In this document: positions 1-64,000 of the stretch, in pieces
Layout of the letters: every line of letters begins with the position of its first letter
How positions within the stretch are numbered: the first letter of the stretch is position 1
Assembly: GCA_025966365.1 (NCBI GenBank)
Contig: JAICWV010000001.1
Location: 911 to 64,910, forward strand
DNA length: 64,000 nucleotides
From: Chloroflexota bacterium
GTDB lineage: Bacteria; Chloroflexota; UBA5177
Reading direction: 5' to 3'
Program-made: the position numbers and the translations under genes
Notes under the pieces: model-generated
What the model saw: the letters and a program-made list of their open reading frames with translations, nothing else
Database searches by the model: none
What the model was told of the DNA's origin: nothing

Positions 1-1
1 G

Positions 2-291
2 CGCGAGCGGTCGGGGCTGGAGCAGAGCTCCCTCTCCCGGCTGGTGGATGGACTGGCCAGACGCGGCCTCATCGTGCTCCGGGCCGGCGCCGACCGGCGC
101 GTGCGTATCGCCTCCATCACCAATACCGGACGCGATCTACTCCAGACCACGCCCGGCGCGTCCGAGCTCGGCGGCGAGATCATGGTCGCCGGGCTCAGTC
201 TGAGTGAGCAGCAGGAATTGATCCGACTCCTGCGGCGCTGTAGCGATAATTTGACCGAACGGGACGGGACGCGGCTCCCGGCCGCGGAGCG

Positions 292-295
<4 letters not shown>
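2..295 (+). CDS. MarR-family transcriptional regulator, 5'-truncated at the window edge
   Basis: In-frame translation from the window start reads ...SRLVDGLARRGLIVLRAGADRRVRIASITNTGRDLL, a MarR winged-helix pattern (DRRV...LT..G). The stop overlaps the acnA start as ATGA. Confidence 0.6.
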
Positions 296-3029
<2,734 letters not shown>

Positions 3030-3033
<4 letters not shown>

Positions 3034-4079
3034 CCCTCACCCCCCTATACCCGATTCCCGTTACTATCCTCACCGGCTTTCTGGGCGCCGGGAAGACCAC
3101 GCTGCTGAACCGGATCCTGCGCGGGAATCATGGGCGGCGGATCGGGGTGCTTGTCAACGACTTCGGTGCGGTGAATATCGACGCGAAGCTGGTGGATTCG
3201 GTGGCGGATGGCGGCCAGGGGATCAACCTCTCCAACGGCTGCATTTGCTGCTCCATGCAGGGCGACCTGGTGACCAGCACCCTCACGATGCTCACCGGTC
3301 CCAACCCACCGGAGCAGATCGTGATCGAGGCCAGCGGTATCTCCGATCCCTTCGGGGTGGCCGGCGCCTTCCGCACCTCGCAGCTCCGCGACCGGACCCG
3401 GCTGGACGGGGTGGTGGCGCTGGTGGATGCCGAGAACGCGCGGAGCCGGTTCCTCGACCGTCAGCTGGTCGAGGATCAGATCCGGGCGGCGGACATCGTC
3501 CTCCTGAACAAGGCCGATCTGGTTGGAAGGGAGAGGCTGCTGGAGCTGGAGTTCTGGATCCGCGATCTCGTTCCGCGGGCGCGGGTGATCCCGACCATCC
3601 GGGCAGATGTCCCGCTCGATCTGCTGCTCGACGTGGGCGGTGCGACATCCTCCTCCGCTCACGATCACGCCCCCCACGATATCGCCCAGTTCACCACCCT
3701 CAGCTATGGGTCCGGGTGCCGGCTGGCCTATCGCAAGGTGCAGGCGGCGCTGGAGTCACTGCCTCTGGATGTCTTCCGGGCCAAGGGCACGCTCTATCTC
3801 GCCGATGCCCCCAACCTGCGTTTTGTCGCGCAAATGGTGGGCCGCCGCGTCAGCATCGACGTCGACCGACCCTGGGGCGAGGAGACGGCACGCACCGAGA
3901 TCGTCGTCATTGGTGCGCCCGGCAGCCTCACCGCCGAGGACGTCACCGCCCGCTTCGACGCCTGCATTACCGACGCCATTCCCATCATGGCCAATGAGCC
4001 GTTCCAGCGAATGCGGACACACCACAAGAAGGCCCGTGCTCTCCTGGCCAGTACTCACAGCACGGGAGAGACCTTCTAA
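3030..4079 (+). CDS. CobW/COG0523-family G3E GTPase (putative zinc metallochaperone)
   Basis: P-loop GFLGAGKTTLLN, a GCICCS metal-binding CxCC motif and NKADL. ATGA overlap with the acnA stop. Confidence 0.85.
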
Positions 4080-4168
4080 GGGGTATCGGCGGGGATCGGC
4101 GCCGATGTATACTTCCACTTCGCGGCAACCGGACGTTTACTACCCGTCCCGCGTAGCCAGGAGGAGAC

Positions 4169-5425
4169 TTGATGCAGGATCATGCGGCTGAAAGCGAGAG
4201 AGCGGCCCGGCTGCAGCTTGCGCAGGTCCTGCTCCATGCCGGCAACAATGCCGGCGCGCTGGAGCAGTTCGCCGCCGTCCTGGGTCAGAATCCGACCGAT
4301 ACTGATGCGTTGGCCGGGGCGGCGATGTGCTGCGATGCGCTTGGGGACAGCCGGCGGGCGGCGGAATATCGACGCATCCTGAGCGCGCTCGGCACTTCGG
4401 CACCAGATGACACGATGAAAGCGTCGGCCGAGAGCAGCGAGCTGGGGGACGAAGTAATTCCGCCCGCTGAATCTCCGCCGCAGCTCGACACATCATGGCT
4501 GCGGCCGCGACTTCGGATGGTGCCCGAACCAGAACCGGGGGACAGTGTGCCGGCAGCAGAGGTCTCCGTGACCACCCTGGAGGATGTCGCCGGCATGGAG
4601 GCGGTCAAGCGGCGGCTCAACACCGCCTTTCTCGGGCCGCTGCGCAACCCCGAGTTGCGTTCGCTCTACGGGAAGTCGCTCCGCGGCGGCCTGCTCCTTT
4701 TCGGGCCGCCGGGGTGCGGCAAGACCTTTCTGGCCCGAGCGACCGCCGGTGAGCTAGGAGCGAAGTTCATCTCCGTCGGCCTTTTCGACGTGCTGGACAT
4801 GTGGCTGGGCGAAAGCGAACGGCACATTCACGAGATCTTCGAGTCGGTGCGGCGCAGCGCGCCGGCCGTCCTCTTCTTCGACGAGATTGACGGGCTTGGC
4901 CGCAAGCGCAGCCAGTTGAAGTACAGCGGCGGGAGAACCCTGGTCAATCAGCTCCTCGCCGAGCTCGACGGCGTGGACGCAGCGAACGACGGGATCTTTG
5001 TCCTGGGCGCCTCGAACTCTCCCTGGGACGTCGACCCGGCTCTGCTTCGCCCCGGGCGGTTTGACCGACTCATCCTCGTACTGCCCCCTGATGAGAAAGC
5101 ACGTGCGGCAATCCTGCGTCTGCATCTGCGCGGCCGTCCCGCCGATGACGTGGATGTCCCCTGGATCGCAGCCAGGACGCCGGGCTTCTCCGGAGCCGAT
5201 CTCGCTCACCTCTGTGAGTCGGCCGCGGAGATCGCGATGGAGGCATCGCTGGCCGCCGCGAAGATCCGCCCCATCACAACAACCGACTTCAAGACCTGCC
5301 TGCGCGACCTCAAGCCGAGCACGCGCCAGTGGTTCGAAACGGCGCGCAACTACGTTATGTTCGCCAATGAAGGCGGCCAGTACGACGAGCTCCTCGCCTA
5401 CATGCGCACGAACAAGCTGCTCTGA
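4169..5425 (+). CDS. AAA+ ATPase with N-terminal TPR-like domain
   Basis: Walker A GPPGCGKTF and Walker B LFFDEID, with an SRH-type AAA module (SpoVK/Vps4-like class). N-terminal helical TPR-like repeats. Confidence 0.8.
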   Translation: MMQDHAAESERAARLQLAQVLLHAGNNAGALEQFAAVLGQNPTDTDALAGAAMCCDALGDSRRAAEYRRILSALGTSAPDDTMKASAESSELGDEVIPPAESPPQLDTSWLRPRLRMVPEPEPGDSVPAAEVSVTTLEDVAGMEAVKRRLNTAFLGPLRNPELRSLYGKSLRGGLLLFGPPGCGKTFLARATAGELGAKFISVGLFDVLDMWLGESERHIHEIFESVRRSAPAVLFFDEIDGLGRKRSQLKYSGGRTLVNQLLAELDGVDAANDGIFVLGASNSPWDVDPALLRPGRFDRLILVLPPDEKARAAILRLHLRGRPADDVDVPWIAARTPGFSGADLAHLCESAAEIAMEASLAAAKIRPITTTDFKTCLRDLKPSTRQWFETARNYVMFANEGGQYDELLAYMRTNKLL

Positions 5426-5449
5426 GGCCACACGATAACGGTCGAACTG

Positions 5450-6409
5450 GTGGACAACGAGACGAGCCGAGCAAGAGCCCTTCTGGATAGGGGTCGGTTT
5501 ACCGAAGCTGCATCGCTGCTGCGTCGCGCCATTGCGTCGGATCCCGCCGATACAAGCCTGCGCTGCTTCTATGCCATGGCGCTGCTGGGGGCCGGCGCCA
5601 CCGGGGAAGCGAGGAAAGCGGCAGAAGAGGCGGTGGCAACCGACCCGGAGTCCGAATGGCCATACCGGGTGCTCGCCGTGGTGCTCATTCGCTGCGGAAA
5701 GACCCGCGGGGCGCTCGCTGCCGCGCAACAGGCGGTGCAGCTGGGCCCGGCTGTGCCGGCCGCGCAGCTCGTCCTTGGGCAGGCTCAGCTGGCGGCAAAG
5801 AAGAAGCGTGGGGCACACGAGACGGCACTGCGATTGCGCGAGATGGCGCCCGATTTTGTCCACTCACACACACTCCTGGGCGATGTCGAGCGCACGTGCA
5901 AGAGGCCAGAGGCGGCGGCCGAGCACTATCGCGAGGCGCTTCGCCTCGAACCTACCTCCGAAGAGGTGCTGATCAGCCTTGGAGTCGTGCTGCTCAGAAG
6001 CGGCCACACCCAGGAAGCGATCGACCGCTTCCATGACGCGTTGCGAATCAATCCGGCCAGTACGGTCGCCCAGCGAGATCTCGAGATTGCAGTGATGCAG
6101 CACGTCAATCCGATCTGGCTACGCCGCCTCTACCGACGGCCTATCGCCCTCCTTCTCTGGATCGTGCCGCCGCTCCGCTTGATCTCCGGCTCGATCTTGT
6201 TGATCAACATACTCGTGAATCGGCTTCACCGCGGCCAGAAGCTTCAAGGCCAGCATCCCGCCGTCGAAATGTTCTTCCGCCGCGGCGCGCGTGGCCGCTT
6301 GTGGCGGACGCGCAGCCGCTTTGGCAAGGTGATCATCGTCTCGATGGGAACCCTGTTAGCCGTTCTCGGGATCATGATCTTCCTGACCGCGGTCGTGAAC
6401 ATACTCTGA
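5450..6409 (+). CDS. TPR-repeat protein with C-terminal transmembrane helices
   Basis: Several 34-residue TPR-like repeats (A..AL..P.....L), then two hydrophobic helices (LLLWIVPPLRLISGSILLINILV, IIVSMGTLLAVLGIMIFLTAVV). GTG start. Confidence 0.55.
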   Translation: MDNETSRARALLDRGRFTEAASLLRRAIASDPADTSLRCFYAMALLGAGATGEARKAAEEAVATDPESEWPYRVLAVVLIRCGKTRGALAAAQQAVQLGPAVPAAQLVLGQAQLAAKKKRGAHETALRLREMAPDFVHSHTLLGDVERTCKRPEAAAEHYREALRLEPTSEEVLISLGVVLLRSGHTQEAIDRFHDALRINPASTVAQRDLEIAVMQHVNPIWLRRLYRRPIALLLWIVPPLRLISGSILLINILVNRLHRGQKLQGQHPAVEMFFRRGARGRLWRTRSRFGKVIIVSMGTLLAVLGIMIFLTAVVNIL

Positions 6410-6610
6410 GCTCGATCCAGTCAGCCCTTCCCGGTGCCTCCAACGGGAAACACGTCGACCTGGTGAACCAGCTGCTGCGCGTAGGGCACCCCTTCCACCT
6501 CCGAATACTCTCCGTCCATGGTGTAGGTTTTTGCACCCGGTACAACGACCGCAGCGAAATAATCGCGGGCCACGGTCATGGCGGTAGCGGTGCTCCAGCA
6601 TGCACCCCCT

Positions 6611-7408
6611 TCACACCTCGGGGAGAAACACTCGCCCTTCCATGTACAACACGGCATGGCCTGCAATGGCGACACGATCGCCCAGCAGCTCACACCAGAG
6701 CTCGCCGCCGCGCGCCGAAAGCTGGCGGGCGTGGAGGGCGGTCTTTCCCAGCCGTGACGCCCAGTACGGCGTCAGGGCGGAATGAAGGGAACCTGTCACC
6801 GGGTCTTCCGGGATGCCGAGGCTGGGCACGAAGAAGCGCGACACGAAGTCTACCCCGTTGCCGGGCGCAGTGACGGCAATGCCGCGAGTGGCAAGTTCCT
6901 CAAAACGCTCCAGACGGGGATGCAGGTCGCGCACCGCCGCCTCATCCTCATAGACGGCGATGTAATCCTCCCCGCCCTGCAGCACGCTTGACGGCTGTAT
7001 GCCGAGTCCGAGGAGCAGCGCCGCGGGCGGATCATCGTCCTCGACTGGCGGGTAGGAAGGGAAGTCCATCACCAAAAGGTCGCCCTCGCGGCGAACCTCC
7101 AGCCGCCCGCTGAGTGTGTCGAAGAGCACCTTCTCCCCGTTGTAGCCAAGCTGGGTGAAGAGAACAAAGGCGGAGGCCAGGGTGGCATGGCCGCAGAGCT
7201 TGACTTCCGCTCGCGGGGTGAACCAGCGCAGTTGATACTCGCCGTCCTCTCCCACGAAAAACGCCGTCTCGGCCAGGTTGTTCTCGGCTGCGATGGCCTG
7301 CATGATGCCGTCGTCGAGCCAGTCGGGAAGCGGGCAAACCGCAGCCGGGTTGCCCCGGAAGATCTCGGAGGCAAAGGCATCCACCTGGTAGAGGATTTCC
7401 GTTCTCAC
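6611..7408 (-). CDS. PhzF-family phenazine-biosynthesis-like isomerase
   Basis: 265 aa. N-terminus ILYQVDAFASEIFRGNPAAV and the overall PhzF/YddE pattern, with catalytic E in AETAF. Confidence 0.85.
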   Translation of the reverse strand: MRTEILYQVDAFASEIFRGNPAAVCPLPDWLDDGIMQAIAAENNLAETAFFVGEDGEYQLRWFTPRAEVKLCGHATLASAFVLFTQLGYNGEKVLFDTLSGRLEVRREGDLLVMDFPSYPPVEDDDPPAALLLGLGIQPSSVLQGGEDYIAVYEDEAAVRDLHPRLERFEELATRGIAVTAPGNGVDFVSRFFVPSLGIPEDPVTGSLHSALTPYWASRLGKTALHARQLSARGGELWCELLGDRVAIAGHAVLYMEGRVFLPEV

Positions 7409-7487
7409 CCTTTGAGCTTAGACGAAGCCGTCACCTGGCCCGAGGCTTGCATTGGGGGATAGCGATACCTCTGAATGGAGGCACTCT

Positions 7488-7721
7488 ATGGACACCGACC
7501 TCCGGGATATCGCCGATTGGTGCAAGCGCTGGCACGACGCGCGGGAGCGCTACCTCGAGGCGCTGAAAGAGCCGGGCTCCTCACCGGAACTTCAGGACCT
7601 GCGGAACTGGGAAGATCGATATCGCATCGCCTTCGAGAACGCCTTCCACTCCTACTATGGGCGCTTTCCGATCCCCGGTGAGGATTGTGCCGAGGGCCGG
7701 CTGGCGGTATCAGACGCATAG
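7488..7721 (+). CDS. hypothetical small protein (77 aa)
   Basis: Non-biased composition (W/E/R rich). GGAGG lies 8 nt upstream of the ATG. Sits alone between two minus-strand genes. Confidence 0.4.
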   Translation: MDTDLRDIADWCKRWHDARERYLEALKEPGSSPELQDLRNWEDRYRIAFENAFHSYYGRFPIPGEDCAEGRLAVSDA

Positions 7722-7730
7722 CTCGTCCGG

Positions 7731-8486
7731 CTAGGCGCAGAGGCTGAGGATTTCCGTTCCCTTGCCGGTGGCCATGACGGTGTGCTCGAACTGTGCCGCC
7801 GGGCGGCCGTCAACGGTGACCACCGTCCAGCCATCCCGTTCTACCCCCGTTCGCGCGCTGCCCGCCACCACGATGGGCTCGATGGTGAAGACCAGGCCCT
7901 CCTCGATCCGAGGACCGGTGCCGCGGCGCCCGACGGACGGAACCGAGGGCGGCTCCCAGAGACGCGATCCCAGACCGTGTCCGCCGTACTCGCTCAGCAG
8001 CTTGCAGCCCTGGCTCTCCACGTAGGCCTGCATGGCATCGCCGATATCCCCGATATGACCGCCCACCCGCACGGCCTCGATGCCTCGATGCATCGCCTCC
8101 CGAGCGACGGCCATGACGTGATCCCGGTCCCGGGAAAGCGTCTGCGCGCCGCCGACGCCGCAGGTCACGGTGGTGTCGCCACAATAGCCGTTCAGCCGGA
8201 TTCCGCAGTCGATCTTGAGCAGATCGCCGAATCGCAAGACCCGGTCACCAGGCACGCCATGCACGGCCTGGTCGTTGATTGAGGTGTTGATGGCCCCGGG
8301 AAAGCCGTTCTGGGTGGCAAAAACGGGCTCACCGCCCATGTTCCGGATCGCCCGTACCGCGTAGTTGTTCAGCGCACGGGTGGTGACACCCGGCTGGGCT
8401 CGCGCGGCGAGCTCCTGTAACAGGCACGCAGTCGCCTCGTTGGCTCGCCGCAGTCCACGCCGGTCGCGGTCACTGGTCGCTACCAT
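7731..8486 (-). CDS. map: methionine aminopeptidase type I
   Basis: Metal-binding residues of MAP-1 (D...D...H...E...E pattern; FTIEPIV, GHGLG-like). Start moved to the MVATSD Met. Confidence 0.9.
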   Translation of the reverse strand: MVATSDRDRRGLRRANEATACLLQELAARAQPGVTTRALNNYAVRAIRNMGGEPVFATQNGFPGAINTSINDQAVHGVPGDRVLRFGDLLKIDCGIRLNGYCGDTTVTCGVGGAQTLSRDRDHVMAVAREAMHRGIEAVRVGGHIGDIGDAMQAYVESQGCKLLSEYGGHGLGSRLWEPPSVPSVGRRGTGPRIEEGLVFTIEPIVVAGSARTGVERDGWTVVTVDGRPAAQFEHTVMATGKGTEILSLCA

Positions 8487-11400
8487 GATGCCCTCCTGGG
8501 TCTGAGGCAAGCACAAGGTCTGCCTCCACAGAATGTTCAGCCAGAGCCTTCTTCCAGGCCTCTCGATCCTTGCCCATATCCAGGCCGGTAATCGCCGTCA
8601 GGTGATGGTGCGCCTGCTCGGCCAGGAGTGCACGCGCGTCGTCAAGGTAGTCGATCAAGACGTCGATGCCTTCTTCCGCGCCACAGCGGGCCAGGGCCCG
8701 CGCCAGCATCAGCTCCAGCATCGCCTGCCGCTCCAGGAAGAAGTCGGGCTGGAATCCCTCTCGGGCTGCCTGATCTCGCAGGACGGAGAAAGAGTGCAGC
8801 CGCTGCAGCATGGGGATCGCACCCGGATGTCCCAGCTGCTCCGCACTCCAGGCCAGAGCTTCCACGTAATAGAAGATGCCGTCGCGCCGGTCACGCACCC
8901 CCGCCTCTGTCGGCTCCAGTAGATGCGCGACCCGCTCCCAGACGGGCAGCGCCCGCTCGTCGTGCAGCATGCCGAGACTGTAGAGAAGGTAGACCAGGTC
9001 GGGCATGGCGCCCTGGTCGGGCGGATAGCCGGCGTGCCGAATGGTGTTGTCGCGCTGCGGTAGCCGGCCCCCCTGCAGAAGACGGCCGATCTCCTCGATC
9101 AGGATTGGCGCCGACGACCGCTCGCCGTGCATCGCCAACGCTTGCGCCAGATGAATCCGCCGCAGCCCGGCCGCACCCCGGAGCGCTCCCTCCAGGAGTG
9201 GGACGATCTCCGGTCCGGCAGTGGCCGCCTCCACTATGGGAATCGTTCCCTCATATATCTCACCCATCTCCATGTTGGAGTAGTCGTACAGCGGGCGGGT
9301 GCCGTCGATTGCATCCACCAGTCCCTGCAGATCCGGCCGCTCCTCAGCGGGTTCCTCCACCGGGACTCCTTCCGGCAGCACGCCTTCACGTCGCAGCCGA
9401 TCCTGCAGCTCAGCCACGTCGATCTGGCGCGGCTCCAGACCGGCGCGGACGGCCTGGACCGCGGCCAGCGCGGCCACGCCGCCAAGACTCTCCATGTCGG
9501 CCTGCATGCGGATGGCAGGGAGCGCATCGTGCGTGGCGGAGATGGCCTTCCCGGCCACGATCAGTCCCTCGAGGTTCCGGGGCAGCAGCATGCGGTAGGG
9601 AATCTCGATCTCCAGGTTGGGTGGAATCAGGCCCATACGCACCCAGGGAGAGGTACTGACACCCTTGACGTCATGGTTGCTGTAGTGGACGGTGACCGTG
9701 TCCGGCCAGTGACGGCGCCGAAGCTGATCGGTGTGCGTCATCACCACCTCGCCCACGATGTGCCGGGTTTCTCTTGGAGCCAGATAGACGCCGTGATCGT
9801 GAACGTTGCTGCCGCGCCGGCGTCCCGCCAGGATGGCCCGTGTGTAGTCCTCGATATTGGTCACGTCGCACATGCTGGTGAAGTTGTTGCGGGTCCGGCC
9901 GGGCGTGGTGAACTGCCCCAGGGAAAACCACATGACGGTGTGATCGCATTCAGCTCCGTAGACCGTGGGGACGCCGGCAAAGGCGGCAATATCGGCATCG
10001 CCGGTGGCGTCGATTGTCATCGACGCCCGTACCGCCGCCGGCCCCCACGGTGTTGCCGCCACCGCGCCGCGCACCCGGTTTCCTTCGACCAACGCGCCGA
10101 TGCTGACACAGCGAAAGTAGACATGCGCGCCCGCCCGCTCGGCATCTGATACAAGCGCGTACATCTTGGCCTCGATGTTCCACGGAGCGCGCGAATAGCC
10201 CAGCTTCCCTTGCTCCTCCTCGGTTCGCCGCTGGACACCGGCAGAGAAGCCGACGTGCCGGCCGTACCAGTAGGAGTTCACCCCGCCCAGCGTGCCGGTG
10301 CCGCCCAGTCCGGAGTTCATGTCCAACAGGACGGTCTCCACGCCCTCACCGGCAGCGGTAATGGTGGCGGTGGCGCCGCTGGTGCCGCCGCCAACCACCA
10401 GCACGTCGCAGGCGGCCAGCGTCGGTAAGGGCTGCGGCAATACGGAGACGCGGGGATAATCCCGACCCCGCTGCGGAGCCTCAGGCTCGGTAAGGTGTAG
10501 GGGCGATTTGCAATCGCTCTCCGGCCCGCAGGCCCGCTGTTCGTACCGCCATCCGACGTCTCTACCGTCGTCCAGAACCGGGTCTGCACGGCCCTCCATG
10601 GCATGGGGTGCCTGAACCGAAGCCGCCGTGCGCGGCTGGCGATTGCAAATCGCCCCTCCTGCCCCGACAATTTGTGCGGCGAGGCCACATCCGGATTTGG
10701 CTGCCCCATGAGGATCTCCATACCAGGCGGCGAGGGGCCAGAGACCGGGAACAGGGTCCTGTTCCTCAAGAAGCGGGGGAGCCTGGGGGCCGAACAACTC
10801 CAGGGAAGCGCTGCCAAGAACCGCGTCGTGGAACGGCTGCTCATTGGCGATCAGGTGAGCCGCCAGGGCCATTCCCACGTGCCGGCCGGCGACCTCTCGT
10901 GCCATATAACCATCCGGGCCGTCGTCGAAGGGAAGATCGAGGGCGAATTCCACCAGGACGTGCGCCGGGCCACGATATCCGGCGTGCGTCTCCACCTTCG
11001 AATCCACGATGCTCAGCCATGGGGGGACCTGGAACTGTCGTTCCACCACACCTCGTACCCCGTCAAACTCCAGGCTTCGGCGGTAGCGTGCTGCTCCCCG
11101 ACGCTCGAAGCGTCCGCCAGCAAGCCGGGAGACGAGAGCGGTGTCGGTAGCGTCCACGATATGCGGCGCTTCGATCACCTGACGACCCGATTTGTTGCCG
11201 ATGACCAGCACGCCCGGCTCCATTCCCACAGCTGTGGACGCGTACAACAGTGGGACCTCTGCCTCGAGCAAGAGATCTTCCAGTGCCAGCTTCAGAGCGC
11301 CCATGGGGAAGGCGATCTCGTTGCCGGCATCCACGATCTCCAGTCGCCGCAGCATCTCTCCCCAGAACGGCCCGCGGTCGGTTGAGGTTGCCAGCCAGGG

Positions 11401-11592
11401 GCGGAGGGTCGCCGTCATGTCGGAGCCGAGATAGGTCCGAGACTCGACCAGCACCACGCGGCGTCCGGCCCGCGCCAGGGTGAGAGCGGCAGCGACGCCC
11501 GCGATGGAGCCGCCGGCCACGGTCACGTCCCCCGATCGGAGAACCGGAAGCGATCGTGCCGGGAAATGGGCCGCTACATCCATCCGCGCCAC
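8470..11592 (-). CDS. large FAD-dependent oxidoreductase (two tandem FAD-binding domains) with C-terminal HEAT-like repeats
   Basis: Two Rossmann GxGxxG sites (VAGGSIAGVAAA; VVGGGTSGATATITAA) in PF12831-like domains. C-terminus has HEAT/PBS-lyase-like helical repeats. 1040 aa. Confidence 0.7.
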   Translation of the reverse strand: MARMDVAAHFPARSLPVLRSGDVTVAGGSIAGVAAALTLARAGRRVVLVESRTYLGSDMTATLRPWLATSTDRGPFWGEMLRRLEIVDAGNEIAFPMGALKLALEDLLLEAEVPLLYASTAVGMEPGVLVIGNKSGRQVIEAPHIVDATDTALVSRLAGGRFERRGAARYRRSLEFDGVRGVVERQFQVPPWLSIVDSKVETHAGYRGPAHVLVEFALDLPFDDGPDGYMAREVAGRHVGMALAAHLIANEQPFHDAVLGSASLELFGPQAPPLLEEQDPVPGLWPLAAWYGDPHGAAKSGCGLAAQIVGAGGAICNRQPRTAASVQAPHAMEGRADPVLDDGRDVGWRYEQRACGPESDCKSPLHLTEPEAPQRGRDYPRVSVLPQPLPTLAACDVLVVGGGTSGATATITAAGEGVETVLLDMNSGLGGTGTLGGVNSYWYGRHVGFSAGVQRRTEEEQGKLGYSRAPWNIEAKMYALVSDAERAGAHVYFRCVSIGALVEGNRVRGAVAATPWGPAAVRASMTIDATGDADIAAFAGVPTVYGAECDHTVMWFSLGQFTTPGRTRNNFTSMCDVTNIEDYTRAILAGRRRGSNVHDHGVYLAPRETRHIVGEVVMTHTDQLRRRHWPDTVTVHYSNHDVKGVSTSPWVRMGLIPPNLEIEIPYRMLLPRNLEGLIVAGKAISATHDALPAIRMQADMESLGGVAALAAVQAVRAGLEPRQIDVAELQDRLRREGVLPEGVPVEEPAEERPDLQGLVDAIDGTRPLYDYSNMEMGEIYEGTIPIVEAATAGPEIVPLLEGALRGAAGLRRIHLAQALAMHGERSSAPILIEEIGRLLQGGRLPQRDNTIRHAGYPPDQGAMPDLVYLLYSLGMLHDERALPVWERVAHLLEPTEAGVRDRRDGIFYYVEALAWSAEQLGHPGAIPMLQRLHSFSVLRDQAAREGFQPDFFLERQAMLELMLARALARCGAEEGIDVLIDYLDDARALLAEQAHHHLTAITGLDMGKDREAWKKALAEHSVEADLVLASDPGGHHGSDQ

Positions 11593-12683
11593 CGGAAGAT
11601 GCCGAGGGTAACCGCGGCCACGGCCGCGATGAGAAGTATCATGGCGACAAAGCCGCCAACGGTGTGGGATGGGATGCCACTGAACGAGGGTCCGAAGAAC
11701 CCTTCGATGAAGGTCGCGGTAAAGAGCACGGTCGCCACCATGGTCAGCACCTTCATGGCAGCATTGGTCCGATGAGACTCGCGCGAGAGATAGATATCGA
11801 AGGTGGTATTGACCTCCTGGCGCGTCAAGTCCAGCCGATCGACCAGGCGGGTCAGACGTTCGTCCAGGCTCCGAAAATGCGGCTGCACCTCCTCTTCCGA
11901 GACGTAGAGAAAGTCGGGGCGCAGAAAGGCCTGAAAGACCGGGTGATGTTGCTGCACCACCTGACTGAGCGCGAAGACGAACCGCTTGAACTGCAGAAGC
12001 TCGGTTAAAAACTCCTCACCGCTATCGCGGAGCGCCCGGATTTGCATCTCTTCGATGTCGCCCTGGACTGCCTCATCCAGGGTCTCGAAGTATCCGAGCA
12101 GCTCCTCCAGGATGATGTACAGCATGAAGGCAGAGTCCAGCCGCACAAGGTCCGGATCGTGGGCGGCGCGGGAGAGGATCCCATCGTAAAACGGCATCGG
12201 CTGATGGTGAGCGCTGAGCAGAAAGTTCTTGCCCACCACCAGGTCCATCTCGCGTGCCTGGAGCCGCGGCCCGTTCGGATCGAGCTCGGCCAGGGTGACG
12301 GAGAGGTGGAAGCGGTCGTTGAGGATGGCGAGGCGAGGGCGGCTCCAGGCCGTCAACATCGACTCGATCACGTCGGGAAGCAAGCCGAGGTGGCGGCCAA
12401 GGGCCCGGATATCCTTTTCATCGAATTGTGCGATGTCGATCCAGACAAGATTCGATTCGACCGTAATAAGCTCGGACACCGAATCGATCTCGATCTGCCG
12501 GGGTGGGATATCAGGCTGGAACAGCCAGATGGTCGCGACAGTCTCTGCCTCTGCCTCGACCGGCAGCTCCTCGGCTACCATGGCATCCCCGGCGGCACTG
12601 AAGACGCGGTCGCGTGTCGCGGCCAGGTGAGGAGCGTCCTCCTCTCCCACCACGGTCGCCTGCGGCTCGATCTTCTCCGCCAT
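11574..12683 (-). CDS. CorA-family divalent-cation transporter homologue (GMN motif replaced by GPS)
   Basis: Soluble N-domain plus two C-terminal TM helices. The C-terminus aligns to CorA (LTMVATVLFTATFIEGFFGPSF vs LTIIATIFMPLTFIAGIYGMNF). Confidence 0.65.
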   Translation of the reverse strand: MAEKIEPQATVVGEEDAPHLAATRDRVFSAAGDAMVAEELPVEAEAETVATIWLFQPDIPPRQIEIDSVSELITVESNLVWIDIAQFDEKDIRALGRHLGLLPDVIESMLTAWSRPRLAILNDRFHLSVTLAELDPNGPRLQAREMDLVVGKNFLLSAHHQPMPFYDGILSRAAHDPDLVRLDSAFMLYIILEELLGYFETLDEAVQGDIEEMQIRALRDSGEEFLTELLQFKRFVFALSQVVQQHHPVFQAFLRPDFLYVSEEEVQPHFRSLDERLTRLVDRLDLTRQEVNTTFDIYLSRESHRTNAAMKVLTMVATVLFTATFIEGFFGPSFSGIPSHTVGGFVAMILLIAAVAAVTLGIFRWRGWM

Positions 12684-12730
12684 ACGGGCCCACCTCTCCC
12701 GTCCATACTACCCGCCTCCGGGGGAGAAGG

Positions 12731-15145
12731 TTATGACGAGTGGGCGTCAATAACGGCCGTCACCTCGCCGGTGAAGGGGACATCAGACCAGACCTCATCG
12801 ACGCTGGGGTCGCAGGCGGGCCGGCGCTGTGAATCGACCGGCCGGCCATTCACCTGGATATCGACCCGCTTCGCCTCGTGCGGGACCCGGGCACCGACGG
12901 ACAGCGTATAGCCGTCGGGGACGGAATCAACCGGCGCCACGCGCAGATGCTGGGGACCGGACTCGTCACGCTGGAACACAACGTCAAAGCGCGTCTGGCC
13001 CACCTGCCTGCGGCAGGAGTAGCGGGGCCAGGAGTGGGGCGGATCCGGCCGAACCCGGACTCGCCGCTCGATCGCATCCACGCTGGCGCCCGAGAACGCG
13101 TGGAGAGACGCGACGAAGCCGGCCATGCTCCAGGCCTGGAAGTCAGCACCGAGAGGACCTTTCACGTCATAGAGTTCGCTCAAACCCCCGACGGCGAGCT
13201 GGTGCAGCGCGCTGTTCACCTCCCCCGCGAGATAGAGCTTGTAGGCGGTATCAGGGCTGCCGCACTCCAGCTCACCCTCGACCATGAACTGGTTGAGCCA
13301 GAGCCACTCCACGCCCCGGTGGTAGTTGTACAGACCAACGCTCTCCAGGTGGCCGTTCACGACGCTGCCTTGCGCCTTCAGGAACTCAGGGCTCAGTTCC
13401 CTCGCCCAGTCGCGCCGGGCCAGGCTGTTCACGCCGGCCCGCCCCGCCAGTTGATCGCGCGCCAGTGTGACCATGCGCCGCTTGAGATCGTCGGGGAGCG
13501 GAAAGTCCACGTCGAAGGCGATATAGCCATTGGGAGTGAGGATGGGCCGCGGCTTGAAGTCGTAGCTGAGGCTATCGGCCAGATACCCGTCCAGGCAGAA
13601 GTGATTGAAGCTCTTCATGCCCTCGTCGTGGACCTGTTTGAGCCTGTCCGCCAGCGCCGGATTGTGCCGGCGGATGATGGGCTCGTAGTCGTTCACGGCG
13701 GTGAGCCAGAGGAGCTCAATCTCGACCGGGTAGCCGTTCCGTGGGGTATAGGGCGTATCCTCCCAGGTTTCCCAGAGGTAGCTCTTGTCGATGATGCCGC
13801 CCGACGGCAGAAGGCCCCGCTTGACGAAGTCCAGGCTGGCAGCGAAGAAGTGTTCGACCATGCTGTACTTCTCGTTCAGGATGGTTTCGTCGCCGGTCAT
13901 CCGGGTGTACTGCCAGAGACGGCGCAGCGCCCAGAGTGTCCCGTCGCTGGAGTAGTACACCAGGGGCTCGCCAAACCGGATAATCTGCGGCAGCCTGCCG
14001 GTTCGTTGATCCTGGTACTGCCACGTCTCGCGCAGGATGGCGGCAACGGTCGGATAGTCGTTGGTGAGCAGCAGCGCGATCAGAGAGATATTCTCGTCGC
14101 GCTTCCAGGCGTCGAGGAAGTACTTGTTGCCGGCAAAGATGGCGCTGAAATGCTGGATATCCCGCTCCCCGGCATGAACCGTGATATCGCGAGCCACCAG
14201 CGCCTCATCGAAGCGGCTGAGCACCTGGTTATAGGTGGTATCGATATCGGCCACACCGGTGCTCAGCGCTCCACGTCCCAGAAGGCTGGTAACCTCATCC
14301 CGTTTCTGCTTTCGCAGGGCGGCGGGGTTTTTCGTCACCGCGTCCAACGCCTGGCGGGCGTCATTCATGGTCGCGCCGAAGGCGAACGCCAGCGTCGCCG
14401 TGCCCGGCGTCTGGATACGGGCGGGGACATACACCTGCGTTTCGTAGGTGTCCCAGATGGGCGCTTCGTCCGGCGCCGTCTCGTGGGTGAGGGCGTATGA
14501 CTGCATGATCAGCTTGCGGCGGTCCTCGTCCTTCAAGTAGGTCTTGGCACGCAGGCGCTCCGCCTCCGGAAGCATCCGCACGCTGGCCACCCCATCAATG
14601 GCGGCGATCAGGGCGTGAAACTCCAGAAAGTCAACGGTGGCCGGGCCTTTGATCCGGTTGCACACCGAGAGGACGGGCCGCCCGTCGATCTCGATCACCT
14701 CCGCCCGGTAGCCGCTGAAGTCGCTGTTGAACGCCTGATAGTAGCGCATATCGAACTCGGGCTCGACGCCGAACCCGGCCTCCGGATCGGCCTTCAGGGT
14801 CATGAGAAAGGCGCGAATCCCGTTCGGCACCATCACACTCTGACGGACGGAGGTGGTGCCGGAGCAAAAGTCACGTTCCGCCCGATCCAGGTACTGCGTG
14901 AACCCGGTCTGGTCGGCCCGGTCCAGACGGACATCCTTGCCGTCCAGATGGACCCAGAAGCAACTGACCTCCAGGTACTTGCGCCCGAACTCGGAGGCGC
15001 CGAACCATTTGATCGGCACCAGTGTCCGGTCCCGGATGTTCTCCTCGACGGGCAGATAGAGGACAAACCCGGCCTCGTTGCCCAGGAGAAAGGTCCGGGA
15101 CTTCTGAGCGCTACCGGTCAGATGGATGGCGAAGTCGTGCGTCAA
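12731..15145 (-). CDS. amylo-alpha-1,6-glucosidase / glycogen-debranching-enzyme-like six-hairpin glycosidase
   Basis: 804 aa. Central and C-terminal region has (alpha/alpha)6 glycosidase character (GDE_C-like: WETWEDTPYTPRNGYPVEIELLWL). TTG start with AGGAG 9 nt upstream. Confidence 0.6.
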   Translation of the reverse strand: MTHDFAIHLTGSAQKSRTFLLGNEAGFVLYLPVEENIRDRTLVPIKWFGASEFGRKYLEVSCFWVHLDGKDVRLDRADQTGFTQYLDRAERDFCSGTTSVRQSVMVPNGIRAFLMTLKADPEAGFGVEPEFDMRYYQAFNSDFSGYRAEVIEIDGRPVLSVCNRIKGPATVDFLEFHALIAAIDGVASVRMLPEAERLRAKTYLKDEDRRKLIMQSYALTHETAPDEAPIWDTYETQVYVPARIQTPGTATLAFAFGATMNDARQALDAVTKNPAALRKQKRDEVTSLLGRGALSTGVADIDTTYNQVLSRFDEALVARDITVHAGERDIQHFSAIFAGNKYFLDAWKRDENISLIALLLTNDYPTVAAILRETWQYQDQRTGRLPQIIRFGEPLVYYSSDGTLWALRRLWQYTRMTGDETILNEKYSMVEHFFAASLDFVKRGLLPSGGIIDKSYLWETWEDTPYTPRNGYPVEIELLWLTAVNDYEPIIRRHNPALADRLKQVHDEGMKSFNHFCLDGYLADSLSYDFKPRPILTPNGYIAFDVDFPLPDDLKRRMVTLARDQLAGRAGVNSLARRDWARELSPEFLKAQGSVVNGHLESVGLYNYHRGVEWLWLNQFMVEGELECGSPDTAYKLYLAGEVNSALHQLAVGGLSELYDVKGPLGADFQAWSMAGFVASLHAFSGASVDAIERRVRVRPDPPHSWPRYSCRRQVGQTRFDVVFQRDESGPQHLRVAPVDSVPDGYTLSVGARVPHEAKRVDIQVNGRPVDSQRRPACDPSVDEVWSDVPFTGEVTAVIDAHSS

Positions 15146-15388
15146 TACGGACTTCTCCTAGCAGGATTACATCTCCACGAGTGCATATTGAGTGCCAGAA
15201 GTGTATCCGCACGTAATTTGTAGAGACGCGATTCTATCGCGCCCTCCAGAACGAGGCAGGCAGCACCAGACTGACAGTGCAGACGCCGAAGCGAATGCCT
15301 GTTCCCTCTACCCCTCGGGGTTACAGATCGGCGGGAGTGAGCACGCGAACCAGTCGCCCAGCGCCGCGTCGAAGTCGATCGTCCAGGG

Positions 15389-15650
15389 TCAGAAGCGGAC
15401 AGGACAAATGACAGCCACGATGTTGGGCATGGGACGCCCGTCCATCATGCGATCCCAACCGGCCGGCAGCTCTACTTGCTCACCGATGCCCTTGACCGCC
15501 TCCAGATCCTCCTCGTCAATTACGTGCTGAGTTCCGATCTTGCGCGCGCAGCCGCCCGGATCGAATCCAGCGACGAATCGTTTCAGGGTCGCGGCCGCCG
15601 AGGCGAGCAGCCTCGGGAACAGTCAGCGTGTTGTAGTAGACAACGCTCAA
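15389..15650 (-). pseudogene. frameshifted excisionase/MerR-type HTH DNA-binding protein gene
   Basis: Frame 1 (TTG at 15650, right after galK TGA-TAA) reads MSVVYYNTLTVPEAARLGGRDPETIRRWIRSGRLRA then stops. The -1 frame continues KIGTQHVIDEEDLEAVKG... to 15389. Together they rebuild a canonical excisionase-family HTH. The shift sits in a (GC)4 tract near 15542-15549. Confidence 0.5.
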
Positions 15651-15653
15651 TTA

Positions 15654-16817
15654 TCAGATATGCCGAGCGCTGGCCCCGTTCGCAGTCTGCGCCGGGTACA
15701 TGGTTGGGGTGCGGCCGGTGCGGCGCGGGTACTCTTCCAGCACGCGTTCCTCGAACGCCTCCACCCGCTCCAACGGCACCAAATTGACGGTACAGCCGCC
15801 GAAACCGGCGCCGGTGAGTCGGGCGGCGATGAGGGAATCGACCTCGTGGGCGATCTCGACCAGCGTGTCCAGCTCTGGCGAGCTGACCTGGTACAGGTCT
15901 CGCAGACTTTCGTGTGAGGCGGCGAAGAGGGCCGCCAGCGAGGCCAGATCGCCCCGCTCCAGTGCATCCGCCGCTTCGAAGACACGCGCGTTCTCGGTGA
16001 TGACATGCTCGGCCCGGTCGCGATACGGCTCCGGTACCGTGTCCTTCAGCCGATCCCAGATCTCCGGCGTTACATCACGGAGGGACCGGATCTCCGGCTC
16101 GGATGCCTGGAGGGCCCGCACCGCCGACTCGCACTCCTCGCGACGCTCGTTGTACGCGGAGCGCGCCAGCTCGCGCGGGATGCCGGTGTGGCAGATGATC
16201 AGCGCCGCATCGACATTCATGGGGACGTACCGGTATTCCAGCGAGCGGCAGTCGAGGAGGAGCGCATCGCCGGCCTTGCCCAGTCGGGAGATGGACTGAT
16301 CCATGATGCCGGACTGCACCCCCACAAAGTCCCAGTCGGCGCGCTGGGCGATGCGAACCGCCTCCATGTCCGGTAGCTCAAAGCCGCCAATCTCTTCAAA
16401 AGCCTTCACCAGGGCCATTTCATAGGCGGCCGAAGAACTGAGACCTGCGCCCATGGGTACCTCGCTCCAGATCAGCAGATCCATGCCGGGCAGCCGGTGC
16501 CCGGCATCCTTGATGCCGTGAAGGATGCCGCCGGCGTAACCCAGCCAGAGCTCTCCTGCGACAGGATGCAGGTCGTCCAGGTCTAGCGTGCCTTCCTGTC
16601 CGAGGGTAAGGGAGCGCAGCCGTACCGTGCGTCCCTGGATGGCGCGGGCCAGGACGTGGGCGTCGTACGTGATAGCAGCAGGGAGGACGAGACCGTCATT
16701 GTAATCAGTATGCTCGCCGATGAGATTGACCCGGCCCGGTGCGCGCGCTTCCACGGTGGGTGCGGCTCCCGACCAGTCGAAGAAGGAAGCGGCGCTGTCA
16801 CCCGTCCGGCTCATCAT
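15654..16817 (-). CDS. galK: galactokinase
   Basis: GHMP-kinase galactokinase signature PGRVNLIGEHTDYN and the ATP-binding motif PMGAGLSSSAA. 387 aa. Confidence 0.9.
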   Translation of the reverse strand: MMSRTGDSAASFFDWSGAAPTVEARAPGRVNLIGEHTDYNDGLVLPAAITYDAHVLARAIQGRTVRLRSLTLGQEGTLDLDDLHPVAGELWLGYAGGILHGIKDAGHRLPGMDLLIWSEVPMGAGLSSSAAYEMALVKAFEEIGGFELPDMEAVRIAQRADWDFVGVQSGIMDQSISRLGKAGDALLLDCRSLEYRYVPMNVDAALIICHTGIPRELARSAYNERREECESAVRALQASEPEIRSLRDVTPEIWDRLKDTVPEPYRDRAEHVITENARVFEAADALERGDLASLAALFAASHESLRDLYQVSSPELDTLVEIAHEVDSLIAARLTGAGFGGCTVNLVPLERVEAFEERVLEEYPRRTGRTPTMYPAQTANGASARHI

Positions 16818-17713
16818 GTGACGGTGAAGGTGGCGGTTCCGTCGATCTCCCCGCCGGAGGGATCGCGGGCGGTGATGTAGACGGTTACCACCGCATTGTG
16901 GGTTGCCGCGGCCGGCACGATTTCGCCGCAGGATACATTGCCCGAGGCATCGGTCACAGCGTTGCAGAACGCAGGTGCTCCCGGAAACTCGAAGGTCATG
17001 CCGACCTCGGCCCCGGCAACCGGGTTTCCGCCGAGCGTCACCCGTGCGGTGACCGTCGCCAGGGTATTCGGCGCGAACGTCGGATTGGTGGGTGCAGCGG
17101 TCACCGCCAGAATGGGAACCGGGGTATCCGTGGGTGTCGAGCTGGGGTACGGGGTCGCGGTCGGGGGGACGGCGGTTGCGGTCGCCGTGGCCTGGGGCGT
17201 GGCGGAGAGCGTCGGTGTGGGTGTATCGCTAGCGGCAACCGTCGCCGTGGCGAGCGGCTCCGGAGTGGCTGTGGACCGCGGAGGCGGCGGCGGATGGTTG
17301 ATGCTCTTGTGGAGCTTTCTGGCCGCCGCGGCCAGATGGCGGTTCTGACGGAGGAACAGCGCGCGCAACGACGTCGCGACGCTTGCCGGCGCCGTCCCCT
17401 TGTACTCGTAATACGACTCCACCTCAATGCCTCGATAGCTGAAGAAGAGGAAGACGAGAGTCTGCTTGCCGTCGCTGCTCCGGTAGAGGCGAGAGTAGAT
17501 CTTCGACACCCGATACGGGGTCGTCTTGATCTTCAGGTTGGCTACCGCCGCCTTTGCGTCCTTCCTGGAGGGATAGACGTTGATCGCGTAGGCAAAGACA
17601 GTCTGGTGCGTTCGCCTGGCCCCGCCCTTCCCGGTGGTGAAGTGCCACAGCGCGGCCTGCACCCACCCCGCTCCATCGATGCGATGCAGCGCGCCGAAGC
17701 TGGAGTGATGCAC
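16814..17713 (-). CDS. secreted-type protein: N-domain, Thr/Pro-rich linker, C-terminal Ig-like domain (start uncertain)
   Basis: The ORF runs from the first GTG. In-frame upstream codons encode a signal-peptide-like RRIVFAASIISIGLVVPRTLFAAP with no canonical start. C-terminal beta-rich domain ...VTARVTLGGNPVAGAEV... Confidence 0.6.
   Translation of the reverse strand: MHHSSFGALHRIDGAGWVQAALWHFTTGKGGARRTHQTVFAYAINVYPSRKDAKAAVANLKIKTTPYRVSKIYSRLYRSSDGKQTLVFLFFSYRGIEVESYYEYKGTAPASVATSLRALFLRQNRHLAAAARKLHKSINHPPPPPRSTATPEPLATATVAASDTPTPTLSATPQATATATAVPPTATPYPSSTPTDTPVPILAVTAAPTNPTFAPNTLATVTARVTLGGNPVAGAEVGMTFEFPGAPAFCNAVTDASGNVSCGEIVPAAATHNAVVTVYITARDPSGGEIDGTATFTVT
17113..17296 (-). repeat. 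low-complexity Thr/Pro/Ala-rich linker-coding tract
   Basis: Encodes PPPPPRSTATPEPLATATVAASDTPTPTLSATPQATATATAVPPTATPYPSSTPTDTPVP. It also generates spurious P/R-rich ORFs on other frames. Confidence 0.5.
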
Positions 17714-18001
17714 CGGACCGAAGTAGCGGTCGGCAACCCGGTTGGTAGCAGGAAGTACGGCTACCCGACTTTTTTTGGGGTAGTCCGAGCGGGGAAGTGC
17801 CAGATTAGGAGCCGCGAAGAGGGTTCGCGGAACGACAAGCCCGATAGAGATAATGCTCGCCGCAAAGACTATTCGTCGGATAAACCTCTCCTCCCCTGCT
17901 CGATGCCATGATACCCAAAAGCGTGACCAGGCCGTAATACCGTGGTACGATGGACTCCTGCGAATCCTGGTGGTTCGGGGAGGAGAATCGAGGTCTCGGA
18001 C

Positions 18002-19423
18002 ATGCCGTCACTGCCTGCCCGTTTCCACCGCTATTCCTCCGTCGCCCTACCCGCGTCTCTCTCGCTCGCCGGAATCTGGTATGTGCACCATCAGCGCAAG
18101 GCGGCATCGGCAGCCCGCCGCGAGCTGGCCCGGCTGGAGCGTGTTTCCATGACCGACGCACTGACGGGCCTGGGAAACCACCGTTCCTTCCAGGAGGAGC
18201 TGCGGCGTGAAGTGAGCCGCGCCCATCGTCACCGGCACCCTCTCTCTCTGGCCCTGGTCGATCTCGACGAGTTCAAGGTGATCAATGACATGTACGGGCA
18301 CGTGCACGGAGACCGTGTGTTGCAGTCTGTCGCGGATTTGCTTGGCCGTCAGCGCGTGGAGGACCGGGCCTTCCGCGTCGGAGGGGATGAGTTCGCGGTA
18401 CTCCTTCCCCATACGGCGGCAAGCAGCGCCTACACCACGCTCGACCGCAGGCGGATTGAGATTGCGCGAACGGCTGGAGCGAGCATGAGTGTCGGAATCG
18501 CCGAACTGGAAGAGGGAAGTCTGGACCTGGATCGTATCCGCGAGCAAGCGGATGCCGCCCTCTACGAGGCCAAGCGGCGCGGACGCAATGCGGTCATGTT
18601 GTTCGATGAGGTCAAGGGCAGCGCGACCTTTGCCTCGCCTGCCAAGATGCAAGGCGTGCGGCAGCTGCTCACGGACCGTGAGGTTGGGGTGGTCTTCCAG
18701 CCCATCTGGAGCCTGCGGGACGGGAAGACCATCGGGCACGAAGCGCTGGCGCGCCCGGCGGAGCGATATGGGTTGCGGGGGCCGGGGGAGGCGTTCGACG
18801 TGGTGGCCAAGATCGGCCGGGTGCCCGAACTTGACGGTATCTGCCGGGATGCCGTCCTTGCCCACTCCTCGTCGCTTCCGCCCGGAGGGTCGCTCTTTCT
18901 CAACGTTGCCCCTCAGACGCTCGAACACGAGGTTTTGAGCGGCCGCACCCTGGTCAAGGCGGTGGAAGAAGCCGGTCTCACCCCGGAGCAGGTCGTGCTG
19001 GAAGTGACGGAGAACGCCGCTGATCGGCTGTCCCGCGTGGCGCGCGAAGCAGCCCGGCTGCGCTCGCTGGGTTTCCGCATTGCCCTGGACGACGTGGGTG
19101 GGGAACAGACCGGCCTCGGGTCACTGTGGATGGTCGAAGCGGACTATGTGAAGATCGATCAAAGCGTGACGCGGGCAGCAGTTGCGGACAACCGAGCCCG
19201 CGCTCTCCTCTCCGCCATCGTCAGCTTTGGCCGCCACACGGGCGCAACCGTGATCGCCGAGGGAATCGACTCGGAGGCAATGCTCAGGCTGGTAGGGACA
19301 AGCCAGGAGGAGGGGTTGAGCGTTGATGCCGTTCAGGGCTTCTTGCTCGGCGTGCCCAGTGACTCCCTCCCACTGCGTGCTGCCGCGGATCTCGATCCGG
19401 CACAGCTTATCCTGAACCTGTAA
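18002..19423 (+). CDS. bifunctional diguanylate cyclase/phosphodiesterase (GGDEF-EAL)
   Basis: GGDEF motif (RVGGDEF) and EAL domain motifs (HEALAR, DDVGG). GGGGAGGAG upstream of the ATG at 18002. Confidence 0.85.
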   Translation: MPSLPARFHRYSSVALPASLSLAGIWYVHHQRKAASAARRELARLERVSMTDALTGLGNHRSFQEELRREVSRAHRHRHPLSLALVDLDEFKVINDMYGHVHGDRVLQSVADLLGRQRVEDRAFRVGGDEFAVLLPHTAASSAYTTLDRRRIEIARTAGASMSVGIAELEEGSLDLDRIREQADAALYEAKRRGRNAVMLFDEVKGSATFASPAKMQGVRQLLTDREVGVVFQPIWSLRDGKTIGHEALARPAERYGLRGPGEAFDVVAKIGRVPELDGICRDAVLAHSSSLPPGGSLFLNVAPQTLEHEVLSGRTLVKAVEEAGLTPEQVVLEVTENAADRLSRVAREAARLRSLGFRIALDDVGGEQTGLGSLWMVEADYVKIDQSVTRAAVADNRARALLSAIVSFGRHTGATVIAEGIDSEAMLRLVGTSQEEGLSVDAVQGFLLGVPSDSLPLRAAADLDPAQLILNL

Positions 19424-19429
19424 GCGGCC

Positions 19430-20215
19430 GTGATCGATCTGCACAACCATATCCTTCCGGATCTTGATGACGGCGCCGCGGACATCGGCGAGAGCCTCGA
19501 CATCGCACGTCAATTCGTGGCCGAAGGTGTTTCAGCCATCGCCGCCACCCCGCACCTGAACCTCTCCGCCAGGGCGCCGGTCACCCGCGACGCCGTCGAA
19601 CGCGCGTTGACCGAGGTCCGGCATGCCCTCGGCCGCGAGGGAATCAGTCTCGACGTCGCCCAGGGAGAGGAAGTCTATCTCGTGCCCGAGGTCCTGCCTG
19701 CTTTGAAAGCAGGGCAGGCATGCACGCTGGGTGAGAGCCGCGGTGTGCTGGTCGAGCTGCCGTTCGAGGTCAGACCCGTCTACCTGGACGATCTCGTTTT
19801 TCAGATGCAGCTTGCCGGGTATACGGTAATCCTGGCCCACCCCGAGCGCTACCGGTTCGTCCAGCGAGACCTGTCGGCCGTCGAGTCGCTGGTCACTCGT
19901 GGAGTGATCTTGCAGGCCACGGCGCCGGCCCTGCACGGGGAGTACGGCCCGACCGTGAAGCGGACGGCAGAGAACCTCCTGCAGCACGGTCTCTACGCTC
20001 TCGCCGCCAGCGATCGCCACCATCCCGGCCCCCACCGGTCTCTCGCCCAGATGCACGACCGAATCGCTGCCCTGACCAATGCATCGCTGGCTGACCTGCT
20101 CCTCCGTGAGAATCCCCAACGCGTCCTCGCCGGCCACGCGGTCGTTCCACCGGAGTGGACACCGACCACCCGGAAGAAGGGATTCTTCGGGCGGTTTCGC
20201 TCCGGGCCGTCCTAG
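19430..20215 (+). CDS. CpsB/YwqE-type PHP-family protein-tyrosine phosphatase
   Basis: N-terminal MIDLHNHILPDLDDGA (HxH...DDG) and a downstream AHPERY-type histidine motif, typical of Mn-dependent capsule-associated tyrosine phosphatases. Confidence 0.8.
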   Translation: MIDLHNHILPDLDDGAADIGESLDIARQFVAEGVSAIAATPHLNLSARAPVTRDAVERALTEVRHALGREGISLDVAQGEEVYLVPEVLPALKAGQACTLGESRGVLVELPFEVRPVYLDDLVFQMQLAGYTVILAHPERYRFVQRDLSAVESLVTRGVILQATAPALHGEYGPTVKRTAENLLQHGLYALAASDRHHPGPHRSLAQMHDRIAALTNASLADLLLRENPQRVLAGHAVVPPEWTPTTRKKGFFGRFRSGPS

Positions 20216-20281
20216 CCGGAAGGGACGACGGGGCGGACCGCCAATGGCGGGCCGCCCCGTGGACGGAAAGAGGAGACGAGT

Positions 20282-21439
20282 CTAGCGGGCGAAGAGGGTC
20301 AGGGAGTGGACGTCGTGGACGATTGAGGAGACATGAAGCCGGGCGACGTCGTGCTCGCGTGCTTGCGCCGCCAGCGAGCCATCTTCCGGCACTGCCTCCG
20401 GGCCGCCATTCGACAGTAGCCGTCCGGTGACCGAATCGTTTCCCACCGGATCCGCTATGTATGCCCCGAGCAGCGGGTCCGAGGCATCGGCGGCAGTCAG
20501 CAGGCTGTAATGCCGGGTGTCGACGAAGAACTTCTCGCGCTGGGGATCAAAGGCCACCCAGCCGGCACCGGGGAAGTACACGTTGAGCCAGTCGTGAAAG
20601 GCTCCCTTGGTGCCTGGCGCCCAGGAAACGGTCTGGTAGCTCCCACCCGAGCGGATGGTCAGCGGTTTGGAAGAAACCCAGCCGTAAACGACCTGAGAGG
20701 GGATGCCGAGGACGCGAAGCATCCCGGCCATGAGGCTCGCGTACCCCTGGCAGGTGGCCCGCCGATTCGTCAAAACCCAGGAGGCATTATACGGACCGCC
20801 GGCAAGTGAGGCATCGTAGCGGAGATGCGAGGCCACCCAGTTGGCAACTCGATTCACGATCTTGCGCTCCAGACGGCGATGTCCCACCAGGCCCCGAACC
20901 AGGGATCGCTGCGATGCCGAGAGCTTCAGCGAGGGAGTGACCTGGAGGAACGGCTGCACGTCCGACGGGACGGACGAGAGAGGGTAGGCGGCGTGGCTGT
21001 GAGACCGGCGGAGAGGAGTTGTGACGCGCAGTGTGCGCTTGACGGTGACCCGGATGACGGTGTTGGCAGGGGGATCGGTCCAGGTGAAGCGCCGGATAGA
21101 AAGACCGTCCTGGATCAGATCTTCGTGGGACTGGGGGCGAACCGTGAAATGGAAGTGCTCGGCAACCACTGTCTCGTGGTAGCCGTGAGCGGTGACGCCG
21201 GTAGCGCGAAGCAGGTCCCAGGAGAGGTTGCGGGCATGACCCACGGAGAAAGCGCCGTGGAGCGTGAGATGAAGCGAGCTGGCCAGCTTCCCGCGCAACA
21301 GCACGGTTCCGGTTCCGCTCATCAGGCTCGGCGCGCCCAGCGGCGCAACCCGCACCGCGCCTGCCTGGAGTTGTGGCGCTGCCGGTGCCAGCAGGCTGGT
21401 GAGTGTCACGAGGACCCCTCCCACCAGTCGTCCGATCAT
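20282..21439 (-). CDS. secreted transglutaminase-like superfamily protein
   Basis: Signal peptide MIGRLVGGVLVTLTSLLAPAAPQLQA. Transglutaminase-core Cys context (ATCQGYASL) with downstream His/Asp. GGAGAGGGAGAG upstream of the chosen ATG. Confidence 0.65.
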   Translation of the reverse strand: MIGRLVGGVLVTLTSLLAPAAPQLQAGAVRVAPLGAPSLMSGTGTVLLRGKLASSLHLTLHGAFSVGHARNLSWDLLRATGVTAHGYHETVVAEHFHFTVRPQSHEDLIQDGLSIRRFTWTDPPANTVIRVTVKRTLRVTTPLRRSHSHAAYPLSSVPSDVQPFLQVTPSLKLSASQRSLVRGLVGHRRLERKIVNRVANWVASHLRYDASLAGGPYNASWVLTNRRATCQGYASLMAGMLRVLGIPSQVVYGWVSSKPLTIRSGGSYQTVSWAPGTKGAFHDWLNVYFPGAGWVAFDPQREKFFVDTRHYSLLTAADASDPLLGAYIADPVGNDSVTGRLLSNGGPEAVPEDGSLAAQAREHDVARLHVSSIVHDVHSLTLFAR

Positions 21440-21871
21440 GTCTCTCTCCCTCTCCACCGGGCAGAGACCCTGATCGGTCTGCCTCGGCAACCCGGCTAAC
21501 TCCAGAGAGTCCCGTGGCTTTGCGTCCCCGCCTCGCGGCGAGTTTGCCTTTATCGATTGCTGGATTCGGAACCTCTTGTTCCGGTCCTTACTCTAGATGG
21601 TTAGTGGCCATGACCGTAGTGCATGAAGTCCCGGTGCTCGGGTGACTTTGGTCCGGCGCACGTGCGTCAACAGTTGTCAAGGTGAGACTGGTTCGGCTAC
21701 TGTCTAGCTAACATTCGTCCGGTACAGACTGTGCCGATTTGCGCCCTTCTCGTGCTCGGGAGGAGCAGGAAGTGGTGGAGCGTGCCTTCCACGCAGACGA
21801 CTAGAGGGGAAGGGTAGGACAATACAGCACTGTATGCGTTACCCCATGCGCTCTATAGACCCGGACGACGT

Positions 21872-23791
21872 ATGTGTGGCATAGCCGGGATGGTTCTGCG
21901 GCAGCCCGACACCTCGACAGACGTTCGGGAACGGCTCTGCAAGATGACCCACGCGCAGCATCACCGCGGGCCGGACGACGAGGGTGTCTATGTCCTGCCC
22001 TGCGGGCGGGCGGGCCTGGGCAACAACCGCCTCGCGATCCGCGATCTCTCGCCTGCCGGGCATATGCCCATGGGCAACACCGACGGAACCGTCTGGATTA
22101 CCTACAACGGAGAAATCTATAACACCTATGAGGTCCGTCCTCAGCTGGAGGCTCTCGGATATACCTTCCAATCGTCGAGCGACACCGAGGTCATCCTGCA
22201 CGGCTACGAGGCCTGGGGGGAAGACGTGGTGGAGCGCCTCCGCGGCATCTTCGCCTTCGGTATCCTCGATGTGCGTCCGAACGTTGGCGACGGTACCCTC
22301 TTCCTGGCCCGCGATCGTCTCGGCGTCAAGCCGTTGTACTATGCCTTGACCCCAGACAGCCTCCTTTTCGGTTCAGAGATAGGGGCGATCCTGGCAGCGA
22401 GTCCTCGCGGTTGGGTGATCGACCAGACCGCGCTTCGAGCCTATCTCCTGCTGGGCTCCGTTCCCTCTCCCCTGACCATCTATGGGGAAATACGAGCGCT
22501 CGAGCCCGGATGCCTCCTCCGCGTCTCGCTCGACGGCGTGGCCGATTGTCCTCGCCGCTACTGGCCCATGCCCGCTGGAACCGATCAGATCTCGCGAGAC
22601 GAGGCCATCGATCGAACGCGAGCACTGCTCCAGGAGGCTGTCCGCACGCAGCTTGTCAGCGACGCCCCACTGGGCGCGTTCCTCAGCGGCGGTATCGACT
22701 CCAGTGCCGTGGTTTCGCTTATGCGCCGCGGCACCACTGGGACGATCCGGACCTGCTCTATCTCCTTCCGGGAGTCGGAGTTCGATGAGTCGCCGTACGC
22801 GCGAGAGGCAGCGGCCGCGGCGGGCGCGGAGCATGTGGAATACGTGGTGACCGCTGACGACCTGGGGCGCGAGCTTGACGCCGTTCTGGGGGCCATGGAC
22901 CAGCCCACGGTGGATGGCGTCAATACCTATTTTGTATCGCGCGCCGCCCACGAATCCGGACTGACCGTCGCCCTGTCCGGTCTGGGAGGCGACGAATTGT
23001 TCGGCGGCTATGATCCCACATTCCGGGGCGTGCCCCGGCTGATGCAAGCGGTGAGCACGACGCAGTCGATTCCGGGGGCAACCGCTTTATCAGGAGTCGC
23101 GCTTCGGCGCTTCCGGGGCAGCAGATGGCGGAAGCTGGAAGAGGCGATGCAGCGGCCTCCGTCCGCTGCCAGTGCCTACGTCGCCCGCCGCGGTCTCTTC
23201 GCGCCACGCGAGGTGCGGTCTCTGTTGGGGAACAACGTCTCGGGCGTATTTGACCCGGTCGACTACGTGGGCGCGCGAGCCGGTAGCGAGGCAGCCAGCG
23301 ATCTCTTCAGCTGGACCAGCAGGGCGGAGCTGGGTGTCTACACGACGAACCAGCTTCTGCGGGACACCGACGTCATGAGCATGGCCCATTCGCTCGAGGT
23401 GCGGGTTCCGCTGCTGGACGAGCGGCTTGTCGAGGGAGTGCTGCGTCTGCCGGCGTCGGTGAAAGCAGGCGGATCGAAGTCGCTTCTGCTCGCGGCGCTG
23501 GGATCGGACCTGCCCGAAAGCGTTCGCACCCGGAAACAGAAGCAGGGTTTTACCTTCCCCTTCGGTGCATGGCTGCGTGGCCCGCTGCGAGAGCGGGCGC
23601 GCAGCATGGTGCACGACGCCGCGGACGCGTTCAACCTCGACGCGGGCACGGTGAGCAGGGTCTGGTCCGACTTCGAGGCGGGAAAGACGCATTGGTCGCG
23701 GCCGTGGGCGATTCTAGCTCTGCTGGCATGCGCGCAAAGGACAAGCCCTGCCGTGGACGATAAGCCCCCCGCGATCGGAGCCGGGGTATGA
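21872..23791 (+). CDS. asnB: asparagine synthase (glutamine-hydrolysing) family amidotransferase
   Basis: Starts MCGIAG (Ntn Cys2 glutaminase). Synthetase domain with SGGIDSS PP-loop. 639 aa. Confidence 0.85.
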   Translation: MCGIAGMVLRQPDTSTDVRERLCKMTHAQHHRGPDDEGVYVLPCGRAGLGNNRLAIRDLSPAGHMPMGNTDGTVWITYNGEIYNTYEVRPQLEALGYTFQSSSDTEVILHGYEAWGEDVVERLRGIFAFGILDVRPNVGDGTLFLARDRLGVKPLYYALTPDSLLFGSEIGAILAASPRGWVIDQTALRAYLLLGSVPSPLTIYGEIRALEPGCLLRVSLDGVADCPRRYWPMPAGTDQISRDEAIDRTRALLQEAVRTQLVSDAPLGAFLSGGIDSSAVVSLMRRGTTGTIRTCSISFRESEFDESPYAREAAAAAGAEHVEYVVTADDLGRELDAVLGAMDQPTVDGVNTYFVSRAAHESGLTVALSGLGGDELFGGYDPTFRGVPRLMQAVSTTQSIPGATALSGVALRRFRGSRWRKLEEAMQRPPSAASAYVARRGLFAPREVRSLLGNNVSGVFDPVDYVGARAGSEAASDLFSWTSRAELGVYTTNQLLRDTDVMSMAHSLEVRVPLLDERLVEGVLRLPASVKAGGSKSLLLAALGSDLPESVRTRKQKQGFTFPFGAWLRGPLRERARSMVHDAADAFNLDAGTVSRVWSDFEAGKTHWSRPWAILALLACAQRTSPAVDDKPPAIGAGV

Positions 23792-24660
23792 GTGCAGGCG
23801 ACGCCGCGATTCCGCACGAGGAGCGGCGCATGGCCGCCCCGGTTCCCACCGTGCGGATCGAGCCGTCCCACGGATGGGCGGATCTGCGCCTGAGTGACAT
23901 ATGGGAGTACCGCGAGCTGCTGTACTTCCTGGCCTGGCGTGACATCAAGGTGCGGTATAAGCAGACCGCTCTGGGCGCGACCTGGGCAATCCTGCAGCCG
24001 TTTCTGACCATGGTCGTCTTCAGCGTCTTCTTCGGCCACCTTGCCAGGATGCCGTCCGAAGGGGTGCCGTACCCGATCTTCAGCTTCGCGGCGCTGGTGC
24101 CGTGGACCTTCTTTGCCAACGGGCTCACACTGTCGTCGAACAGCCTGGTTGCCAATGCCAACCTCATCTCCAAGGTGTATTTTCCCAGGCTGGTGGTACC
24201 GATCGCCGGAGTCCTCTCCGGCATCGTGGACTTCGGCCTGGCCTTCGTTGTCCTGCTCGGCATGATGGCCTACTATCATGTCGTTCCGACCGTCAACGTC
24301 GTCCTTCTGCCCCTCTTCCTGCTCCTGGCGTTGGTGACGTCGCTCGGAGTCGGCATCTGGCTGGCGGCACTGAATGTCGAGTTCCGGGATGTGCGCTACG
24401 TCGTTCCGTTTCTGGTCCAGATCTGGCTCTTCGCCACGCCGATCGCCTACGCCAGCAGCCTGCTGCACGGTCCCTGGCGGACGCTCTACGGGCTCAACCC
24501 CATGGTGGGCGTGGTCGAAGGGTTCCGCTGGGCACTCCTGGGCACGCGCGTGGATATCGGGCCCTCTGTCGCGATCTCAGCGGTCGTCTCGCTTCTGCTG
24601 CTCATCACCGGCGCCCTCTACTTCCGCCGTATGGAAAGGACCTTTGCCGATGTTGTGTGA
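23788..24660 (+). CDS. wzm: ABC-2 type polysaccharide export permease (Wzm/TagG-like)
   Basis: Six predicted TM helices and ABC-2 family character (ALGATWAILQPF...ISKVYFPR). ATGA overlap with asnB. Confidence 0.8.
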   Translation: MSAGDAAIPHEERRMAAPVPTVRIEPSHGWADLRLSDIWEYRELLYFLAWRDIKVRYKQTALGATWAILQPFLTMVVFSVFFGHLARMPSEGVPYPIFSFAALVPWTFFANGLTLSSNSLVANANLISKVYFPRLVVPIAGVLSGIVDFGLAFVVLLGMMAYYHVVPTVNVVLLPLFLLLALVTSLGVGIWLAALNVEFRDVRYVVPFLVQIWLFATPIAYASSLLHGPWRTLYGLNPMVGVVEGFRWALLGTRVDIGPSVAISAVVSLLLLITGALYFRRMERTFADVV

Positions 24661-24669
24661 GGCGACGCC

Positions 24670-25989
24670 ATGAGCGATGTGGCGATTCAGGCCGAGGGCT
24701 TGAGCAAGCGCTACCGAATCGGGACGGCATCGGGCCCGTACAAAACCCTTCGCGAGTCCCTTATGGCCGCTCCAATGCGTCCGCTTAGCGTGGTGAAGTC
24801 CCGTCTGGGCGGAGCGCGCCCGGAGAGTAAGCGCCAGGAGGAGATCTGGGCGCTCCGGGATGTCTCCTTTGAGGTTCGAGCCGGCGAGGTGCTGGGCATT
24901 ATCGGGCGGAACGGAGCCGGCAAGAGCACTCTGTTGAAAGTGCTCTCGCGCATCACCGAGCCCACCTCGGGCCTGGCAGACGTCCACGGTCGGGTGGGCT
25001 CACTCCTCGAAGTCGGAACCGGCTTCCACCCTGAGCTGACCGGACGTGAGAACATCTTCCTGAACGGCGCCATCCTGGGCATGAAGCGGGCAGAGATCAA
25101 AGCCCGCTTCGACGAGATCGCGGCCTTCGCCGAGATCGAGCAGTTTCTGGACACGCCGGTGAAGCGCTACTCCTCGGGCATGTATATGCGGCTGGCATTC
25201 TCCGTAGCAGCGCATCTCGAACCCGAGATCCTGATTGTGGACGAGGTACTGGCGGTAGGCGACGCCTCGTTCCAGAAGAAGTGCTTGAACAAGATGGAGG
25301 ACGTGGGACGCCAGGGACGCACCGTGATCTTCGTGTCGCACAACATGGCAGCAGTCACGCGGCTGTGTCAGCGCGCAGTTCTTCTCGTCGGAGGCCACGT
25401 GGTTGATGACGGCCCGGCTCATCGAATCGTAAGCAGCTATATGGATGCCGGCATGGGAATAAGCGCGATGCGTGAGTGGCCGGATTGGAGGACGGCGCCC
25501 GGTGACGACGTGGCACGCCTGCGGAGCGTGCGCGTACGCACGGAGGGTGGTCAGACAGTCGAAAGTGTCGATATTCGGCAGCCGGTGCTAATCGAAGTCG
25601 AGTATGTGAATCTCCAGTCCACTCTGCGCCCTACCGCGGTTCTCCACTTCTTTAATGACACCGGCGTCTGCCTCTTCTCCTCAAATGACTTCACGAATCG
25701 CGAGTGGTGGAACGCTCCACGCACGCCGGGAATCGTGCGCGCGACGTGCCGGATCCCCGGTAACTTCCTCGCCGAGGGGAGCATCGCGGTGCTGGCGGCG
25801 ATCAGCAGCTATGAACCACATGTAGTTCACGCACTAGAGCGCGATGCCGTGTCCTTCCAGGTTGTGGATCACAGCACTGGCGACGGGGCCCGCGGGCCCT
25901 ATGGAGGAACCGTTCCGGGGCTCGTTCGCCCGATGCTGGAATGGGACGTGGACGTTGAGCCAGCCGTTCCCAACGCGGCCACCGGATGA
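24670..25989 (+). CDS. wzt: polysaccharide ABC-transporter ATP-binding protein (Wzt-like) with C-terminal glycan-binding extension
   Basis: Walker A GRNGAGKST, ABC signature YSSGM, Walker B ILIVDE. Carries a C-terminal ~190-aa beta-rich extension beyond the NBD, as in O-antigen Wzt proteins. Confidence 0.85.
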   Translation: MSDVAIQAEGLSKRYRIGTASGPYKTLRESLMAAPMRPLSVVKSRLGGARPESKRQEEIWALRDVSFEVRAGEVLGIIGRNGAGKSTLLKVLSRITEPTSGLADVHGRVGSLLEVGTGFHPELTGRENIFLNGAILGMKRAEIKARFDEIAAFAEIEQFLDTPVKRYSSGMYMRLAFSVAAHLEPEILIVDEVLAVGDASFQKKCLNKMEDVGRQGRTVIFVSHNMAAVTRLCQRAVLLVGGHVVDDGPAHRIVSSYMDAGMGISAMREWPDWRTAPGDDVARLRSVRVRTEGGQTVESVDIRQPVLIEVEYVNLQSTLRPTAVLHFFNDTGVCLFSSNDFTNREWWNAPRTPGIVRATCRIPGNFLAEGSIAVLAAISSYEPHVVHALERDAVSFQVVDHSTGDGARGPYGGTVPGLVRPMLEWDVDVEPAVPNAATG

Positions 25990-26975
25990 GCGAGCGAATT
26001 GTGACTCATGATCGATTGGTCGGTGTCGCCTCGCGCCTGCTCCCTCCTGCAACCTACGAATCGGTGAGGGAGATCTACCACCACATGCGACATGCACACG
26101 AGCGCGCCAACTCCGTTTACGCTCGTCTTGTCGATTTATCGACCGGTCGAATGGAACTGTTAAGCCTGATGAGTGCGGTTACGCGTTTGTTCCTATCCCT
26201 GGCTCGCACCTCTGAGTCGGGCCGCAAGGATGTAACCCTTCGACTTGGCGGCGGCGTCTATGTGGTGGACCTGTCGCTGATGGAGGCAGAGACCCTGGCG
26301 GAGCTGTACGTTGACCGTCATCACGATCGAATAGATCGCTTTATCCCGCAAGAGGGCTGGAATGTGGTCGATATCGGTGCCAACGTCGGTATGTACGCGG
26401 TGATGCAAAGCAAGCGGGGCGCGAAGGTCTACGCGTTTGAGGCCAATCCGGAATGCTACGGACGTCTACTCAAGACCGTACGCGCTAACCGACTGAGGAC
26501 CCGTGTCGCCGCGTGGAATCAGGCAATCGGGGGCGCACCAGGCTGGGGTGTGGTGACCGCTCCCTATGGCGGACGTGGAACGCCCGCGGGCTTCGTTACG
26601 GCTCTTGAAGGTCCCTCGGAGGACACCAATGCGGTCAGTGTCAAACCGCTCGATTCCATTGAGGAACTGAGGGGAATCGAGCGGATTCACCTACTGAAGG
26701 TCGATGTCGAAGGCGCCGAAGTTGAGGTGCTCCGTGGTGCTCGGCTGATCCTGACGCGGGTAGAACGCATCGTCATCGAATATCACTCTCCTACATTGGA
26801 CGAGCAGGTGACCCAGCTGCTGACGGGGAGCGGTTTCTCTACCGTGACCCGCGTAGACGTCCTCCCGGAGCAGCACGTGGGCCTGATCTATGCCGAGCGC
26901 AGCGTCGGCGAGCGTACGACGCTCAATCAGTCTCAGTCTGACGTTGGCCCAGAGGGAGCGCAGCAGCCAGCATGA
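25986..26975 (+). CDS. FkbM-family SAM-dependent methyltransferase
   Basis: VVDIGANVGMYA SAM-binding motif and FkbM-type pattern ...KVDVEGAE.... ATGA overlap with wzt. Confidence 0.75.
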   Translation: MSERIVTHDRLVGVASRLLPPATYESVREIYHHMRHAHERANSVYARLVDLSTGRMELLSLMSAVTRLFLSLARTSESGRKDVTLRLGGGVYVVDLSLMEAETLAELYVDRHHDRIDRFIPQEGWNVVDIGANVGMYAVMQSKRGAKVYAFEANPECYGRLLKTVRANRLRTRVAAWNQAIGGAPGWGVVTAPYGGRGTPAGFVTALEGPSEDTNAVSVKPLDSIEELRGIERIHLLKVDVEGAEVEVLRGARLILTRVERIVIEYHSPTLDEQVTQLLTGSGFSTVTRVDVLPEQHVGLIYAERSVGERTTLNQSQSDVGPEGAQQPA

Positions 26976-28351
26976 CGGGTTATGGTCAGGGCCTGGCCAC
27001 CGGGCGTCGTGTATATGACGAAGGTAGGCAAGCCGAGGAGCCATCCGGAACCCGCCCGGACCGATTGGCGGGCGAAGGATTTCCACGTGTCTCTTACGAC
27101 ATATCGCTGCTTGGGCGATGGCACGTAAACAATCGAACGGGCATCTTTCGTGTTGTGGAGGAAACTCTCATTGCCTTGGTCGAGCAGAACGAGTGTGACC
27201 TGGTTCTGACCAGTACTGCGTCAGTTCGAGCCGCGCGGCAGTGCCTTGAGTACTTGCGAACTGTCCCCTCACTCGCTCATCTCCCGTTTGTGCGGAGCGA
27301 GTCGGCACTTCGTGTTTCGGCGATACTGCAGACGGGCCTCGATTACCCACGTGTTTCCTCTGAACACTCTATCCCGGTGAAGGTCTTCCACAAACCGCTC
27401 TGGTGGGCGGCGAAGCTAAATCAGAGATATGCGGACTGGCGCGACGCGCGGACCTCGCGCCGCCTCGATATCTTTCACTCTCCCTTCTATCCCCTGCCCA
27501 GGCCGAGACGGACTGGCGGGGCGCAGCGATATCTGACCGTCTACGACCTGATACCGCTCCGTTTTCCGCAGTTCTGCGGAGTGGGAGCAGTCAACGATCA
27601 CACCTCTATCCTGCAGAGCCTGCGTCCGTCAGATTGGGCTATTTGTATCTCACAGGCAACGAAGGACGACCTTTGTGCCTACACGTCGCGTGATCCGGCA
27701 CGCACTTTTGTCGTTCCCCTGGCGGCGTCCCGGGATGTCTTCCATCCAGTCGGAGATGCAGCCACGATAAGGACGGTGGCACAGCGGTACGGCATTCCCG
27801 ATGCCCCGTACATCCTGAGCCTGAACACGCTCGAGCCCCGGAAGAATATTGACCTGGCAATTCGCTCGTTCAGTCAGATGGTGCGGCAGGAGGGTATCAA
27901 AGAACTTCACTTCGTTCTCGTGGGCTACCGAGGCTGGATGTATGACAAGATTTTCGAGGCAATTGGACAATCCGGCCTGAGCCCTGACCGATTCATCGTC
28001 ACGGGGTACGTCCCCGACCAAGATCTGGCAGCCATCTATGGCGGCGCGATTTCATTTGTCTTTCCCTCCTTCTACGAGGGCTTTGGACTCCCTGTTCTGG
28101 AGGCAATGCAGTGCGGAACCCCGGTTCTCTCCTCCAACACATCCTCGCTGCCGGAAGTGGCCGGCGATGCTGCTATCCTTCTCGATCCGCACGATGCGGA
28201 TGGATGGTCGCAGGGCATGCTCGATCTCTATCGCAGTGCCGACCTCAGAGCTAGCATGAGCGCCCGGTCGCGAGAACGCGCGTCGTGCTTCAGTTGGAAA
28301 AGAACTGCTCAGGAGACCTTGAACGCCTACAGAGTTGCGACGGCCGGATAG
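26972..28351 (+). CDS. glycosyltransferase family 4 (GT-B)
   Basis: C-terminal EX7E region: FPSFYEGFGLPVLEAMQCGTPVLSS. Confidence 0.8.
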   Translation: MTGYGQGLATGRRVYDEGRQAEEPSGTRPDRLAGEGFPRVSYDISLLGRWHVNNRTGIFRVVEETLIALVEQNECDLVLTSTASVRAARQCLEYLRTVPSLAHLPFVRSESALRVSAILQTGLDYPRVSSEHSIPVKVFHKPLWWAAKLNQRYADWRDARTSRRLDIFHSPFYPLPRPRRTGGAQRYLTVYDLIPLRFPQFCGVGAVNDHTSILQSLRPSDWAICISQATKDDLCAYTSRDPARTFVVPLAASRDVFHPVGDAATIRTVAQRYGIPDAPYILSLNTLEPRKNIDLAIRSFSQMVRQEGIKELHFVLVGYRGWMYDKIFEAIGQSGLSPDRFIVTGYVPDQDLAAIYGGAISFVFPSFYEGFGLPVLEAMQCGTPVLSSNTSSLPEVAGDAAILLDPHDADGWSQGMLDLYRSADLRASMSARSRERASCFSWKRTAQETLNAYRVATAG

Positions 28352-28359
28352 GAAGTCGC

Positions 28360-29604
28360 TTGCGTAGCCCTGTTTCGACCCCAACTCTGGATCAGCGCAT
28401 CATCGTTGTGACCAGGCACTCTCCTACACCGACGGGACACGGCGGCAATCATCGGAGTTATCAGATCCTATCGGACGTGCGCGGACTCGCTGATGCGAGG
28501 GTAGAAAGCTTCTGTCTTGACGACTGGGAGCGAGATCATCCCTCAGCCCATAACTCCCATCCGCGCGACCCCCTCAGCCGAGTGCGGGCCAGCGTTCGCT
28601 ATCGTTGGGATCGCATCTCTCGCAACCCCTTCTGGCTCCTTGGGCCCACTAATTTCACCACAGCACCTGGACTACCCGACTCCTTCGTTCACGAGTACTA
28701 CGAGGTGGCGGCAGCCCAGCCTGTGCCTGCCGCCTGTGTCATGGACCATACACTCTTCGGCGCTCTCCACGCTATCAACCATGAGCTCAAGGTCCCCACG
28801 ATTCTCTGTCCTCAGAACATCGATTCACTCTCCCAGAATTTGCCGCTCCTTGCACCCGAGTTCCGAACGAGCCGGTGGAGGGCATATGCCGGTGTAACCG
28901 ATCTCATAAGTGAGCTCGACGCCTTTCGTAGCTATGACGATCTCCACCTCATTTCCCGGGTTGAGTCGAGCATAGTCGCATCGCTCGGCCTCCAATCGTC
29001 CTACTACCCCTACGTGCCGGTGGCTGAGATACGACAACGGCTCCTCTCTATCCGCGGGCAGAGGGTTTCCGGAAAGAGCGTCGAGCCCGGTCTGCTGGTC
29101 GCCATGGGGAGTGCCCGCCACTACCCAACCCGGAAGTCCCTGGAGTGGTTCCTGCGGGGTATCCATCAATCGGGTTTCCCTGAGGGCGTCACGCTCGAGA
29201 TAGTCGGCCACGACACCGACACGCTCGCCGGAAGCGAGGACGTCCCGGATGGCATCAGGCTGCGCGGGTGGCTCGGTCAGGACGAACTCGACGACCTGCT
29301 CATGCATGCGCATGCGGTGTTGATTCCACAGGTCCTGGGCTTTGGAACCCTTACGCGACTGCCCGAGTTGGCCTGCGCAGGTATTCCCGTACTTGTCACG
29401 CCGTATCCAACATACGCTCTCGATCCTCCTCCCAATATCACCACCGTTGAAAGCGACCCGAAGGCATGGTTTGCCGCCATGGACGCAATGGCACGATCCA
29501 ACGCCACATTGGTGGGTGGTTACGAAGAGTGGGAGAGCCGTCAGCCGTCCACCCTCACGAACTCCCTCCGCACCTACCTGTCGAGCCGAGCTGCATATGC
29601 CTAG
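28360..29604 (+). CDS. putative divergent GT-B-fold glycosyltransferase (start uncertain; TTG 28360 or GTG 28408)
   Basis: N-terminal RIIVVTRHSPTPTGHGGN and C-terminal LPELACAGIPVLVTP resemble the halves of GT-B enzymes. No clear EX7E motif. Confidence 0.4.
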   Translation: MRSPVSTPTLDQRIIVVTRHSPTPTGHGGNHRSYQILSDVRGLADARVESFCLDDWERDHPSAHNSHPRDPLSRVRASVRYRWDRISRNPFWLLGPTNFTTAPGLPDSFVHEYYEVAAAQPVPAACVMDHTLFGALHAINHELKVPTILCPQNIDSLSQNLPLLAPEFRTSRWRAYAGVTDLISELDAFRSYDDLHLISRVESSIVASLGLQSSYYPYVPVAEIRQRLLSIRGQRVSGKSVEPGLLVAMGSARHYPTRKSLEWFLRGIHQSGFPEGVTLEIVGHDTDTLAGSEDVPDGIRLRGWLGQDELDDLLMHAHAVLIPQVLGFGTLTRLPELACAGIPVLVTPYPTYALDPPPNITTVESDPKAWFAAMDAMARSNATLVGGYEEWESRQPSTLTNSLRTYLSSRAAYA

Positions 29605-30565
29605 CACCGTGTCGGTTATCATTCCCTGCTTCAACGCCTCTCGATTCATTCGAGAGACGATTGCCAGCATTGCCACCCAGGGCTATCCGGCGCTCGAAGT
29701 CATCGTCGTGGATGACCACTCAATGGACGGCAGCGCGGAGCTCATCGAGCGTACTTTTCCATGGGTGCGAGTGATGCAGGCCGTCGGCCAAGGTGTGAGT
29801 GCCGCCCGCAATCTTGGTACCGAGCTAGCTACGGGTGCATTCATCCAGTACCTCGATGCCGATGATCTCCTGGCACCCGAAAAGCTCGCTCGCCAGGTAA
29901 GTCTCCTCGACAGGACCGGCGCCGATGTTGCCTACGGGGACTGGCAACGGCTCGTTCCATCCGGCGACAGGTACGTGCCCGGTGAGCGGGTCTCTCGCGC
30001 GCTGACCGCCCCCGAGATCGACCTCTTCACCAACGGCTGGTCTCCGCTGGCTGCGTACCTCTTTCGCCGGTCCATCGTCGATCGGGTCGGAGGCTGGAGC
30101 GAGAATCTTCCCATCATTCAGGACGCCCGGTTCGTGCTAGACTGCGCGCTGCGCGGCGGTCGCTTCGTCCGCTGCGAAGGTCTCATGGCCTACTACCGAA
30201 CCCATGCTTTCGGCTCCGTCTCTACCCGCGATCCACTCGCCTTCGCCCGCGACTGTTTTCTCAACGGGACCGAGATCGAGTCCTGGTGGCGCGGTCACGG
30301 CGGCCTCGACTCCCGGCGAGTGGCGGCACTCGTCTGGTGCTATGAGTACGTGGCGCGCTCAACCTATGAGCGAGATCGCTCCACGTTCAACGCCGCTTAC
30401 CAGGCTCTTCAGCGGGTTCGACCCGGCTATTCCCCGAACTCGCCCCGTCATCTCGCCCTCGCCTCACATCTCCTTGGCTATCCGCACGCCGAATGGCTCG
30501 CACTTCGGTACCGCCGCGCTAAGGCCCTCGCCCGCCGTTTCTATCCGTCAGGAAAAGTCGTATGA
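29597..30565 (+). CDS. glycosyltransferase family 2
   Basis: VSVIIPCFNASRFIRETIASIATQGYPALEVIVVDDHSMDGS and a DAD(D) motif (YLDADD). The ATG overlaps the upstream stop (ATGCCTAG). Confidence 0.8.
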   Translation: MPSTVSVIIPCFNASRFIRETIASIATQGYPALEVIVVDDHSMDGSAELIERTFPWVRVMQAVGQGVSAARNLGTELATGAFIQYLDADDLLAPEKLARQVSLLDRTGADVAYGDWQRLVPSGDRYVPGERVSRALTAPEIDLFTNGWSPLAAYLFRRSIVDRVGGWSENLPIIQDARFVLDCALRGGRFVRCEGLMAYYRTHAFGSVSTRDPLAFARDCFLNGTEIESWWRGHGGLDSRRVAALVWCYEYVARSTYERDRSTFNAAYQALQRVRPGYSPNSPRHLALASHLLGYPHAEWLALRYRRAKALARRFYPSGKVV

Positions 30566-31884
30566 AGGTCCTGCACATCCCCTTCACCTACTTCCCCGAC
30601 CCCATTGGCGGCACCGAAGTCTACGTTCGGGACCTGATCGCCGGCCTCTGCCCCCTCGGGGTCGATGCTGTCGTCCTGGCAGACTCCGATCGGCCGCGAT
30701 CGTATAACCACGATGGTGTCCGCGTCCGGCGCATTGCGTTGCCTCGCGCCGCCAACCTCCGTCAACAGTACGGGCTGCCCGGCCCGGCCGTCAACGCCGC
30801 TCTGTCCGACGTCATCGACGCCGAGCGCCCTGACCTGGCGCACATTCATGCCCCCACCTGGGCCGCCACCCCCGGCGTCGTCGCGCAGTTTCATCGCCGC
30901 GACATTCCCGTTGTCTTCACCTATCATTCGCCCCTCGCCACCTGCCAGCGCGGCACGCTGATGCGCTGGGGCACAGAGATCTGTGATGGCCGCCTCGATC
31001 TCGATCGCTGTACCGCCTGTACCCTCCACGCTCACGGCCTGCCGAAAACGGCAGCACGCGTCGTGGCGCGTGTGCCGGCTGCCGCGGCACACCGTCTGGG
31101 CCGGGAGGGCGGTCCCTGGACCGCCCTCCGTATGCGCGAGCTTATGTCCATCCGCCTTGACTCCGTTCGCGCCTTTCTCCGTGAGGTCGATCGTATCGTC
31201 GTTCTGTCCGGCTGGTCGCACACACTCTTACTGGCGAACGGCATCGCCCCGGAGCGCATGACCCTCTCGCGCCATGGGATCGAATCCGGTGGCGACCTTC
31301 CGGTGCGAGCCCCGCTCTCCGCTCCTCCGCCGTTGCGCATCGCCTTTCTGGGCCGTCTCGATCCCGTCAAGGGGCCCGACATCCTGGTGCGCGCCCTCCG
31401 GCTCATGCCTGATGCCCCGATCGTGCTCGATCTCTATGGGATCGCTCAGGAGCCCGGCGGCGGGCACTATCTTGCTGCGTTACGCACCCTGGCCGCCGGC
31501 GACGACCGCATCCGGTTCCTTCCCCCCGTTCCATCGGACAGGGTGATTCCCCTCCTGCGCGGCTATCACGCCCTTGCCGTTCCCTCCCGCTGGCTGGAGA
31601 CCGGCCCTCTGGTCGTGCTCGAGGCCTTTGCAGCCGGTATTCCGATCCTTGGTATGGACCGGGGTGGGATCGGGGAGATTGTCACCGACGAGAGAGACGG
31701 CCTCCTGGTCGCGGGGGAAGATCCTACCCTCTGGGCATCCGCTCTCAAACGGCTGCTCTCCGAGCCTTCACTCCTGGCGCGGCTTGGCCGCGGTGTTCGA
31801 GCGCCGCGGAGCACCGGCGACGTGGCAGCGGACATGATGGCGGTCTATTCATCGCTCCTGGCTCCCGCCGGCGTGGCACGATGA
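30562..31884 (+). CDS. glycosyltransferase family 4
   Basis: LETGPLVVLEAFAAGIPILGMDRGGIGEIV...DGLLV, a GT4 C-terminal motif. Confidence 0.8.
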   Translation: MKVLHIPFTYFPDPIGGTEVYVRDLIAGLCPLGVDAVVLADSDRPRSYNHDGVRVRRIALPRAANLRQQYGLPGPAVNAALSDVIDAERPDLAHIHAPTWAATPGVVAQFHRRDIPVVFTYHSPLATCQRGTLMRWGTEICDGRLDLDRCTACTLHAHGLPKTAARVVARVPAAAAHRLGREGGPWTALRMRELMSIRLDSVRAFLREVDRIVVLSGWSHTLLLANGIAPERMTLSRHGIESGGDLPVRAPLSAPPPLRIAFLGRLDPVKGPDILVRALRLMPDAPIVLDLYGIAQEPGGGHYLAALRTLAAGDDRIRFLPPVPSDRVIPLLRGYHALAVPSRWLETGPLVVLEAFAAGIPILGMDRGGIGEIVTDERDGLLVAGEDPTLWASALKRLLSEPSLLARLGRGVRAPRSTGDVAADMMAVYSSLLAPAGVAR

Positions 31885-33161
31885 TCGGCTCCAATCCTGG
31901 AGGAGTCGTTCTTGCGCATCCCGGGACCAGCCCCTTTGTCCAGCAGACAGCACGTGCGCTCCACGAGGCGGGCTTGCTTGCCGATTACGTGACGACGTTT
32001 GCCTACCGTCCGGAGAGCCTGTCGGGGAAGCTTCTCCGCCAGGGACTTCGGCTGCGGACCAAGAACCCCGAGGCTCTGCTCCAGCGGCGTCGTGTCACGG
32101 AGGTACCGGAGAGCCTCGTTGCCACGCACCCTCTGCGAGAGTATCTGCGCATGTTTGCCGCCTCCGGACTGGGGCCGGTTGTTGCCGATAGGGTTTGGGA
32201 GGTCACGGAGCTGTCGTTTGCCAGACATGTGGCGCGTCACCATCTTCGAGATGCCCGGGCAATATACGGGTATAGTCATGCGTCCCTCGAGCCATTTCGG
32301 TCGCAGGCGTCGCGGGGTGGCCTCCGGGTCTATGAGGTCTCGCACGCGCACCATGCAACGGTTACAGCGCTGCTTCAGCCGGAATTCGATGCGTTTCCTG
32401 AGCTGCGCACCGAGTACGTGGAACACACGAGCCGCCTCGACGCGCGGCGCAACCGCCGGCGTGATGAGGAACTGGAGCTTGCCGATCTCATCATTGTCAA
32501 CTCGTCATTTGCGCGCGACTCGTTCCTTCGCGCCGGTACCCGGTCGGAGCGTATCAGGGTTGTGCCGCTGGGCGCGCCATCAGTGACCCAACCACCCCAC
32601 CGCCGGGAACGGCGCCCATTTATCTTTCTGAGTGCGGGCAGTCAGTCCGTTGCCAAAGGCACCCACTATCTGCTGAACGCATGGCGGCGGCTGGCTCCCA
32701 ACGCTGGAGCCGAGCTATGGCTGGTTGGAAACATGCAGCTTCCGGCAGGCACGCTCGACAACCTGCCCGGGACGGTGGTGCAGCGTCCGACCGTTTCGCG
32801 ACCCGAGCTTTTCAGCATTTATCAACGAGCGGGAGCACTGGTGTTTCCCTCGCTCTTCGAGGGATTCGGCATGGTGATCACCGAGGCGATGGCCCAGGGA
32901 CTACCCGTCATCACCACGCCGCATACCGCCGGGCGAGATATCATCACCGACAGAGAAGACGGCATCCTCGTTCCCGTCCGCGATCCGGACGCTCTCGCGG
33001 CTGCCATGCAATGGTGCATCGAGAATCCCGATGCGATCCGGGACATGGGAGAGCGTGCCGCGACAACCGCAGCGTCGTGGCAATGGGACGATTACCGGCG
33101 CGTCTTATCGGCCGCCGTATCCGAACTGCTTGCCGGTGAGACACGAGTGGGCTCGATCTGA
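31881..33161 (+). CDS. glycosyltransferase family 4
   Basis: FPSLFEGFGMVITEAMAQGLPVITT, the EX7E motif. Confidence 0.75.
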   Translation: MIGSNPGGVVLAHPGTSPFVQQTARALHEAGLLADYVTTFAYRPESLSGKLLRQGLRLRTKNPEALLQRRRVTEVPESLVATHPLREYLRMFAASGLGPVVADRVWEVTELSFARHVARHHLRDARAIYGYSHASLEPFRSQASRGGLRVYEVSHAHHATVTALLQPEFDAFPELRTEYVEHTSRLDARRNRRRDEELELADLIIVNSSFARDSFLRAGTRSERIRVVPLGAPSVTQPPHRRERRPFIFLSAGSQSVAKGTHYLLNAWRRLAPNAGAELWLVGNMQLPAGTLDNLPGTVVQRPTVSRPELFSIYQRAGALVFPSLFEGFGMVITEAMAQGLPVITTPHTAGRDIITDREDGILVPVRDPDALAAAMQWCIENPDAIRDMGERAATTAASWQWDDYRRVLSAAVSELLAGETRVGSI

Positions 33162-34180
33162 TGCGGATTGCACTGACGGTTGACCCGGAGATACCGGTTC
33201 CTCCCGTCCTGTACGGCGGGATCGAGCGAATCGTGGACATGCTCGCGCGGGGCCTGGTGTCTCGCAGCCACAATGTCTCGCTCTTTGCGCACCGCGACTC
33301 AACCACGGCCGGCGCTCTGCACCCGTACCCGGGCGCCACAAGCCGAGGAAAAGATGATCTGCTCCGAAACGCGTGGCATGTGTCGTCGGAGATCGTCTCC
33401 GGCCGCTACGATGTCGTCCACAGCTTCGGCCGCCTCGCCTACCTTCTGCCGATCCTGCCCCTCTCCGTTCCAAAGGTCATGAGCTACCAGCGTGAGATCT
33501 CTCCCCGCAGTGTCGCCTGGGGAGAGCGGCTGTCCCGCGGTACCCTCCACTTCGCCGGCTGCAGCCGCTGGCTTATCGAGGCCTGGGCCGGCCGGCCCAA
33601 CTGGCACGTCGTCTACAATGCCGCTCCCGCCTCGGCCTTCCATGTTGCTCCCACCGTTCCTGACGATGCGCCGCTCGTGTTCCTGGGGCGTCTTGAGGAG
33701 ATCAAGGGCGTCCACCTTGCGATCGAGGTCGCCCTCCGCTCCGGCTTGCCGCTCGTGCTCGCCGGCAACGTCCCCGATAACGCCCGAGACTACTTTCAGG
33801 AGCGCATCGAGCCCTTTCTCGATGGGGAACGGATTCGCTATGTGGGCCCGGTCGACGACGAGTGCAAAGATGCCATTCTCGGCCGCTCTCGTGCCCTTCT
33901 CATGCCGGTCCTATGGGATGAGCCGTTCGGTATCGTCATGGCCGAGGCCCTGGCCTGCGGAACTCCCGTGATCGGCCTCAGGCGCGGAGCTGTTCCTGAA
34001 GTGATCGACGACGGCATCACCGGCTTTGTGTGCGATTCGATCGACGAGATGGTGACGGCTGTTGGCCGCCTCACGATTCTTGACCGGCTGGCGTGTCGCC
34101 GGACCATGGAAGAACGCTTCAGCGATACCGCGTTGGTGTCGGCCTTCGAGCGTCTGTACCTCGCTGCACAGCGGCGTTAG
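33161..34180 (+). CDS. glycosyltransferase family 4
   Basis: LMPVLWDEPFGIVMAEALACGTPVIG, the GT4 donor-binding motif. Confidence 0.75.
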   Translation: MRIALTVDPEIPVPPVLYGGIERIVDMLARGLVSRSHNVSLFAHRDSTTAGALHPYPGATSRGKDDLLRNAWHVSSEIVSGRYDVVHSFGRLAYLLPILPLSVPKVMSYQREISPRSVAWGERLSRGTLHFAGCSRWLIEAWAGRPNWHVVYNAAPASAFHVAPTVPDDAPLVFLGRLEEIKGVHLAIEVALRSGLPLVLAGNVPDNARDYFQERIEPFLDGERIRYVGPVDDECKDAILGRSRALLMPVLWDEPFGIVMAEALACGTPVIGLRRGAVPEVIDDGITGFVCDSIDEMVTAVGRLTILDRLACRRTMEERFSDTALVSAFERLYLAAQRR

Positions 34181-34182
34181 GC

Positions 34183-35457
34183 ATGGCCGGCATCTGCATT
34201 CTGACCGGGGGCCAGCCCTCCTCCGACCCACGCCTCGTCAAGGAGGCTGATGCTCTTGCCGAGGCAGGGCACGAGGTTCAGGTCCTGGCGGTTGCTGCCC
34301 CCTGGTCTCAGGCGCGTGACGCACAGTTGGTCGCACGTCGTCGCTGGTCGTGCCGGTTTGTCGGCGGCCTCCCCGACAACCAACGGATGCGCTACTACTG
34401 GACCCGCCTGCGCCATGCAGCCGCCCGCCGCGCTCCCGGGCGCCTGGCCGGCGTCACGCCCATAACACGATGGGCCACCTCGCGGGCAGTTCCCGAGCTG
34501 ACCGTGGCAGCACGGCGGGTTCGAGCCGAACTCTATATTGCGCATGGGTCGGATGCCCTCTTCGCCGCCGAGCGGGCTACGCGCGCTCACAATGCCCTTC
34601 TCGGCTATGACGCCGAGGATTTTCTACCCGGCATGCACGCACCGAGTCACCCCGTTCGTCCCGTCGAGCGTGCGCGTGTCGCCGCCGAATGTCGTCTCAT
34701 GCGGCATTGCTCCTACCTCACCGCGGCCTCACCCGGCATCGCCGCCGCCTATGCCGATCACTGCCATCTGCCCCAACCCACCCCCATTCTCAATGTGTTT
34801 CCGCTGGATCAGCGGCCTCCCGCGTTTCGCCCCACCGCGGATGACGGCCCCCTCACCCTCTACTGGTTCTCGCAGACAATCGGTCCCGGTCGCGGTCTCG
34901 AGGACGCCGTCCTCGCCCTCGGCAACCTCCGGGACTGTGATGTCGAGCTTCACCTGCAGGGCTTCTGGGCTCCCGGCTATCGCCAGAGTCTTTTCGCCCT
35001 TGCCGCTGAAGCGGGTGTCGATCCGCAACGGATAATCTCTCACGATCCGGCTCATCCCGACGACCTCGTTAGCATTGCCGCAGGATACGACGTGGGTCTG
35101 GCCCTCGAGCGGCGGCTGCCCGTCAACCGCGATGTGTGTCTGACGAACAAGGTCTTCACCTCGCTTCTCGCAGGCAATGCCCTCGTGATGACCGGCACAC
35201 AGGCCCAGCGCGCTCTGGGGGAAGAACTCGGGCAGGGGGCCTTTTGCTACACTCCCGGCGATATCGACGCGCTGGCGTCACAAATCCGACGCTGGCACCA
35301 TGACCGGGGCTCTCTCGACGTGGCCCGCCACTCCTCCTGGGACTGGGGGACGCGCCGCTTCAATTGGGACCGGGAAAAGGAGACGTTCTTGACCCTTGTG
35401 GATGCGGTCCTGTCCGGCCGAGCTCCTCTTCCCGCGTCCGGGGCCGCGACCCCATGA
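34183..35457 (+). CDS. GT-B glycosyltransferase (GT4-like, divergent)
   Basis: N-terminus MAGICILTGGQPSSDPRL (Gly-rich loop) and GT-B organisation. Start at the ATG after the upstream stop. Confidence 0.55.
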   Translation: MAGICILTGGQPSSDPRLVKEADALAEAGHEVQVLAVAAPWSQARDAQLVARRRWSCRFVGGLPDNQRMRYYWTRLRHAAARRAPGRLAGVTPITRWATSRAVPELTVAARRVRAELYIAHGSDALFAAERATRAHNALLGYDAEDFLPGMHAPSHPVRPVERARVAAECRLMRHCSYLTAASPGIAAAYADHCHLPQPTPILNVFPLDQRPPAFRPTADDGPLTLYWFSQTIGPGRGLEDAVLALGNLRDCDVELHLQGFWAPGYRQSLFALAAEAGVDPQRIISHDPAHPDDLVSIAAGYDVGLALERRLPVNRDVCLTNKVFTSLLAGNALVMTGTQAQRALGEELGQGAFCYTPGDIDALASQIRRWHHDRGSLDVARHSSWDWGTRRFNWDREKETFLTLVDAVLSGRAPLPASGAATP

Positions 35458-36785
35458 AGCGCGTCGTCCTGGTCGGGTCCGATTTCTCCCCGAGCAGTCT
35501 CCCGCCTGCGCTTCGCCTCCGCTTCTTCGCGTCCCATCTGCCCGAGTTTGGCTGGCAGCCCACCGTTCTGACCGTCGATCCCCGTTTCTACGAGGCGGCG
35601 ATCGATCCCGAGAACGCCAGACTTCTCCCTGACTGGCTCGAGGTCATCCGGACGGGCGCGATCCCGCAGCGCGTCTCGCGCCGTGCCGGTGTCGGAGATA
35701 TAGGCCTCCGCAGCCTCGTTCATCATGCGCTGGCCCTCGACCGCCTCTGCCGTCGAGGCGACGTGGACCTCGTGTTCATCCCCATCCCACCGAATTTCCC
35801 CGTGCTCCTCGGGCGGCTCATGTACGAGCGTCACGGCGTGCCTTACGTCGTCGATTACATCGATCCGTGGGTCGATGAGTATTACGCCCGGCTCCCCATC
35901 CAGGAGCGGCCGGGCGGGTACAAGTGGCGCCTCTCCTATGCCCTGGCTCGAATCCTCGAGCCGGTGGCCCTGCGCCATGCCGCGCATCTCGTCGGCGTCT
36001 CGACGTCCTACACCGCTCCCATCATCGCCCGCTACCCCTGGCTTACAGATGCCGACCATACCGGCATTCCATACGGAGGCGAGCCGGGCGACGTCGAGTA
36101 CGTGCGCCGTCATCCGCGCCGCAATTCCATCTTTGATCCAGATGACGGTGCCGTGCACATCAGCTACGTGGGGCGCGGAGGCGCTGACATGCATCCAACC
36201 CTTCGCGCCGTCTTTGCCGCGGTTCGCGCGGGTCTTGACCAGCATCCCGCGCTGTTTCGGAGGCTCCGCCTTCACTTCGTCGGCACCACCTACGACCCCC
36301 ACTGGGACGGCACCTACGACATTCTCCCCCTCGCCCGTGAGGTGGGAGCCGAGGAGCTCGTGAGCGAGCACCCGCGGCGCGTGCCCTATCTCGATGCCCT
36401 CCAGATCATGATCGACTCCCATGCGCTCCTGGCAGTGGGCTCCGACCAGCCTCACTACACGGCATCCAAGATCTTTCCCTTTATCCTTGCCGAGCGCCCT
36501 CTTCTGGCCGTCTTCCACCGCGACAGCACCGTTGTGGACGTGCTATCCCGGACGGGCGCGGGTGATGCCGTCACTTTCTCCGACGAGGGCCCCGGCGCGC
36601 ACGTCTCGTCAATTCACGACCACCTTCTCCGCCTCCTGTCGCTTCCGGCCGGCACCCGTCCGGCCACATGCTGGGATGCTTTCGATCAGTACACGGCGCG
36701 GTCCATGAGTCGCCGCCTCGCCGCGGTGTTCGATGATGCCCTCCGCGCAGCCGGTCCCCACGTACGGGCCAAGGGGCGGGTATGA
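35454..36785 (+). CDS. GT-B-fold glycosyltransferase-like protein (divergent)
   Basis: N-terminus MKRVVLVGSDFSPSS and two Rossmann-like halves. No canonical EX7E. ATGA overlap with the upstream gene. Confidence 0.45.
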   Translation: MKRVVLVGSDFSPSSLPPALRLRFFASHLPEFGWQPTVLTVDPRFYEAAIDPENARLLPDWLEVIRTGAIPQRVSRRAGVGDIGLRSLVHHALALDRLCRRGDVDLVFIPIPPNFPVLLGRLMYERHGVPYVVDYIDPWVDEYYARLPIQERPGGYKWRLSYALARILEPVALRHAAHLVGVSTSYTAPIIARYPWLTDADHTGIPYGGEPGDVEYVRRHPRRNSIFDPDDGAVHISYVGRGGADMHPTLRAVFAAVRAGLDQHPALFRRLRLHFVGTTYDPHWDGTYDILPLAREVGAEELVSEHPRRVPYLDALQIMIDSHALLAVGSDQPHYTASKIFPFILAERPLLAVFHRDSTVVDVLSRTGAGDAVTFSDEGPGAHVSSIHDHLLRLLSLPAGTRPATCWDAFDQYTARSMSRRLAAVFDDALRAAGPHVRAKGRV

Positions 36786-37987
36786 TGCCGTCATCTGGGC
36801 CGCGGCGCCGAATGGCAATCGTGGTGACGCACCCCATCCAGTACCAGGCGTCCTGGTTCCGCGCACTGACCGCCTCACCACGCCTGGACATCGAGGTGTT
36901 CTTCTGCCACGATGCTCGGCCGGAAGAGCAGGCGGGAGCGGGATTCGATGTTCAGTTCACCTGGGACCGGCCGCTCCTCGAAGGCTATCCATACCGCTTC
37001 CTCAACAACATCGCCCGCCAGCCATCCATCGCCGCGTTCAACGGTCTCAACACGCCGGAGATAGGAGAAATCATCCGCGCCGGGTATTACGATGCTCTGC
37101 TGGTGAACGGCTGGAACTATCGCAGCGCCTGGCAGGCATTTATCGCCGCCCGGCGTGCCGGCGTTCCTGTCATGGTGCGCGGCGATTCTCAGCTCCATAC
37201 ACCCCGCCACCCTGCCAAGCGCCTTGCCAAGGAACTCCTCTACCGCCAGTTCATTCCGCGCTTCAGCGCCTGCCTGGCGGTAGGCTCCCGCTCCAGGGAA
37301 TACTATCTCCACTACGGCGCCAGCCCCGATCGCGTCTTTCTGGTGCCGCATACCGTGGATGAGGATTTCTTCACCGCCGAACGAGATCGCCTCCGGCCGC
37401 ATCGGGACGAGCTCCGCCGCTGCTGGGATCTCCCGACGTCCGCCACCGTCTTTCTTTTCGTCGGCAAGTTCATCCCCAAAAAGCGGCCCCTCGACTTCGT
37501 CGAAGCTGTGGCGGGTCTCGCCGGACGTGGCGCGCCGGTCGCCGGCCTCATGGTTGGAGACGGTCCCCTACGGCCCGAGATCGAGTCACTCATCGCGGCC
37601 ACCGGCGCCCCCGTTCACCTTACCGGCTTCCTCAATCAGTCAGGTATTCCCCGGGCCTACGCAGCGTCTGATGTTCTTGTCCTGCCGTCCGACGGCGGCG
37701 AGACCTGGGGTCTGGTAGTGAACGAAGCCATGCTTTTCGGTATCCCGGCGGTTGTCAGCGATGCCGCCGGCTGTGCGCCGGACCTCACCGCTCCCGGAGC
37801 AGGAGCCACCTTTCCGATGGGCAACGTGGACGTGCTGGTAGATCGACTTTCCACCTATACTGACGGCGACCAGCGACTCCGTGCCGAATCCGATGCCGTT
37901 CGCATCGCCGCAGAGCGGTGGTCGGTTCGTTCCGCCGTCCTCGGCCTGACCGCCGCGGTCGATGCTATCACCTTCCATGCAAACTGA
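36782..37987 (+). CDS. glycosyltransferase family 4
   Basis: LPSDGGETWGLVVNEAMLFGIPAVVSD. Confidence 0.8.
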   Translation: MMPSSGPRRRMAIVVTHPIQYQASWFRALTASPRLDIEVFFCHDARPEEQAGAGFDVQFTWDRPLLEGYPYRFLNNIARQPSIAAFNGLNTPEIGEIIRAGYYDALLVNGWNYRSAWQAFIAARRAGVPVMVRGDSQLHTPRHPAKRLAKELLYRQFIPRFSACLAVGSRSREYYLHYGASPDRVFLVPHTVDEDFFTAERDRLRPHRDELRRCWDLPTSATVFLFVGKFIPKKRPLDFVEAVAGLAGRGAPVAGLMVGDGPLRPEIESLIAATGAPVHLTGFLNQSGIPRAYAASDVLVLPSDGGETWGLVVNEAMLFGIPAVVSDAAGCAPDLTAPGAGATFPMGNVDVLVDRLSTYTDGDQRLRAESDAVRIAAERWSVRSAVLGLTAAVDAITFHAN

Positions 37988-39488
37988 CTACTCAATCCCT
38001 CGCTCGTACCCTGTTCCCAAGGAGCGTGTCGCCCCGAGGCATCTCTCGCTCTACATGCTCTGTCTGCCGCCGATCCTGATCACCGCCGTCTTATGGCTGA
38101 CGCGCCTCAACAACGTGTCGATCATGGATGTCGTCGCCGCCTTCGTCCTCGCCATCGTTCCTTGGTGGTCGTACCTGCGCTGGCGCCGCGACGCTACGGC
38201 GTTCGTGCCCCTCCTTGCGGCCATCACGCTAGTCTACTGGGTCTACTTCGCAGTGACGCTGTTCTGGGGTACGCTTTCCGTTCAACTCGCCTTTGTGCGC
38301 GTCCCCATTGCTCCAAACACCATCACGCAGACCATGGTTATGGCTGCCGGCGGCGTACTTGCTCTTGCCGCCGGCAAGCAGATTCGATTCGGATCCCGTC
38401 TTCGCCTGACGAGTCGTCTCGATGTATCCGCGGATCCGGCTGGCTGGACCTACCTTCGCGTCATCTTTCTTCCCCTCACCATCCTCGGGTTCGTGCCCGT
38501 CGTTGCCGGATTAGGAGGTGGGTCCGGCCGCGAGATCGTACAAGACATCTTCCAGATCGTGCCCCTGGTGATCTGCTTCCTCCTTCTGGAACGGATATTC
38601 TCCGGCGGCTCGCGTCAGCTGGATAAGCTGCTCGTCATCGTGTACCTGATTCTGACCTCCGTCTTTGGCGTGGCCAGCGGAGCTATTGCGCCCTGGCTCT
38701 TTGTCGCCATCGGTGTGCTCCTCGTCTACATCGGGGTAAAGCGCCGTATGCCGCTCCTGCCCGTCGTTCTGGTTGCGGTCGTCTTTCTCTTCTTTCAGCC
38801 GGGCAAGGATGCGTTTCGCAGCGCTTACGTCTACAGCAGTGGGGGGCAGCAGGTGTCTGCCGGAATCCTGACCCGCGCTCACGCCTGGCTGACGCTGTCG
38901 ATTGACGCCTGGTCCGGAGCTTTTTCCGGGCAGAGCGGGCTGGCACCCCTCGATCTTGTCCGCACGACCATCGACCGCGCCTCTCTCCTCACCACCGACG
39001 CGCACGTGATCGATTACACCCCCTCCATCGTCCCGTATCAGGACGGCAGCACCTATGCCTACCTGCCGGTCAGCTTCGTCCCGCGCTTCCTCTGGCCCGA
39101 TAAGCCCTCCATCAACGACGCCAACCACTTCTACGAGACCGCGTACGGCGTGACCAACGCCCAGGAGAACCACAACAACGTCTCCATCTCCGTCGGCTCC
39201 CTCGCCGAGGGCTACATGAACTTCGGCTGGGTTGGGGCAATCCTGGTCATGTTCTTTCTGGGCATCCTCTTCGATTGGGTCGAGACCACCTTCCTCGCGC
39301 GCGACTCCGGTTTCCTCTTCACCGCCTTCGGCATCGTCATGGTTCTCCAGTTTCTCCTGATCGAGTCGCAGATGAGTGTCTACCTGAGCGGCATCATCCA
39401 GAAGGCCCTGATCGTCGGCATCGTGCTCCTTCCCGCCTGGCGTGGGCAAAGGCGGACTGAACGGATGGGGAGGATCGAACCTGTCTGA
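37977..39488 (+). CDS. polytopic membrane protein, O-antigen polymerase/ligase (Wzy/WaaL)-like
   Basis: About 10-12 predicted TM helices with a large extracytoplasmic loop (…YQDGSTYAYLPVSFVPRFLWPDKPS…), the architecture of Wzy/WaaL-type enzymes. ATG overlaps the upstream stop. Confidence 0.55.
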   Translation: MQTDYSIPRSYPVPKERVAPRHLSLYMLCLPPILITAVLWLTRLNNVSIMDVVAAFVLAIVPWWSYLRWRRDATAFVPLLAAITLVYWVYFAVTLFWGTLSVQLAFVRVPIAPNTITQTMVMAAGGVLALAAGKQIRFGSRLRLTSRLDVSADPAGWTYLRVIFLPLTILGFVPVVAGLGGGSGREIVQDIFQIVPLVICFLLLERIFSGGSRQLDKLLVIVYLILTSVFGVASGAIAPWLFVAIGVLLVYIGVKRRMPLLPVVLVAVVFLFFQPGKDAFRSAYVYSSGGQQVSAGILTRAHAWLTLSIDAWSGAFSGQSGLAPLDLVRTTIDRASLLTTDAHVIDYTPSIVPYQDGSTYAYLPVSFVPRFLWPDKPSINDANHFYETAYGVTNAQENHNNVSISVGSLAEGYMNFGWVGAILVMFFLGILFDWVETTFLARDSGFLFTAFGIVMVLQFLLIESQMSVYLSGIIQKALIVGIVLLPAWRGQRRTERMGRIEPV

Positions 39489-40599
39489 GTCGCGGGGTTC
39501 GTCAGCCGCCGCCTTACCCATCGGCCCGATCTATCACCTCGCACCGGAACTCAATCACCGGGCTAGCGGGATCGCTCATCACGCACGCCTGGTCCATCGT
39601 GCCCTCGCCGAGCGCGGCGAGGCTGTGACCACGATCGCTCTGCTCGATCAACCCGGGCACCCCGCGGGCGACCAGTCCATTGCCTGCGGCGGCAGTCGCG
39701 TTCGCTTTATCGCCCACACTCTTGCAGCGGCTCTCCGGCGTCCCGAGCTGATCCTGGTCGAACACCTCGCGCTTGCTCCGCTCGGCTGGATCGCCGCTCG
39801 CCTGGCCGGAGCTCGCCTGGTCGTCTTTCTGCATGGGATCGAAGCCTGGAAGCCGGCCGGACGCCTGGAGCGCTGGGCACTTCACCGCGCCGATTGTCTC
39901 CTTGCCGTGAGCCGGACCACTGCCCGGCGGGCCGCGGCAGCCGCCAACGCGCCGCCGGACCGTACCCATGTGCTGCACAACTGTCTGGATCCGGACTTTG
40001 CCGTCACGGACGCTCCACGCCGGCAAAGTACCTCCCTCTCACTTCTCACCGTCTCTCGCATACGGGCCTCCGAGAGCTACAAGGGCCACGATCTCGTCAT
40101 CCACGTCCTCCCCCATCTTCTGCCGGATTTCCCCGACCTGTGCTACGACATCGTCGGCGATGGCGACGGGCGTCCATCCCTCGAGCGGCTCGTGGCCGAC
40201 CTGGGGCTCCAGTCCCGCGTCCATTTTCATGGCGAAGTCCCTGACTCCGCGCTGGAGGAGTTCTACCGGAACGCTTCGCTCTTCGTCATGCCCAGTGCGG
40301 GGGAAGGCTTCGGCTATGTCTTTCTGGAGGCAATGGCTTCCGGACTACCGGTCGTGGCCGCCCACTCGGACGCCACGGGGGAGGTTGTCCGGGACGGAGT
40401 GACCGGTGTGCTCGTCGAACGCGATGAAGAGCATCTCCTATCTGCGCTCTCCGCCCTCCTGGGCGACAGTGAGCGCCTCCGCCGTATGTCCCTGGCCGCC
40501 CGCGAGCACGTGGCATCGTCGTTCGGTTTCGCGGACTTCCAGGCCGCCCTCCTGTCCCACCTCGGTCCGGAACCTCCGGAACAGCCCGGTCATCACTAG
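39442..40599 (+). CDS. glycosyltransferase family 4 (start uncertain)
   Basis: MPSAGEGFGYVFLEAMASGLPVVAA. The N-terminal region overlaps the upstream gene by 47 nt. Confidence 0.7.
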   Translation: MGKGGLNGWGGSNLSESRGSSAAALPIGPIYHLAPELNHRASGIAHHARLVHRALAERGEAVTTIALLDQPGHPAGDQSIACGGSRVRFIAHTLAAALRRPELILVEHLALAPLGWIAARLAGARLVVFLHGIEAWKPAGRLERWALHRADCLLAVSRTTARRAAAAANAPPDRTHVLHNCLDPDFAVTDAPRRQSTSLSLLTVSRIRASESYKGHDLVIHVLPHLLPDFPDLCYDIVGDGDGRPSLERLVADLGLQSRVHFHGEVPDSALEEFYRNASLFVMPSAGEGFGYVFLEAMASGLPVVAAHSDATGEVVRDGVTGVLVERDEEHLLSALSALLGDSERLRRMSLAAREHVASSFGFADFQAALLSHLGPEPPEQPGHH

Positions 40600-40606
40600 T
40601 TCGCCG

Positions 40607-41782
40607 ATGCGAGTCCTCCACGTTATCCCATCGCTCGGACCGCAGCGGGGCGGCCCCAGCTATATCTTGCCGCTCCTCGCCCGGAGCCTCCAGCAATCGG
40701 GAGTTGCCGTCGAGATTGCGACCACCGACGATGACGGCTCTGAGCGGCTAAGCGTCCCGCCCGGCTACCCCGTTCTATTCGAGGGGGTGACGACCCATTT
40801 CTTCTCACGGCAGGCCCACTTCTACACTTTCTCACTCCCGCTCGCAGCCTGGCTCTGGACCCATATCGCCGCCTACGACCTCGTCCACATCCACGCTCTC
40901 TTTTCTTTCGCAGCGCTCCCGGCGGCCCTCGGCGCTCAGCGCCGGAATGTCCCGTATATCGTCCGGCCTCTCGGCACGCTGAACCACTACGGCCGCGAAC
41001 AGCGGCGTCCCCAACTCAAGCGCGTCTCCTACCGCTTCATCGAGCACCCTATCCTGGAGCACGCGGCTGCCATCCACTACACCAGCGAGCAAGAGCGTGC
41101 GGAGGCCGCTGATCTCCGGTTGAGTCGGCCGTCCGCCGTTATCCCTCTCGGCATCGACCTTTCGTCCTTTGACGCCCTACCGTCGCCTGAATCGTTTCTG
41201 ACCCGCCATCCCGAGCTTCGCTCCCGCCCCACCGTGCTCTTCCTCTCGCGCATCGATCCCAAGAAGGGGCTCGATCTCCTCCTCCCCGCCTTTGCCGATG
41301 CAGCCCCGTCCGACGCGGCCCTGGTCATCGCCGGGCGCGGCAATGAGGAGTACACCGCTGCACTCCGGCGCCAATCAGCCGATCTCGGTATTACCGACCG
41401 TATCACCTGGACCGGACACCTGAGCGGCGAGCAGAAGCTGGCGGCGTTCGCCGCCGCAACCGTTTTCGTGCTTCCGTCGTACTCTGAAAACTTCGGCATC
41501 GCTGCCGTCGAAGCACTGGCCGCCGGGACTCCCACCATCGTCTCCACCGGCGTTGCCGTCGCCTCTGACATCCGCAGCCACGATGCGGGCGTGGTCGTCG
41601 GACCCAACACCACCGATCTCGCGGAGGGACTTCGCCGTCTGCTATCGTCCGAGTCCCTCCGCGCCGGGGTGTCCCGGCGCGGCCGGGACCTGGCGCGCGA
41701 CAATTTCTCGATGCAGACAGCCGCCGAGAGGACACGCGACCTGTATCGTGGGATTCTGTCCGGCGGAGGGCTGACAGCATGA
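40607..41782 (+). CDS. glycosyltransferase family 4
   Basis: N-terminus MRVLHVIPSLGPQRGGP. LPSYSENFGIAAVEALAAGTPTIVS. Confidence 0.8.
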   Translation: MRVLHVIPSLGPQRGGPSYILPLLARSLQQSGVAVEIATTDDDGSERLSVPPGYPVLFEGVTTHFFSRQAHFYTFSLPLAAWLWTHIAAYDLVHIHALFSFAALPAALGAQRRNVPYIVRPLGTLNHYGREQRRPQLKRVSYRFIEHPILEHAAAIHYTSEQERAEAADLRLSRPSAVIPLGIDLSSFDALPSPESFLTRHPELRSRPTVLFLSRIDPKKGLDLLLPAFADAAPSDAALVIAGRGNEEYTAALRRQSADLGITDRITWTGHLSGEQKLAAFAAATVFVLPSYSENFGIAAVEALAAGTPTIVSTGVAVASDIRSHDAGVVVGPNTTDLAEGLRRLLSSESLRAGVSRRGRDLARDNFSMQTAAERTRDLYRGILSGGGLTA

Positions 41783-42684
41783 CCGGCCCCGGGGATCGCA
41801 CGCCGATCAGTGTGATCGTCCTCACCTTTAATGAGGCCGCCAATATTGCGACCTGCCTGGAGAGCGTGGCCGGCTGGGCCGGCGAGATTTTCATCGTGGA
41901 CTCGGGAAGTACCGACCAGACCACCGAGATTGCCCGGCGGTACACCGACCAGATTGTCACTCACCCCTTCGTCAACCAGTCGCAGCAGTTCAACTGGGCA
42001 CTCGACCACCTTCCCATCCACATGCCCTGGGTGATGAGACTCGACGCCGACGAATTTTTGCTGCCCGAGCTACGTGAGGAGATTGCTCGGGTTCTGCCGG
42101 CTCTGGCCGCTGAGGTGACCGGTGTCATGATGAAGCGGCGCGTCTACTTTCAAGGCCGCTGGATACGGCATGGGGGATACTACCCGACGTGGCTCCTGCG
42201 CCTCTTCCGCCGCGGATTCGCCCGGAGCGAGGAGCTGGCGATGGATGAGCACATTGTTGTCTTGAGCGGCAAGACCATTGAGCTTCAGCATGACTTCGTC
42301 GACTTCAATCACATGAGCCTGGCTGAGTGGCTGGCAAAGCACGCGCGCTACGCTGCGCGTGAGGCATCGGTTGCAGAGTCGGGTACGGAGAGCACCTATT
42401 CGGCTCGTCTTACCTCGCAGCCGGCCCGCAAACGGTGGCTCAAGAACCACGTGTACCGGCGTTTCCCACCGTTCTTCCGTGCCCTCCTGTTCTTCCTGTA
42501 CCGGTATATCCTGCGGGCGGGGTTTCTGGACGGCCCGCAGGGTCTCATCTTCCACGTCCTCCAGGGCTTCTGGTACCGCTTCTACGTTGATGCGCTCGTC
42601 TGGGAGGCCCATCGCAGCGCCAGTGTCGATGGGAATCCGGTACCCGGGGAGACTGGCGGCAGCGGGCCCGGTGCATTCTCCTGA
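41779..42684 (+). CDS. glycosyltransferase family 2
   Basis: ISVIVLTFNEAANI...IVDSGSTD...LDADE motifs. ATGA overlap with the upstream gene. Confidence 0.75.
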   Translation: MTGPGDRTPISVIVLTFNEAANIATCLESVAGWAGEIFIVDSGSTDQTTEIARRYTDQIVTHPFVNQSQQFNWALDHLPIHMPWVMRLDADEFLLPELREEIARVLPALAAEVTGVMMKRRVYFQGRWIRHGGYYPTWLLRLFRRGFARSEELAMDEHIVVLSGKTIELQHDFVDFNHMSLAEWLAKHARYAAREASVAESGTESTYSARLTSQPARKRWLKNHVYRRFPPFFRALLFFLYRYILRAGFLDGPQGLIFHVLQGFWYRFYVDALVWEAHRSASVDGNPVPGETGGSGPGAFS

Positions 42685-42803
42685 CAAGGGAAGCAGGGTG
42701 TGGCCGCCGGATCGTGGGCCGCGCTATGCTCTACCCATACCATCGCACATGTGAATGCGTGGCCAACAGCACCGTGACCACGCGGCGCTAGAAAGACGTT
42801 GCC

Positions 42804-44528
42804 TTGCACATTCTCGGGATCAACGCCTACCACGGCGGCGCCTCGGCCTGCCTTATTCGTGACGGCCAATTAGTCGCTGCCGTCGAGGAAGAGCGATTCA
42901 GCCGGGTCAAGTACCAGGCCGGGTTCCCGGTTGAAGCGATTCGCTGGGTGCTCGCCGAGGGCGGTATTGCGCCTCCGGATCTCGATCATATCGGGATTAG
43001 CCGCAAGCCTACCGCCAATCTGGTGAAGAAAGCGCTCTTCGCCTTCCAGCGCCGCCCGTCGGTTGGCCTGATCCGGGATCGACTGAACAACAGCATGAAG
43101 GTCGCCGATCTCAAGTCGGCCTTTTGTGAGGGGCTGGGCGTGGACGCCGCCTCGCTGCACGCCGAGTTCCACAACGTGGAGCACCACCGCGCCCACATGG
43201 CCAGCGCCTTCTTCGTTTCCCCCTTCCGTGAGGCCGCCATCCTCTCGGTGGACGGCATGGGCGACTTCGTCAGCACCATGTGGGGGACGGGTTGTGACAC
43301 AGAGATGCAGGTGCTTGGCGAGGTCAACTTCCCCCACTCCCTCGGCCTCTTCTACACCGCCGTCACTCAGTGGCTGGGATTCCCGAAGTATGGAGACGAG
43401 GGCAAGGTCATGGGCCTGGCCCCGCTTGGTCGCCCGGCGCACATGGACAAGATGGAGAAGCTGGTACGTGAACAGCGCGACGGCACCTTCGAGCTGAACC
43501 TGGACTACTTCGTTCACCATGCCGAGGGCGCGACCATGACCTGGAACGAAGCGGAGCCCAAGCTCGGCGCCATCTTCTCCGGCGAGTTCGTCAAGCTCTT
43601 TGGCGAGCCACGTGTTCCACGGAGCGACATCACCGAGTACCACGAGGACGTTGCAGCCTCTCTGCAGGTCATGCTGGAGCAGGTGGAGTTGCAGCTCGTG
43701 CGGAAACTGCAGCGAGTGACCGGCCAGAAGGCGCTCTGCATGGCGGGTGGGGTGGCGCTCAACAGCGCCTTCAACGGAAAAATACTGCCCTGCACCGACT
43801 TCGAGGACATCTACATCCAGCCCGCGGCCGGCGATGCAGGGACGTCCCTTGGCGTCTGCTACTACATCTATCACCAGCTCCTGGGCCGGCCTCGTACCTA
43901 CGTCATGAACGACGCCTATACCGGGCCGCGGTACTCGCCTGATGCCATCGAGGCTGCGCTCCAGAACGCGGGTCTCTTATATGAGCAACTGGAGGAGGAG
44001 GACCTCACCGCGCGGGCAGCGGAGATCGTGGCCGGCGGTAACGTGTTGGGCTGGTTCCAGGGACGGCTGGAATGGGGGCCCCGTGCACTCGGGAATCGCA
44101 GCATCATCGCCGATCCGCGGCGACAGGATATGAAGGCCATCCTCAACGCCCGCATCAAGCACCGCGAGCCGTTCCGTCCCTTCGCTCCGTCGGTTCTCAT
44201 GGAGCACGTGGGTGAATACTTCGACCAGACGTATCCCGACCCCTTCATGATCAAGGTCTATAACGTCCTCGAGGAAAAACAGCCGGTCATTCCCGCCGTC
44301 ACCCATGTGGACGGCACTGGCCGCCTGCAGACCGTTGATCAGGAGCACTCACCGCTCTACTGGAAGCTGATCAACGCCTTCAAGGAACGCACGGGCGTTC
44401 CCATCGTCCTCAACACCAGCTTCAACGAGAATGAGCCGATTGTGTGCACTCCCGAGGAGGCAATCGCGGTACTCCAGCGCACCAAGATGGATGCGTTGGC
44501 GATCGGGAATTACCTGGTACTCACGTAG
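42804..44528 (+). CDS. carbamoyltransferase (NodU/CmcH family)
   Basis: N-terminal Kae1/HypF-like domain (ILGINAYHGGASACL, HHRAHMASAF) and C-terminal carbamoyltransferase domain (RALGNRSI..DPR). TTG start. Confidence 0.8.
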   Translation: MHILGINAYHGGASACLIRDGQLVAAVEEERFSRVKYQAGFPVEAIRWVLAEGGIAPPDLDHIGISRKPTANLVKKALFAFQRRPSVGLIRDRLNNSMKVADLKSAFCEGLGVDAASLHAEFHNVEHHRAHMASAFFVSPFREAAILSVDGMGDFVSTMWGTGCDTEMQVLGEVNFPHSLGLFYTAVTQWLGFPKYGDEGKVMGLAPLGRPAHMDKMEKLVREQRDGTFELNLDYFVHHAEGATMTWNEAEPKLGAIFSGEFVKLFGEPRVPRSDITEYHEDVAASLQVMLEQVELQLVRKLQRVTGQKALCMAGGVALNSAFNGKILPCTDFEDIYIQPAAGDAGTSLGVCYYIYHQLLGRPRTYVMNDAYTGPRYSPDAIEAALQNAGLLYEQLEEEDLTARAAEIVAGGNVLGWFQGRLEWGPRALGNRSIIADPRRQDMKAILNARIKHREPFRPFAPSVLMEHVGEYFDQTYPDPFMIKVYNVLEEKQPVIPAVTHVDGTGRLQTVDQEHSPLYWKLINAFKERTGVPIVLNTSFNENEPIVCTPEEAIAVLQRTKMDALAIGNYLVLT

Positions 44529-44538
44529 CCGGCCGCGG

Positions 44539-44697
44539 TCAGGACCCGAGAGCGGCGTACAGGCATTGCACGATGACGATGATCACCAGGGAAGCTGCCG
44601 ATACAGCGATGAGGGCGGATCCAAGACGCAGCTGCAGGGACTCTGCCGGAATCACCGCGGTTCGTCCTGGAGCCAGATCCGTAAACGTGCGTGCCAT
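44539..44697 (-). CDS. candidate small membrane protein (52 aa)
   Basis: Reads MARTFTDLAPGRTAVIPAESLQLRLGSALIAVSAASLVIIVIVQCLYAALGS with one TM helix. GGAAAGGGG lies ~8 nt upstream of the ATG. Sits in a 290-bp AT-richer gap, antisense to nothing. Tentative. Confidence 0.3.
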   Translation of the reverse strand: MARTFTDLAPGRTAVIPAESLQLRLGSALIAVSAASLVIIVIVQCLYAALGS

Positions 44698-44817
44698 GAC
44701 AGATGCCCCTTTCCGTGTGTCTTGTCTGGCTATATTGGACCACTCATTCGTGCTCAGCAGTAGGGTCGTCGTGCCTGCTCTCGGAGAGACCATGGTCATG
44801 GCAGGAGATGTTGCTCC

Positions 44818-46086
44818 ATGATCCGCCGCACCACGCCACGCCACATCGTCTTTCTCTCGCTGGACTTCTATCCTGACGATCAGGCAGTCAGCCAGCTCTT
44901 CACCGACCTCCTCCTGGCCGTGCGCCGCGACATGCCCTATGTCAGGATCACGGTCCTGTGCGGATTCCCCATGCAGACAGCGGCCGGCGCTGGAGAGCCT
45001 ATCCCGCGGCGAGAGAGCTTGAATGGTATAGAAATCCGGCGTTGCGGTATCCGCGTGCGGGACAAGAGCACACTCATCCGTCGCGCGACACTCTACGCCT
45101 CGTTTTTGCTCCACGCCGGATGGGAATTGCTTTGGTTGGGCCGAGGAAGCCTGGTCTTCGGCGTCACCAGTCCGCCATTCGGGGCGCATCTCCTCTGGCT
45201 TACCTCGTGGCTGGCGCGCTTCCCCTACCAATACATGTTCCTGGACATCTATCCCGAAGCGCTCGTTGCGCTTGGCCGACTGAAGCCGAACGCTTTTCTG
45301 ACCCGCTGCTGGATGTTTCTCAACCATCTGAGCTACCGCCGCGCGTCGAAGCTTGCTGTGCTCGGACGCGATATGATCCCCCTCCTCCAGCACCACTACG
45401 AGATCGCTCCCGGTCGGATCACCTACATTCCACACTGGAGCGCGTCTGAGGTCGAGTGCCCGAGCCTCTTCACGGAAAACAGATTGGCACGGCGGCTGGG
45501 TCTGGAGGATAAATTCGTCGTCCAGTACTCCGGCAATATGGGTCTGCTGCACGATATCGACACGCTGGTCCGTGCCGCCGACCTCCTGAAGAACACTCCG
45601 AACATCCACTTCCTCTTCATCGGCAAGGGACGCAGACGGGCAACGGCCGAGCGGCTCGCGCGCGAGCTCGATCTTCCCAATATCACCTGGCTGGATTTCG
45701 TGCCGCGTGAGCGACTGCATGAGACGCTCTCTTGCTGCCGGGTGGCACTGGTCTCGCTGCGCCAGGGCATGGAAGGCGTGGCCGTCCCCAGCAAGCTTTA
45801 CGGCATCCTGGCTTCGGGCCGCACCGTGGTGGCACAGGTTCCCCATGGGTCCGAGATCGCGTGCGTGGTCGAGGAAGAAGGCTGCGGCGTGGTGGTCGAG
45901 CCGGGAGACGCGGCCGGACTGGCCGAGGTCCTACGAATGCTGGCGTCGAGCCCGGAGCAAACCGAACTCATGGGCGCCAACGCCTTCGAAGCCTACCGCG
46001 CAACGTACACGCTGGAGCAGGCAGTCACCGCCTTCGAAGAACTCTGGGGACTCCGGAAAACCGGACTGCTCAGCTCAGCCGGATAG
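44818..46086 (+). CDS. glycosyltransferase family 4
   Basis: GT-B fold. C-terminal donor-binding region (…VPSKLYGILASGRTVVA…) as in WbuB-like GT4 enzymes. Confidence 0.7.
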   Translation: MIRRTTPRHIVFLSLDFYPDDQAVSQLFTDLLLAVRRDMPYVRITVLCGFPMQTAAGAGEPIPRRESLNGIEIRRCGIRVRDKSTLIRRATLYASFLLHAGWELLWLGRGSLVFGVTSPPFGAHLLWLTSWLARFPYQYMFLDIYPEALVALGRLKPNAFLTRCWMFLNHLSYRRASKLAVLGRDMIPLLQHHYEIAPGRITYIPHWSASEVECPSLFTENRLARRLGLEDKFVVQYSGNMGLLHDIDTLVRAADLLKNTPNIHFLFIGKGRRRATAERLARELDLPNITWLDFVPRERLHETLSCCRVALVSLRQGMEGVAVPSKLYGILASGRTVVAQVPHGSEIACVVEEEGCGVVVEPGDAAGLAEVLRMLASSPEQTELMGANAFEAYRATYTLEQAVTAFEELWGLRKTGLLSSAG

Positions 46087-46088
46087 CT

Positions 46089-46403
46089 CTATCGAGCGGC
46101 ACCGCCCGTGGACGGAAGCGACGAAATGCGGCCACTGTTGGTCGTTGCCCCGGTACCGTACGACGGCGCGCTCCCCACGACAGGTTTGGTTCCTGCCACC
46201 GGATAGGTTCCACCAGCACCCGTCTTCACCGGCGCATGGGGTTTGACGGTCGCGACTCTCCGTACGGGAGTCTTGGTCGGAGGGGGGGTCTTGTAGGCAT
46301 GAGTGGTCGATTGACTTCGATGCGCCAGCGTCGGAGTTGCGGCCAGGCCCATCCCCATCGCCACCGCAATCGCGAGGACGGAGACGGCGCGCTTACTCTT
46401 CAT
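46089..46403 (-). CDS. small secreted Pro/Thr-rich protein
   Basis: Signal peptide MKSKRAVSVLAIAVAMGMGLAATPTLA. AAGGTGAAGGA lies 4 nt upstream of the ATG. Ends ...SSLPSTGGAAR. Confidence 0.5.
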   Translation of the reverse strand: MKSKRAVSVLAIAVAMGMGLAATPTLAHRSQSTTHAYKTPPPTKTPVRRVATVKPHAPVKTGAGGTYPVAGTKPVVGSAPSYGTGATTNSGRISSLPSTGGAAR

Positions 46404-46647
46404 TATCCTTCACCTTTCTCACAGGCTCCACGCAGATGACTTCGTTGTTGAGTCCTAGCGTACTAGAGAAACGTGGATACGTCAACTAAAAGCTTCAGTC
46501 ATCACGGGCCCCGGATTGTTGCGGCGCGTACTGTCTCACCAGCCGCGGTCAGGGATATCCGTCACCTGCACGTCTTGACGTTGCATGTGGCGAGGCGTAA
46601 CCTTGTACTACCTCGGACGCGCCTATCCACGTGAGTAGCGAGCAGCC

Positions 46648-49431
46648 ATGACCGAGCTCTCCCCCGCCGTCGCCTCCCCTCCTGACGACCCGGCAACGCA
46701 GTTCCTCGCCTTCCTCATCGCCGACGTCCGCGGCTACACCAGCTTTACGGTCGAGCACGGTACGCCGGCCGGGGCCCGGCTGGCCAGGAAGTTCGCCGAG
46801 CTCTCGAAAGTTCTGGTGGCGGCACGTGGGGGCGAGGTGATCGAGCTGCGTGGCGACGAGGCACTCGCGATTTTCGCCGATCCGCGTCAGGCGCTATACG
46901 CGGCGGCGGAAATGCAAGAGCGCTTCCAGCAGGAGATGGAGGAGGATCCTTCCCTCCCACTGAAGGTCGGCATCGGCGTGGACGCCGGTGATGTGGTCCC
47001 CGTGGAGGGCGGCTATCGCGGTCTGGCGTTGAACCTGGCCGCGCGGCTGTGCAGCCTGGCCAAGGCCGGCGAAGTATATGCAACCGAGGGAATCGTCCAC
47101 CTCTCCGATAAATTGGACGGCTACGTCTACGTCGAGCGCGGCCGTGTCGCGCTCAAAGGGTTCTCGGACCTGGTCCGGGTGATCCAGGTGCTCCCTGAAG
47201 GAGAGCTTCCGGCAGGGTTCCCGCCGCTGGTGTCACTGGTGGCCAGGCCCAGCAACCTCCCCTTACAACCAACTCCGTTCGTCGGCCGCGAGGCCGAAAT
47301 CGCGGCCGTGACCGACATGCTCCGACGCGACGACATCCGCCTCCTGACGCTCACCGGTCCGGGAGGAACCGGGAAGACCCGGCTCGCTCTGCAGGGCGCG
47401 GCGGCGGTGCTGGACGACTTCCAGCGCGGAGCTTTCTGGATCCCGCTGGGCTCCGTGGCCGACCCCGGCTTGCTGGCCTCTACCATCGCGGGCACACTCA
47501 AAGTGAAGGAAGCACCGGGGGTCCCCATCCTCGAGACCCTGTCGGACTATTTGAAAGATCGGCAGATGCTGCTGGTGCTGGATAACTTCGAGCACCTGGC
47601 GGACGCGGCACCCGTGGTCGCAGCGCTGCTGGCGGCCTGTCCGGACCTGAAGATTCTCACCACCAGCCGCTCTCCACTTCACGTAAGCGGCGAGCACACC
47701 TTCGATGTTCCCCCACTGACGCTGCCCAACCTCCAGCGGCTTCCGTCGGTCGAGGAGCTGCTGTCGTACGATGCCATCGCGCTCTTCGTGCAACGGGCGC
47801 AGGCAGCCAGGTCCGACTTTACACTCACCGCCGAGGTTGCTCGGCCGGTGGCGGAGATCTGCGCCGGCGTCGACGGCCTGCCCCTGGCGATCGAGCTTGC
47901 CGCCGCAAGAATCAAAGTCTTCCCACCACCGATCCTGCTGCGCCGCCTCTCCAGGCGGCTGAGCCTGCTTACCGGGGGCGCCCGCGACCTCTCGGCCCGG
48001 CAGCAGACGCTGCAGGCGACCATCGACTGGAGCTTCAGCCTGCTCGATCCCGGCGAGCAGCGGATCTTTGCCCGCATGGCCGTCTTTGCCGGCGGCTCTA
48101 CCCTCCATGCCATCGGCCGGGTGTGCATGGAGCCGGATGAACACCTGGATGAGGGCACTCTGGCATCGCTGGTGGATAAGAGCCTGATGCGGAAGGAGGG
48201 AGGAGACGATCGCTTCTTCATGCTCCGGACGATCCGGGACTACGCCTGGCAGCGGCTGGAGCTCAGTGGCGATACCGATCCAATGCAGCGCCGCCATGCC
48301 TCCTACTATCTCGATCTGGCCAGGGAGGCCGAGCCGGCATTTCGCGCACCCGACCAGGACATCTGGATGAGCCTGCTGGAGCGAGAGCACGACAATATGC
48401 GCGCCGCTCTCAGCTGGGCCCTGGAAGGCGAGGATCGCGAGCTGGCGCTGCAGCTGAGCGCCGCGCTCCATCGGTTCTGGCAGGTCCACGGTCACCTGAC
48501 CGAGGGACGGCAGTGGGTCGAGCAGTCGCTGGAGCGGGCAGGGGAAGTGCGCACCCGCGACCAGATCGAAGCGCTCGTCGGCGCCGGATGGCTGGCATTT
48601 TACCAGGATGACATCGACAGATCGGAACGCTTTCTGTCCAGGGCGCTCTCCCTGGCGGAGGAGCTGAACGACGAAATCGGCCGCGCCGACGCGCTTTACG
48701 GTCTGGGCTGTATTGCCGATGCGCAGGGCGACTACGATCGCGCCGAGACGCTCATCGAGGAGTGTCTGGACGCCTATCTCGGTCTGAACGATACCTGGGG
48801 CGTGGCCCTGGCCATGAACAACCTCGGTCTCATTGCCAAATACCGCGGCGAGCTGGAGCGAGCGCAGGAGCTGATGGAGGAGGGGCTGGAGCTGGCACGG
48901 CACCTGGGCCAGCGGCGTGCCCTCGGCATCCTCCTCTTCAACCTCGGCTGCGTTCACTGGTGTATCGGCGATATGTCCGGGGCCAGGGAGCGCTACCAGG
49001 AAGCGCTGGTCGAGCTTCAGGACGTCGGCGAGCGGTTGGTCACAGCGATGACGGAAGGGGAGCTTGGCCTGGTGGCAGGCGCCGAGGGCGATTATTCCCG
49101 CGCCCAGGAGCTGCTGGCGCAAACCCTGGAGACGTACCAGGAGCTCGATTACAGGCCGGGCATCCCGGAGTGGCTGGAGAACCAATCCCGCATCGCCGGG
49201 TTCCGGGGTGACGCAGAGCGCGCGGCCCTGCTCTACGGTGCCGCCGATGCTCTCCGCCAGGAGCTCAATCTGTCGCTCCCCGTCGTGGACAAAAACGCGC
49301 ACGAGCGAGATCTGGAACCGGCTCGCTCGCAGCTGGGCGAGGATTGGCAAACCGCCCTCCACAGAGGTCGTGAGCTGACAGCCGAGCAGGCGATCGAGCT
49401 GGCACAGGCCGCATCATCGGTACCGGGCTAA
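46648..49431 (+). CDS. STAND-type signalling protein: class III adenylyl/guanylyl cyclase domain - NB-ARC/AAA ATPase - TPR repeats
   Basis: Cyclase motifs (FLIADVRGYTSF, GDEALAIF, GIGVDAGDV, NLAARL). P-loop LTGPGGTGKTRLA. C-terminal TPR array. Confidence 0.8.
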   Translation: MTELSPAVASPPDDPATQFLAFLIADVRGYTSFTVEHGTPAGARLARKFAELSKVLVAARGGEVIELRGDEALAIFADPRQALYAAAEMQERFQQEMEEDPSLPLKVGIGVDAGDVVPVEGGYRGLALNLAARLCSLAKAGEVYATEGIVHLSDKLDGYVYVERGRVALKGFSDLVRVIQVLPEGELPAGFPPLVSLVARPSNLPLQPTPFVGREAEIAAVTDMLRRDDIRLLTLTGPGGTGKTRLALQGAAAVLDDFQRGAFWIPLGSVADPGLLASTIAGTLKVKEAPGVPILETLSDYLKDRQMLLVLDNFEHLADAAPVVAALLAACPDLKILTTSRSPLHVSGEHTFDVPPLTLPNLQRLPSVEELLSYDAIALFVQRAQAARSDFTLTAEVARPVAEICAGVDGLPLAIELAAARIKVFPPPILLRRLSRRLSLLTGGARDLSARQQTLQATIDWSFSLLDPGEQRIFARMAVFAGGSTLHAIGRVCMEPDEHLDEGTLASLVDKSLMRKEGGDDRFFMLRTIRDYAWQRLELSGDTDPMQRRHASYYLDLAREAEPAFRAPDQDIWMSLLEREHDNMRAALSWALEGEDRELALQLSAALHRFWQVHGHLTEGRQWVEQSLERAGEVRTRDQIEALVGAGWLAFYQDDIDRSERFLSRALSLAEELNDEIGRADALYGLGCIADAQGDYDRAETLIEECLDAYLGLNDTWGVALAMNNLGLIAKYRGELERAQELMEEGLELARHLGQRRALGILLFNLGCVHWCIGDMSGARERYQEALVELQDVGERLVTAMTEGELGLVAGAEGDYSRAQELLAQTLETYQELDYRPGIPEWLENQSRIAGFRGDAERAALLYGAADALRQELNLSLPVVDKNAHERDLEPARSQLGEDWQTALHRGRELTAEQAIELAQAASSVPG

Positions 49432-49445
49432 GACATGGGAGTGAT

Positions 49446-50573
49446 GTGCGGGCGCTTCTAGCGGCTCTGTGCTTTGCGAGCGTGCTGATGCTCGGCGCCT
49501 CCGGCGGCAGCTCATGGCCGATGTCGAGTCACGATCCCGAGGCAACCAACTTCAACAGCGGCGAAACCTCCCTCACCCCCGGCAACCTTCGGCATCTGCA
49601 TCCGGTGTGGAAGCAGACCGGTCACCTCTCCGGGTTCGTTGTCGCGAGCGGTCGTGTATACGCCGCGTTTCCGCAAGGGATTCTGGTACTTCAGCCACGG
49701 ACAGGGAAACGGCTCATGCTGGTAACGCTCAGATCTCTTCACCTGACATCGGCGCTGCTGGCCGTGAACCTTGCCTACTCGAGAGGCGTGCTCGTGGTCG
49801 CGACGCACGACGCCATCATTGCCATTCAGGCACACTCCGGCCGGTTCCTCTGGTCATTTCCGGTGAGCTTTACGACGGGGGTGCTGGTGCAAGGCACAAC
49901 GGTGTTCACGGGAAGCTACTGCTTCAATGGCTGTCCCACGCGCGCCCTTGATCTACGCACCGGCAAGATCCTCTGGGAGAATGCGACGGGGGGACTGCTG
50001 CAGGCAATTGTTGGCGGGCGAGTATATGAGGGGCTTCTCTGGCACGGCTCGTGTCAGAACCGTGTCTTGAGCGCTGACAGCGGTGCTCTGATTACGATCC
50101 TCCCCTCTTGTACGCAGCCGATTGGCGCCGGCAACCACCTGTACGCAGAGGTCTTTCCCGGCGATGCTCACCGGCCAAACATGCTCGGCGGCCTCTCGCC
50201 CGCCGGCCGGTTGACGTGGAGTATCCCCCTTGGGAAGGCCGACGAGCACCCGCTGGCGCTGGGCTATGGCACAATCTTCGCCGCCGCCCACGGACGCCGC
50301 GACGCCCTGGTGGCCGTGAGCACGCGCGCGAAACGCGTCCTCTGGCGGCGTCCCGTGGAGGGCTCCAGTGCTCTCCTGCTGGCGAGCCACATGGTTTTCG
50401 TGGTCGACAAAGAAAGCCGAAGCGTGAAGGTGCTGACGGTGGCGAGTGGCCGAACCATCAGGACCATCCGCGTCCCCGGATCCGACAAGTCTAACCCGCT
50501 CTCTGGGACCGTCGTGGCGGACGGAGCAGTCTATGCGTGGCTCTTTAATGGGCTGGTGGCGATGAGGCCGTGA
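49446..50573 (+). CDS. secreted PQQ-like beta-propeller repeat protein
   Basis: Signal peptide. Repeated G-x-hydrophobic-Y/W-A...G-x-hydrophobic PQQ/BamB-like blades (RVYAA, FLWSF, KILWE, RVLWRR). Confidence 0.6.
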   Translation: MRALLAALCFASVLMLGASGGSSWPMSSHDPEATNFNSGETSLTPGNLRHLHPVWKQTGHLSGFVVASGRVYAAFPQGILVLQPRTGKRLMLVTLRSLHLTSALLAVNLAYSRGVLVVATHDAIIAIQAHSGRFLWSFPVSFTTGVLVQGTTVFTGSYCFNGCPTRALDLRTGKILWENATGGLLQAIVGGRVYEGLLWHGSCQNRVLSADSGALITILPSCTQPIGAGNHLYAEVFPGDAHRPNMLGGLSPAGRLTWSIPLGKADEHPLALGYGTIFAAAHGRRDALVAVSTRAKRVLWRRPVEGSSALLLASHMVFVVDKESRSVKVLTVASGRTIRTIRVPGSDKSNPLSGTVVADGAVYAWLFNGLVAMRP

Positions 50574-50587
50574 AGGCGGCTGTCTCC

Positions 50588-52333
50588 TTACTTGAAGTGG
50601 AAGTTGGCCAGATGCTGGGTGGTGTCCGCCAGGGTGACGGTGAGGACCCGGCAGGTCCCCTTCCAGCTCGAATCGGTCTTCCAGGCGTACGTGTATTGAT
50701 CAGCCGTGGCGTCGTAGCTCAAGCTGCTGTTTCCGGCCGTCACCGTCTGATCGATTTGCGATGACGTGGAGGACAGAGATCCGCAATCGACCTGTTGCGA
50801 CGCCGGAGAGCCGGCCGGGAAGATGCTCAGCCCCTGGTTCCCGGTCAGGCTGAACTTCACCGGGACGGTGCTGCCCGCCTTTGCCGTGTTGACAACCGTG
50901 GGATTATCTACCGGCTGGAAGAAGCCCTTGAAGTTGTAGATCACGGTGTAGGTGCACGCCATGGACGTGCCGGTGTTGCCGGCAACATCCGTGGGGGCCG
51001 GCGCGGTGACGGTGTGCGGCCCCACCGTGGAGGTATCGAGCGGGATTGAGCCGGTTGCCTGGGTCGCCACGCCGGAGCCATTGGAGTTGTCGGTGGCGGT
51101 CCATGTCGCCGCGGGCGGCGAGGACCCAAGGATCACCGTCGAGGGGCAGGTACCCGCATCAAAGGCCACGGTGGGAGCGGTGCTGTCGATTTTGAACGTC
51201 AGCGTGTGCGTCGACTCCACGTCCGGAGTCGGAGACGCAGAATCCTCCGAGTGAAATTGCAGCGTGTGTGTTCCATCGCCCTGGACGGTCAGAGAGTTCC
51301 CTGCCTGCGACGAACCCCCGTCAACAGAGTAGTAGGTCGTGACGTTACCACCCAGGTAGTACACCTTGTGCGGCGCCAGGCTGACGGAAACATCCTCCCG
51401 ATACCAGCCGTTTTGATCCGGAGGCAGATAGGAGGCGGTGGTCTGCGGCGGAGCCTGATCGACCACGCAATCCTGGACCAGGCTCGTGCTGGGATCAGGC
51501 TGCACATCGAACGACGGGGTGTTGTTGGGGTTATTGGGATCGACACCTGAGCCGGTCGGCTCCTGGTCAGTTTGCAGGACATCATCGAAGCTGGAGCCAT
51601 CGGTGTTCGCTGTGAAGTCCCCATCTGCGCCCGTGCCGAAGGGGGGCGCGGCTCCATTTTCGCCATCGTCGGTGGCTACCCACCCGCCAATACGGCCGGC
51701 ATCGTCGCCATTTGAATCGGGGAAGGCAGCGGGCCCTCCTGTCCTATCGTCGTCCTCGTTGAGCAGCCCATTGGTTCCTGGAGCCCCATGATCGAGACGC
51801 CAGATGGAGGCAACGATCTCCTCACCCACGCTCTGCGTGGCGTAGTGAACGATCTGGGTGTCCCCGGTCCAGGTCCCGTCCGCATTGGTGGCGGGCGATC
51901 CCACGTGGGCATCCGAGGTCGAATCGGTGCTCGGGGAGGTGAAGAGCATGTGGGGGAAGCTTCCCTCGGTGATCGGGACCTGAGTCGGGGAGCTATTCGT
52001 GTTGGATGGCGTGCCGTAGTCACGAATATCCGCTATCTGCAACGAATGCGCCTCGTGGCCCGTATTGCGCAGGTCTCCGAGCTCCTGGTAGGCGACATTG
52101 ACCGCGATTCCGTCGGTGCAGATGTAGTTGCTCAGCGTGTAGAGGTTGTCCATTCCCTCGTCGCCACCGCCGAAGGCCCTGGGATCCGAGGCGAAGCTCA
52201 TGCCATTGGCCGCGGCGGCGGACGCAAGCTGGGTTCCCGGCGCCGTCCGACCGCCCACTATGCGGGCGCTACCGCTTCCAAGCACACCCGCGACCACGGT
52301 AATCACGATGAAACTCAAGATTCTCTGGTACAT
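50588..52333 (-). CDS. secreted acidic (Asp/Gly-rich, Ca-binding-like) protein with C-terminal beta-domain
   Basis: Signal peptide MYQRILSFIVITVVAGVLGSGSA. DxDxDG-like acidic repeats. The C-terminal domain has P-x-K-F-like segments (FKGFFQPV, TVPVKFSL). Strong SD AGGAGGAAGGAAGAGGAG. Confidence 0.6.
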   Translation of the reverse strand: MYQRILSFIVITVVAGVLGSGSARIVGGRTAPGTQLASAAAANGMSFASDPRAFGGGDEGMDNLYTLSNYICTDGIAVNVAYQELGDLRNTGHEAHSLQIADIRDYGTPSNTNSSPTQVPITEGSFPHMLFTSPSTDSTSDAHVGSPATNADGTWTGDTQIVHYATQSVGEEIVASIWRLDHGAPGTNGLLNEDDDRTGGPAAFPDSNGDDAGRIGGWVATDDGENGAAPPFGTGADGDFTANTDGSSFDDVLQTDQEPTGSGVDPNNPNNTPSFDVQPDPSTSLVQDCVVDQAPPQTTASYLPPDQNGWYREDVSVSLAPHKVYYLGGNVTTYYSVDGGSSQAGNSLTVQGDGTHTLQFHSEDSASPTPDVESTHTLTFKIDSTAPTVAFDAGTCPSTVILGSSPPAATWTATDNSNGSGVATQATGSIPLDTSTVGPHTVTAPAPTDVAGNTGTSMACTYTVIYNFKGFFQPVDNPTVVNTAKAGSTVPVKFSLTGNQGLSIFPAGSPASQQVDCGSLSSTSSQIDQTVTAGNSSLSYDATADQYTYAWKTDSSWKGTCRVLTVTLADTTQHLANFHFK

Positions 52334-52350
52334 GCTCCTCTTCCTTCCTC

Positions 52351-52387
52351 CTGTGGCCGGAAATGGTCTCCTGCCTCCCGGCCACAG
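52351..52387 (-). promoter_or_regulatory. perfect 10-bp inverted repeat (CTGTGGCCGG-N17-CCGGCCACAG) in the 5' leader beside the RBS of the 50588..52333 gene
   Basis: Read directly from the sequence. Sits 18-55 nt upstream of the start codon, adjoining the SD. Confidence 0.4.
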
Positions 52388-52651
52388 CGCGCCCGATTCC
52401 TGGGCGCGCAGCTACCTAAGCCCGCATGTAGTCTCCAATCCACGCGCCGCGCGGCGTTGTTACCCAGGCGGGCGCCGGAGCGCCTACTGTTGCCTGTGTT
52501 CGCCGGGAAGCGATGGCTACCATGAGGATTTCAGCGGGTGATTAAAACCAGGGTATACCCCTCCATGACTTTCGTCAACTCGGTCTTGACAATGGACAGT
52601 GGAGTGCGCCGCTGGGTTTTGTACCGGACGCCATCGAGGGCGGCCGTTCGG

Positions 52652-54634
52652 CTACAGGTGCGGGCCCTGGAAATACAGGTGTGGCTCGAGCCAGTGGTTG
52701 GGTGAGACCACCGGCGGCGGCTGCCGGGGAAGAGGTATGGGCTGGATGGCGCGAGGCACGATGGGCGCGGTGATAGACCACTGGCGGTCGGGGTGCATGA
52801 GGCGCCAGGTTCTGGTTCCTCCCAGCGCATCGTGAAGCGTCACCACCACCGAGTCCGGGTGGCTTCCCGGCTGATGCTGAAGGACCAGGCCGTAGCGCCG
52901 TCCACCCGACCAGGAGAGGGCATTGGGCGGCACGACGTAGTGCAGCCTGATAACCGCGGTCTTGCCGCGCCGAACGATGACATAGCCGGGAAACTCGGTC
53001 TTGCCGTAGGCGGGCCCCGGCGTCCACGGGTCTGTCCACCCAGACTGATCCACAAGCTGGCCACCGGCGGGAACGAGCACGCGGAGGTAGCTGGCGTAAT
53101 CGTCCGGACCTCCCAGCATGCCGCCTCCCGGACCGACGCCCTGGCTCATCCTGTCGGCCGGCTCCGGCTCGTTCCAGAAGCGGACCGCCAGCCGCGCGTC
53201 AAGCCAGCGGTCGGGCCGGACCGTGACGTTGTAGCGAACCGACTCGTGCACGTAGGGGTTGATCTTGTTGAAGGACAGGTTGCTGTCGACCAGGTACAGA
53301 TAGTCGCCGGTCGTCCGGCTGATCTCGCCGGAGGCGCCGAGGAGGCGAACCAGCTGCTCGTCCCGGGCGTCGGAAAAATGGAGCAGGAGATCGCCTCTGG
53401 CCACGGCGTCTTGCAATTGCGAGGCGAGACGCAGCCAGCCCCGGACATCCAGCGACTGAATCCGGGCGATCAGGTGCCCGGCCACGATGGGAATGAATCG
53501 CTTGGATGCGTTTGGCGCCCAGTGGGCGTAATAGTCCGTGAGCTGAGCGAGGTTATCGGCGGTGACCTGGCGGTGGTACTCGGGGACATACATGGGGCCG
53601 GTCGCGGCAAGGACGGCGGCTGCCGCCTGCGGGGTCACATTGATGACGCCGGTGGGGTTGGCACCCAGGTCCATGCGCACGAAATAGCGCTCCACCGCAG
53701 CGGTGGTGGGAAAGTCCGGTGACCAGTTGGAGTCGCGGAGCAGCCACCAGATCTCGTTATACAGCCGTATGGGCTCGGGGGCAGGAACCCGGAGCTGCTC
53801 GCGCTTCCGGATCTCGCTATTTTCGAAATGTTGTTTCACGGAGCCGCGATTGACCGTCACCAGGCCGAAGCTTCCGATGAACCCTCCCGTCGGCCGCAAC
53901 TCCAGCGGATCCTGATAGGCGATGAAGTACGTCATGGGGGTGGTTGCGCCGAGAAGGCGGGGGGCGAGCGTCAGGCTCAGGCAGGCAGCGCGCAGCGGCG
54001 GGAGCGCGGCATCAAAGGTGTGCAGCGCCGACGCCAGTTGAGCGGGTGGGTGCGCCGGGATCGTGCGGCGGATCCGCGCTGCCGAGCTGAAGAGCGCATA
54101 TGCGTGCTGGAAGGCGCCGCGCTGCGATGCAATACCCACTGAGAGCTCTTGCAGCCGGTGCCCACCCTTCTGCGCGCGTGCCCGGTGGACCACCGGACGG
54201 AGTGCATCGAGCAGCACCAGAATCCCATCCGAGGTGGTGGAGGCGAGCCGGGTGGCCGGCGGGGCCGCCGCCAGCTGACTGCCGATAACGGGAACCCACG
54301 CCAGATGCGCCAGGATCGGGCTGAGCGGCTCCAGACGCGCGTCGGCCGCCCCGAAATCAGCCCGGGCCCGGCGTACGCGGACCGTGGCCCCGGCGAGGGC
54401 CGTATCCGCTGAGGCAGCCGTGGTCACTCCACTCAGCCCTGTCCTGGCGAGATCGATCTGTGTGACTCCGGAGGTGATGAGGCCGCGCGCGGAAAGGAGC
54501 AGGTAGGCCGAGAGAATCAGCGCCGCCAGGAGGACGAGCACGGCAACACCTGCCAGGAGCAGCGGAGTGCGCGAGTGTCTTCGGGGCGCCGGAAGGGGCC
54601 GGGCCTCCGGCTCGACCGCGGGTCGTCTCACCAC
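52652..54634 (-). CDS. membrane-anchored extracytoplasmic protein, DUF4012-like
   Basis: N-terminal Arg-rich tail plus one TM helix (LLLAGVAVLVLLAALILSAYLLL), then a large ectodomain. Motif YQDPLELRPTGGFIGSFGLV recalls DUF4012. GTG start 1 nt from the upstream sortase stop. Confidence 0.5.
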   Translation of the reverse strand: MVRRPAVEPEARPLPAPRRHSRTPLLLAGVAVLVLLAALILSAYLLLSARGLITSGVTQIDLARTGLSGVTTAASADTALAGATVRVRRARADFGAADARLEPLSPILAHLAWVPVIGSQLAAAPPATRLASTTSDGILVLLDALRPVVHRARAQKGGHRLQELSVGIASQRGAFQHAYALFSSAARIRRTIPAHPPAQLASALHTFDAALPPLRAACLSLTLAPRLLGATTPMTYFIAYQDPLELRPTGGFIGSFGLVTVNRGSVKQHFENSEIRKREQLRVPAPEPIRLYNEIWWLLRDSNWSPDFPTTAAVERYFVRMDLGANPTGVINVTPQAAAAVLAATGPMYVPEYHRQVTADNLAQLTDYYAHWAPNASKRFIPIVAGHLIARIQSLDVRGWLRLASQLQDAVARGDLLLHFSDARDEQLVRLLGASGEISRTTGDYLYLVDSNLSFNKINPYVHESVRYNVTVRPDRWLDARLAVRFWNEPEPADRMSQGVGPGGGMLGGPDDYASYLRVLVPAGGQLVDQSGWTDPWTPGPAYGKTEFPGYVIVRRGKTAVIRLHYVVPPNALSWSGGRRYGLVLQHQPGSHPDSVVVTLHDALGGTRTWRLMHPDRQWSITAPIVPRAIQPIPLPRQPPPVVSPNHWLEPHLYFQGPHL

Positions 54635-56034
54635 CAGAGCCGGATAGGCTTGCCGCCGGATGAAAGCTCTTGCACGCGATTGTTCTGGCTATCCACCACG
54701 TACACATTGCTGCGCGCGTCCACCGCAACGCCGTAGGGCTTTCGGAATTGGCCGAGACCTGATCCCGTCTTGCCCCACGTCGCGCTCAGTTTGCCCGAGG
54801 TCGAATAGCGCAGCACGCTGTCGATCTTGGGGCTCACCACGTAGACGTGACCGCTGCCATCTGCCGCCACGCCCTCTGGTGGGACGGACTCCCAGCGCTT
54901 GAGCTTGACCTTGACCTTCCACATCTTCAGGAAGTCCCCGTTGGGCGAGAGCTTCTGAATCCGTCCGTTTGCCGAGTCGGCCACGTAGATGGTCCCGTCC
55001 GGCGCGACCGCCACGCTGTCCGGGTACCAGAATTCGCCGTGGCCGTGACCGAAATGCCCCCAGGTGGCGAGCACCTGCCCGGAGGGCGACAGCTTCACAA
55101 TCTGATTGGCGCTCGAATTCGCCACGTACACGTTCCCCTGAGCGTCCACGGCAACACCGGCGGGATCATCCAGACTGACCTTGACTGATCCGGTGTCACC
55201 CCACTGCGCCAGCGGCTGACCGGTGGCAGAAAAGACCTGAACTCGATGATTGCCGTCATCCGCTACATAGACGGTGCCGTTGAGGGCCACGGCCACGCCG
55301 GAGAGTCCCCGGAACTGGCTGGTTCCCGTGCCGTAGGTACCCCACCTGTGCAGTGCACGCCGCCGCGCGTCGAACGTGGCGATCCTGTTGTTGCCGGCAT
55401 CGGCAATGAACACATCTCCCTTGCGGTTGACCGCGACGCCGAGCGGTGTCGTCAGCGAGGGCAGCGCGGCGCCACCGGGGAGCGTGGTGAGGGTGGCATA
55501 GACGATCTGCCGGTGGTCGTATCCGGTCCCGTCGCGGTGGAACACGCCCGCGCAGGTGATCAGGAAGAGGCCGCGCTCCTTGGTGGCGGCATCCATAAAG
55601 CCAGTCGGCATTCCGCTGTCGGAGTACTCGCGATTCCACCGCACCTTGAATGTCAGGCTCTGACCGTCAGCGTATTGCACGGTAATTCCGTCACCCCGCA
55701 CCAGGTCCTTCAAGTGCCAGAACACGGCGGGACAGCAGTATGAGTCGAGGTGGCCGTAGATCTGGGCGCGCCCCATATCGCCCGGGCGCGGTCCCTGCGA
55801 GTACCAGGCGACATCTCCCCATTTGTACGGCGCCTCGGTATCGGTTGGATGCGTCATGGAGACTGACTCGACGGCCGTGCGGATGCCGAGTCTGGGAATG
55901 CTCACCACCCTGGGCCAGCCGGGCGGCACGATTTGCATCCGCGTGGCGATAGGGGTTGCCGCGCGTAACGTTGAGGCCGGCGTGACGATCGGAAACAGGA
56001 TCAGTCCGATCATGACGATCAGCGCGCGGTTCAT
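54628..56034 (-). CDS. sortase (class E/F-like) fused to six NHL beta-propeller repeats
   Basis: Signal anchor MNRALIVMIGLILFPIV. Sortase catalytic pattern (IYGHLDS...GDGITV...LFLITCAG...R). Six NHL repeats (GVAVDAQGNVYVAD, PDSVAVAPDGTIYVAD...). Confidence 0.7.
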   Translation of the reverse strand: MNRALIVMIGLILFPIVTPASTLRAATPIATRMQIVPPGWPRVVSIPRLGIRTAVESVSMTHPTDTEAPYKWGDVAWYSQGPRPGDMGRAQIYGHLDSYCCPAVFWHLKDLVRGDGITVQYADGQSLTFKVRWNREYSDSGMPTGFMDAATKERGLFLITCAGVFHRDGTGYDHRQIVYATLTTLPGGAALPSLTTPLGVAVNRKGDVFIADAGNNRIATFDARRRALHRWGTYGTGTSQFRGLSGVAVALNGTVYVADDGNHRVQVFSATGQPLAQWGDTGSVKVSLDDPAGVAVDAQGNVYVANSSANQIVKLSPSGQVLATWGHFGHGHGEFWYPDSVAVAPDGTIYVADSANGRIQKLSPNGDFLKMWKVKVKLKRWESVPPEGVAADGSGHVYVVSPKIDSVLRYSTSGKLSATWGKTGSGLGQFRKPYGVAVDARSNVYVVDSQNNRVQELSSGGKPIRLWW

Positions 56035-56177
56035 TCCGTTCTTGCCAGTGGGAGAATGCACAACGCCAATAGTACGCCGCCTGGACGGCGGACGCGAACC
56101 GAGGGCCCTCTTCCCGCGGCTGTCCCGGCGTGTTACTGCTGATGCGGGGGTAATTGACGGAATTTCCATTCAGACTC

Positions 56178-56206
56178 TTTACGATGCACGAGAACCATGA
56201 TATAGT
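56178..56206 (+). promoter_or_regulatory. sigma-70-like promoter candidate (TTTACG-17-TATAGT) upstream of the PqqD-fusion gene
   Basis: AT-rich island in a GC-rich genome. 17-nt spacer. Lies ~105 nt upstream of the ATG at 56312. Confidence 0.4.
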
Positions 56207-56311
56207 GGCTCTCACATAGATTTGACGCTTCACGCAGCAGGCGGCCCCATTGGCCGCGTAGAGGCTTATTTACAGCGATTGCAAGACGGAAGGGGCGGCA
56301 CGGGAGGGATC

Positions 56312-56923
56312 ATGGACGGGCGAGCAGAAGATCTAGCACCCTTGGCGCGGTCCAAAGGGCTCGTTGTTCGCGAGCTCGACGGTGAGATTCTCATCTTTGA
56401 CCGCGAGAGTGATGCAGCGCACTGTTTGAATGATGTGGCAGCGGGCGTCTGGAAACGTTGCGATGGCTATACCACCATTGCCGAGATGGTGGACGATCTA
56501 TCGAGCACCTCGGGAACTCGGGTTGACGAGTACGTGATTTACAAAGCGCTTGCCGACCTGAGCAAGAAGGATCTCTTGCTCGAGGAGGTGAAGTCGCCAC
56601 GATCACGCAAGGAGATGTCGCGGCGCGACATGATGGTGAAGTCCGCGGCCGCCGCAGTCATCATGATCCCGGTGATCAAGTCGCTGTCGTCACCCAGTGG
56701 CGCTTACGCAGCAGGTGTATGCACCGGCTGCGTCGCGCACAATCAGCCCTGTTCCAGCACGCAACCGTGCTGCGGCGCCGGCGTTAATTGCAAACTCTCC
56801 GGCTGCTGCTATCTCGGGACTGCCTGTTCCGGGACCGGCACCTGCGGTGTCTGCAGCGGATGTGAGTGCCAGCCCAATAGCCACACCGGCTGCGGTCAGC
56901 CGTGCGCGGAGACCGGCTGCTAA
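56312..56923 (+). CDS. PqqD-like (RRE) domain fused in frame to a twin-arginine-like signal/TM segment and a 16-Cys C-terminal domain
   Basis: GGGAGGG 4 nt upstream of ATG 56312. PqqD pattern LVVRELDGEILIFDRESDAAHCLNDVAAGVWKRCDGYTTIAEMVDDL. Then MSRRDMMVKSAAAAVIMIPVIKSLSSPSGAYAAG. Then VCTGCVAHNQPCSSTQPCCGAG...CAETGC. Confidence 0.6.
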   Translation: MDGRAEDLAPLARSKGLVVRELDGEILIFDRESDAAHCLNDVAAGVWKRCDGYTTIAEMVDDLSSTSGTRVDEYVIYKALADLSKKDLLLEEVKSPRSRKEMSRRDMMVKSAAAAVIMIPVIKSLSSPSGAYAAGVCTGCVAHNQPCSSTQPCCGAGVNCKLSGCCYLGTACSGTGTCGVCSGCECQPNSHTGCGQPCAETGC

Positions 56924-56985
56924 GACGCCAACCGAGTAGCGGATCCATGCAGGTTCGTCCTGCGTGTGGGTTTCAGATTCGGATG

Positions 56986-57019
56986 GGCGGACGCGGGTTC
57001 TCTTCCACCCACGTCCGCC
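56986..57019 (+). terminator. GC-rich hairpin (GGCGGACGCGGG-loop-CCCACGTCCGCC, 11/12 bp) 60 nt downstream of the Cys-rich gene stop
   Basis: Read from the sequence. No U-tract (I-shaped), as is common in high-GC bacteria. Confidence 0.35.
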
Positions 57020-57069
57020 TGTGGGGCACTGGTGCGTCCACACCACAGCCGATTCGCGCACGGTCCGGA

Positions 57070-57098
57070 TTGATTTGAGCCGGAACTCCGCGTATTAT
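57070..57098 (+). promoter_or_regulatory. sigma-70-like promoter candidate (TTGATT-17-TATTAT) upstream of the MauE-thioredoxin gene
   Basis: Near-consensus hexamers with a 17-nt spacer, ~50 nt upstream of the ATG at 57151. Confidence 0.4.
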
Positions 57099-57150
57099 CA
57101 GTACCAACCTGCCGTGGGGCAGTTCATTTGACCCGTTGGGAGAGTCCTTG

Positions 57151-58698
57151 ATGCCTGTACTTGTCCTCATTGTCCGCCTGTTGCTGGCGGGCGTGTTTGT
57201 GTTGTCCGCGACCACAAAGCTTTTTGATCGCCTGGGCACACGGCAAGCTGTTGCGGACTTTGGTGTGCCGGAAGCGCTCGTGGAGGGCGTTGCGTTCGCG
57301 CTGCCGGTGGCCGAGCTGCTCGTCGCGGTGCTTCTCATCCCCGGCTCGATCGCCTGGGTCGGCGGGATCGGGGCGGCAATCATCCTGGTGGCTTTCTGCG
57401 TCGCCATCTCAGTCAATCTCGTGCGCGGCAATATCGTGGATTGCCACTGCTTCGGGCAGGTCCATTCAGAGCCCATCAGCACGCGGGTACTGGTTCGCAA
57501 CGCGGTCCTCATCGTGGCAGCTGCATTCGTCGCGATAGCGGGTCGTCCCAATCGAGACCCCAGCGCCTTTCAATCACTGGGATTGACGTCCAGCTTCCGG
57601 TGGGAGGCCGCGGGCATGGGTCTGCTGATGCTCGCGCTGCTCGGAACACTCACCTGGCTCGTGCTCCGCATGAGCGCTGACAACAAGCAATTATTTATCA
57701 GGATGAAGCTGCTCGAGGCCGACATTCGGAGCGGAGGCGTTACTGCCCGTGCCGGCGACGAGGAGGACGCCGTTGAGGACGAAGATCCGAACGTGGGGAA
57801 GCCCGCTTCGTGGCTGGAGCTGCCGAACCTGACGGGCCAGAAAATAACTCTGGCGGATCTCGCGGCACGCGGGAAGCCGATTCTGATGGTCTTTGTCCAT
57901 CCCTCCTGCGCCACGTGCTCGGTGGTGCTGCCCATGGTCGCCCGCTGGCAGCAGGAGTACTCATCCCGATTGACGATTTCGATCATCAGCGGCGGCAAGC
58001 TCCGGGCGAATGTCGAGAAAGCGGAGGAGTACGGCCTTCAGGAAGTCCTGGTGCAGAAACGGCACGAGATAGAGCAGGCATACTCGATTCCCAGAGTACC
58101 GAGCGCAGTCATGGTCTTGCCGGATGGAAGGATTGGAAGTCCCGTCGCGACCGGGCCCGACGACATCCGCGCCCTGTTTGACATCGTGCTGGACCTCGTC
58201 CACGAGCAGATGACCGGTGCTCCCACGCCGCACGTCCATGACAATCCCAATGGCCATAGCCAGGTGGCATGGCCCGATATCAGCATCCCGGCCCCAACGG
58301 TCAGGCTTCCGGACGCAACCGGCCGAATCGTCGACCTGAAGGAGTTCCGAGGTCAGCGGGTTATGCTGCTCTTCTGGGGAACCAACTGCTACCACTGCGA
58401 CCAGATGCATCTCGATATCAAGGAGTGGGAGGCGGATCCGCCGGAGGGGGCCCCAACCCTTGTCATGGTCGCCGTCGGTCCCGAGGAGGAGGTGCGTGCC
58501 TCGGCCAGGGAGTACAGGTCCACCATGCTCGTGGATCCCGAGTTTGAGGTTGGACCCACCTTCAACATCAGTGGCGCCCCCCTCGCAGCGCTGATCGACG
58601 AGGATGGAACATATGTCACGCGTATCGCGGGCGCATACGACATCCTCGGAGTGCTCCGGAACGAGATTCCATGGCCGTCCGCCCTCACCCGGAGCTGA
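57151..58698 (+). CDS. MauE/DoxX-family membrane domain fused to two thioredoxin-like (TlpA/MauD-like) domains
   Basis: Four TM helices with a CHCFG motif (MauE-like). Two thioredoxin-fold segments with CxxC (HPSCATCS; GTNCYHCDQ). GGGAGAG 8 nt upstream of the ATG. Confidence 0.75.
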   Translation: MPVLVLIVRLLLAGVFVLSATTKLFDRLGTRQAVADFGVPEALVEGVAFALPVAELLVAVLLIPGSIAWVGGIGAAIILVAFCVAISVNLVRGNIVDCHCFGQVHSEPISTRVLVRNAVLIVAAAFVAIAGRPNRDPSAFQSLGLTSSFRWEAAGMGLLMLALLGTLTWLVLRMSADNKQLFIRMKLLEADIRSGGVTARAGDEEDAVEDEDPNVGKPASWLELPNLTGQKITLADLAARGKPILMVFVHPSCATCSVVLPMVARWQQEYSSRLTISIISGGKLRANVEKAEEYGLQEVLVQKRHEIEQAYSIPRVPSAVMVLPDGRIGSPVATGPDDIRALFDIVLDLVHEQMTGAPTPHVHDNPNGHSQVAWPDISIPAPTVRLPDATGRIVDLKEFRGQRVMLLFWGTNCYHCDQMHLDIKEWEADPPEGAPTLVMVAVGPEEEVRASAREYRSTMLVDPEFEVGPTFNISGAPLAALIDEDGTYVTRIAGAYDILGVLRNEIPWPSALTRS

Positions 58699-59585
58699 AT
58701 CCATTCCACGCTGATCGGCTGGTTGTGCTCCGGGGTGAGGATCTCCCCCGGCTGAGGTACCCGGTGGCCGGCTTGCGTGAGCTCGATGGGCGGGCCTGGG
58801 GTGCCGGGATAGCAGTCAGCGCCTACGGCGTTCGTCTCGGCGTGCGAGCAGAGCATTCCTCTGTGCTGCTTGGCCTTGGTGATGTTCTCCCGCCGGGATG
58901 GCGCAGCGTGACCGGACCGTCACCGCGAGTCGATCGCCTGTACTCTCTGGTCTTTCCGCAGGATGGTCCGCCGCTCGTGTACGACAACGCCACGTCGTGG
59001 ATCGGGCTCAGCTCCTTCCCGTGGCCTGATGTTCTGGAGCAACTGACGACGTCCCGCGTGGTGCGTCTGGCCACCCGGTACGTCTTCGTGCATTCCGGCG
59101 TCGTGGCATGGCAGGACCGAGCCATCGTGATTCCCGGCGACAGCCGGTCCGGAAAGACCACACTGGTGGCCGCGCTGATTCGGGCCGGCGCAACGTACTA
59201 TTCGGATGACTTCGCCGTCATCGATTCGTCGGGGCTGGTTCGCCCATATGCGCGGCCACTGAAAATACGACGCTCGAGGTTCGGAGAGTTTGACAGGCAC
59301 CGGGTGGAAGAACTGGGTGGCCGGCGGGGGATCAATCCGATTCCCATGGGCGCGGTGGTACTGGCGCCCTATGAAGAAGGAGCCGGCTGGCAGCCGCACA
59401 CGCTCTCGCGGACCGAAGGGCTCGCGTTGCTCATGATGAACAGCATGCAAAAGCGACGGCGGCCCGAGTGGGTGCTGGACGCCCTGACGAGAGCTGCGTC
59501 TCATGCCGTAATGATTGGCAGCAGTCGGGGCGACGCCGACGAAACGGCGCGGCGCATTCTCGAGACCGCCTCCACCCTCACGTGA
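58671..59585 (+). CDS. HPr-kinase-related serine kinase (HprK C-terminal-domain homologue)
   Basis: P-loop IPGDSRSGKTTLVAALIRAG, comparable to the HprK GxSGxGKS. ~300 aa. 28-nt overlap with the upstream gene. Confidence 0.65.
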   Translation: MAVRPHPELNPFHADRLVVLRGEDLPRLRYPVAGLRELDGRAWGAGIAVSAYGVRLGVRAEHSSVLLGLGDVLPPGWRSVTGPSPRVDRLYSLVFPQDGPPLVYDNATSWIGLSSFPWPDVLEQLTTSRVVRLATRYVFVHSGVVAWQDRAIVIPGDSRSGKTTLVAALIRAGATYYSDDFAVIDSSGLVRPYARPLKIRRSRFGEFDRHRVEELGGRRGINPIPMGAVVLAPYEEGAGWQPHTLSRTEGLALLMMNSMQKRRRPEWVLDALTRAASHAVMIGSSRGDADETARRILETASTLT

Positions 59586-60532
59586 GCCGTTCTTTCAGCG
59601 CAGCGGCTCACAACCTCCGGGTGTGGGGCCACGCCCTCCCCATACTCGAGAAGCTGTCCGAGGCGGACATTCCGGTGGTCATTCTCAAGGGTCTTCCTCA
59701 AATCGAGGATCTGTATGGCGACCCGGGGACACGAATGACCTCGGATGTCGACATGCTCGTTCCGTCCCGGCACGCACGATCCACGCTCGCGCTTCTTGCC
59801 GACGCAGGATGGCAGCCGGGAAGCGCGTCCACGCTGCGCTGGCTCACCTCATCCCAGGGGGCCGAAGCCGCATCGTCGCGTCCATGGCACATGCATCCGC
59901 CTCCGAACCTGACCGGCTGCCTCATCGATCTGCATTTCGATCGCATGACCCGGAGCCCGAAGCCGACTCTTGACCCGAGCATCTGGGAGCGAGCCGTGCG
60001 GATGTCACGTGACGGTGCCGATTTCCTGGTCCTCGGTCGGGAGGATCAACTGCTTTTTCTGTGCTACCACTTCGTGACCGACCACCTTCCCTGGCACAAG
60101 CTTCGAGATATCGAGGTGCTCCTGGGCCGCTCGACAGAGCTGGATTGGGACTACATTGCCCGGCGCGCTCGCCTCTCCGGTGTCACCATTGCCGTCTACC
60201 TTGCGTGCCGGCTCGCGGCGCGCGATGCAACGGATCCAGTCCCGGACAACTGGCGGGGTGTCGCTCCGGTGGACCGTCTCCGCGCCTCGGTCCTGGCCGC
60301 CATGTTGGATCGCCGCCCCGGGCTTGCCCAGTCGCGTTACTGGGCGCTCGTGTGGCTGCTCGCGCATGATCGTCCCTGGGACATGCGGACGGTGTGGCGC
60401 CACATCTTCTTCCCTGACCGGGTTACCATCGCGGCTGAATATCTTGGCCGCTGGCCATCGCGGGCCGAGTATCTCGCCGAACTGGGGCGCATCTACCTGC
60501 GTCGTATCCGGAAAAGTTTCGGACGCGCATAG
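59582..60532 (+). CDS. nucleotidyltransferase-family protein (PF14907-like)
   Basis: GTG start overlapping the upstream stop (GTGA). Pol-beta-type motif ...KGLPQIEDLYGDPGTRMTSDVDMLV (G..D.D). Confidence 0.55.
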   Translation: MSRSFSAAAHNLRVWGHALPILEKLSEADIPVVILKGLPQIEDLYGDPGTRMTSDVDMLVPSRHARSTLALLADAGWQPGSASTLRWLTSSQGAEAASSRPWHMHPPPNLTGCLIDLHFDRMTRSPKPTLDPSIWERAVRMSRDGADFLVLGREDQLLFLCYHFVTDHLPWHKLRDIEVLLGRSTELDWDYIARRARLSGVTIAVYLACRLAARDATDPVPDNWRGVAPVDRLRASVLAAMLDRRPGLAQSRYWALVWLLAHDRPWDMRTVWRHIFFPDRVTIAAEYLGRWPSRAEYLAELGRIYLRRIRKSFGRA

Positions 60533-60656
60533 CGACAGGCGTGGTACAGACCTATTCTGAGCAGGTATACTGCCGCTTAGCCTGGCTCAGCCAGGGTGGA
60601 AGGCCCGTACACGTGGGCGGTAGTGATCCGAGTACAGGCGGAGAGAAGTCGCGATC

Positions 60657-62294
60657 ATGCACCTTGGAAACCTGAATCTTTCGACCTATCTCCGCTATAC
60701 GCGTCTCTGGATTCTCTTCGCTGTCCTGCCCGCTCTGGTCGCGGGAGCCCTGGGCTATCTGAACACCAGGGCGCAGCCGAAGACGTACAACGCCTCCGCG
60801 TCTCTCTACGTGCAGCAGCCGACACAGAGCGGCATCGGCGTCAGTGGGGTGCAGGACCTGTATGCCAGCAGCCAGTTGGCTCAGACATACAGCCAGCTCG
60901 CGGTGCAGCCGACCGTCGAAGCGGCAGCCGACGTGCTGCTGGCGAAGAAGTATCCTGGATACCGGATCGAGGATCACGGCCTCCAGAGCGCCCCTGCCAG
61001 CATTCAGCAACAGACTCCTCTGATCATCCTCAGCCTGTCGGACACGGTGCCCAAGCGTGCGGCTGATGCGGTCAACGCGGCCAGCCGCGCATTCATCGGT
61101 CGCATCGATCAATTCAACCAGCTTCGCTTTGCCACCGATGACCAGGCACTGTCGGCTCAGATCGGCAAGCAGAAGGCGGCGATCAACAAGATTCTGGGCC
61201 AGATCGCAGTCTATAGAGGGCCGACAAGCGGCCTGGATGGTCTGAAGACGGCCCTCAGTGCCTACCAATCGACGTATCAGTCGCTCGTCTCGTCTCAGCA
61301 GCAACTGCGTATCGAGCGCGACATCTCGTCGAGCACCATCAACGTCTATTCCAGGGCCACACCGCCCACATCGCCAACCGGTCCTCACCCGACGCGCACA
61401 GCACTCTACTGGGCGCTGCTCGTGCTCCTGGCCGGATCGGCAGCGGTGTATGGATACGAGTATTTGAGTGACCTGCCGGCAACGCCGGAAGAGGTGAGTG
61501 AGATCGCGGGGGCTCCAGTCCTGGCGGCGATCCCGGCCGCACGCGGTCGCCGGGCGCGGCGCCGCCTCATCGAGGAAGGTCAAGCCCAGCCGCTCGACGA
61601 CGAGGGATACCGCCTGATCCGGACCAACATTCAGTTCGCCAGCATCGATCGTCCGCCACACACCTTGCTGGTCACCAGCGCGCTTCCCGGCGAGGGCAAG
61701 ACGACCACGGCATCCAACCTGGCGCTGGCATTTGCCGATGGCGGCCGATCGGTCATCCTGGTGGACGGCGATTTGCGCCGCCCCTCGATGCACCATCTGT
61801 TCGACACTCGGTCGGCCAACGGCCTGACCCAGCTTATTCTGTCGGTGCAGACAAACGGGCATCGGCCGGGTCATGAGGTATACCGCAACCTGGCCGTGAT
61901 TCCAGCCGGTCCCCTTCCGCCCAATCCTGCCGATATCCTCGGCTCCACCCGGATGGTCGAACTGGTCCGCAATCTGCGCGGGCATTCCGAGGTCGTCATC
62001 ATCGATGCTCCTCCCGTTCTGGCGGCATCAGACGCGGCCATCCTCTCCACCCTCGTGGATGGGGTGATCCTCGTGGTCGATCTGCACAAGACCAAGCGCC
62101 GGGAGATCAGGCGAGCGCGCGAGGCGATCGAGGCAGTCAACGCCAGGTTTATGGGCGTCGTCATCAACCGCTTCCAGGTGCGCGACCGCTCGTACTATTA
62201 CGAGTATTCCGAGAGCTATGGAGCGAAGAGGACACCCGGCGGCCCGCCGGACAGCAGGGATGCGAGCCCGTCGCTGCCCAGTTCCCTTCGCTAG
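60657..62294 (+). CDS. polysaccharide co-polymerase / tyrosine autokinase (Wzc/BY-kinase)
   Basis: N-terminal Wzz-like domain with two TM helices. CpsD-like ATPase with Walker A SALPGEGKTTTASNLA and DxD. C-terminal tyrosine cluster YYYEYSESYG. Confidence 0.85.
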   Translation: MHLGNLNLSTYLRYTRLWILFAVLPALVAGALGYLNTRAQPKTYNASASLYVQQPTQSGIGVSGVQDLYASSQLAQTYSQLAVQPTVEAAADVLLAKKYPGYRIEDHGLQSAPASIQQQTPLIILSLSDTVPKRAADAVNAASRAFIGRIDQFNQLRFATDDQALSAQIGKQKAAINKILGQIAVYRGPTSGLDGLKTALSAYQSTYQSLVSSQQQLRIERDISSSTINVYSRATPPTSPTGPHPTRTALYWALLVLLAGSAAVYGYEYLSDLPATPEEVSEIAGAPVLAAIPAARGRRARRRLIEEGQAQPLDDEGYRLIRTNIQFASIDRPPHTLLVTSALPGEGKTTTASNLALAFADGGRSVILVDGDLRRPSMHHLFDTRSANGLTQLILSVQTNGHRPGHEVYRNLAVIPAGPLPPNPADILGSTRMVELVRNLRGHSEVVIIDAPPVLAASDAAILSTLVDGVILVVDLHKTKRREIRRAREAIEAVNARFMGVVINRFQVRDRSYYYEYSESYGAKRTPGGPPDSRDASPSLPSSLR

Positions 62295-62537
62295 CTCCCA
62301 TGGCCCCTGATTGACCCAGTTGTCAATTTAGGGGGTGACAACTGTCTCATTCGGTGGTACAGTGGTCACGGTCAAAAGTCCCAGCAATCCGAGGACGTAA
62401 GTCCTGGCTGGTCTTTGCGTGATCCATAGGAGGTATGGAAGGGACCGGCGGGAAGGAAAGGGAAAGGCCCAGCCTGTGGTCTGGTTGGGGGGGACAGAAC
62501 GGTGGATATAGTTCGTCTGGTTGCTGCGGGTGTGGAC

Positions 62538-63650
62538 ATGCCCCTCATCGCCGCAGCACTTCTGGTAACGGTGGCCTCGTACGTCGGGGTCGCGTTGGTT
62601 CGATTCTATGCCCCGCGCGTCGGCTTTTTCGATCTGCCCAATGAGCGGAGCTCGCACGCTCGTCCAATACCTTCCGGCGGCGGTCTTGCCTTTGCCGTCA
62701 TCACCCTTGGCGCCTGGTGGTGGTTGCTCGAGTTCCATCCGAGCATTCCCCTGGTTCAGGCGGTCAGGACGCAGCACGCGCTGGCCTTTATCATTGCCGG
62801 CGCCCTCATCGCCGGAATCAGCCTGATCGACGATCTCGGTCATGTGCCGGTCGTCTTCCGACTGGCGGTCCATGCCATCGGGGCGGCGGTCTTTGTCGCG
62901 TTCTTCGCGTGGTGGTCAGCGCTGAATCTGCCACTCCTGGGCTGGGTCACCCTGGGAACCGCCGGGGTATTCATCTCGATCTTCTGGATCGTCGGCATGG
63001 TCAATGCCTACAACTTCATCGACGGTCTCGACGGAATGGCCGGTGGCCAGGCGGCCGCAGCCGGGCTTGGGTGGGTGGCTCTGGGCTTCTCAACCGGCCA
63101 CTTCGCCATCGAAGCCATGGGTGCTCTGCTTGCCGCCAGCAGTATTGGGTTCCTCTTCCACAACTGGCACCCTGCCAGGATCTTTATGGGAGACGTGGGC
63201 AGTACCTTCCTGGGATTCTGCTTTGCCATTCTGCCGATCATCGCCGCTCAATACGATCCACGATTGGCGCTGGCGGGCGTGCTTCTCGTGTGGCCCGCAC
63301 TCTTCGATACCGGCTTTACCATCGTCAATCGCCTGCGCCGCGGCGAGAACGTCTTTACCGGGCACAAAGAGTTCCTCTTTCACCGCCTGGTAGCAGCTGG
63401 ATGGAGCCATGCCGCCGCATCCACGCTCTATTTCACGCTGCCGCTGGCTGGAGCAGGCCTGGCCTTCACCTGGCAGTACGGAAGCACGTCGCTGCACGTC
63501 GCTGCGTTGTGCTCCATCGTGCTTCTCTGCGTTGGTCTCTGGGCACTCGTCCGCGACCAGGAGAAGCGACACCTGGCGCAGCTGCAGGAAGTTCCCTCGG
63601 CCGACAGCATGCGGCCGGAACCCGCCAGGAGAGTGGCCGGGCGGGTCTAG
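62538..63650 (+). CDS. UDP-HexNAc:polyprenyl-phosphate HexNAc-1-phosphate transferase (WecA/MraY family)
   Basis: About 10-11 TM helices. Conserved motifs NAYNFIDGLDG and MGDVGS. Confidence 0.85.
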   Translation: MPLIAAALLVTVASYVGVALVRFYAPRVGFFDLPNERSSHARPIPSGGGLAFAVITLGAWWWLLEFHPSIPLVQAVRTQHALAFIIAGALIAGISLIDDLGHVPVVFRLAVHAIGAAVFVAFFAWWSALNLPLLGWVTLGTAGVFISIFWIVGMVNAYNFIDGLDGMAGGQAAAAGLGWVALGFSTGHFAIEAMGALLAASSIGFLFHNWHPARIFMGDVGSTFLGFCFAILPIIAAQYDPRLALAGVLLVWPALFDTGFTIVNRLRRGENVFTGHKEFLFHRLVAAGWSHAAASTLYFTLPLAGAGLAFTWQYGSTSLHVAALCSIVLLCVGLWALVRDQEKRHLAQLQEVPSADSMRPEPARRVAGRV

Positions 63651-63717
63651 CGCCGTCGCCTATCAATTGTCTTGACCCGGGATGCCCGGCTCCATATCAT
63701 GGCAAGGTAGTGCCGGT

Positions 63718-64000
63718 ATGGGGGGAGTGGTGGTCACAAACGTCGAGACGGCACGACCGGCGGAACAGGTCTGGCTCGTCACCTGGCTGATCATGGGCGC
63801 CATTCTGGTGGCGTCGTGCGCCTGGGCGGTTGCGGAGCTCCTGCCGGGCGTGGGGTTCGCGGTGGTTTCGCCGTCGCTGCAGGTTGGAGTCGAGGCGGCG
63901 GGCGCCATCATCCGGCTGTTCGCGGCGCTGGTGCTCTTCCTCCTCCCGACCCGGCGGAACCCCGAGCGTGTCCGCTGGATCGCGCTTGGGCTCCTCACAC
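63718..64000 (+). CDS. membrane protein, 3'-truncated at the window end
   Basis: ATG followed by two hydrophobic helices (LVTWLIMGAILVASCAWAVAELL; IIRLFAALVLFLL). No stop before the window edge. Confidence 0.35.
   Translation, partial: MGGVVVTNVETARPAEQVWLVTWLIMGAILVASCAWAVAELLPGVGFAVVSPSLQVGVEAAGAIIRLFAALVLFLLPTRRNPERVRWIALGLLT

Follow-up and report, generated by a model that had tools for sequence, protein, structure and literature searches.

In canonical ABC-dependent pathways, polymerisation takes place in the cytoplasm and Wzy is not needed, and canonical Wzy pathways make use of the Wzx flippase. In the Wsa system of Geobacillus, the oligosaccharyltransferase WsaB/WsfB carries a Wzy_C domain (PMC2943079), and the lactococcal dual-chain system depends on a flippase of the Wzx type together with a GT-C transferase (WpsG, WpsJ) (PMC10821137). 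Wzy proteins themselves have been grouped with SEDS proteins (PMC12004945). Here we describe an operon from an uncultured soil Chloroflexota bacterium that, judged by its sequence, appears to be a member of an uncharacterised, widespread locus family of the Wzy type, either exopolysaccharide (EPS) or capsule-like.

The window, that is, the whole 64-kb stretch of DNA that was analysed, contains a co-directional train of 19 genes on the + strand (21872-46086, 24 kb) that is evident in the open reading frames, their translations and start contexts and agrees with independent gene calls in the public record (Table 1). Neighbouring genes overlap at 12 of the 18 junctions (eight times by 4 nt and once each by 1, 8, 11 and 47 nt), four further junctions are gaps of at most 9 nt, and the larger gaps measure 56, 119 and 289 nt. 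So long a run of genes on one strand, with their stops and starts coupled, is far beyond chance. An earlier note on this DNA had recognised a large glycan-assembly operon, which the Pfam and NCBIfam domain content of the train confirms, but had placed it at 23788-46086 with 20 genes. The train itself stands; that interval holds 18 genes, and the asnB-like gene, correctly listed as a member, lies outside it, overlapping wzm by 4 nt, so that the operon begins at 21872. The 5′ genes lie partly in lower-GC DNA, and GT4a falls within a stretch of 58-60% GC.

Table 1 Genes of the operon and its flanks, with their positions in the window
Feature	Position	Strand	Evidence or remark
CpsB-type PHP tyrosine phosphatase	19430..20215	+	PF19567, 164 bits
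AsnB-like glutamine amidotransferase, first gene of the operon	21872..23791	+	Pfam Asn_synthase and GATase_7
Wzm, ABC-2 permease	23788..24660	+	PF01061 (ABC2_membrane), 67 bits
Wzt, ABC ATPase with C-terminal carbohydrate-binding domain	24670..25989	+	ABC_tran and Wzt_C
FkbM-family methyltransferase	25986..26975	+	PF05050, 75.7 bits; start overlaps wzt stop
GT4a, GT4 glycosyltransferase	26972..28351	+	Glycos_transf_1, 106.7 bits
unk1, putative gene	28360..29604	+	Start uncertain (28360, 28408 or 28741); gene call present in public records
GT2a, GT2 glycosyltransferase	29597..30565	+	Glycos_transf_2, 104.5 bits
GT4b, GT4 glycosyltransferase	30562..31884	+	Glycos_transf_1 and Glyco_transf_4
GT4c, GT4 glycosyltransferase	31881..33161	+	Glyco_trans_1_4 and Glycos_transf_1
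GT4d, GT4 glycosyltransferase	33161..34180	+	Glycos_transf_1 and Glyco_transf_4
unk2, divergent GT4-like glycosyltransferase, conserved-module member	34183..35457	+	Profile match; no Pfam match
unk3, GT-B fold glycosyltransferase	35454..36785	+	AF2 model and Foldseek
GT4e, GT4 glycosyltransferase	36782..37987	+	Pfam GT4; conserved partner upstream of the Wzy-like protein
Wzy-like 12-TM membrane protein, SEDS/Wzy/WaaL superfamily	37977..39488	+	Wzy models, predicted fold
GT4f, GT4 glycosyltransferase	39442..40599	+	Glycos_transf_1, 120.6 bits
GT4g, HpsP/XYAG1-like GT4 glycosyltransferase	40607..41782	+	Pfam GT4
GT2b, GT2 glycosyltransferase	41779..42684	+	Glycos_transf_2, 57.8 bits
NodU/CmcH-family O-carbamoyltransferase	42804..44528	+	Carbam_trans_N, 198 bits; Carbam_trans_C, 235 bits
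GT4h, WcaI-family GT4 glycosyltransferase, last gene of the train	44818..46086	+	Pfam GT4
Wzz-domain/BY-kinase fusion (polysaccharide co-polymerase and tyrosine autokinase)	60657..62294	+	TIGR01007, 177.5 bits (cut-off 108)
WecA/MraY-family polyprenyl-phosphate HexNAc-1-P transferase	62538..63650	+	PF00953, 117.7 bits

The Wzm/Wzt ABC exporter and the methyltransferase proposed earlier are both borne out by their domains, and translational coupling ties wzm, wzt and fkbM to the glycosyltransferase genes. The top NCBIfam match of Wzm is the galactan/O-antigen Wzm, and the protein is 60-62% identical to the Wzm of two related loci (L013 and L030). The Wzt_C domain spans residues 278-403 of Wzt (35.3 bits against a cut-off of 30.4), and the closest PDB chains of the protein are those of ABC-transporter entries 8dku, 7k2t and 6an5 (E 6e-68), which we take to be the Aquifex O-antigen Wzm-Wzt transporter. 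The methyltransferase (TIGR01444, 104 bits; PDB match 2py6, FkbM) would catalyse sugar O-methylation, possibly producing the cap that is read by Wzt. A methyltransferase also adjoins Wzt in related loci L004, L011, L013 and L070, which makes five loci including the present one.

About 13 glycosyltransferases had been proposed, and 12 are supported by profile or fold, with one further candidate (28360/28408-29604) left unassigned. Pfam and NCBIfam alone recover eight GT4 and two GT2 enzymes and leave three open reading frames Pfam-negative; two of these are GT-B glycosyltransferases, giving a total of 12 cytoplasmic enzymes, ten of GT-B/GT4 type and two GT2. HepE/Alr3699 and PimA are the matches of a profile built from 26 relatives of unk2 (E 2e-5 to 1e-3), and the AF2 model of unk3 (pLDDT 91.7) matches MshA, GlgM, BshA and PimA in Foldseek (E 1e-14 to 1e-11), with at least 1160 homologs, most of them carrying PF13579. 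The third, unk1, has no match in Pfam, NCBIfam or the PDB and no homolog among 80 related loci, and is possibly the thirteenth glycosyltransferase. GT4g scores 273 bits against the HpsP model (cut-off 550) and 205 bits against the XrtY-associated XYAG1 model (cut-off 400), and GT4h scores 140 bits against the WcaI subfamily model, under its cut-off of 276. The carbamoyltransferase of the earlier note is confirmed by both of its Pfam domains. The AsnB-like enzyme, which matches TIGR01536 (427 bits, cut-off 267) and scores 432 bits against the XrtA/PEP-CTERM amidotransferase model, under its cut-off of 817, may amidate a sugar carboxylate.

Genes for the BY-kinase and the WecA-type enzyme lie 14.5 kb downstream of the operon, with unrelated genes between. 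The BY-kinase has a weak Wzz match and, as read from its sequence, intact Walker motifs (A, A′ and B) and a YYYEY cluster at the C terminus; the CpsB-type phosphatase is a probable regulator partner. The WecA-type enzyme, a candidate primer, has WecA as its top NCBIfam match (95 bits, below cut-off) and contains a NxxNxxDGxDG motif. Also encoded nearby are a GGDEF-EAL gene, a c-di-GMP riboswitch on a divergent gene, and a sortase together with Ser/Thr/Pro-rich secreted proteins. Pfam and NCBIfam searches of the window found no SLH or S-layer gene, WbaP-type primer or rml genes, and no LCP ligase, outer-membrane exporter or exosortase was seen.

The membrane protein in the middle of the operon had been described as Wzy/WaaL-like and read as a WaaL-like transferase, a reading that its domain content does not support. 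In Pfam and NCBIfam it matches only Wzy models; the match to Pfam O-ag_pol_Wzy covers 57 residues at a marginal score (27.2 bits, cut-off 26.6), and the top-scoring set includes the XrtY-associated Wzy, below cut-off. Pfam detected no Wzy_C ligase domain, similarity to the true Wzy_C proteins of related loci was absent in profile-profile comparison (probability 0.2%), and the family has no invariant histidine. It does have a large external loop with conserved motifs and invariant Arg and Lys residues. The nearest folds to its structure model are the SEDS polymerases FtsW and RodA, and WaaL (7tpg) is the sole PDB match with a noticeable Foldseek probability (0.77; TM 0.28-0.33). The modelled fold suggests membership of the SEDS/Wzy/WaaL superfamily but fits a polymerase and a ligase alike; our prediction is that the protein would act as an extracytoplasmic polymerase.

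These features bear on the proposal of the earlier note, a Wsa-like O-glycosylation of S-layer or other surface proteins, in which Wzm/Wzt would export a glycan with a methyl cap and the membrane protein, as an oligosaccharyltransferase, would pass it on to protein. Wzm, a Wzt that has a binding domain, and the methyltransferase coupled to it do mirror wzm-wzt-wsaE, an asnB homologue (wsfA) is present in the Paenibacillus alvei cluster (PMC2943079), the WaaL and PglL ligases are of the same broad fold class as the membrane protein, with WaaL as its 7tpg match, and Ser/Thr/Pro-rich secreted proteins and a sortase are encoded nearby. However, the membrane protein has neither the Wzy_C domain nor the invariant His, a separate Wzy_C gene accompanies the Wzy-like protein in sister loci, the search for an S-layer target in the window was negative, as were those for a WbaP-type primer and rml genes, and the BY-kinase association, here and adjacent to the module in related loci, points to control of polymerisation. 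With BY-kinase, CpsB and a WecA-type primer flanking the operon instead of a Wzy_C oligosaccharyltransferase within it, we consider protein glycosylation of this kind very improbable. The earlier note had named a Wzy polymerase with a flippase elsewhere as the case against its proposal; the polymerase half of this is largely what the analysis points to, and no Wzx was found on the ~70-kb contig.

At least 422 species genomes, the majority of them from Acidobacteriota, encode relatives of the membrane protein. Across 80 related loci, a conserved module has the order unk2-unk3-GT4e-Wzy-GT4f-GT4g-GT2b-carbamoyltransferase-GT4h, often with asnB. In 43 of 69 loci, the gene immediately preceding that of the membrane protein, in the same orientation, is a GT4e homolog (median identity 52%), and unk3 is among the best-conserved module genes (median identity 51% across phyla). 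Homologs of unk2 (41/80), GT4f (59/80), GT4g (58/80), GT2b (29/80), the carbamoyltransferase (33/80, median identity 53%) and asnB (45/80) are frequent, whereas the 5′ genes are variable (FkbM 4/80, GT4a 21/80, unk1 0/80). Nine loci encode a BY-kinase within 10 kb of the module, in several immediately beside it, and within this distance three encode a MOP-type Wzx and eight a separate Wzy_C protein; in some acidobacterial loci the Wzy-like and Wzy_C proteins are encoded side by side. Wzt co-occurs with the module in six of the 80 loci and, with L004 and the present operon, in eight, including a second Chloroflexota (43-52% identity). In L013, a BY-kinase gene is followed by Wzm, Wzt and methyltransferase genes, which occupy the interval before unk2 that holds asnB and Wzx in L064. 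Most of the 80 loci have neither Wzx nor Wzt within 10 kb, so this apparent exchange rests on a handful of loci.

This distribution bears on two further explanations. In the first, the locus directs a conventional Wzx/Wzy-dependent EPS with its flippase elsewhere in the genome, and Wzm/Wzt and the methyltransferase serve an unrelated or minor glycan or were recently inserted. BY-kinase and CpsB, together with a Wzy-like protein, are hallmark components of the Wzy pathway, and the rarity of Wzx near the module means that a distant flippase would be normal for this locus family. The translational coupling of wzm and wzt between asnB and the glycosyltransferases, the recurrence of Wzt with the module in at least eight loci and the retention of a substrate-binding domain by Wzt count against it, and we regard it as decidedly unlikely. 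The second, which seems to us unlikely, is that one operon specifies two glycans, the dual-chain wall polysaccharide of lactococci being the precedent. A methyl-capped chain would come from the 5′ half (Wzm, Wzt, FkbM, GT4a, unk1, GT2a and GT4b-d), be completed in the cytoplasm and leave through Wzm/Wzt, and the 3′ half would supply repeat units for polymerisation by the Wzy-like protein, the chains then being joined or displayed separately. A 3′ module kept across phyla beside variable, partly lower-GC 5′ genes and 12-13 glycosyltransferases suit two chains, and in the single-membrane Lactococcus one operon serves both a rhamnan exported by an ABC transporter and a side polymer made by polymerisation (PMC10821137). 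Against this, the flippase and GT-C transferase on which Lactococcus depends are both missing from the contig, rml genes are absent from the window, and in L030 the module directly follows Wzm/Wzt with only one extra glycosyltransferase.

The reading that we prefer, and to which we give an even chance, is a locus of the Wzy type, EPS or capsule-like, that has Wzm/Wzt as its export module and makes a complex, decorated heteropolysaccharide on a polyprenyl-diphosphate carrier, and not one for protein glycosylation. The WecA-type enzyme would prime the lipid carrier, on which, facing the cytoplasm, the glycosyltransferases would assemble a large lipid-linked block, and this block would be O-methylated, O-carbamoylated and possibly amidated. 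A terminal decoration, probably a methylated residue, would be recognised by the Wzt domain and the block moved across the membrane by Wzm/Wzt, a transfer presumably performed by the Wzx flippase in some sister loci. Outside the membrane, the Wzy-like protein would join the blocks into a polymer under the control of the BY-kinase and CpsB phosphatase, and the end product would be a capsule, exopolysaccharide or wall-associated glycan. This combination of ABC export with Wzy polymerisation is suggested by the domain content and the likeness of Wzt to solved O-antigen transporters; by the Wzy-model matches, SEDS-like fold and external Arg/Lys loop of the membrane protein; by module conservation across 80 loci, with recurrent Wzt and a methyltransferase beside it in five; and by wzm/wzt/fkbM coupling, intact BY-kinase motifs and c-di-GMP features nearby. 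The top NCBIfam neighbours HpsP, the XrtY-associated glycosyltransferase and WcaI, all EPS enzymes, agree with this reading. The logic of the canonical pathways counts against this combination, as do the marginal Pfam Wzy match, a fold that suits a ligase as well as a polymerase, and the 14.5 kb with unrelated genes that separates the operon from the BY-kinase and primer genes, and a Wzx could be encoded elsewhere in the genome, our view being that of a ~70-kb contig. Twelve or 13 glycosyltransferases are also many for one repeat unit, and in this respect two glycans fit as well as one.

Among known systems, the lactococcal rhamnan and PSP cluster shares with this locus a single co-directional operon in a single-membrane bacterium and the pairing of an ABC exporter with a repeat-unit polymerase (PMC10821137), but its enzymes are unrelated in sequence, and its Wzx-type flippase, GT-C transferase, rml and LCP genes were not found here. 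The slg clusters of Geobacillus stearothermophilus and Paenibacillus alvei resemble it in the tight overlap of their wzm, wzt and methyltransferase genes, in having a glycosyltransferase set and, in P. alvei, in the asnB homologue wsfA (PMC2943079). They differ in their Wzy_C oligosaccharyltransferase, WbaP-type primer, rml genes and adjacent S-layer gene, in place of which the present locus has a BY-kinase and CpsB. The ABC-dependent O-polysaccharide pathway with a terminal methyl cap (E. coli O8/O9a, Aquifex) likewise has Wzm and a Wzt with a carbohydrate-binding domain, and the present locus also has a methyltransferase beside Wzt and a primer of the WecA type in its vicinity. That pathway lacks Wzy and BY-kinase and ends with WaaL ligation to lipid A-core, whereas here the middle of the operon holds a Wzy-like gene, a BY-kinase is encoded in linkage and the bacterium belongs to the Chloroflexota, which to our knowledge generally lack LPS. 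The Wzx/Wzy capsule and EPS loci under BY-kinase control (Gram-positive cps, colanic acid, cyanobacterial hormogonium polysaccharide hps and the 'XrtY-associated' set) are also among the close known systems. The present operon differs from them in having Wzm/Wzt, with no Wzx on this contig, and in that no exosortase, LCP ligase or outer-membrane exporter was seen. It shares with them a candidate polymerase of the Wzy type, numerous GT4 and GT2 enzymes, a BY-kinase/co-polymerase, CpsB and a phosphoglycosyl primer, and individual enzymes score best against HpsP, XrtY-associated GT1, XrtY-associated Wzy and WcaI, with all equivalog scores below their cut-offs.

The plus-strand gene train runs without interruption in the ORF list, in translations with start contexts and in independent public-record gene calls. 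In the public record, the window belongs to contig JAICMP010000001 of GCA_025929235.1. An earlier note had described 20 genes on one strand at 23788–46086; the co-directional train and the start/stop overlaps held, but 18 genes lie within those coordinates, and asnB, which had been included, is present just upstream of them. Because this asnB-like gene shares an ATGA overlap with wzm, the unit was redefined as 21872–46086 with 19 genes. Overlaps occur at 12 of its 18 junctions (−4 nt at eight; −1, −8, −11 and −47 nt at one each); four gaps are ≤9 nt and three are larger (56, 119 and 289 nt). The operon is flanked by a 381-nt leader before asnB and a 561-nt gap past the last gene. The GC content is ~64% overall, with 58–60% across fkbM, GT4a and unk1 (25000–29500) against ~64–66% in the flanks. 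Together with the scarcity of these three genes in related loci, the lower GC suggests a variable, horizontally exchanged segment within the operon.

Features of the operon (genes numbered 1–19) and its surroundings; "Loci" gives the number of related loci, out of 80, that carry a homolog
Feature	Position	Strand	Loci	Assignment
1 asnB-like	21872-23791	+	45	Amidotransferase; reaches TIGR01536 cut-off, below that of XrtA-type model
2 Wzm		+		ABC-2 permease
3 Wzt		+		ABC ATPase with Wzt_C (PF14524), residues 278-403, 35.3 bits (cut-off 30.4)
4 FkbM		+	4	Methyltransferase
5 GT4a		+	21	GT4
6 unk1	28360-29604	+	0	No family
7 GT2a		+		GT2
8-10 GT4b, GT4c, GT4d		+		GT4
11 unk2	34183-35457	+	41	Pfam-negative; placed by profile
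12 unk3	35454-36785	+	43	Pfam-negative; placed by homologs and AF2 model
13 GT4e		+	64	GT4
14 Membrane protein	37977-39488	+		503 aa; translationally coupled in operon
15 GT4f		+	59	GT4
16 GT4g		+	58	GT4; HpsP-like (273 bits) and XrtY-GT1-like (205 bits), both below cut-off
17 GT2b		+	29	GT2
18 Carbamoyltransferase		+	33	NodU/CmcH type
19 GT4h		+	26	GT4, WcaI family
Linker protein	16814-17713	-		299 aa, no family match
GGDEF-EAL gene	17942-19423			Upstream of operon
CpsB	19430-20215	+		PHP tyrosine phosphatase; PF19567, 164 bits
Transglutaminase-like gene	20282 to ~21439	-		Secreted; divergent from operon
c-di-GMP-I-GGC riboswitch	21482-21557	-		RF03167, 71 bits (gathering score 59), E 8e-15
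Single-helix ORF	~44539-44700	-		~55 aa
Uncalled ORF	46089-46403	-		104 aa; signal peptide, Pro/Thr-rich
STAND-type regulator	46648-49431	+		927 aa; weak adenylate/guanylate cyclase domain, NB-ARC/AAA, TPR
PQQ-like beta-propeller protein	49446-50573			Next after STAND-type regulator
Secreted protein	50588-52333	-		581 aa, Ser/Thr/Asp/Pro-rich, no family match
DUF4012 protein	52652-54634	-		660 aa
Sortase domain/NHL-repeat fusion	54628-56169	-		513 aa, beta-propeller; overlaps start of DUF4012 gene
PqqD-domain protein	56222-56923	+		RiPP-like set (56222-60532); Cys-rich C-terminal tail
MauE/DoxX-thioredoxin fusion	57136-58698	+		RiPP-like set
P-loop protein	58671-59585	+		RiPP-like set; no family match
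NTP_transf_5 nucleotidyltransferase	59468-60532	+		RiPP-like set
BY-kinase	60657-62294	+		Wzz domain/tyrosine autokinase fusion; TIGR01007, 177.5 bits (cut-off 108)
WecA-type primer	62538-63650	+		WecA/MraY-family PNPT (PF00953)

Gene products were assigned with Pfam and NCBIfam. These confirmed the methyltransferase (FkbM) and the carbamoyltransferase and, together with PDB matches of Wzt, the proposed Wzm/Wzt exporter; the closest PDB entries of Wzt are ABC-transporter chains (8dku, 7k2t and 6an5; E 6e-68), which we take to be Aquifex O-antigen Wzm–Wzt. The FkbM gene overlaps the wzt stop codon and is a candidate for a chain-capping role; in the closest relative (L007), FkbM genes are scattered among the glycosyltransferase genes. 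As a profile, the homologs of unk2 match HepE and PimA, both GT4 enzymes; unk3 has >1100 homologs, mostly with a GT4 N-terminal domain, and its AF2 model (pLDDT 91.7) matches MshA, GlgM, BshA and PimA (E 1e-14 to 1e-11). With unk2 and unk3 resolved, the glycosyltransferases number 12, and unk1, which found no match in Pfam, NCBIfam or PDB, is a possible 13th, in line with the ~13 originally estimated. The operon encodes a co-expressed set of 12–13 glycosyltransferases, together with enzymes for methyl, carbamoyl and amido decoration. A role for GT2b in making a polyprenyl-phosphate sugar for external glycosylation was rejected, given weak N-terminal matches only and no GT-C partner. A single-helix ORF (MARTFTDLAPGR...VIIVIVQCLYAALGS) lies on the opposite strand within the 289-nt gap between the carbamoyltransferase gene and GT4h.

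The membrane protein had been called a WaaL-like transferase, a designation that its matches do not bear out. No Wzy_C domain (PF04932, O-antigen ligase) was detected in it by Pfam at E ≤ 0.01, hhalign against true Wzy_C proteins gave a probability of 0.2%, and its sole Pfam match was O-ag_pol_Wzy (PF14296; 27.2 bits against 26.6, with just 57 residues aligned). The NCBIfam matches were to "XrtY-associated Wzy-like" and "oligosaccharide repeat unit polymerase" models, both weakly, and TIGR04370 gave 25.8 bits, short of its cut-off of 40; a PDB sequence search returned no relative. The AF2 model, built from a 12-sequence alignment (pLDDT 77, pTM 0.79), has 12 transmembrane helices in a SEDS-like fold, and the positive-inside rule places both termini in the cytoplasm (the inside loops carry 17 K/R, the short outside loops 2). 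An acidic loop of 121 residues (287–407) faces outward, and the invariant residues, which include no histidine, lie mostly in or beside it (R281, R334, P349, P353, G357, Y360 and a PRFLWPDKPS motif). Foldseek returned nothing significant, WaaL (7tpg, TM ~0.3) being the sole plausible match. By its predicted structure, the protein is a member of the SEDS/Wzy/WaaL superfamily, and the family matches point to Wzy rather than WaaL.

A word-index search yielded 12 homologs of the membrane protein, but rarity was ruled out by a pattern scan of 185,579 species genomes, which found 422 relatives, nearly all in Acidobacteriota MAGs (the best, with 43% identity, in a Chloroflexota MAG), and by an exhaustive HMM search, which gave 1089 clusters at 50% identity (E ≤ 1e-30). 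Comparison of all window proteins with the ORFs of 80 retained loci (±10 kb) revealed a conserved module, unk2–unk3–GT4e–[Wzy-like]–GT4f–GT4g–GT2b–carbamoyltransferase–GT4h, frequently accompanied by asnB. GT4e lies immediately 5′ of the membrane protein gene in 43 of 69 loci, and unk3, GT4e and the carbamoyltransferase have median identities of 51–53% across loci. The window's 5′ genes have few counterparts in the related loci. PMT_2 and GT87 proteins occur in some related loci only.

A bona fide Wzy_C protein is encoded near the module in 8 of the 80 loci, mostly by the gene after GT4h; this coexistence of a family member with a separate ligase-type protein argues that the membrane protein is a polymerase. 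Five acidobacterial loci (L035, L051, L056, L063 and L064) carry the Wzy_C gene directly 3′ of GT4h, at ~17.3–19.0 kb in each locus, and several of them have a BY-kinase and asnB at the 5′ end, with Wzx coming next in L035 and L064. These loci represent a complete, conserved, uncharacterised EPS locus type. Within 10 kb of the module, a BY-kinase was found in 9/80 loci and a MOP Wzx flippase in 3/80 (L035, L064 and L085). Wzt accompanies the module in six of the 80, as well as in the metagenome locus L004 and the window, and a methyltransferase of the FkbM or rhamnosyl-O-methyltransferase/CmcI type adjoins Wzt in the window, L004, L011, L013 and L070. The gene orders of L013 (BY-kinase, Wzm, Wzt, methyltransferase, GT2, GT4, unk2...) and L064 (BY-kinase, asnB, Wzx, unk2...) show that the interval between BY-kinase and unk2 holds Wzm/Wzt, a methyltransferase and two glycosyltransferases in the former and asnB and Wzx in the latter.

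In the window, CpsB lies 1.7 kb upstream of the operon and the BY-kinase, which has Walker motifs and a YYYEY tail, 14.5 kb downstream; genetic linkage to a BY-kinase is seen both here and in relatives. The WecA-type enzyme is the sole primer candidate in the window; no Bac_transf (WbaP/WsaP-type PHPT primer) match was obtained among the scanned window ORFs. The only window ORFs of ≥200 aa with ≥3 predicted transmembrane helices encode Wzm, the Wzy-like protein, the MauE–thioredoxin fusion, the BY-kinase and WecA. Neither this survey nor HMMs from related-locus Wzy_C proteins revealed a Wzy_C protein in the window, and the survey and an HMM of related-locus Wzx found no Wzx flippase in the window, nor does the remainder of the contig contain one; GT-C transferases were likewise absent from both. 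No LCP gene was seen. The 4–6 kb of contig outside the window encode a hybrid kinase/LuxR regulator and a glycoside hydrolase. Wsa-type protein glycosylation features WsaB/WsfB with Wzy_C, a primer, and S-layer and rml genes (PMC2943079). The Wsa-like S-layer logic proposed in the earlier note retains its Wzm/Wzt exporter, but the oligosaccharyltransferase and the WbaP-type primer are missing, and Pfam gave no SLH or rml match in the large ORFs of the window, S-layer proteins being diverse and the 581-aa secreted protein familyless; we consider protein glycosylation of this kind very improbable.

Several neighbouring features were recorded. The c-di-GMP riboswitch forms the 5′ leader of the transglutaminase-like gene. 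The uncalled 104-aa ORF faces the operon's 3′ end; its product terminates in ...SSLPSTGGAAR, which resembles an LPXTG motif but has no hydrophobic tail after it. This ORF may encode a sortase substrate or a glycoprotein, or may be spurious. The STAND-type regulator gene directly follows the operon, and the 581-aa protein gene adjoins the sortase/DUF4012 genes. The 299-aa protein contains a long Thr/Pro/Ala-rich linker (PPPPPRSTATPEPLATATVAASDTPTPTLSATPQATATATAVPPTATPYPSSTPTDTPVP); such linkers are often O-glycosylated in Gram-positive-type bacteria.

The operon products include a Wzm/Wzt exporter that has a substrate-binding domain and a membrane protein of the Wzy/SEDS superfamily whose external loop is of a catalytic type. 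In the reading to which we give an even chance, a WecA-type enzyme would prime polyprenyl phosphate, a large decorated block would be built in the cytoplasm, Wzt would read its terminal residue, probably methylated, before export, and the Wzy-like protein would polymerise the blocks externally under the control of the BY-kinase and CpsB, giving an EPS, a capsule or a wall glycan. That the exporter feeds the polymerase is a tentative, rather doubtful element. One main alternative is a lactococcal-style dual-chain product (PMC10821137), whose Wzx-type flippase and chain-joining GT-C transferase are both absent from the contig; the other places a Wzx gene at another site in the genome. Coupling of exporter and polymerase might define a fourth route of assembly, recurring among soil Chloroflexota and Acidobacteriota, in which a cap-reading Wzm/Wzt, not Wzx, passes methyl-tagged lipid-linked oligosaccharide blocks to a BY-kinase-controlled Wzy-type polymerase, a proposal we hold to be possible though on balance unlikely.

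Polysaccharide assembly routes are usually counted as four (Wzx/Wzy-, ABC-transporter-, synthase- and sucrase-dependent), and uncharacterised Wzx/Wzy- or ABC-type clusters make up 62–96% of the predicted exoPS clusters in environmental genomes (bioRxiv 10.64898/2025.12.21.693542). Since such clusters dominate, a large EPS operon is ordinary in itself. Less ordinary is that a domain-bearing Wzt and a methyltransferase recur in combination with a Wzy-type polymerase and a BY-kinase: the window locus, like at least seven others related to it, combines a substrate-recognising Wzm/Wzt, a Wzy-type polymerase and sometimes a BY-kinase in a single gene set. The breadth of the module over two phyla of differing envelope types is likewise less ordinary, its eight glycosyltransferase, Wzy and carbamoyltransferase genes being conserved in hundreds of genomes from uncultured soil Acidobacteriota and Chloroflexota. 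If the exporter feeds the polymerase, this would be a hybrid route fusing two textbook-alternative pathways, and the module would be the marker of a soil exopolysaccharide that is widespread, of unknown chemistry and of relevance to aggregation and carbon storage. Otherwise, the operon simply joins the many uncharacterised EPS clusters that are normal for environmental genomes.

Among known systems, exosortase/PEP-CTERM EPS loci were excluded, as no exosortase was found among the scanned ORFs and the XrtA/XrtY models all scored below their cut-offs (amidotransferase 432/817, Wzy 35/420, XYAG1 205/400). The host was assigned to Chloroflexota through its aconitase, whose organism-named homologs at 66–75% identity all come from that phylum. 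An LPS O-antigen was discounted given the Chloroflexota host and the lack of WaaL; to our knowledge, Chloroflexota are generally without LPS. The slg/Wsa systems share the Wzm/Wzt exporter with the operon but differ in their Wzy_C oligosaccharyltransferase and their WbaP/WsaP-type (PHPT) initiating transferase, the window having a PNPT only. The Wzx/Wzy systems for EPS and CPS differ by their Wzx (MOP) flippase, absent from the visible contig, while their BY-kinase/co-polymerase and cognate phosphatase are both present in the window, outside the operon. ABC-dependent O-PS of the CBD-Wzt type ends in WaaL ligation to lipid A-core, whereas the window of this Chloroflexota host encodes no Wzy_C protein; it has in common with the operon a Wzt with a C-terminal carbohydrate-binding domain, but it finishes its chain in the cytoplasm without Wzy, whereas the operon carries a coupled Wzy-like gene.

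Follow-up and report, generated by a model that had tools for sequence, protein, structure and literature searches.

A rare sortase-NHL fusion paired with a DUF4012 membrane protein and a candidate LPXTG-tailed substrate in a surface-polysaccharide locus of an uncultured Chloroflexota bacterium

The window analysed here is a stretch of 64,000 nucleotides (64 kb) of DNA from an uncultured soil Chloroflexota bacterium. It contains a large surface-polysaccharide (cps/eps-type) locus, inside which a gene for a sortase fused to an NHL propeller is paired with a DUF4012 gene. In Pfam scans, surface-polysaccharide biosynthesis genes were assigned to positions 19430..46086 of the forward strand, among them a CpsB/CapC phosphatase, an Asn synthase, a Wzm/Wzt ABC exporter, a methyltransferase, about ten glycosyltransferases, a Wzy-like polymerase and a carbamoyltransferase. 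Additionally, the forward strand encodes a polysaccharide tyrosine autokinase/chain-length regulator (60657-62294; TIGR01007, 177.5 bits against a cutoff of 108) and a priming transferase of the Glycos_transf_4 family (62538-63650; PF00953). CpsB-, CpsC/D- and CpsE-like genes are present in the window, and no LytR_cpsA_psr gene (PF03816) was found among the window ORFs that were scanned.

The sortase-NHL gene occupies 54628..56034 on the reverse strand and encodes 468 aa from the ATG at 56034; a 513-aa version with an extended start was rejected, since the orthologues give it no support. The initial annotation had described this gene as a sortase fused to NHL repeats, and matches to Pfam Sortase (PF04203, 64.1 bits) and NHL (PF01436, 124 bits) on one ORF bear this out; the profile check proposed there returned both families, as well as PF13196 for the neighbouring gene. 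An identical protein (P0001) is encoded in NCBI assembly GCA_025929235.1, and the fusion is a single continuous ORF in P0001-P0005, which are 51-100% identical and represent five clusters at 90% identity. Because the same uninterrupted fusion recurs in five sequence clusters, it does not result from a missed stop between two genes. The closest relatives of the sortase domain are all stand-alone proteins of about 190 aa; stand-alone orthologues are encoded beside housekeeping genes (proC, gatCAB), no substrate gene adjoining them, and scans of genome and metagenome contigs yielded no sortase-NHL fusion. Judged by these sequences, the fusion is genuine and rare. At the N-terminus, a Kyte-Doolittle scan identified a hydrophobic segment (aa 1-25; 55960..56034, reverse strand), which may be a signal peptide or a signal-anchor. 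In the structure model, residues 2-13 form a helix and residues 21-33 a linker of low confidence; a cleavage site after LRA is possible, and AxA-type sites are present in the stand-alone relatives.

The sortase domain (aa 37-184; 55483..55926, reverse strand) matches profile positions 2-124 of the 125 positions of PF04203 (peptidase C60), whose gathering score is 26.6 bits. The catalytic Cys and His named in the initial annotation are present in the motifs LFLITC161AG and IYGH95LDS and are invariant, together with the surrounding motifs, in 25 sequences; a Cys100-Cys101 pair after the catalytic His is likewise invariant in this sortase clade. A weak hhalign alignment (E = 0.08) with Staphylococcus aureus SrtA placed His95 and Cys161 on H120 and C184 of SrtA, and by inspection Arg175 in RQIVYA corresponds to the arginine of the SrtA motif RKIFVA. 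The Cys/His/Arg triad is complete in this protein (checked codons, reverse strand: His95, 55750-55752; Cys161, 55552-55554; Arg175, 55510-55512). Most clade relatives, including the fusion member P0005, have Lys at the position of Arg175, so that canonical sortase chemistry is not assured. The AF2 model contains an eight-stranded barrel (aa 41-184; pLDDT mostly >85) with the His after strand 4, the Cys in strand 7 and the Arg in strand 8; the barrel is a prediction, and the Foldseek list of the sortase-NHL model was filled by NHL matches and gave no superposition on a sortase. Among the NCBIfam sortase classes, class F scored best (NF033748; 105 bits, E = 2.9e-30) and class E reached 20.6 bits. 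As the class F score stays below its cutoff of 166, the domain is described here as class-F-like. No close solved sortase was found in a PDB search with the sortase domain, the best match having E = 0.15.

A flexible linker (aa 185-196, pLDDT <50) connects the sortase to a six-bladed NHL beta-propeller (aa 197-468; 54631..55446, reverse strand). The six NHL repeats counted initially are recovered as five significant PF01436 repeats plus a sixth by alignment, and the model has 24 strands forming six blades. In PDB sequence searches the propeller matched the NHL domains of TRIM71 and Thin (E = 1e-57), and Foldseek gave TM-scores of 0.84-0.88 against solved NHL domains, including the sensor domain of PknD.

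Directly after the sortase-NHL gene lies the DUF4012 gene (52652..54634, reverse strand; 660 aa; PF13196, 97.4 bits against a cutoff of 28), as initially annotated. The two genes had been described as 1 nt apart, which requires correction: two adjacent GTG start codons (54634 and 54631) overlap the sortase stop codon (54630-54628) by 7 or 4 nt, respectively. In the public annotation the gene begins 87 nt further downstream, a start that would cut the transmembrane (TM) helix. A 4-nt overlap of the two genes recurs in the related loci L005, L006, L007 and L017, and in L018-L020, too, the two genes are neighbours. This arrangement indicates that sortase-NHL and DUF4012 are translationally coupled, as far as gene structure can tell.

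The DUF4012 protein consists of a TM helix (aa 24-46), a helical bundle up to aa 227, a core at about aa 234-440 and a C-terminal beta-sandwich, and its model has a pLDDT of 91.6. The two best PDB matches of this model in Foldseek are LCP proteins, with modest TM-scores of 0.34-0.46, and the model displays the alpha-beta-alpha core fold of LCP proteins. The layout matches that described for LCP proteins, namely TM helix, accessory domain, extracellular core and C-terminal domain (PMC7831098), and an N-terminal TM anchor, an extracytoplasmic domain and nearby glycopolymer genes are likewise found here. PF13196 was matched by 55 of the 55 aligned DUF4012 homologues, none of which matched PF03816 at E-values up to 10, and neither phmmer nor a profile search of the PDB with DUF4012 retrieved an LCP chain. 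The relation to LCP proteins suggested by the model is thus one of fold, with no signal at the sequence level. Invariant polar residues of the core are E245, R247, D301, N303, D444, N452, K457 and R518. In other proteins DUF4012 is joined to a Wzy_C, an epimerase or a UDP-glucose dehydrogenase domain, and in the distant loci L031 and L032 it is encoded in polysaccharide loci with neither sortase nor mini-protein.

The next gene on the reverse strand (50588..52333; 581 aa) was initially taken as the third member of an operon and as a secreted Asp/Gly-rich protein. The product is indeed acidic (pI 4.2; 61 Asp+Glu versus 19 Lys+Arg) and has an N-terminal hydrophobic segment in agreement with secretion; Thr, Ser, Gly and Ala are more frequent in it than Asp, and a PxKF domain had been overlooked. 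This domain lies at the extreme C-terminus (aa 469-581; nt 50591-50929, reverse strand) and covers profile positions 1-113 of 113 (NF038114; 148.5 bits, cutoff 35); the orthologue in L017 is 81% identical and scores 141.6 bits. Apart from a weak match to an OmpL47-type barrel, the protein matched no Pfam or PDB sequence, and a scan of it gave neither an LPXTG-like motif nor a C-terminal hydrophobic segment.

The 318-nt gap ahead of the PxKF start codon (ATG at 52333) and the strong, purine-rich SD tract were confirmed. The best-conserved intergenic block in comparison with L017 contains a promoter-like site, TTGACG-N17-TACCCT (52550..52578, reverse strand), which lies under the threshold of a consensus scan and is a putative promoter. 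Two adjacent hairpins (52351..52409, reverse strand) end just 5' of the SD tract: the perfect 10-bp inverted repeat reported initially (52351-52360/52378-52387, 17-nt loop) and a second repeat of 8 bp (52387-94/52402-09). The leader folds with z = -4.6 and gave no match in Rfam. The window as a whole contains 12 perfect inverted repeats of 10 bp, which corresponds to an expectation of about 0.06 per 318 nt. The repeat is only partly conserved in L017, the one comparator, in which two pairs out of the outer four no longer form and no compensatory change is seen.

Among the relatives, L017 (85%) has the PxKF gene and L018-L020 (75-77%) lack it; in the latter, a 103-aa LPATG-tailed gene comes after DUF4012 in its place. 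The promoter-like site in the spacer and the absence from a 75%-identical relative identify the PxKF gene as a lineage-specific insertion and not as an operon member, so that the three-gene operon of the initial annotation is not supported. The gene order common with L018 is priming transferase, then sortase-NHL, DUF4012 and mini-protein, then GT1, carbamoyltransferase, GT2 and GT1, with two insertions in the window relative to L018; the priming transferase gene is the direct, divergently oriented neighbour of sortase-NHL in both L005 and L018. The genes for the PxKF protein, a PQQ-like propeller (PQQ_2) and an NB-ARC/TPR protein were inserted later between DUF4012 and the mini-protein gene.

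The mini-protein, a candidate sortase substrate of 104 aa, is encoded at 46089..46403 (reverse strand), where the public annotation calls no gene. It begins with the signal peptide MKSKRAVSVLAIAVAMGMGLAATPTLA, and the mature protein (~77 aa) has a pI of 11.5, contains no Asp or Glu, is rich in Ser, Thr, Pro and Gly and has a central KTGAGG. The C-terminus reads SSLPSTGGAAR, with LPSTG encoded at 46104-46118, and carries no hydrophobic anchor. No canonical sorting signal (LPXTG, hydrophobic segment and basic tail) was found in the 64-kb window. The initial statement that no LPXTG substrate lies nearby hence applies to canonical membrane-anchored signals and fails for this ORF, which ends in LPSTGGAAR. 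The protein belongs to no family in Pfam or NCBIfam. Compared with the L018 orthologue, 38 codons differ synonymously only and 34 non-synonymously. Orthologues in L018-L020, L021 and L008 keep the signal peptide and a C-terminal LPx(T/S)GG motif over 38-67% identity; the tail pattern is LP(S/A)TGG(A/G)A(R/H), the L021 motif is LPVSG, and L008 has a perfect internal LPSTGGGG at a conserved internal x-T-G-G-G-G site. A promoter-like site, TTGACG-N17-TACGCT (46457..46485, reverse strand), precedes the gene and is followed by the SD tract aaggtgaagga; the L018 orthologue has the conserved element TTGACG-N17-TAGGCT and an SD. In L018-L020 and L021 the mini-protein gene directly follows DUF4012, only the last ~13 codons of sortase-NHL remaining ahead of DUF4012 in L021. 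In L008 it directly follows sortase-NHL with no DUF4012 between, and in the window it lies 6.2 kb from DUF4012 behind its promoter-like site. Pairwise linkage of the three genes is supported by no more than about five lineages, most of them represented by short contigs.

Taken together, sortase-NHL, the LCP-like DUF4012 protein and the mini-protein may form one extracytoplasmic module, analogous to the SrtA-LcpA-GspA system of Actinomyces oris, a reading to which we give an even chance. Its parts would be a class-F-like sortase of a Chloroflexota-specific clade that gained a flexibly tethered six-bladed NHL propeller, a coupled single-pass DUF4012 protein whose predicted ectodomain core resembles LCP glycopolymer phosphotransferases, and a small, very basic Ser/Thr/Pro/Gly-rich secreted protein with no membrane anchor. 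The course of events that we infer, including each catalytic step and the acceptor, is as follows: the mini-protein would be exported, DUF4012 would move the lipid-linked glycan made by the locus to an acceptor (mini-protein or wall), and the sortase would cut the mini-protein between Thr and Gly and ligate it to an amine-bearing acceptor of the envelope. The propeller, extracytoplasmic like the PknD sensor, is likely a binding module, whose partner would be the glycan, the wall or the substrate.

A bolder version of the module, which we consider very unlikely, has the mini-protein cut both at the internal x-T-G-G-G-G and at the C-terminal LPXT-GG site. The exposed N-terminal oligoglycine would then attack the C-terminal acyl-enzyme, so that the peptide is either closed head to tail into a ring or joined into a linear polymer; in another variant it would be ligated directly to an amino group of the polysaccharide. 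In both variants the propeller would hold the partner. If true, a cyclic, polymeric or peptide-glycan product would be a new natural use of a sortase and a physiological role for a class-F-like enzyme.

The module has to be weighed against readings that take its parts separately. The protein may be an ordinary anchoring sortase with a surface-binding propeller, its canonical substrates being encoded elsewhere in the genome, of which 64 kb were inspected; the proximity of DUF4012 and mini-protein would then reflect co-location of envelope genes, and the polysaccharide role of DUF4012 would be unrelated to the sortase. The proC and gatCAB neighbourhood of the substrate-less stand-alone orthologues and the occurrence of DUF4012 without a sortase in more distant loci fit this explanation, which we regard as unlikely. 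However, the 4-7-nt overlap of sortase and DUF4012 is kept in several relatives, the mini-protein follows DUF4012 or sortase in three arrangements, and if no sortase-type enzyme acted on it, the conservation of an LPx(T/S)GG motif over such divergent sequences would be difficult to account for. The linkage of a mini-protein with the exact motif cleaved by sortases also speaks against the proposal that the sortase-like domain is no transpeptidase here but a protease or a scaffold without catalytic function, the protein being mainly a secreted NHL lectin or sensor at the polysaccharide machinery. Lys in place of Arg in most clade members, the score below the class F cutoff, the remote PDB match, an N-terminus that resembles a cleavable signal peptide more than an anchor and the use of NHL propellers as extracellular sensors in PknD all argue for it; nevertheless, with His95, Cys161 and their motifs invariant and Arg175 present in the sortase-NHL protein itself, we hold it to be quite improbable.

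Finally, the cargo of a three-gene operon could be the acidic PxKF protein, processed or anchored by sortase-NHL and DUF4012. In both the window and L017 the three genes lie on one strand in the same order, all three products carry N-terminal export signals, and a protein of such low pI could pair electrostatically with the basic mini-protein. Yet the PxKF gene sits behind a spacer with a conserved promoter-like site, is missing from L018-L020 despite the intact pair, was inserted together with the PQQ_2 and NB-ARC genes, and encodes a protein with neither an LPXTG-like motif nor a C-terminal hydrophobic segment, which makes this cargo highly improbable.

The proposed module of sortase-NHL, DUF4012 and mini-protein can be compared with several known systems. 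The propeller is six-bladed like the sensor domain of Mycobacterium tuberculosis PknD (1rwi) and the NHL domains of TRIM71 and Thin, with TM-scores of 0.79-0.88 to such extracellular and TRIM71/Thin propellers, but here it is attached to a sortase, while it is attached to a kinase in PknD and to an E3 ligase in TRIM71-type proteins. DUF4012 is a conserved uncharacterised family of EPS/capsule loci in Bifidobacterium, Chloroflexota and CPR bacteria (PMC5412050, PMC6744442), and in the EPS locus of Bifidobacterium longum it is encoded between the priming transferase and wzz (PMC5412050). It differs from LCP transferases, for which CpsA from the cps loci of streptococci is an example, by the absence of a PF03816 match and by a long four-helix bundle in place of the usual accessory domain; the LCP-like fold of the model suggests that DUF4012 could be the missing polymer-attaching enzyme. 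Exosortase/PEP-CTERM systems are similar, by analogy only, in combining a dedicated transpeptidase and short-motif substrates within exopolysaccharide loci, but they have an unrelated polytopic membrane fold and another motif with a TM segment and occur in diderm bacteria.

Class F sortases (NF033748), such as SrtF of Cutibacterium acnes and of Actinoplanes missouriensis, share the GH(L/V)DS and TC motifs and likewise occur in high-GC monoderm lineages, whereas the present clade scores below the cutoff, has an invariant Cys-Cys and mostly Lys for Arg, and includes this NHL-tailed member. Deletion of all four SrtF paralogues of A. missouriensis was reported in 2026 to cause no phenotype, and the same study describes the physiological function of class F enzymes as unknown (PMC13251363). 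As these enzymes are widespread in high-GC monoderms, a locus that provides a class-F-like enzyme together with a genetically linked candidate substrate is of interest.

The closest parallel is found in A. oris, in which GspA is glycosylated by LcpA and anchored by SrtA, a single protein being the target of both an LCP enzyme and a sortase (PMC6381275). In contrast to that pathway, no similarity to LCP proteins is detectable in the DUF4012 sequence, the sortase is NHL-fused and apparently translationally coupled to the LCP-like gene, and the module lies inside a polysaccharide locus and is a computational proposal. Moreover, the candidate substrate is tiny and does not end in the hydrophobic and basic part of a usual sorting signal. 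A signal of this soluble type, with four residues after LPXTG and no anchor, is missed by standard sortase-substrate predictors and, if real, would widen the definition on which the prediction of such substrates relies.

The sortase-NHL fusion that the initial annotation had recognized in the minus-strand gene at 54628..56034 (ORF 1, 468 aa) was confirmed by profile searches, with Pfam scores of 64.1 bits for the sortase domain (cutoff 26.6) and 124 bits for the NHL repeats; the product of the following gene scored 97.4 bits against DUF4012 (PF13196), again as anticipated. A longer reading of 513 aa from an ATG at 56169 was discarded, as the orthologues begin at the MNRAL position. Class F was the best NCBIfam sortase class with 105 bits and, since the curated cutoff is 166, the domain is here called class-F-like. 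The same unbroken architecture is present in four further protein clusters (P0002-P0005, with 85, 75, 70 and 51% identity), and the nearest relatives of the sortase domain (45-60% identity) are all stand-alone proteins from Chloroflexota, mostly of ~190 aa. Their C-terminus, LPxGxLG, marks the exact point at which the linker of the fusion (LPGGAALPS...) starts. A missed stop or a frameshift was rejected, because a single ORF is kept in five clusters, down to 51% identity, and because the junction coincides with the stand-alone C-terminus; the fusion is genuine.

The fusion is also well indicated to be rare, a demonstration that is not exhaustive since it draws on exact-pattern scans and on a library search swamped by NHL repeats. 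Exact peptide patterns retrieved only stand-alone sortases from 185,579 species genomes (3 loci) and from JGI metagenome contigs (8 loci), and in the search of a representative library with aa 1-240, which was dominated by multi-blade NHL proteins and gives no exhaustive count, the junction was spanned by P0005 alone. Literature searches on sortases with NHL repeats and on Chloroflexi sortases returned nothing relevant. In the AF2 model of the fusion (pLDDT 88.3), a linker of low confidence (aa 185-196) joins an eight-stranded barrel (aa 41-184) to a six-bladed propeller of 24 strands. Against solved NHL domains, among them that of the extracellular sensor PknD, the predicted propeller reaches TM-scores of 0.79-0.88; all Foldseek matches of the whole model were NHL proteins, with no solved sortase among them.

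The catalytic triad, of which the Cys and the His had been pointed out initially, is complete in the window protein. His95 (IYGHLDS) and Cys161 (LITCAG) are invariant in 25/25 sequences and fall on His120 and Cys184 of S. aureus SrtA in a weak profile alignment (E = 0.08), and Arg175 (RQIVYA), located in strand 8 of the model, matches SrtA Arg197 (RKIFVA) by inspection. At the Arg position most relatives in the clade, and P0005 among the fusions, have Lys. An invariant vicinal pair, Cys100-Cys101, comes after the catalytic His, and the clade does not represent textbook sortases. This pair lies five residues past the His in a GHLDSxCCP motif (codons 100-102 at 55729-55737) found in every clade member of the alignments A1 and A6, within a loop that has the lowest confidence of the model (aa 98-100), and might act as a redox switch or as a disulfide partner of Cys161. 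The stand-alone orthologues in A1 mostly carry Lys at the catalytic Arg, and most of them end in LPxGxLG. Their neighbourhood (L011, L012, L015, L016, L022, L024-L026) is conserved and of housekeeping type, with proC, a Usp-like membrane protein and convergent gatB/gatA/gatC; a divergent gene for a ~320-390-aa protein without Pfam match is absent from L015 and L026, and no substrate gene adjoins the sortase in any of these loci.

The DUF4012 gene (ORF 2, 52652..54634, minus strand) had been placed 1 nt from the sortase stop; instead, two GTG codons, at 54634 and 54631, overlap the stop codon TGA at 54630-54628, and orthologous pairs in four relatives (L005, L006, L007 and L017) share a 4-nt overlap. 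The longer start is preferred because a predicted transmembrane helix (aa 24-46), in keeping with the proposed membrane protein, needs it and because it matches orthologues of 660 aa. The structure model, built from 55 homologues (pLDDT 91.6, pTM 0.89), begins with the transmembrane helix and a long helical bundle that reaches to aa 227, continues with an alpha/beta core, whose start coincides with that of the Pfam DUF4012 model at aa 233, and ends in a beta-sandwich. The predicted fold is LCP-like: LytR-CpsA-Psr (LCP) glycopolymer transferases ranked 1, 2 and 5 in a Foldseek search with this model (E = 9e-4 to 1e-2), and all tests for a relationship between DUF4012 and LCP proteins at the sequence level were negative. 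Judged from the model, an LCP-like role of DUF4012 in glycopolymer transfer is plausible, and we give it an even chance. The domain layout, which matches that described for LCP proteins (PMC7831098), fits the idea, as does the lack of a canonical LCP gene (PF03816) among the window ORFs scanned, despite the analogues of the streptococcal-type capsule genes CpsB, CpsC/D and CpsE that the window does hold. More distant DUF4012 genes (~48% identity) likewise lie in polysaccharide loci, there without a sortase, and in the EPS locus of Bifidobacterium longum DUF4012 is located between the priming transferase and wzz (PMC5412050). Elsewhere DUF4012 occurs in fusions with Wzy_C (O-antigen ligase/polymerase-like), with an NAD-dependent epimerase or with a UDP-glucose dehydrogenase domain (P0281, P0288, P0305-P0309, P0266), consistent with direct participation in the assembly of glycans. 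An internal LAATG was dismissed as a sorting motif, as it belongs to the family-wide core motif LxATGPxYVPEY.

According to profile scans, the window (G+C 60-67%) is dominated by a surface-polysaccharide locus. Each of the genes compared has its closest homologues in Chloroflexota MAGs, which points to a Chloroflexota organism. The locus comprises a CpsB/CapC phosphatase (19430-20215), an Asn synthase (21872-23791), a Wzm/Wzt exporter (23788-25989), an FkbM methyltransferase with about ten GT1/GT2/GT4 transferases, a Wzy-like polymerase and a carbamoyltransferase (25986-46086), a tyrosine autokinase (60657-62294; TIGR01007, above cutoff) and a Glycos_transf_4 priming transferase (62538-63650). 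The phosphatase gene adjoins a transglutaminase-like gene (19430-21490), and the same pair occurs in a Chloroflexia MAG (L013:13738-15827), where a stand-alone member of the sortase clade lies ~5 kb away. The locus is compact in L018, one of three relatives at 75-77% identity (L018-L020), where a divergent priming transferase gene adjoins the sortase-NHL gene, followed by DUF4012, a 103-aa gene and convergent GT1, methyltransferase, carbamoyltransferase, GT2 and GT1 genes. Compared with L018, the window carries two insertions, PxKF / PQQ_2 / NB-ARC-TPR and PqqD-like / MauE-thioredoxin / HprK-like / NTP_transf_5 / kinase. Four genes of the latter, divergent from the sortase gene (56222-60532, plus strand), look like a peptide-modification cassette and encode a PqqD-like protein whose C-terminus is rich in Cys, a fusion of a MauE/DoxX membrane domain with two domains of thioredoxin fold, a weakly matching HprK-related-kinase-A-like protein (47 bits) and an NTP_transf_5 nucleotidyltransferase. 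The PqqD-like gene is divergent from sortase-NHL in L007 too, and NTP_transf_5 also lies beside DUF4012 in L031 and L032.

The third gene (ORF 3, 50588..52333, minus strand), which encodes an acidic secreted protein with a C-terminal PxKF domain (NF038114, 148.5 bits), a weak OmpL47-type barrel match and no Pfam match, had been counted as part of a three-gene operon. The 318-bp gap before it was confirmed, and its best-conserved block includes a promoter-like site, TTGACG-N17-TACCCT (52578..52550, minus strand). Because of this spacer with its promoter-like site, and because the gene is present in the 85% relative L017 and absent from L018-L020, it is treated as part of a lineage-specific insertion and not as an operon member. 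No intrinsic terminator was found on the minus strand between 50300 and 56400. Two hairpins lie immediately upstream of the SD tract in the leader; the perfect 10-bp inverted repeat noted there is real and not remarkable, as ~0.06 are expected per 318 nt at the window's own rate, and two of its pairs are lost without compensation in L017, a comparison that gave no covariation support for the leader hairpin. The region matched no Rfam family, and nothing relevant on PxKF was found in the literature. The gene was inserted together with two plus-strand genes, for a 927-aa protein (46648-49431) in which an N-terminus weakly similar to adenylate/guanylate cyclases is combined with an NB-ARC/AAA ATPase and TPR repeats, and, adjoining it, for a secreted BamB-like PQQ_2 propeller (49446-50573), which is convergent with the PxKF gene and kept with it in L017.

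The initial annotation had seen no canonical LPXTG substrate nearby, which holds for a canonical anchored signal; an LPSTG-tailed mini-protein is nevertheless encoded at 46089..46403 (minus strand), where the public annotation calls no gene. It comprises 104 aa, ends in SSLPSTGGAAR and is 67% identical to its L018 orthologue. A regular expression for sorting signals (motif, uncharged run of >=13 and basic tail; ORFs >=120 aa) returned only spurious ORFs and missed it. The gene is considered real because its codon differences from L018 comprise 38 synonymous-only and 34 non-synonymous ones, the signal peptide (...ATPTLA) is conserved, an SD tract is present and a promoter-like site, TTGACG-N17-TA(C/G)GCT, is conserved upstream in the window and L018. 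This site (46457-46485, minus strand) and that at 52550-52578 follow one pattern, TTGACG-N17-TAC(G/C)CT, conserved in L018 and L017, respectively; with only 3/6 matching positions in their second hexamer, both went undetected in a generic sigma-70 scan. Directly after DUF4012, L018-L020 encode mini-proteins of 103 aa ending in SSLPATGGAAH and L021 one of 96 aa ending in SALPVSGGAAR, the tail ALPVSGGAAR not being LPxTG, and in L008 a 162-aa form with an internal PLPSTGGGG and the end SSLPATGGGATH directly follows the 51%-identical sortase-NHL gene, with no DUF4012 between. Common to all members of this family are a central x-T-G-(G/A)-G-G and a C-terminal LPx(T/S)GG; the mature proteins are Ser/Thr/Pro/Gly-rich with a pI of ~11.5 and 0-1 acidic residues, the C-terminal motif is in no case followed by a hydrophobic segment or a basic tail, and no Pfam or NCBIfam family matched. 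The window mini-protein, strongly basic (pI 11.5, no Asp/Glu), contrasts with the strongly acidic PxKF protein (pI 4.2). For candidate LPXTG-type cleavage after Thr, the fluorescent-peptide sequence would be ...RISSLPSTGGAAR. A pilin-type Lys nucleophile was rejected, since the Lys is not conserved in L021 or L008. The window gene lies at its ancestral position beside a GT1 gene and is parted from DUF4012 by the three-gene insertion. In L021 (L021:1-420), DUF4012 is preceded by a remnant of sortase-NHL, no more than its final ~13 codons (...GMPLRLWW stop), which shows the ancestral adjacency and an apparent deletion of the sortase gene in that lineage.

Pairwise linkage of the sortase-NHL, DUF4012 and mini-protein genes recurs in independent arrangements, in about five lineages represented mostly by contigs of 3-13 kb, and all three products are predicted to be exported. 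The most economical reading of these sequences is that the three genes form a dedicated module. The sortase-NHL enzyme would process the LPXTG-tailed mini-protein, and DUF4012, as an LCP-like transferase, would handle a lipid-linked glycan from the surrounding locus; what may be said of the propeller ligand, the identity of the acceptor and glycosylation of the mini-protein, we infer. An ordinary sortase acting on distant substrates, as the lack of a mini-protein beside the inspected stand-alone sortases might suggest, is unlikely in view of the pairwise linkage. That the sortase-like domain serves a role other than transpeptidation would suit the departures of its clade from textbook sortases and is improbable given the complete triad. 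The PxKF protein, secreted and encoded downstream, is a most improbable cargo, being devoid of a motif and not conserved.

The closest precedent for the dedicated module is found in Actinomyces oris, in which the LPXTG protein GspA, encoded next to lcpA, is glycosylated by LcpA and anchored by SrtA (PMC6381275). In contrast to that system, the window sortase is fused to NHL repeats and translationally coupled to the putative LCP-like gene, DUF4012 shows no sequence similarity to LCP proteins, the candidate mini-substrate is devoid of an anchor, and the proposed module sits inside a polysaccharide locus.

Follow-up and report, generated by a model that had tools for sequence, protein, structure and literature searches.

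A cassette of four genes (g1 to g4), found in a soil Chloroflexota genome with all four open reading frames on the + strand, probably yields a peptide of a new kind that is exported, modified and disulfide-knotted. An exported disulfide-rich product, which was also predicted in the initial annotation of this DNA, remains the best reading of the locus, as the number of Cys residues is even in 149/152 cores of the g1 family and the Cys-rich core is preceded by a signal and an AxA motif. The features discussed below are given by their positions in the window, i.e. the whole 64-kb stretch that was analysed:

52652..54634, - strand: DUF4012 protein, which flanks the cassette of locus L001 as well
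54628..56169, - strand: sortase-NHL beta-propeller fusion (Pfam Sortase and NHL), divergently transcribed
56312..56923, + strand: g1, 203-aa RRE (PqqD)-signal-Cys-rich core fusion, presumed precursor
56354..56581, + strand: g1 RRE/PqqD winged-helix domain, residues about 15-90, three strands then three helices, cytoplasmic
56615..56710, + strand: g1 signal/leader, residues 102-133, MSRRDMMVK followed by a hydrophobic stretch and P..AYA
56711..56920, + strand: g1 predicted exported core, residues 134-203, 70 aa with 16 Cys
57070..57098, + strand: weakly indicated promoter-like site in the 227-nt g1-g2 spacer (consensus scan, 9/12 matches)
57151..58698, + strand: g2, MauE membrane domain, fifth TM segment and two extracytoplasmic thioredoxin-fold CxxC domains
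57442-57450, 57907-57918 and 58387-58398, + strand: g2 redox motifs C98xC100, C253xxC256 and C413xxC416
58671..59585, + strand: g3, cytoplasmic HprK/PEPCK-fold P-loop kinase
59091-59093, 59136-59162 and 59205-59210, + strand: g3 catalytic sites H141, P-loop G156-T164 and D179-D180
59582..60532, + strand: g4, PF14907 nucleotidyltransferase-fold enzyme, GTG start inside the GTGA overlap
59744-59752 and 59927-59929, + strand: g4 catalytic sites D55xD57 and D116
60657..62294, + strand: Wzz-type chain-length/BY-kinase-like P-loop protein (Pfam Wzz and ParA/CbiA/AAA_31)
62502..63650, + strand: WecA-like polyprenyl-phosphate sugar-1-phosphate transferase (PF00953)

Gene arrangement and conservation of the cassette

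The start of g1 is an ATG with GGGAGGG upstream, and public gene calls also give a protein of 203 aa. For g2, the ATG at 57151 with its ribosome-binding site (GGGAGAG) was preferred over the TTG at 57136, and the public calls have 515 aa. The four genes had been described as co-directional with overlapping ends. Their common direction holds, as do the overlaps at two of the three junctions, both read directly in the sequence (28 nt between g2 and g3, from the ATG at 58671 to the TGA at 58696-58698; GTGA at 59582-59585 between g3 and g4), but g1 and g2 lie 227 nt apart. Their spacer shows no conservation in L006 or L009 and no Rfam match.

These four genes are found again in independent metagenome contigs, where they occur in two different orders, and the arrangement is therefore not a product of chance. 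Moreover, the kinase, the RRE-signal-Cys protein and the nucleotidyltransferase form a compact trio in 46/80 species-level genomes. The trio is Pfam-confirmed in L090-L092, and synteny is kept across phyla although the order of the genes varies. At another 20/80 genome loci the kinase and nucleotidyltransferase genes are adjacent while a g1-like gene is absent within 10 kb; hence g1 cannot be the only substrate at these loci, unless g1-like genes lie elsewhere.

The cassette of the window sits within a polysaccharide locus of about 40 kb, directly upstream of the Wzz/BY-kinase-like and WecA-like genes, and polysaccharide-synthesis genes are found near the cassette at many loci. For instance, the Wzz/BY-kinase-like gene also lies directly downstream of the cassette in L001, L006-L008 and L092, and a WecA-like or BY-kinase gene is located within 10 kb in 33/80 genome loci. 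The sortase-NHL gene also adjoins g1 in L006 and L007 (phmmer 3e-176 to the L006 ORF beside g1). The Wzz/BY-kinase-like and WecA-like neighbours, shared by L001, L090-L092 and the 33 genome loci, favour an alternative that we regard as unlikely, though well worth weighing: g1 would be an uncleaved type II membrane protein with a Cys-rich ectodomain as sensor, its RRE-like domain would dock g3 and g4, and the real substrates would belong to the polysaccharide machinery (BY-kinase/Wzz, lipid-linked sugars or glycan). The 20 loci with kinase and nucleotidyltransferase but no g1 agree with such an envelope regulatory module, as does the absence of a conserved phospho-acceptor in the cores; the properties of g1 described below argue against it.

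Domain structure of g1

The N-terminal part of g1 matches PqqD (PF05402; 26.7 bits, cut-off 23.4) and is modelled by AF2 with a pLDDT of about 90, the tail being a low-confidence part of the model. The best Foldseek matches of this RRE are the lasso B1 proteins TbiB1 (5v1v, TMt 0.69) and 6jx3 (TMt 0.74) as well as PqqD (5sxy), and BsfB1 is matched by the g1 family HMM at 33.7 bits. Exactly one hydrophobic segment is present (residues 107-125), forming a single TM segment. Identical architecture was observed in 20 close homologues, and a family profile search recovered 1,806 representatives at E<=1e-30. The fusion of an RRE to a 16-Cys domain, recognised in the initial annotation, is thus well founded, since RRE, signal and Cys-rich region stay together across thousands of relatives. 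What had been overlooked is the S-R-R signal with its AxA motif between the two parts, and the Cys-rich part is therefore probably an exported core and not simply a fused domain.

The internal signal is of the twin-arginine type, with an all but invariant S-R-R and a signal-peptidase-like AxA site, and is well conserved among 66 g1 homologues (S103 82%, R104 100%, R105 97%, P120 98%, P128 97% and A133 83%). Within the h-region P120, S124 and P128 are conserved, and A-x-A follows. The Tat model TIGR01409 passes its cut-off in 2/6 homologues tested and is not reached by the g1 of the window itself. Because the signal is placed about 100 residues from the N-terminus, which is an unusual position, it may be an uncleaved signal anchor. 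Tat proofreading chaperones (TorD/DmsD/NapD-type) bind twin-arginine signal peptides, and g1 resembles these systems in combining a small cytoplasmic peptide-binding domain with a twin-arginine signal, here one whose unusually conserved h-region suggests, by analogy, recognition of the signal before export. However, the RRE fold is distinct from the TorD and NapD folds, and the putative binder is fused in cis.

The dominant framework of the cores is C-x6-C-x5-CC-x3-C-x4-C, and the family motif QPC-x5-CC is kept in the core of the window. The C-C-CC-C-C pattern of the commonest cores (about 26 residues) is like that of knottin peptides such as conotoxins and omega-atracotoxins, but the window core is longer, with 16 Cys, and the likeness does not amount to membership; Pfam gave only sub-threshold matches (E 0.005-0.4, below gathering scores). 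With a median of 28 aa, cores of the family are very short, their sequence between the Cys residues is hypervariable, and tandem paralogues occur, all of which is typical of secreted peptides and not of sensors. In addition, cleavage is favoured by the A-x-A that precedes the first Cys and by the conserved P at about -6. Both the kinase and the RRE have proteins that act on peptides as their closest characterised relatives, which also speaks against a regulatory module.

The cores are rich in Ser/Thr as well as Cys, but the homologue conservation analysis revealed no invariant Ser or Thr in them. The +2 position is S/T in 78% of relatives and is neither in the window core, which also lacks a C-terminal Ser of the kind used by PadeK-type kinases. 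Phosphorylation followed by elimination is the established route in class III/IV lanthipeptides. We consider it very improbable that a comparable chemistry operates here, in which the kinase, with or without the nucleotidyltransferase, would activate core Ser/Thr for elimination to dehydro-amino acids, and Cys addition would then yield thioether rings before Tat export. The composition of the cores would fit, as would a signal of the Tat type if the substrate were folded or cross-linked before it leaves the cytoplasm. Nevertheless, the even Cys numbers are expected for Cys-Cys and not Cys-Ser/Thr pairing, domain searches of the window and L090-L092 found no lyase or cyclase domain in the cassette, and the Cys-rich versions recruit an extracytoplasmic disulfide oxidoreductase (see g2 below).

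The kinase and nucleotidyltransferase and their relation to lasso clusters

The g3 protein has no Pfam match, and its best NCBIfam match is TIGR04352. Its AF2 model (pLDDT 91.6) finds PEPCK and HprK/P by Foldseek. H141, G156, K162, T163, D179 and D180 align with identical spacing to H148, G163, K169, S170, D186 and D187 of the lasso kinase BsfK, residues whose importance was shown by mutagenesis (PMC10368454). Sequence similarity to the lasso kinase does not reach beyond a stretch of about 50 residues that encloses the active site. Judged by predicted fold and catalytic motif, g3 belongs with the HprK-type kinases despite the missing Pfam match. The g4 protein matches PF14907 at 123 bits, and its K36-G37, D55, D57, D116 and H118 are conserved in 72-76/78 homologues. 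Neither protein has a TM segment. Loss of catalytic residues had been named as a point that would speak against the system; both sets are intact.

The same three protein types constitute the B1+K+N set of lasso clusters (bsf of Bradymonas sediminis, psm of Bacillus pseudomycoides and pade of Paenibacillus dendritiformis), to which the cassette is linked by the structure of its RRE, the match to BsfB1 and the BsfK-like active site of g3. There the free RRE protein BsfB1 strongly accelerates BsfK (PMC10368454), and the N enzyme decorates the phosphate, PsmN putting a hexose on the phosphoserine produced by PsmK (PMC9266682). By analogy, g1 may be phosphorylated or nucleotidylated. The cassette differs, however, in having no B2 protease, C cyclase or small lasso precursor, in an RRE that continues into a signal of the twin-arginine type and a disulfide-rich core, and in the core end without Ser. 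The initial annotation had noted the absence of a lasso protease, and this was confirmed by a B2 HMM that gives 1e-31 to 1e-41 for held-out B2 proteins: no homologue was found in a six-frame translation of the window, nor in 92 trio loci with 10 kb on each side. Together with the trio synteny, this bears out the notion of a conserved non-lasso, peptide-linked cassette. A degenerate or split lasso cluster with protease and cyclase elsewhere would explain the B1-like RRE and the presence of K and N, which are known lasso tailoring genes. Such a relic, or a functionally meaningless co-localisation, is the least probable of the explanations and scarcely credible to us, given the B2 search, the RRE joined to its own signal and core, and the synteny retained across phyla under rearrangement.

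We could not retain the assignment of the trio to the HPr-rel-A set, a computationally defined NCBIfam pair of HprK-related kinase A (TIGR04352) and PqqD family chaperone (TIGR04353). Both combine a PqqD-family protein with a kinase from one and the same superfamily, but g3 scores 47.5 bits against a TIGR04352 cut-off of 200, and g1 has no match to TIGR04353, its homologues reaching only 20-22 bits (cut-off 35). Furthermore, the TIGR04353 model covers a stand-alone RRE of 74 positions, to which g1 and its relatives add the signal and Cys-rich core. By these sequence comparisons, the cassette is a sister family of HPr-rel-A.

The g2 accessory and a possible maturation route

The g2 protein matches MauE (PF07291) at 97.7 bits and carries two redoxin/thioredoxin domains (AhpC-TSA/Redoxin twice); each of its three Cys motifs is kept without exception in 6 orthologues. 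It had been taken as an integral fourth member, which does not agree with its distribution: g2 is present in only 3/80 genome loci (4/80 if a contig-edge thioredoxin fragment is included), and the trio is absent at 74/80 of the best MauE-Trx2 metagenome loci, where MauE-Trx2 adjoins other Cys-rich secreted proteins. A very Cys-rich secreted protein is encoded next door in 47/80 other MauE-Trx2 loci. The medians for cores at g2 loci are 10 Cys and 66 aa, compared with 6 Cys and 28 aa without g2 (p = 8e-6, uncorrected for phylogeny), and g2 is an accessory that accompanies the longer, more Cys-rich tails. MauE and MauD have a role in maturation of the methylamine dehydrogenase small subunit (MauA), and the cassette is similar in placing MauE and a MauD-like thioredoxin fold beside a very Cys-rich exported polypeptide with a Tat signal. 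It differs in the fusion of MauE to a pair of thioredoxin domains and in a score of 63 bits against the MauD equivalog (cut-off 188.6). Mau genes and a dehydrogenase are absent nearby, and members of the fusion family occur mostly alongside unrelated Cys-rich secreted proteins.

We tentatively propose, giving it a little less than an even chance, that a lasso-derived tailoring module acts on a precursor carrying its own RRE, and that the core is exported, cleaved and disulfide-folded. Module A (g1, g3 and g4) would share ancestry with the lasso B1, K and N genes, with the RRE now inside the substrate protein. After synthesis of g1 in the cytoplasm, its RRE would serve as a built-in handle that recruits and activates g3, comparable to BsfB1 and BsfK; g3 would O-phosphorylate a Ser or Thr of g1, and g4 may add a further group to this phosphate, as PsmN does in pseudomycoidin. 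The signal would then insert in the membrane so that the tail lies outside while the RRE stays inside, and signal peptidase would cut after AYA (residue 133) and release a 70-residue, 16-Cys peptide. Module B, the accessory membrane thiol oxidoreductase g2, would form and shuffle the eight disulfides of this core through the CxC relay of its MauE domain and its two CxxC thioredoxin domains, which face outward. Our literature survey found no experiment or paper addressing this cassette. The product may have an antimicrobial, signalling or structural role, either at the cell envelope or within the matrix of polysaccharide whose genes surround the cassette, and the gene set behind it is widespread but unstudied.

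Gene arrangement and surroundings of the cassette

The cassette consists of four genes, g1 to g4, and is placed in the window between a glycan locus and genes for Wzz/BY-kinase and WecA-like proteins. The genes of this region are the following:

Cassette genes and neighbouring genes in the window
17942-19423, + strand: GGDEF-EAL protein, just upstream of the glycan locus
20282-21490, - strand: transglutaminase-like protein, just upstream of the glycan locus
21872-44528, + strand: glycan locus of ~23 kb, with AsnB-type amidotransferase, Wzm/Wzt (Wzt_C domain), FkbM methyltransferase, about ten glycosyltransferases, Wzy-like polymerase and carbamoyltransferase
46648-49431, + strand: 927-aa NB-ARC/AAA_16 and TPR protein (STAND-type), between glycan locus and cassette
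49446-50573: PQQ_2 beta-propeller protein type, flanking the cassette
54628-56169, - strand: sortase domain fused to an NHL-repeat beta-propeller, divergent from g1
56312-56923, + strand: g1, presumed precursor with RRE (PqqD) domain, twin-arginine-type signal and Cys-rich tail; ATG start with GGGAGGG four bases before it; 203 aa, also in public gene calls
57151-58698, + strand: g2, MauE with two thioredoxin domains (MauE-Trx2); ATG 57151 is the preferred start, with GGGAGAG upstream; 515 aa in public gene calls
From ATG 58671, + strand: g3, HprK-like kinase; overlaps g2, which stops at TGA 58696-58698, by 28 nt
59582-60532, + strand: g4, PF14907 nucleotidyltransferase; starts at the GTG of GTGA at 59582-59585

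The overlapping starts and stops described for all four genes in the initial annotation hold for g2/g3 and g3/g4, but g1 and g2 are separated by a spacer of 227 nt. A weak promoter-like site occurs in this spacer at 57070-57098. The spacer and the stretch preceding g1 were checked for a regulatory RNA or a conserved element, and the idea was rejected: no Rfam match at E<=1 was found in either region, the fold z-score (-1.47) was not significant and the spacer could not be aligned with the metagenome contigs L006 or L009.

Several neighbours deserve mention in their own right. The glycan locus combines ABC-transporter-type parts (Wzm/Wzt) with a Wzy-like polymerase, and the STAND-type protein may be a regulator. 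The sortase-NHL fusion is an unusual architecture that adjoins g1 in L006 and in the metagenome contig L007 as well; g1 has no obvious sorting signal. In another locus an orphan g1-like gene (L004:6742-7266) is followed by PQQ_2 beta-propeller and NHL-repeat genes, the types that also flank the cassette in the window, and neither a kinase nor a PF14907 gene is found within ~7 kb of it.

The four genes recur in other sequences in two orders: g1-g2-g3-g4, as in the window, is repeated in the metagenome contigs L006, L007 and L009, while g2-g3-g1-g4 is found in L001-L003 and L008, and the Cys-rich region travels with the RRE. DUF4012, sortase-NHL and BY-kinase neighbours flank the four-gene set in metagenome contigs as they do in the window.

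Kinase and nucleotidyltransferase compared with HPr-rel-A and lasso systems

No Pfam match was obtained for g3. Its AF2 model (pLDDT 91.6) was matched by Foldseek to PEPCK (E 7e-5) and, over the catalytic domain, to HprK/P 1kkl/1jb1 (TMt 0.55-0.58), and the protein is therefore predicted to have a PEP-carboxykinase-like P-loop fold; a kinase-family sequence profile searched against PDB returned nothing meaningful, so that the fold search alone was informative. Some kinase homologues (P0023, P0042, P0043, P0073, P0093, P0100, P0128 and P0130) carry the precomputed label PF27840.1, a family absent from the Pfam-A copy used, which may therefore be a very recent addition.

The catalytic residues could be traced by comparison with the lasso kinase BsfK, whose sequence was translated from that printed in PMC10368454. 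When the g3-family HMM is aligned to residues 142-193 of BsfK, g3 residues H141, G156, K162, T163, D179 and D180 fall with identical spacing on BsfK H148, G163, K169, S170, D186 and D187, residues which mutagenesis has shown to matter (PMC10368454); they make up the catalytic His, the GxxGxGK[ST] motif and the DD motif. Among 37 kinase-family sequences H141, K162 and D179 do not vary, G156 is kept in all or nearly all, and the residue at position 180 is either D or E. For g4 the PF14907 match is clear (123.2 bits against a cut-off of 31.2), and the nucleotidyltransferase-fold signature of Pol-beta type, with its G[SG] element and three carboxylates (K36-G37, D55-x-D57 and D116), is kept in 72-76 of 78 sequences. 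Both proteins thus possess catalytic residues, the lack of which had been named in the initial annotation as evidence against a modifying role, and no transmembrane segments occur in either. An anti-phage defence system was rejected, with a single weak PADLOC match (16.6 bits, g3).

The trio of kinase, g1-like gene and PF14907 gene had been assigned to the computationally defined HPr-rel-A set. This assignment is rejected, since both curated cut-offs failed: g3 reaches 47.5 bits for TIGR04352 against a cut-off of 200 (homologues 45.6-57.4 bits), and g1 has no TIGR04353 match at E<=0.1, with two homologues at 20.0 and 21.8 bits against a cut-off of 35. The adjacency of a kinase and a PqqD-family gene is nevertheless common to HPr-rel-A and the cassette loci, since in 55 of the best 80 genome loci no more than 1.5 kb separates the kinase from a g1-like gene. 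By these profile comparisons the cassette is related to HPr-rel-A and lies outside its curated families.

Among characterised systems the closest is the B1/K/N set (RRE, kinase and nucleotidyltransferase) that some lasso clusters contain. In one of these, bsf, core Ser3 is phosphorylated by BsfK in a reaction that the RRE protein BsfB1 greatly accelerates, and a bsfN nucleotidyltransferase gene is present (PMC10368454); in pseudomycoidin a Ser is phosphorylated by PsmK and a hexose is added to the phosphate by PsmN, a nucleotidyltransferase homologue (PMC9266682). The cassette is homologous to this set, but it is not a lasso cluster. An HMM for the leader protease B2, a transglutaminase-like Cys protease, was trained on nine lasso sequences taken from the PMC10368454 supplement; it recovered held-out B2 sequences at 1e-31 and 1e-41 and gave no match to the six-frame translation of the window, to 92 trio loci or to 80 MauE loci, so that lasso genes are far from being constant neighbours of such cassettes. 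No cyclase (C, macrolactam synthetase) gene lies beside the cassette either, in agreement with the initial annotation. The sole Asn-synthase homologue in the window is the AsnB-type gene of the glycan locus, which bears a GATase domain and lies at a distance of 32 kb, and none occurs in the cassettes of three Pfam-annotated loci (L090-L092); nowhere in the window does a lasso C synthetase stand next to B genes and a small leader-bearing precursor. A split lasso cluster, or a chance co-localisation of the genes, is extremely improbable in view of the negative B2 search and of the synteny across phyla. By analogy, the cassette may work like the lasso B1/K/N tailoring set, as an RRE-dependent tailoring module whose precursor unites the RRE with a signal and a Cys-rich core. 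No mention of such a cassette (HprK-related kinase, PF14907 with PqqD, or PqqD with twin-arginine) was found in the literature searched.

The g1 protein, its cysteine-rich tail and the redox partner

The PqqD match of g1 (PF05402) scores 26.7 bits against a gathering cut-off of 23.4. Residues 15-90 are modelled by AF2 (pLDDT ~90) as a winged helix, with strands 17-22, 25-30 and 35-39 followed by three helices, for which the top structural matches are the lasso B1 proteins TbiB1 and 6jx3, both solved with leader peptides, and further matches are PqqD and the RRE domains of TruD, LynD, CteB and ThcOx. Moreover, the g1-family HMM matches BsfB1 (33.7 bits). As modelled, g1 has a B1-type RRE within the presumed substrate protein itself. 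Two cysteines lie inside this cytoplasmic domain, Cys38 (56423-56425, HCLN motif) and Cys50 (56459-56461, CDG motif), conserved in 95% and 89% of 66 relatives, respectively; typical PqqD proteins are not known for such a conserved pair, whose role may be structural, metal-binding or redox.

Between the RRE and the Cys tail lies a twin-arginine-type signal, a feature left undescribed in the initial annotation. It comprises S103-R104-R105-D-M-M-V-K, a hydrophobic stretch at 107-125, which is the sole hydrophobic segment in g1, and A131-Y-A133. In the alignment of 66 relatives R104 is conserved in 100% and R105 in 97% (family pattern S-R-R-(D/E)-h-h-(R/K)-(R/K)), the A-x-A stands directly before the first Cys, with A133 conserved in 83%, and [ST]RRxhh is carried by 134 of 161 g1-family representatives. 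The segment is thus built like a twin-arginine signal peptide, including a putative signal-peptidase I site. The Tat model TIGR01409 (cut-off 16.7 bits) is passed by two of six homologues (20.2 and 20.9 bits) and does not match g1 of the window; the motif stands ~100 residues from the N-terminus. The h-region is unusually well conserved for a signal peptide (P120 98%, S124 83% and P128 97% in the 66 relatives), which suggests recognition by the RRE or the enzymes, and one may speculate that the segment serves as leader and signal at once. Lipoprotein processing was set aside, because T or N precedes the first Cys in ~40% of relatives and lipidation of that Cys would break the even Cys count.

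The fusion of an RRE to a region of 16 Cys was borne out by the count in the final 70 residues of g1. At E <= 1e-3 a profile built from g1 and 18 homologues matched 10,339 representatives of 50%-identity clusters, of which 1,806 remain at E <= 1e-30; the best 150 are all 127-230 aa and aligned end to end. The tails have an even number of Cys, ranging from 4 to 16, in 149 of the 152 representatives with a locatable motif (of 161), and this parity is as expected from intramolecular disulfide pairing. The sequence between the Cys is hypervariable. The commonest tail has ~26 residues and the framework C-x6-C-x5-CC-x3-C-x4-C (spacing 6-5-0-3-4); C-C-CC-C-C is found in 38 of 67 six-Cys cores among representatives, and the window core includes C-x6-C-x5-CC-x5-C. 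The C-C-CC-C-C pattern is shared with knottins (inhibitor cystine knot), but the Pfam conotoxin and atracotoxin matches of g1 cores are sub-threshold (12-17.5 bits against cut-offs of 21-27), indicating resemblance and not membership.

Tandem g1-like genes with differing tails, each set with a single kinase, were observed in four loci (L010:4792-5885, L059:11061-11847, L079:11059-12148 and L082:10912-12209), and second copies lie 4-5 kb upstream in L037, L056 and L068. Such duplicates beside one kinase resemble multi-precursor RiPP loci. In two other loci (L030:8949-9458 and L032:8944-9534) the kinase-adjacent g1-like proteins have a Pro/Ser-rich tail without Cys and an amphipathic Trp end, GGFW(K/D)WLE(D/K)(L/F)F; hence the cassette is not confined to disulfide-rich cores.

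The redox gene g2 combines MauE (PF07291, 97.7 bits) with two redoxin/thioredoxin domains, and the MauE motif PDC(H/N)CFGQ and two CxxC motifs are invariant. Hydropathy predicts five transmembrane segments, which would make the CxC loop and the two thioredoxin domains extracytoplasmic. It had been regarded as an inserted member of the cassette, a view that its distribution contradicts. A full MauE-thioredoxin gene stands beside the trio only in L061, L087 and L089 among the best 80 genome loci (L073 has only a thioredoxin fragment, at a contig edge), and, conversely, any trio gene occurs in only 6 of the best 80 MauE-Trx2 loci, drawn from at least 594 metagenome relatives. With 74 of these 80 loci lacking the trio, MauE-Trx2 is rejected as a specific member of the system.

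The gene is instead linked to Cys-rich proteins. Tails accompanied by g2, the window and its close relatives included, have a median of 10 Cys and 66 aa, as against 6 Cys and 28 aa in its absence (Mann-Whitney p = 8e-6, uncorrected for phylogeny). In 47 of the best 80 MauE-Trx2 loci an adjacent same-strand gene encodes a protein with 6 or more Cys among the final 60 residues; the majority of these neighbours are very Cys-rich secreted proteins (20-55 Cys, NCGxCGxxC-type repeats, some with S-R-R signals), so that the fusion is a general, dedicated partner of Cys-rich exported proteins. This pairing (L097-L176; e.g. L105:2-766, L108:57-1073, L126:4132-4692 and L173:5006-5935) looks both uncharacterised and independent of the kinase trio. 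Known MauE and MauD serve the Cys-rich, Tat-exported MauA subunit, a parallel to MauE-Trx2 beside a Cys-rich exported protein, but g2 falls below the MauD equivalog TIGR02661 (63.3 against 188.6 bits) and the dehydrogenase genes of a mau operon are absent among annotated neighbours. Judging from these associations, the trio has recruited MauE-Trx2 where the core is long and Cys-rich, and the association supports an exported, disulfide-bonded g1 tail. Phosphorylation followed by lanthipeptide-like thioether formation would be a different fate for the cysteines; it is very unlikely given their even parity, the absence of lyase and cyclase domains and the presence of an extracytoplasmic oxidoreductase.

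Distribution and proposed function

The window belongs to an uncultured Chloroflexota genome (assembly GCA_025929235.1), and every named top match of its aconitase is from Chloroflexota, at identities of up to 75%. The kinase family comprises at least 698 protein clusters, and GTDB species genomes contain 594 or more loci with it. These loci are mostly in Acidobacteriota (Blastocatellia, Pyrinomonadaceae), with other carriers in Abditibacteriaceae, Methylomirabilis, Nitrospinota, Calditrichota, Actinomycetes and the cyanobacterium Richelia sinica (FACHB-800, locus L082). Of the best 80 genome loci, 46 have the trio in compact form; in 20 the kinase is accompanied by a PF14907 gene only, in 9, frequently located at contig ends, by a g1-like gene only, and in the last 5 by neither. 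The trio was confirmed in L090, L091 and L092 amid Wzy, glycosyltransferase and Wzz/BY-kinase genes, and at 33 of the 80 loci a BY-kinase or WecA-like transferase is encoded no more than 10 kb away. This proximity of polysaccharide genes points to a cell-envelope or biofilm-matrix function.

In the g1-less subgroup (e.g. L013:9986-11983, L027, L040, L049 and L085) the kinase adjoins the PF14907 gene, and no g1-like gene is found within 10 kb of it. In L013 the two genes are preceded by a TPR protein and a Gly/Ala-rich membrane protein, about half of the g1-less loci carry a WecA-like gene of 531-552 aa some 6-8 kb upstream, and no alternative small precursor ORF with a signal and Cys-rich tail was found in them. 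Together with the polysaccharide genes, these loci are what would be expected if the cassette were a regulatory module for the envelope or for polysaccharide, in which g1 would act in the membrane as an uncleaved sensor. We consider this doubtful, as the cores are short, hypervariable and duplicated, g1 has an AxA motif, and the closest characterised relatives of the kinase and the RRE act on peptides.

The B1/K/N precedents of bsf and pseudomycoidin lead us to propose that the g1 RRE would recruit kinase g3 in cis, to its own polypeptide. Domain identities, catalytic residues, synteny, the signal motif, Cys parity and the link between g2 and Cys-rich cores come from the analysis itself, whereas the substrate, the reaction of g4, the way of export and the cleavage are inferred, as follows: g3 and g4 would decorate a Ser or Thr of g1 in the cytoplasm, the twin-arginine-type signal would carry the tail across the membrane, signal peptidase would free it after AYA133, and g2 would oxidise and isomerise eight disulfides of the core. 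The main objections are the 20 g1-less loci, the finding of no invariant Ser/Thr in the cores, and the residue two positions past the predicted cleavage site, which is Gly in the window core as against Ser/Thr in 78% of relatives. The earlier interpretation as a phosphorylated or nucleotidylated, disulfide-rich peptide is thus upheld in part: the absence of nearby lasso genes and the kept catalytic residues agree with it, whereas HPr-rel-A membership and MauE-Trx2 as a member do not stand.

Tentatively, the cassette may represent a new and widespread RiPP class of Acidobacteriota, Chloroflexota and other soil phyla. Its precursor would have its own RRE and a twin-arginine signal read by this RRE in cis as a leader; a kinase and nucleotidyltransferase derived from lasso systems would add a phosphodiester-linked decoration before export; and the product would be knottin-like and disulfide-knotted, with eight disulfides formed by a dedicated MauE-Trx2 oxidase/isomerase in the Chloroflexota version.

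If this is true, the g1 family would be a large group of bacterial peptides that are exported, rich in disulfides and probably phospho-decorated; it numbers 1,800 or more clusters (50% identity), is represented in hundreds of species genomes and lacks functional annotation. It would hold, within the literature searched, the first RiPP-type recognition element built into its substrate and coupled to a twin-arginine signal, and the lasso K/N tailoring pair would operate beyond lasso biosynthesis. A PqqD domain, an S-R-R signal and an even number of Cys, with a kinase adjacent, provide a rule for genome mining. The abundant MauE-thioredoxin fusions, in turn, would acquire a role as dedicated folding catalysts for Cys-rich secreted proteins.
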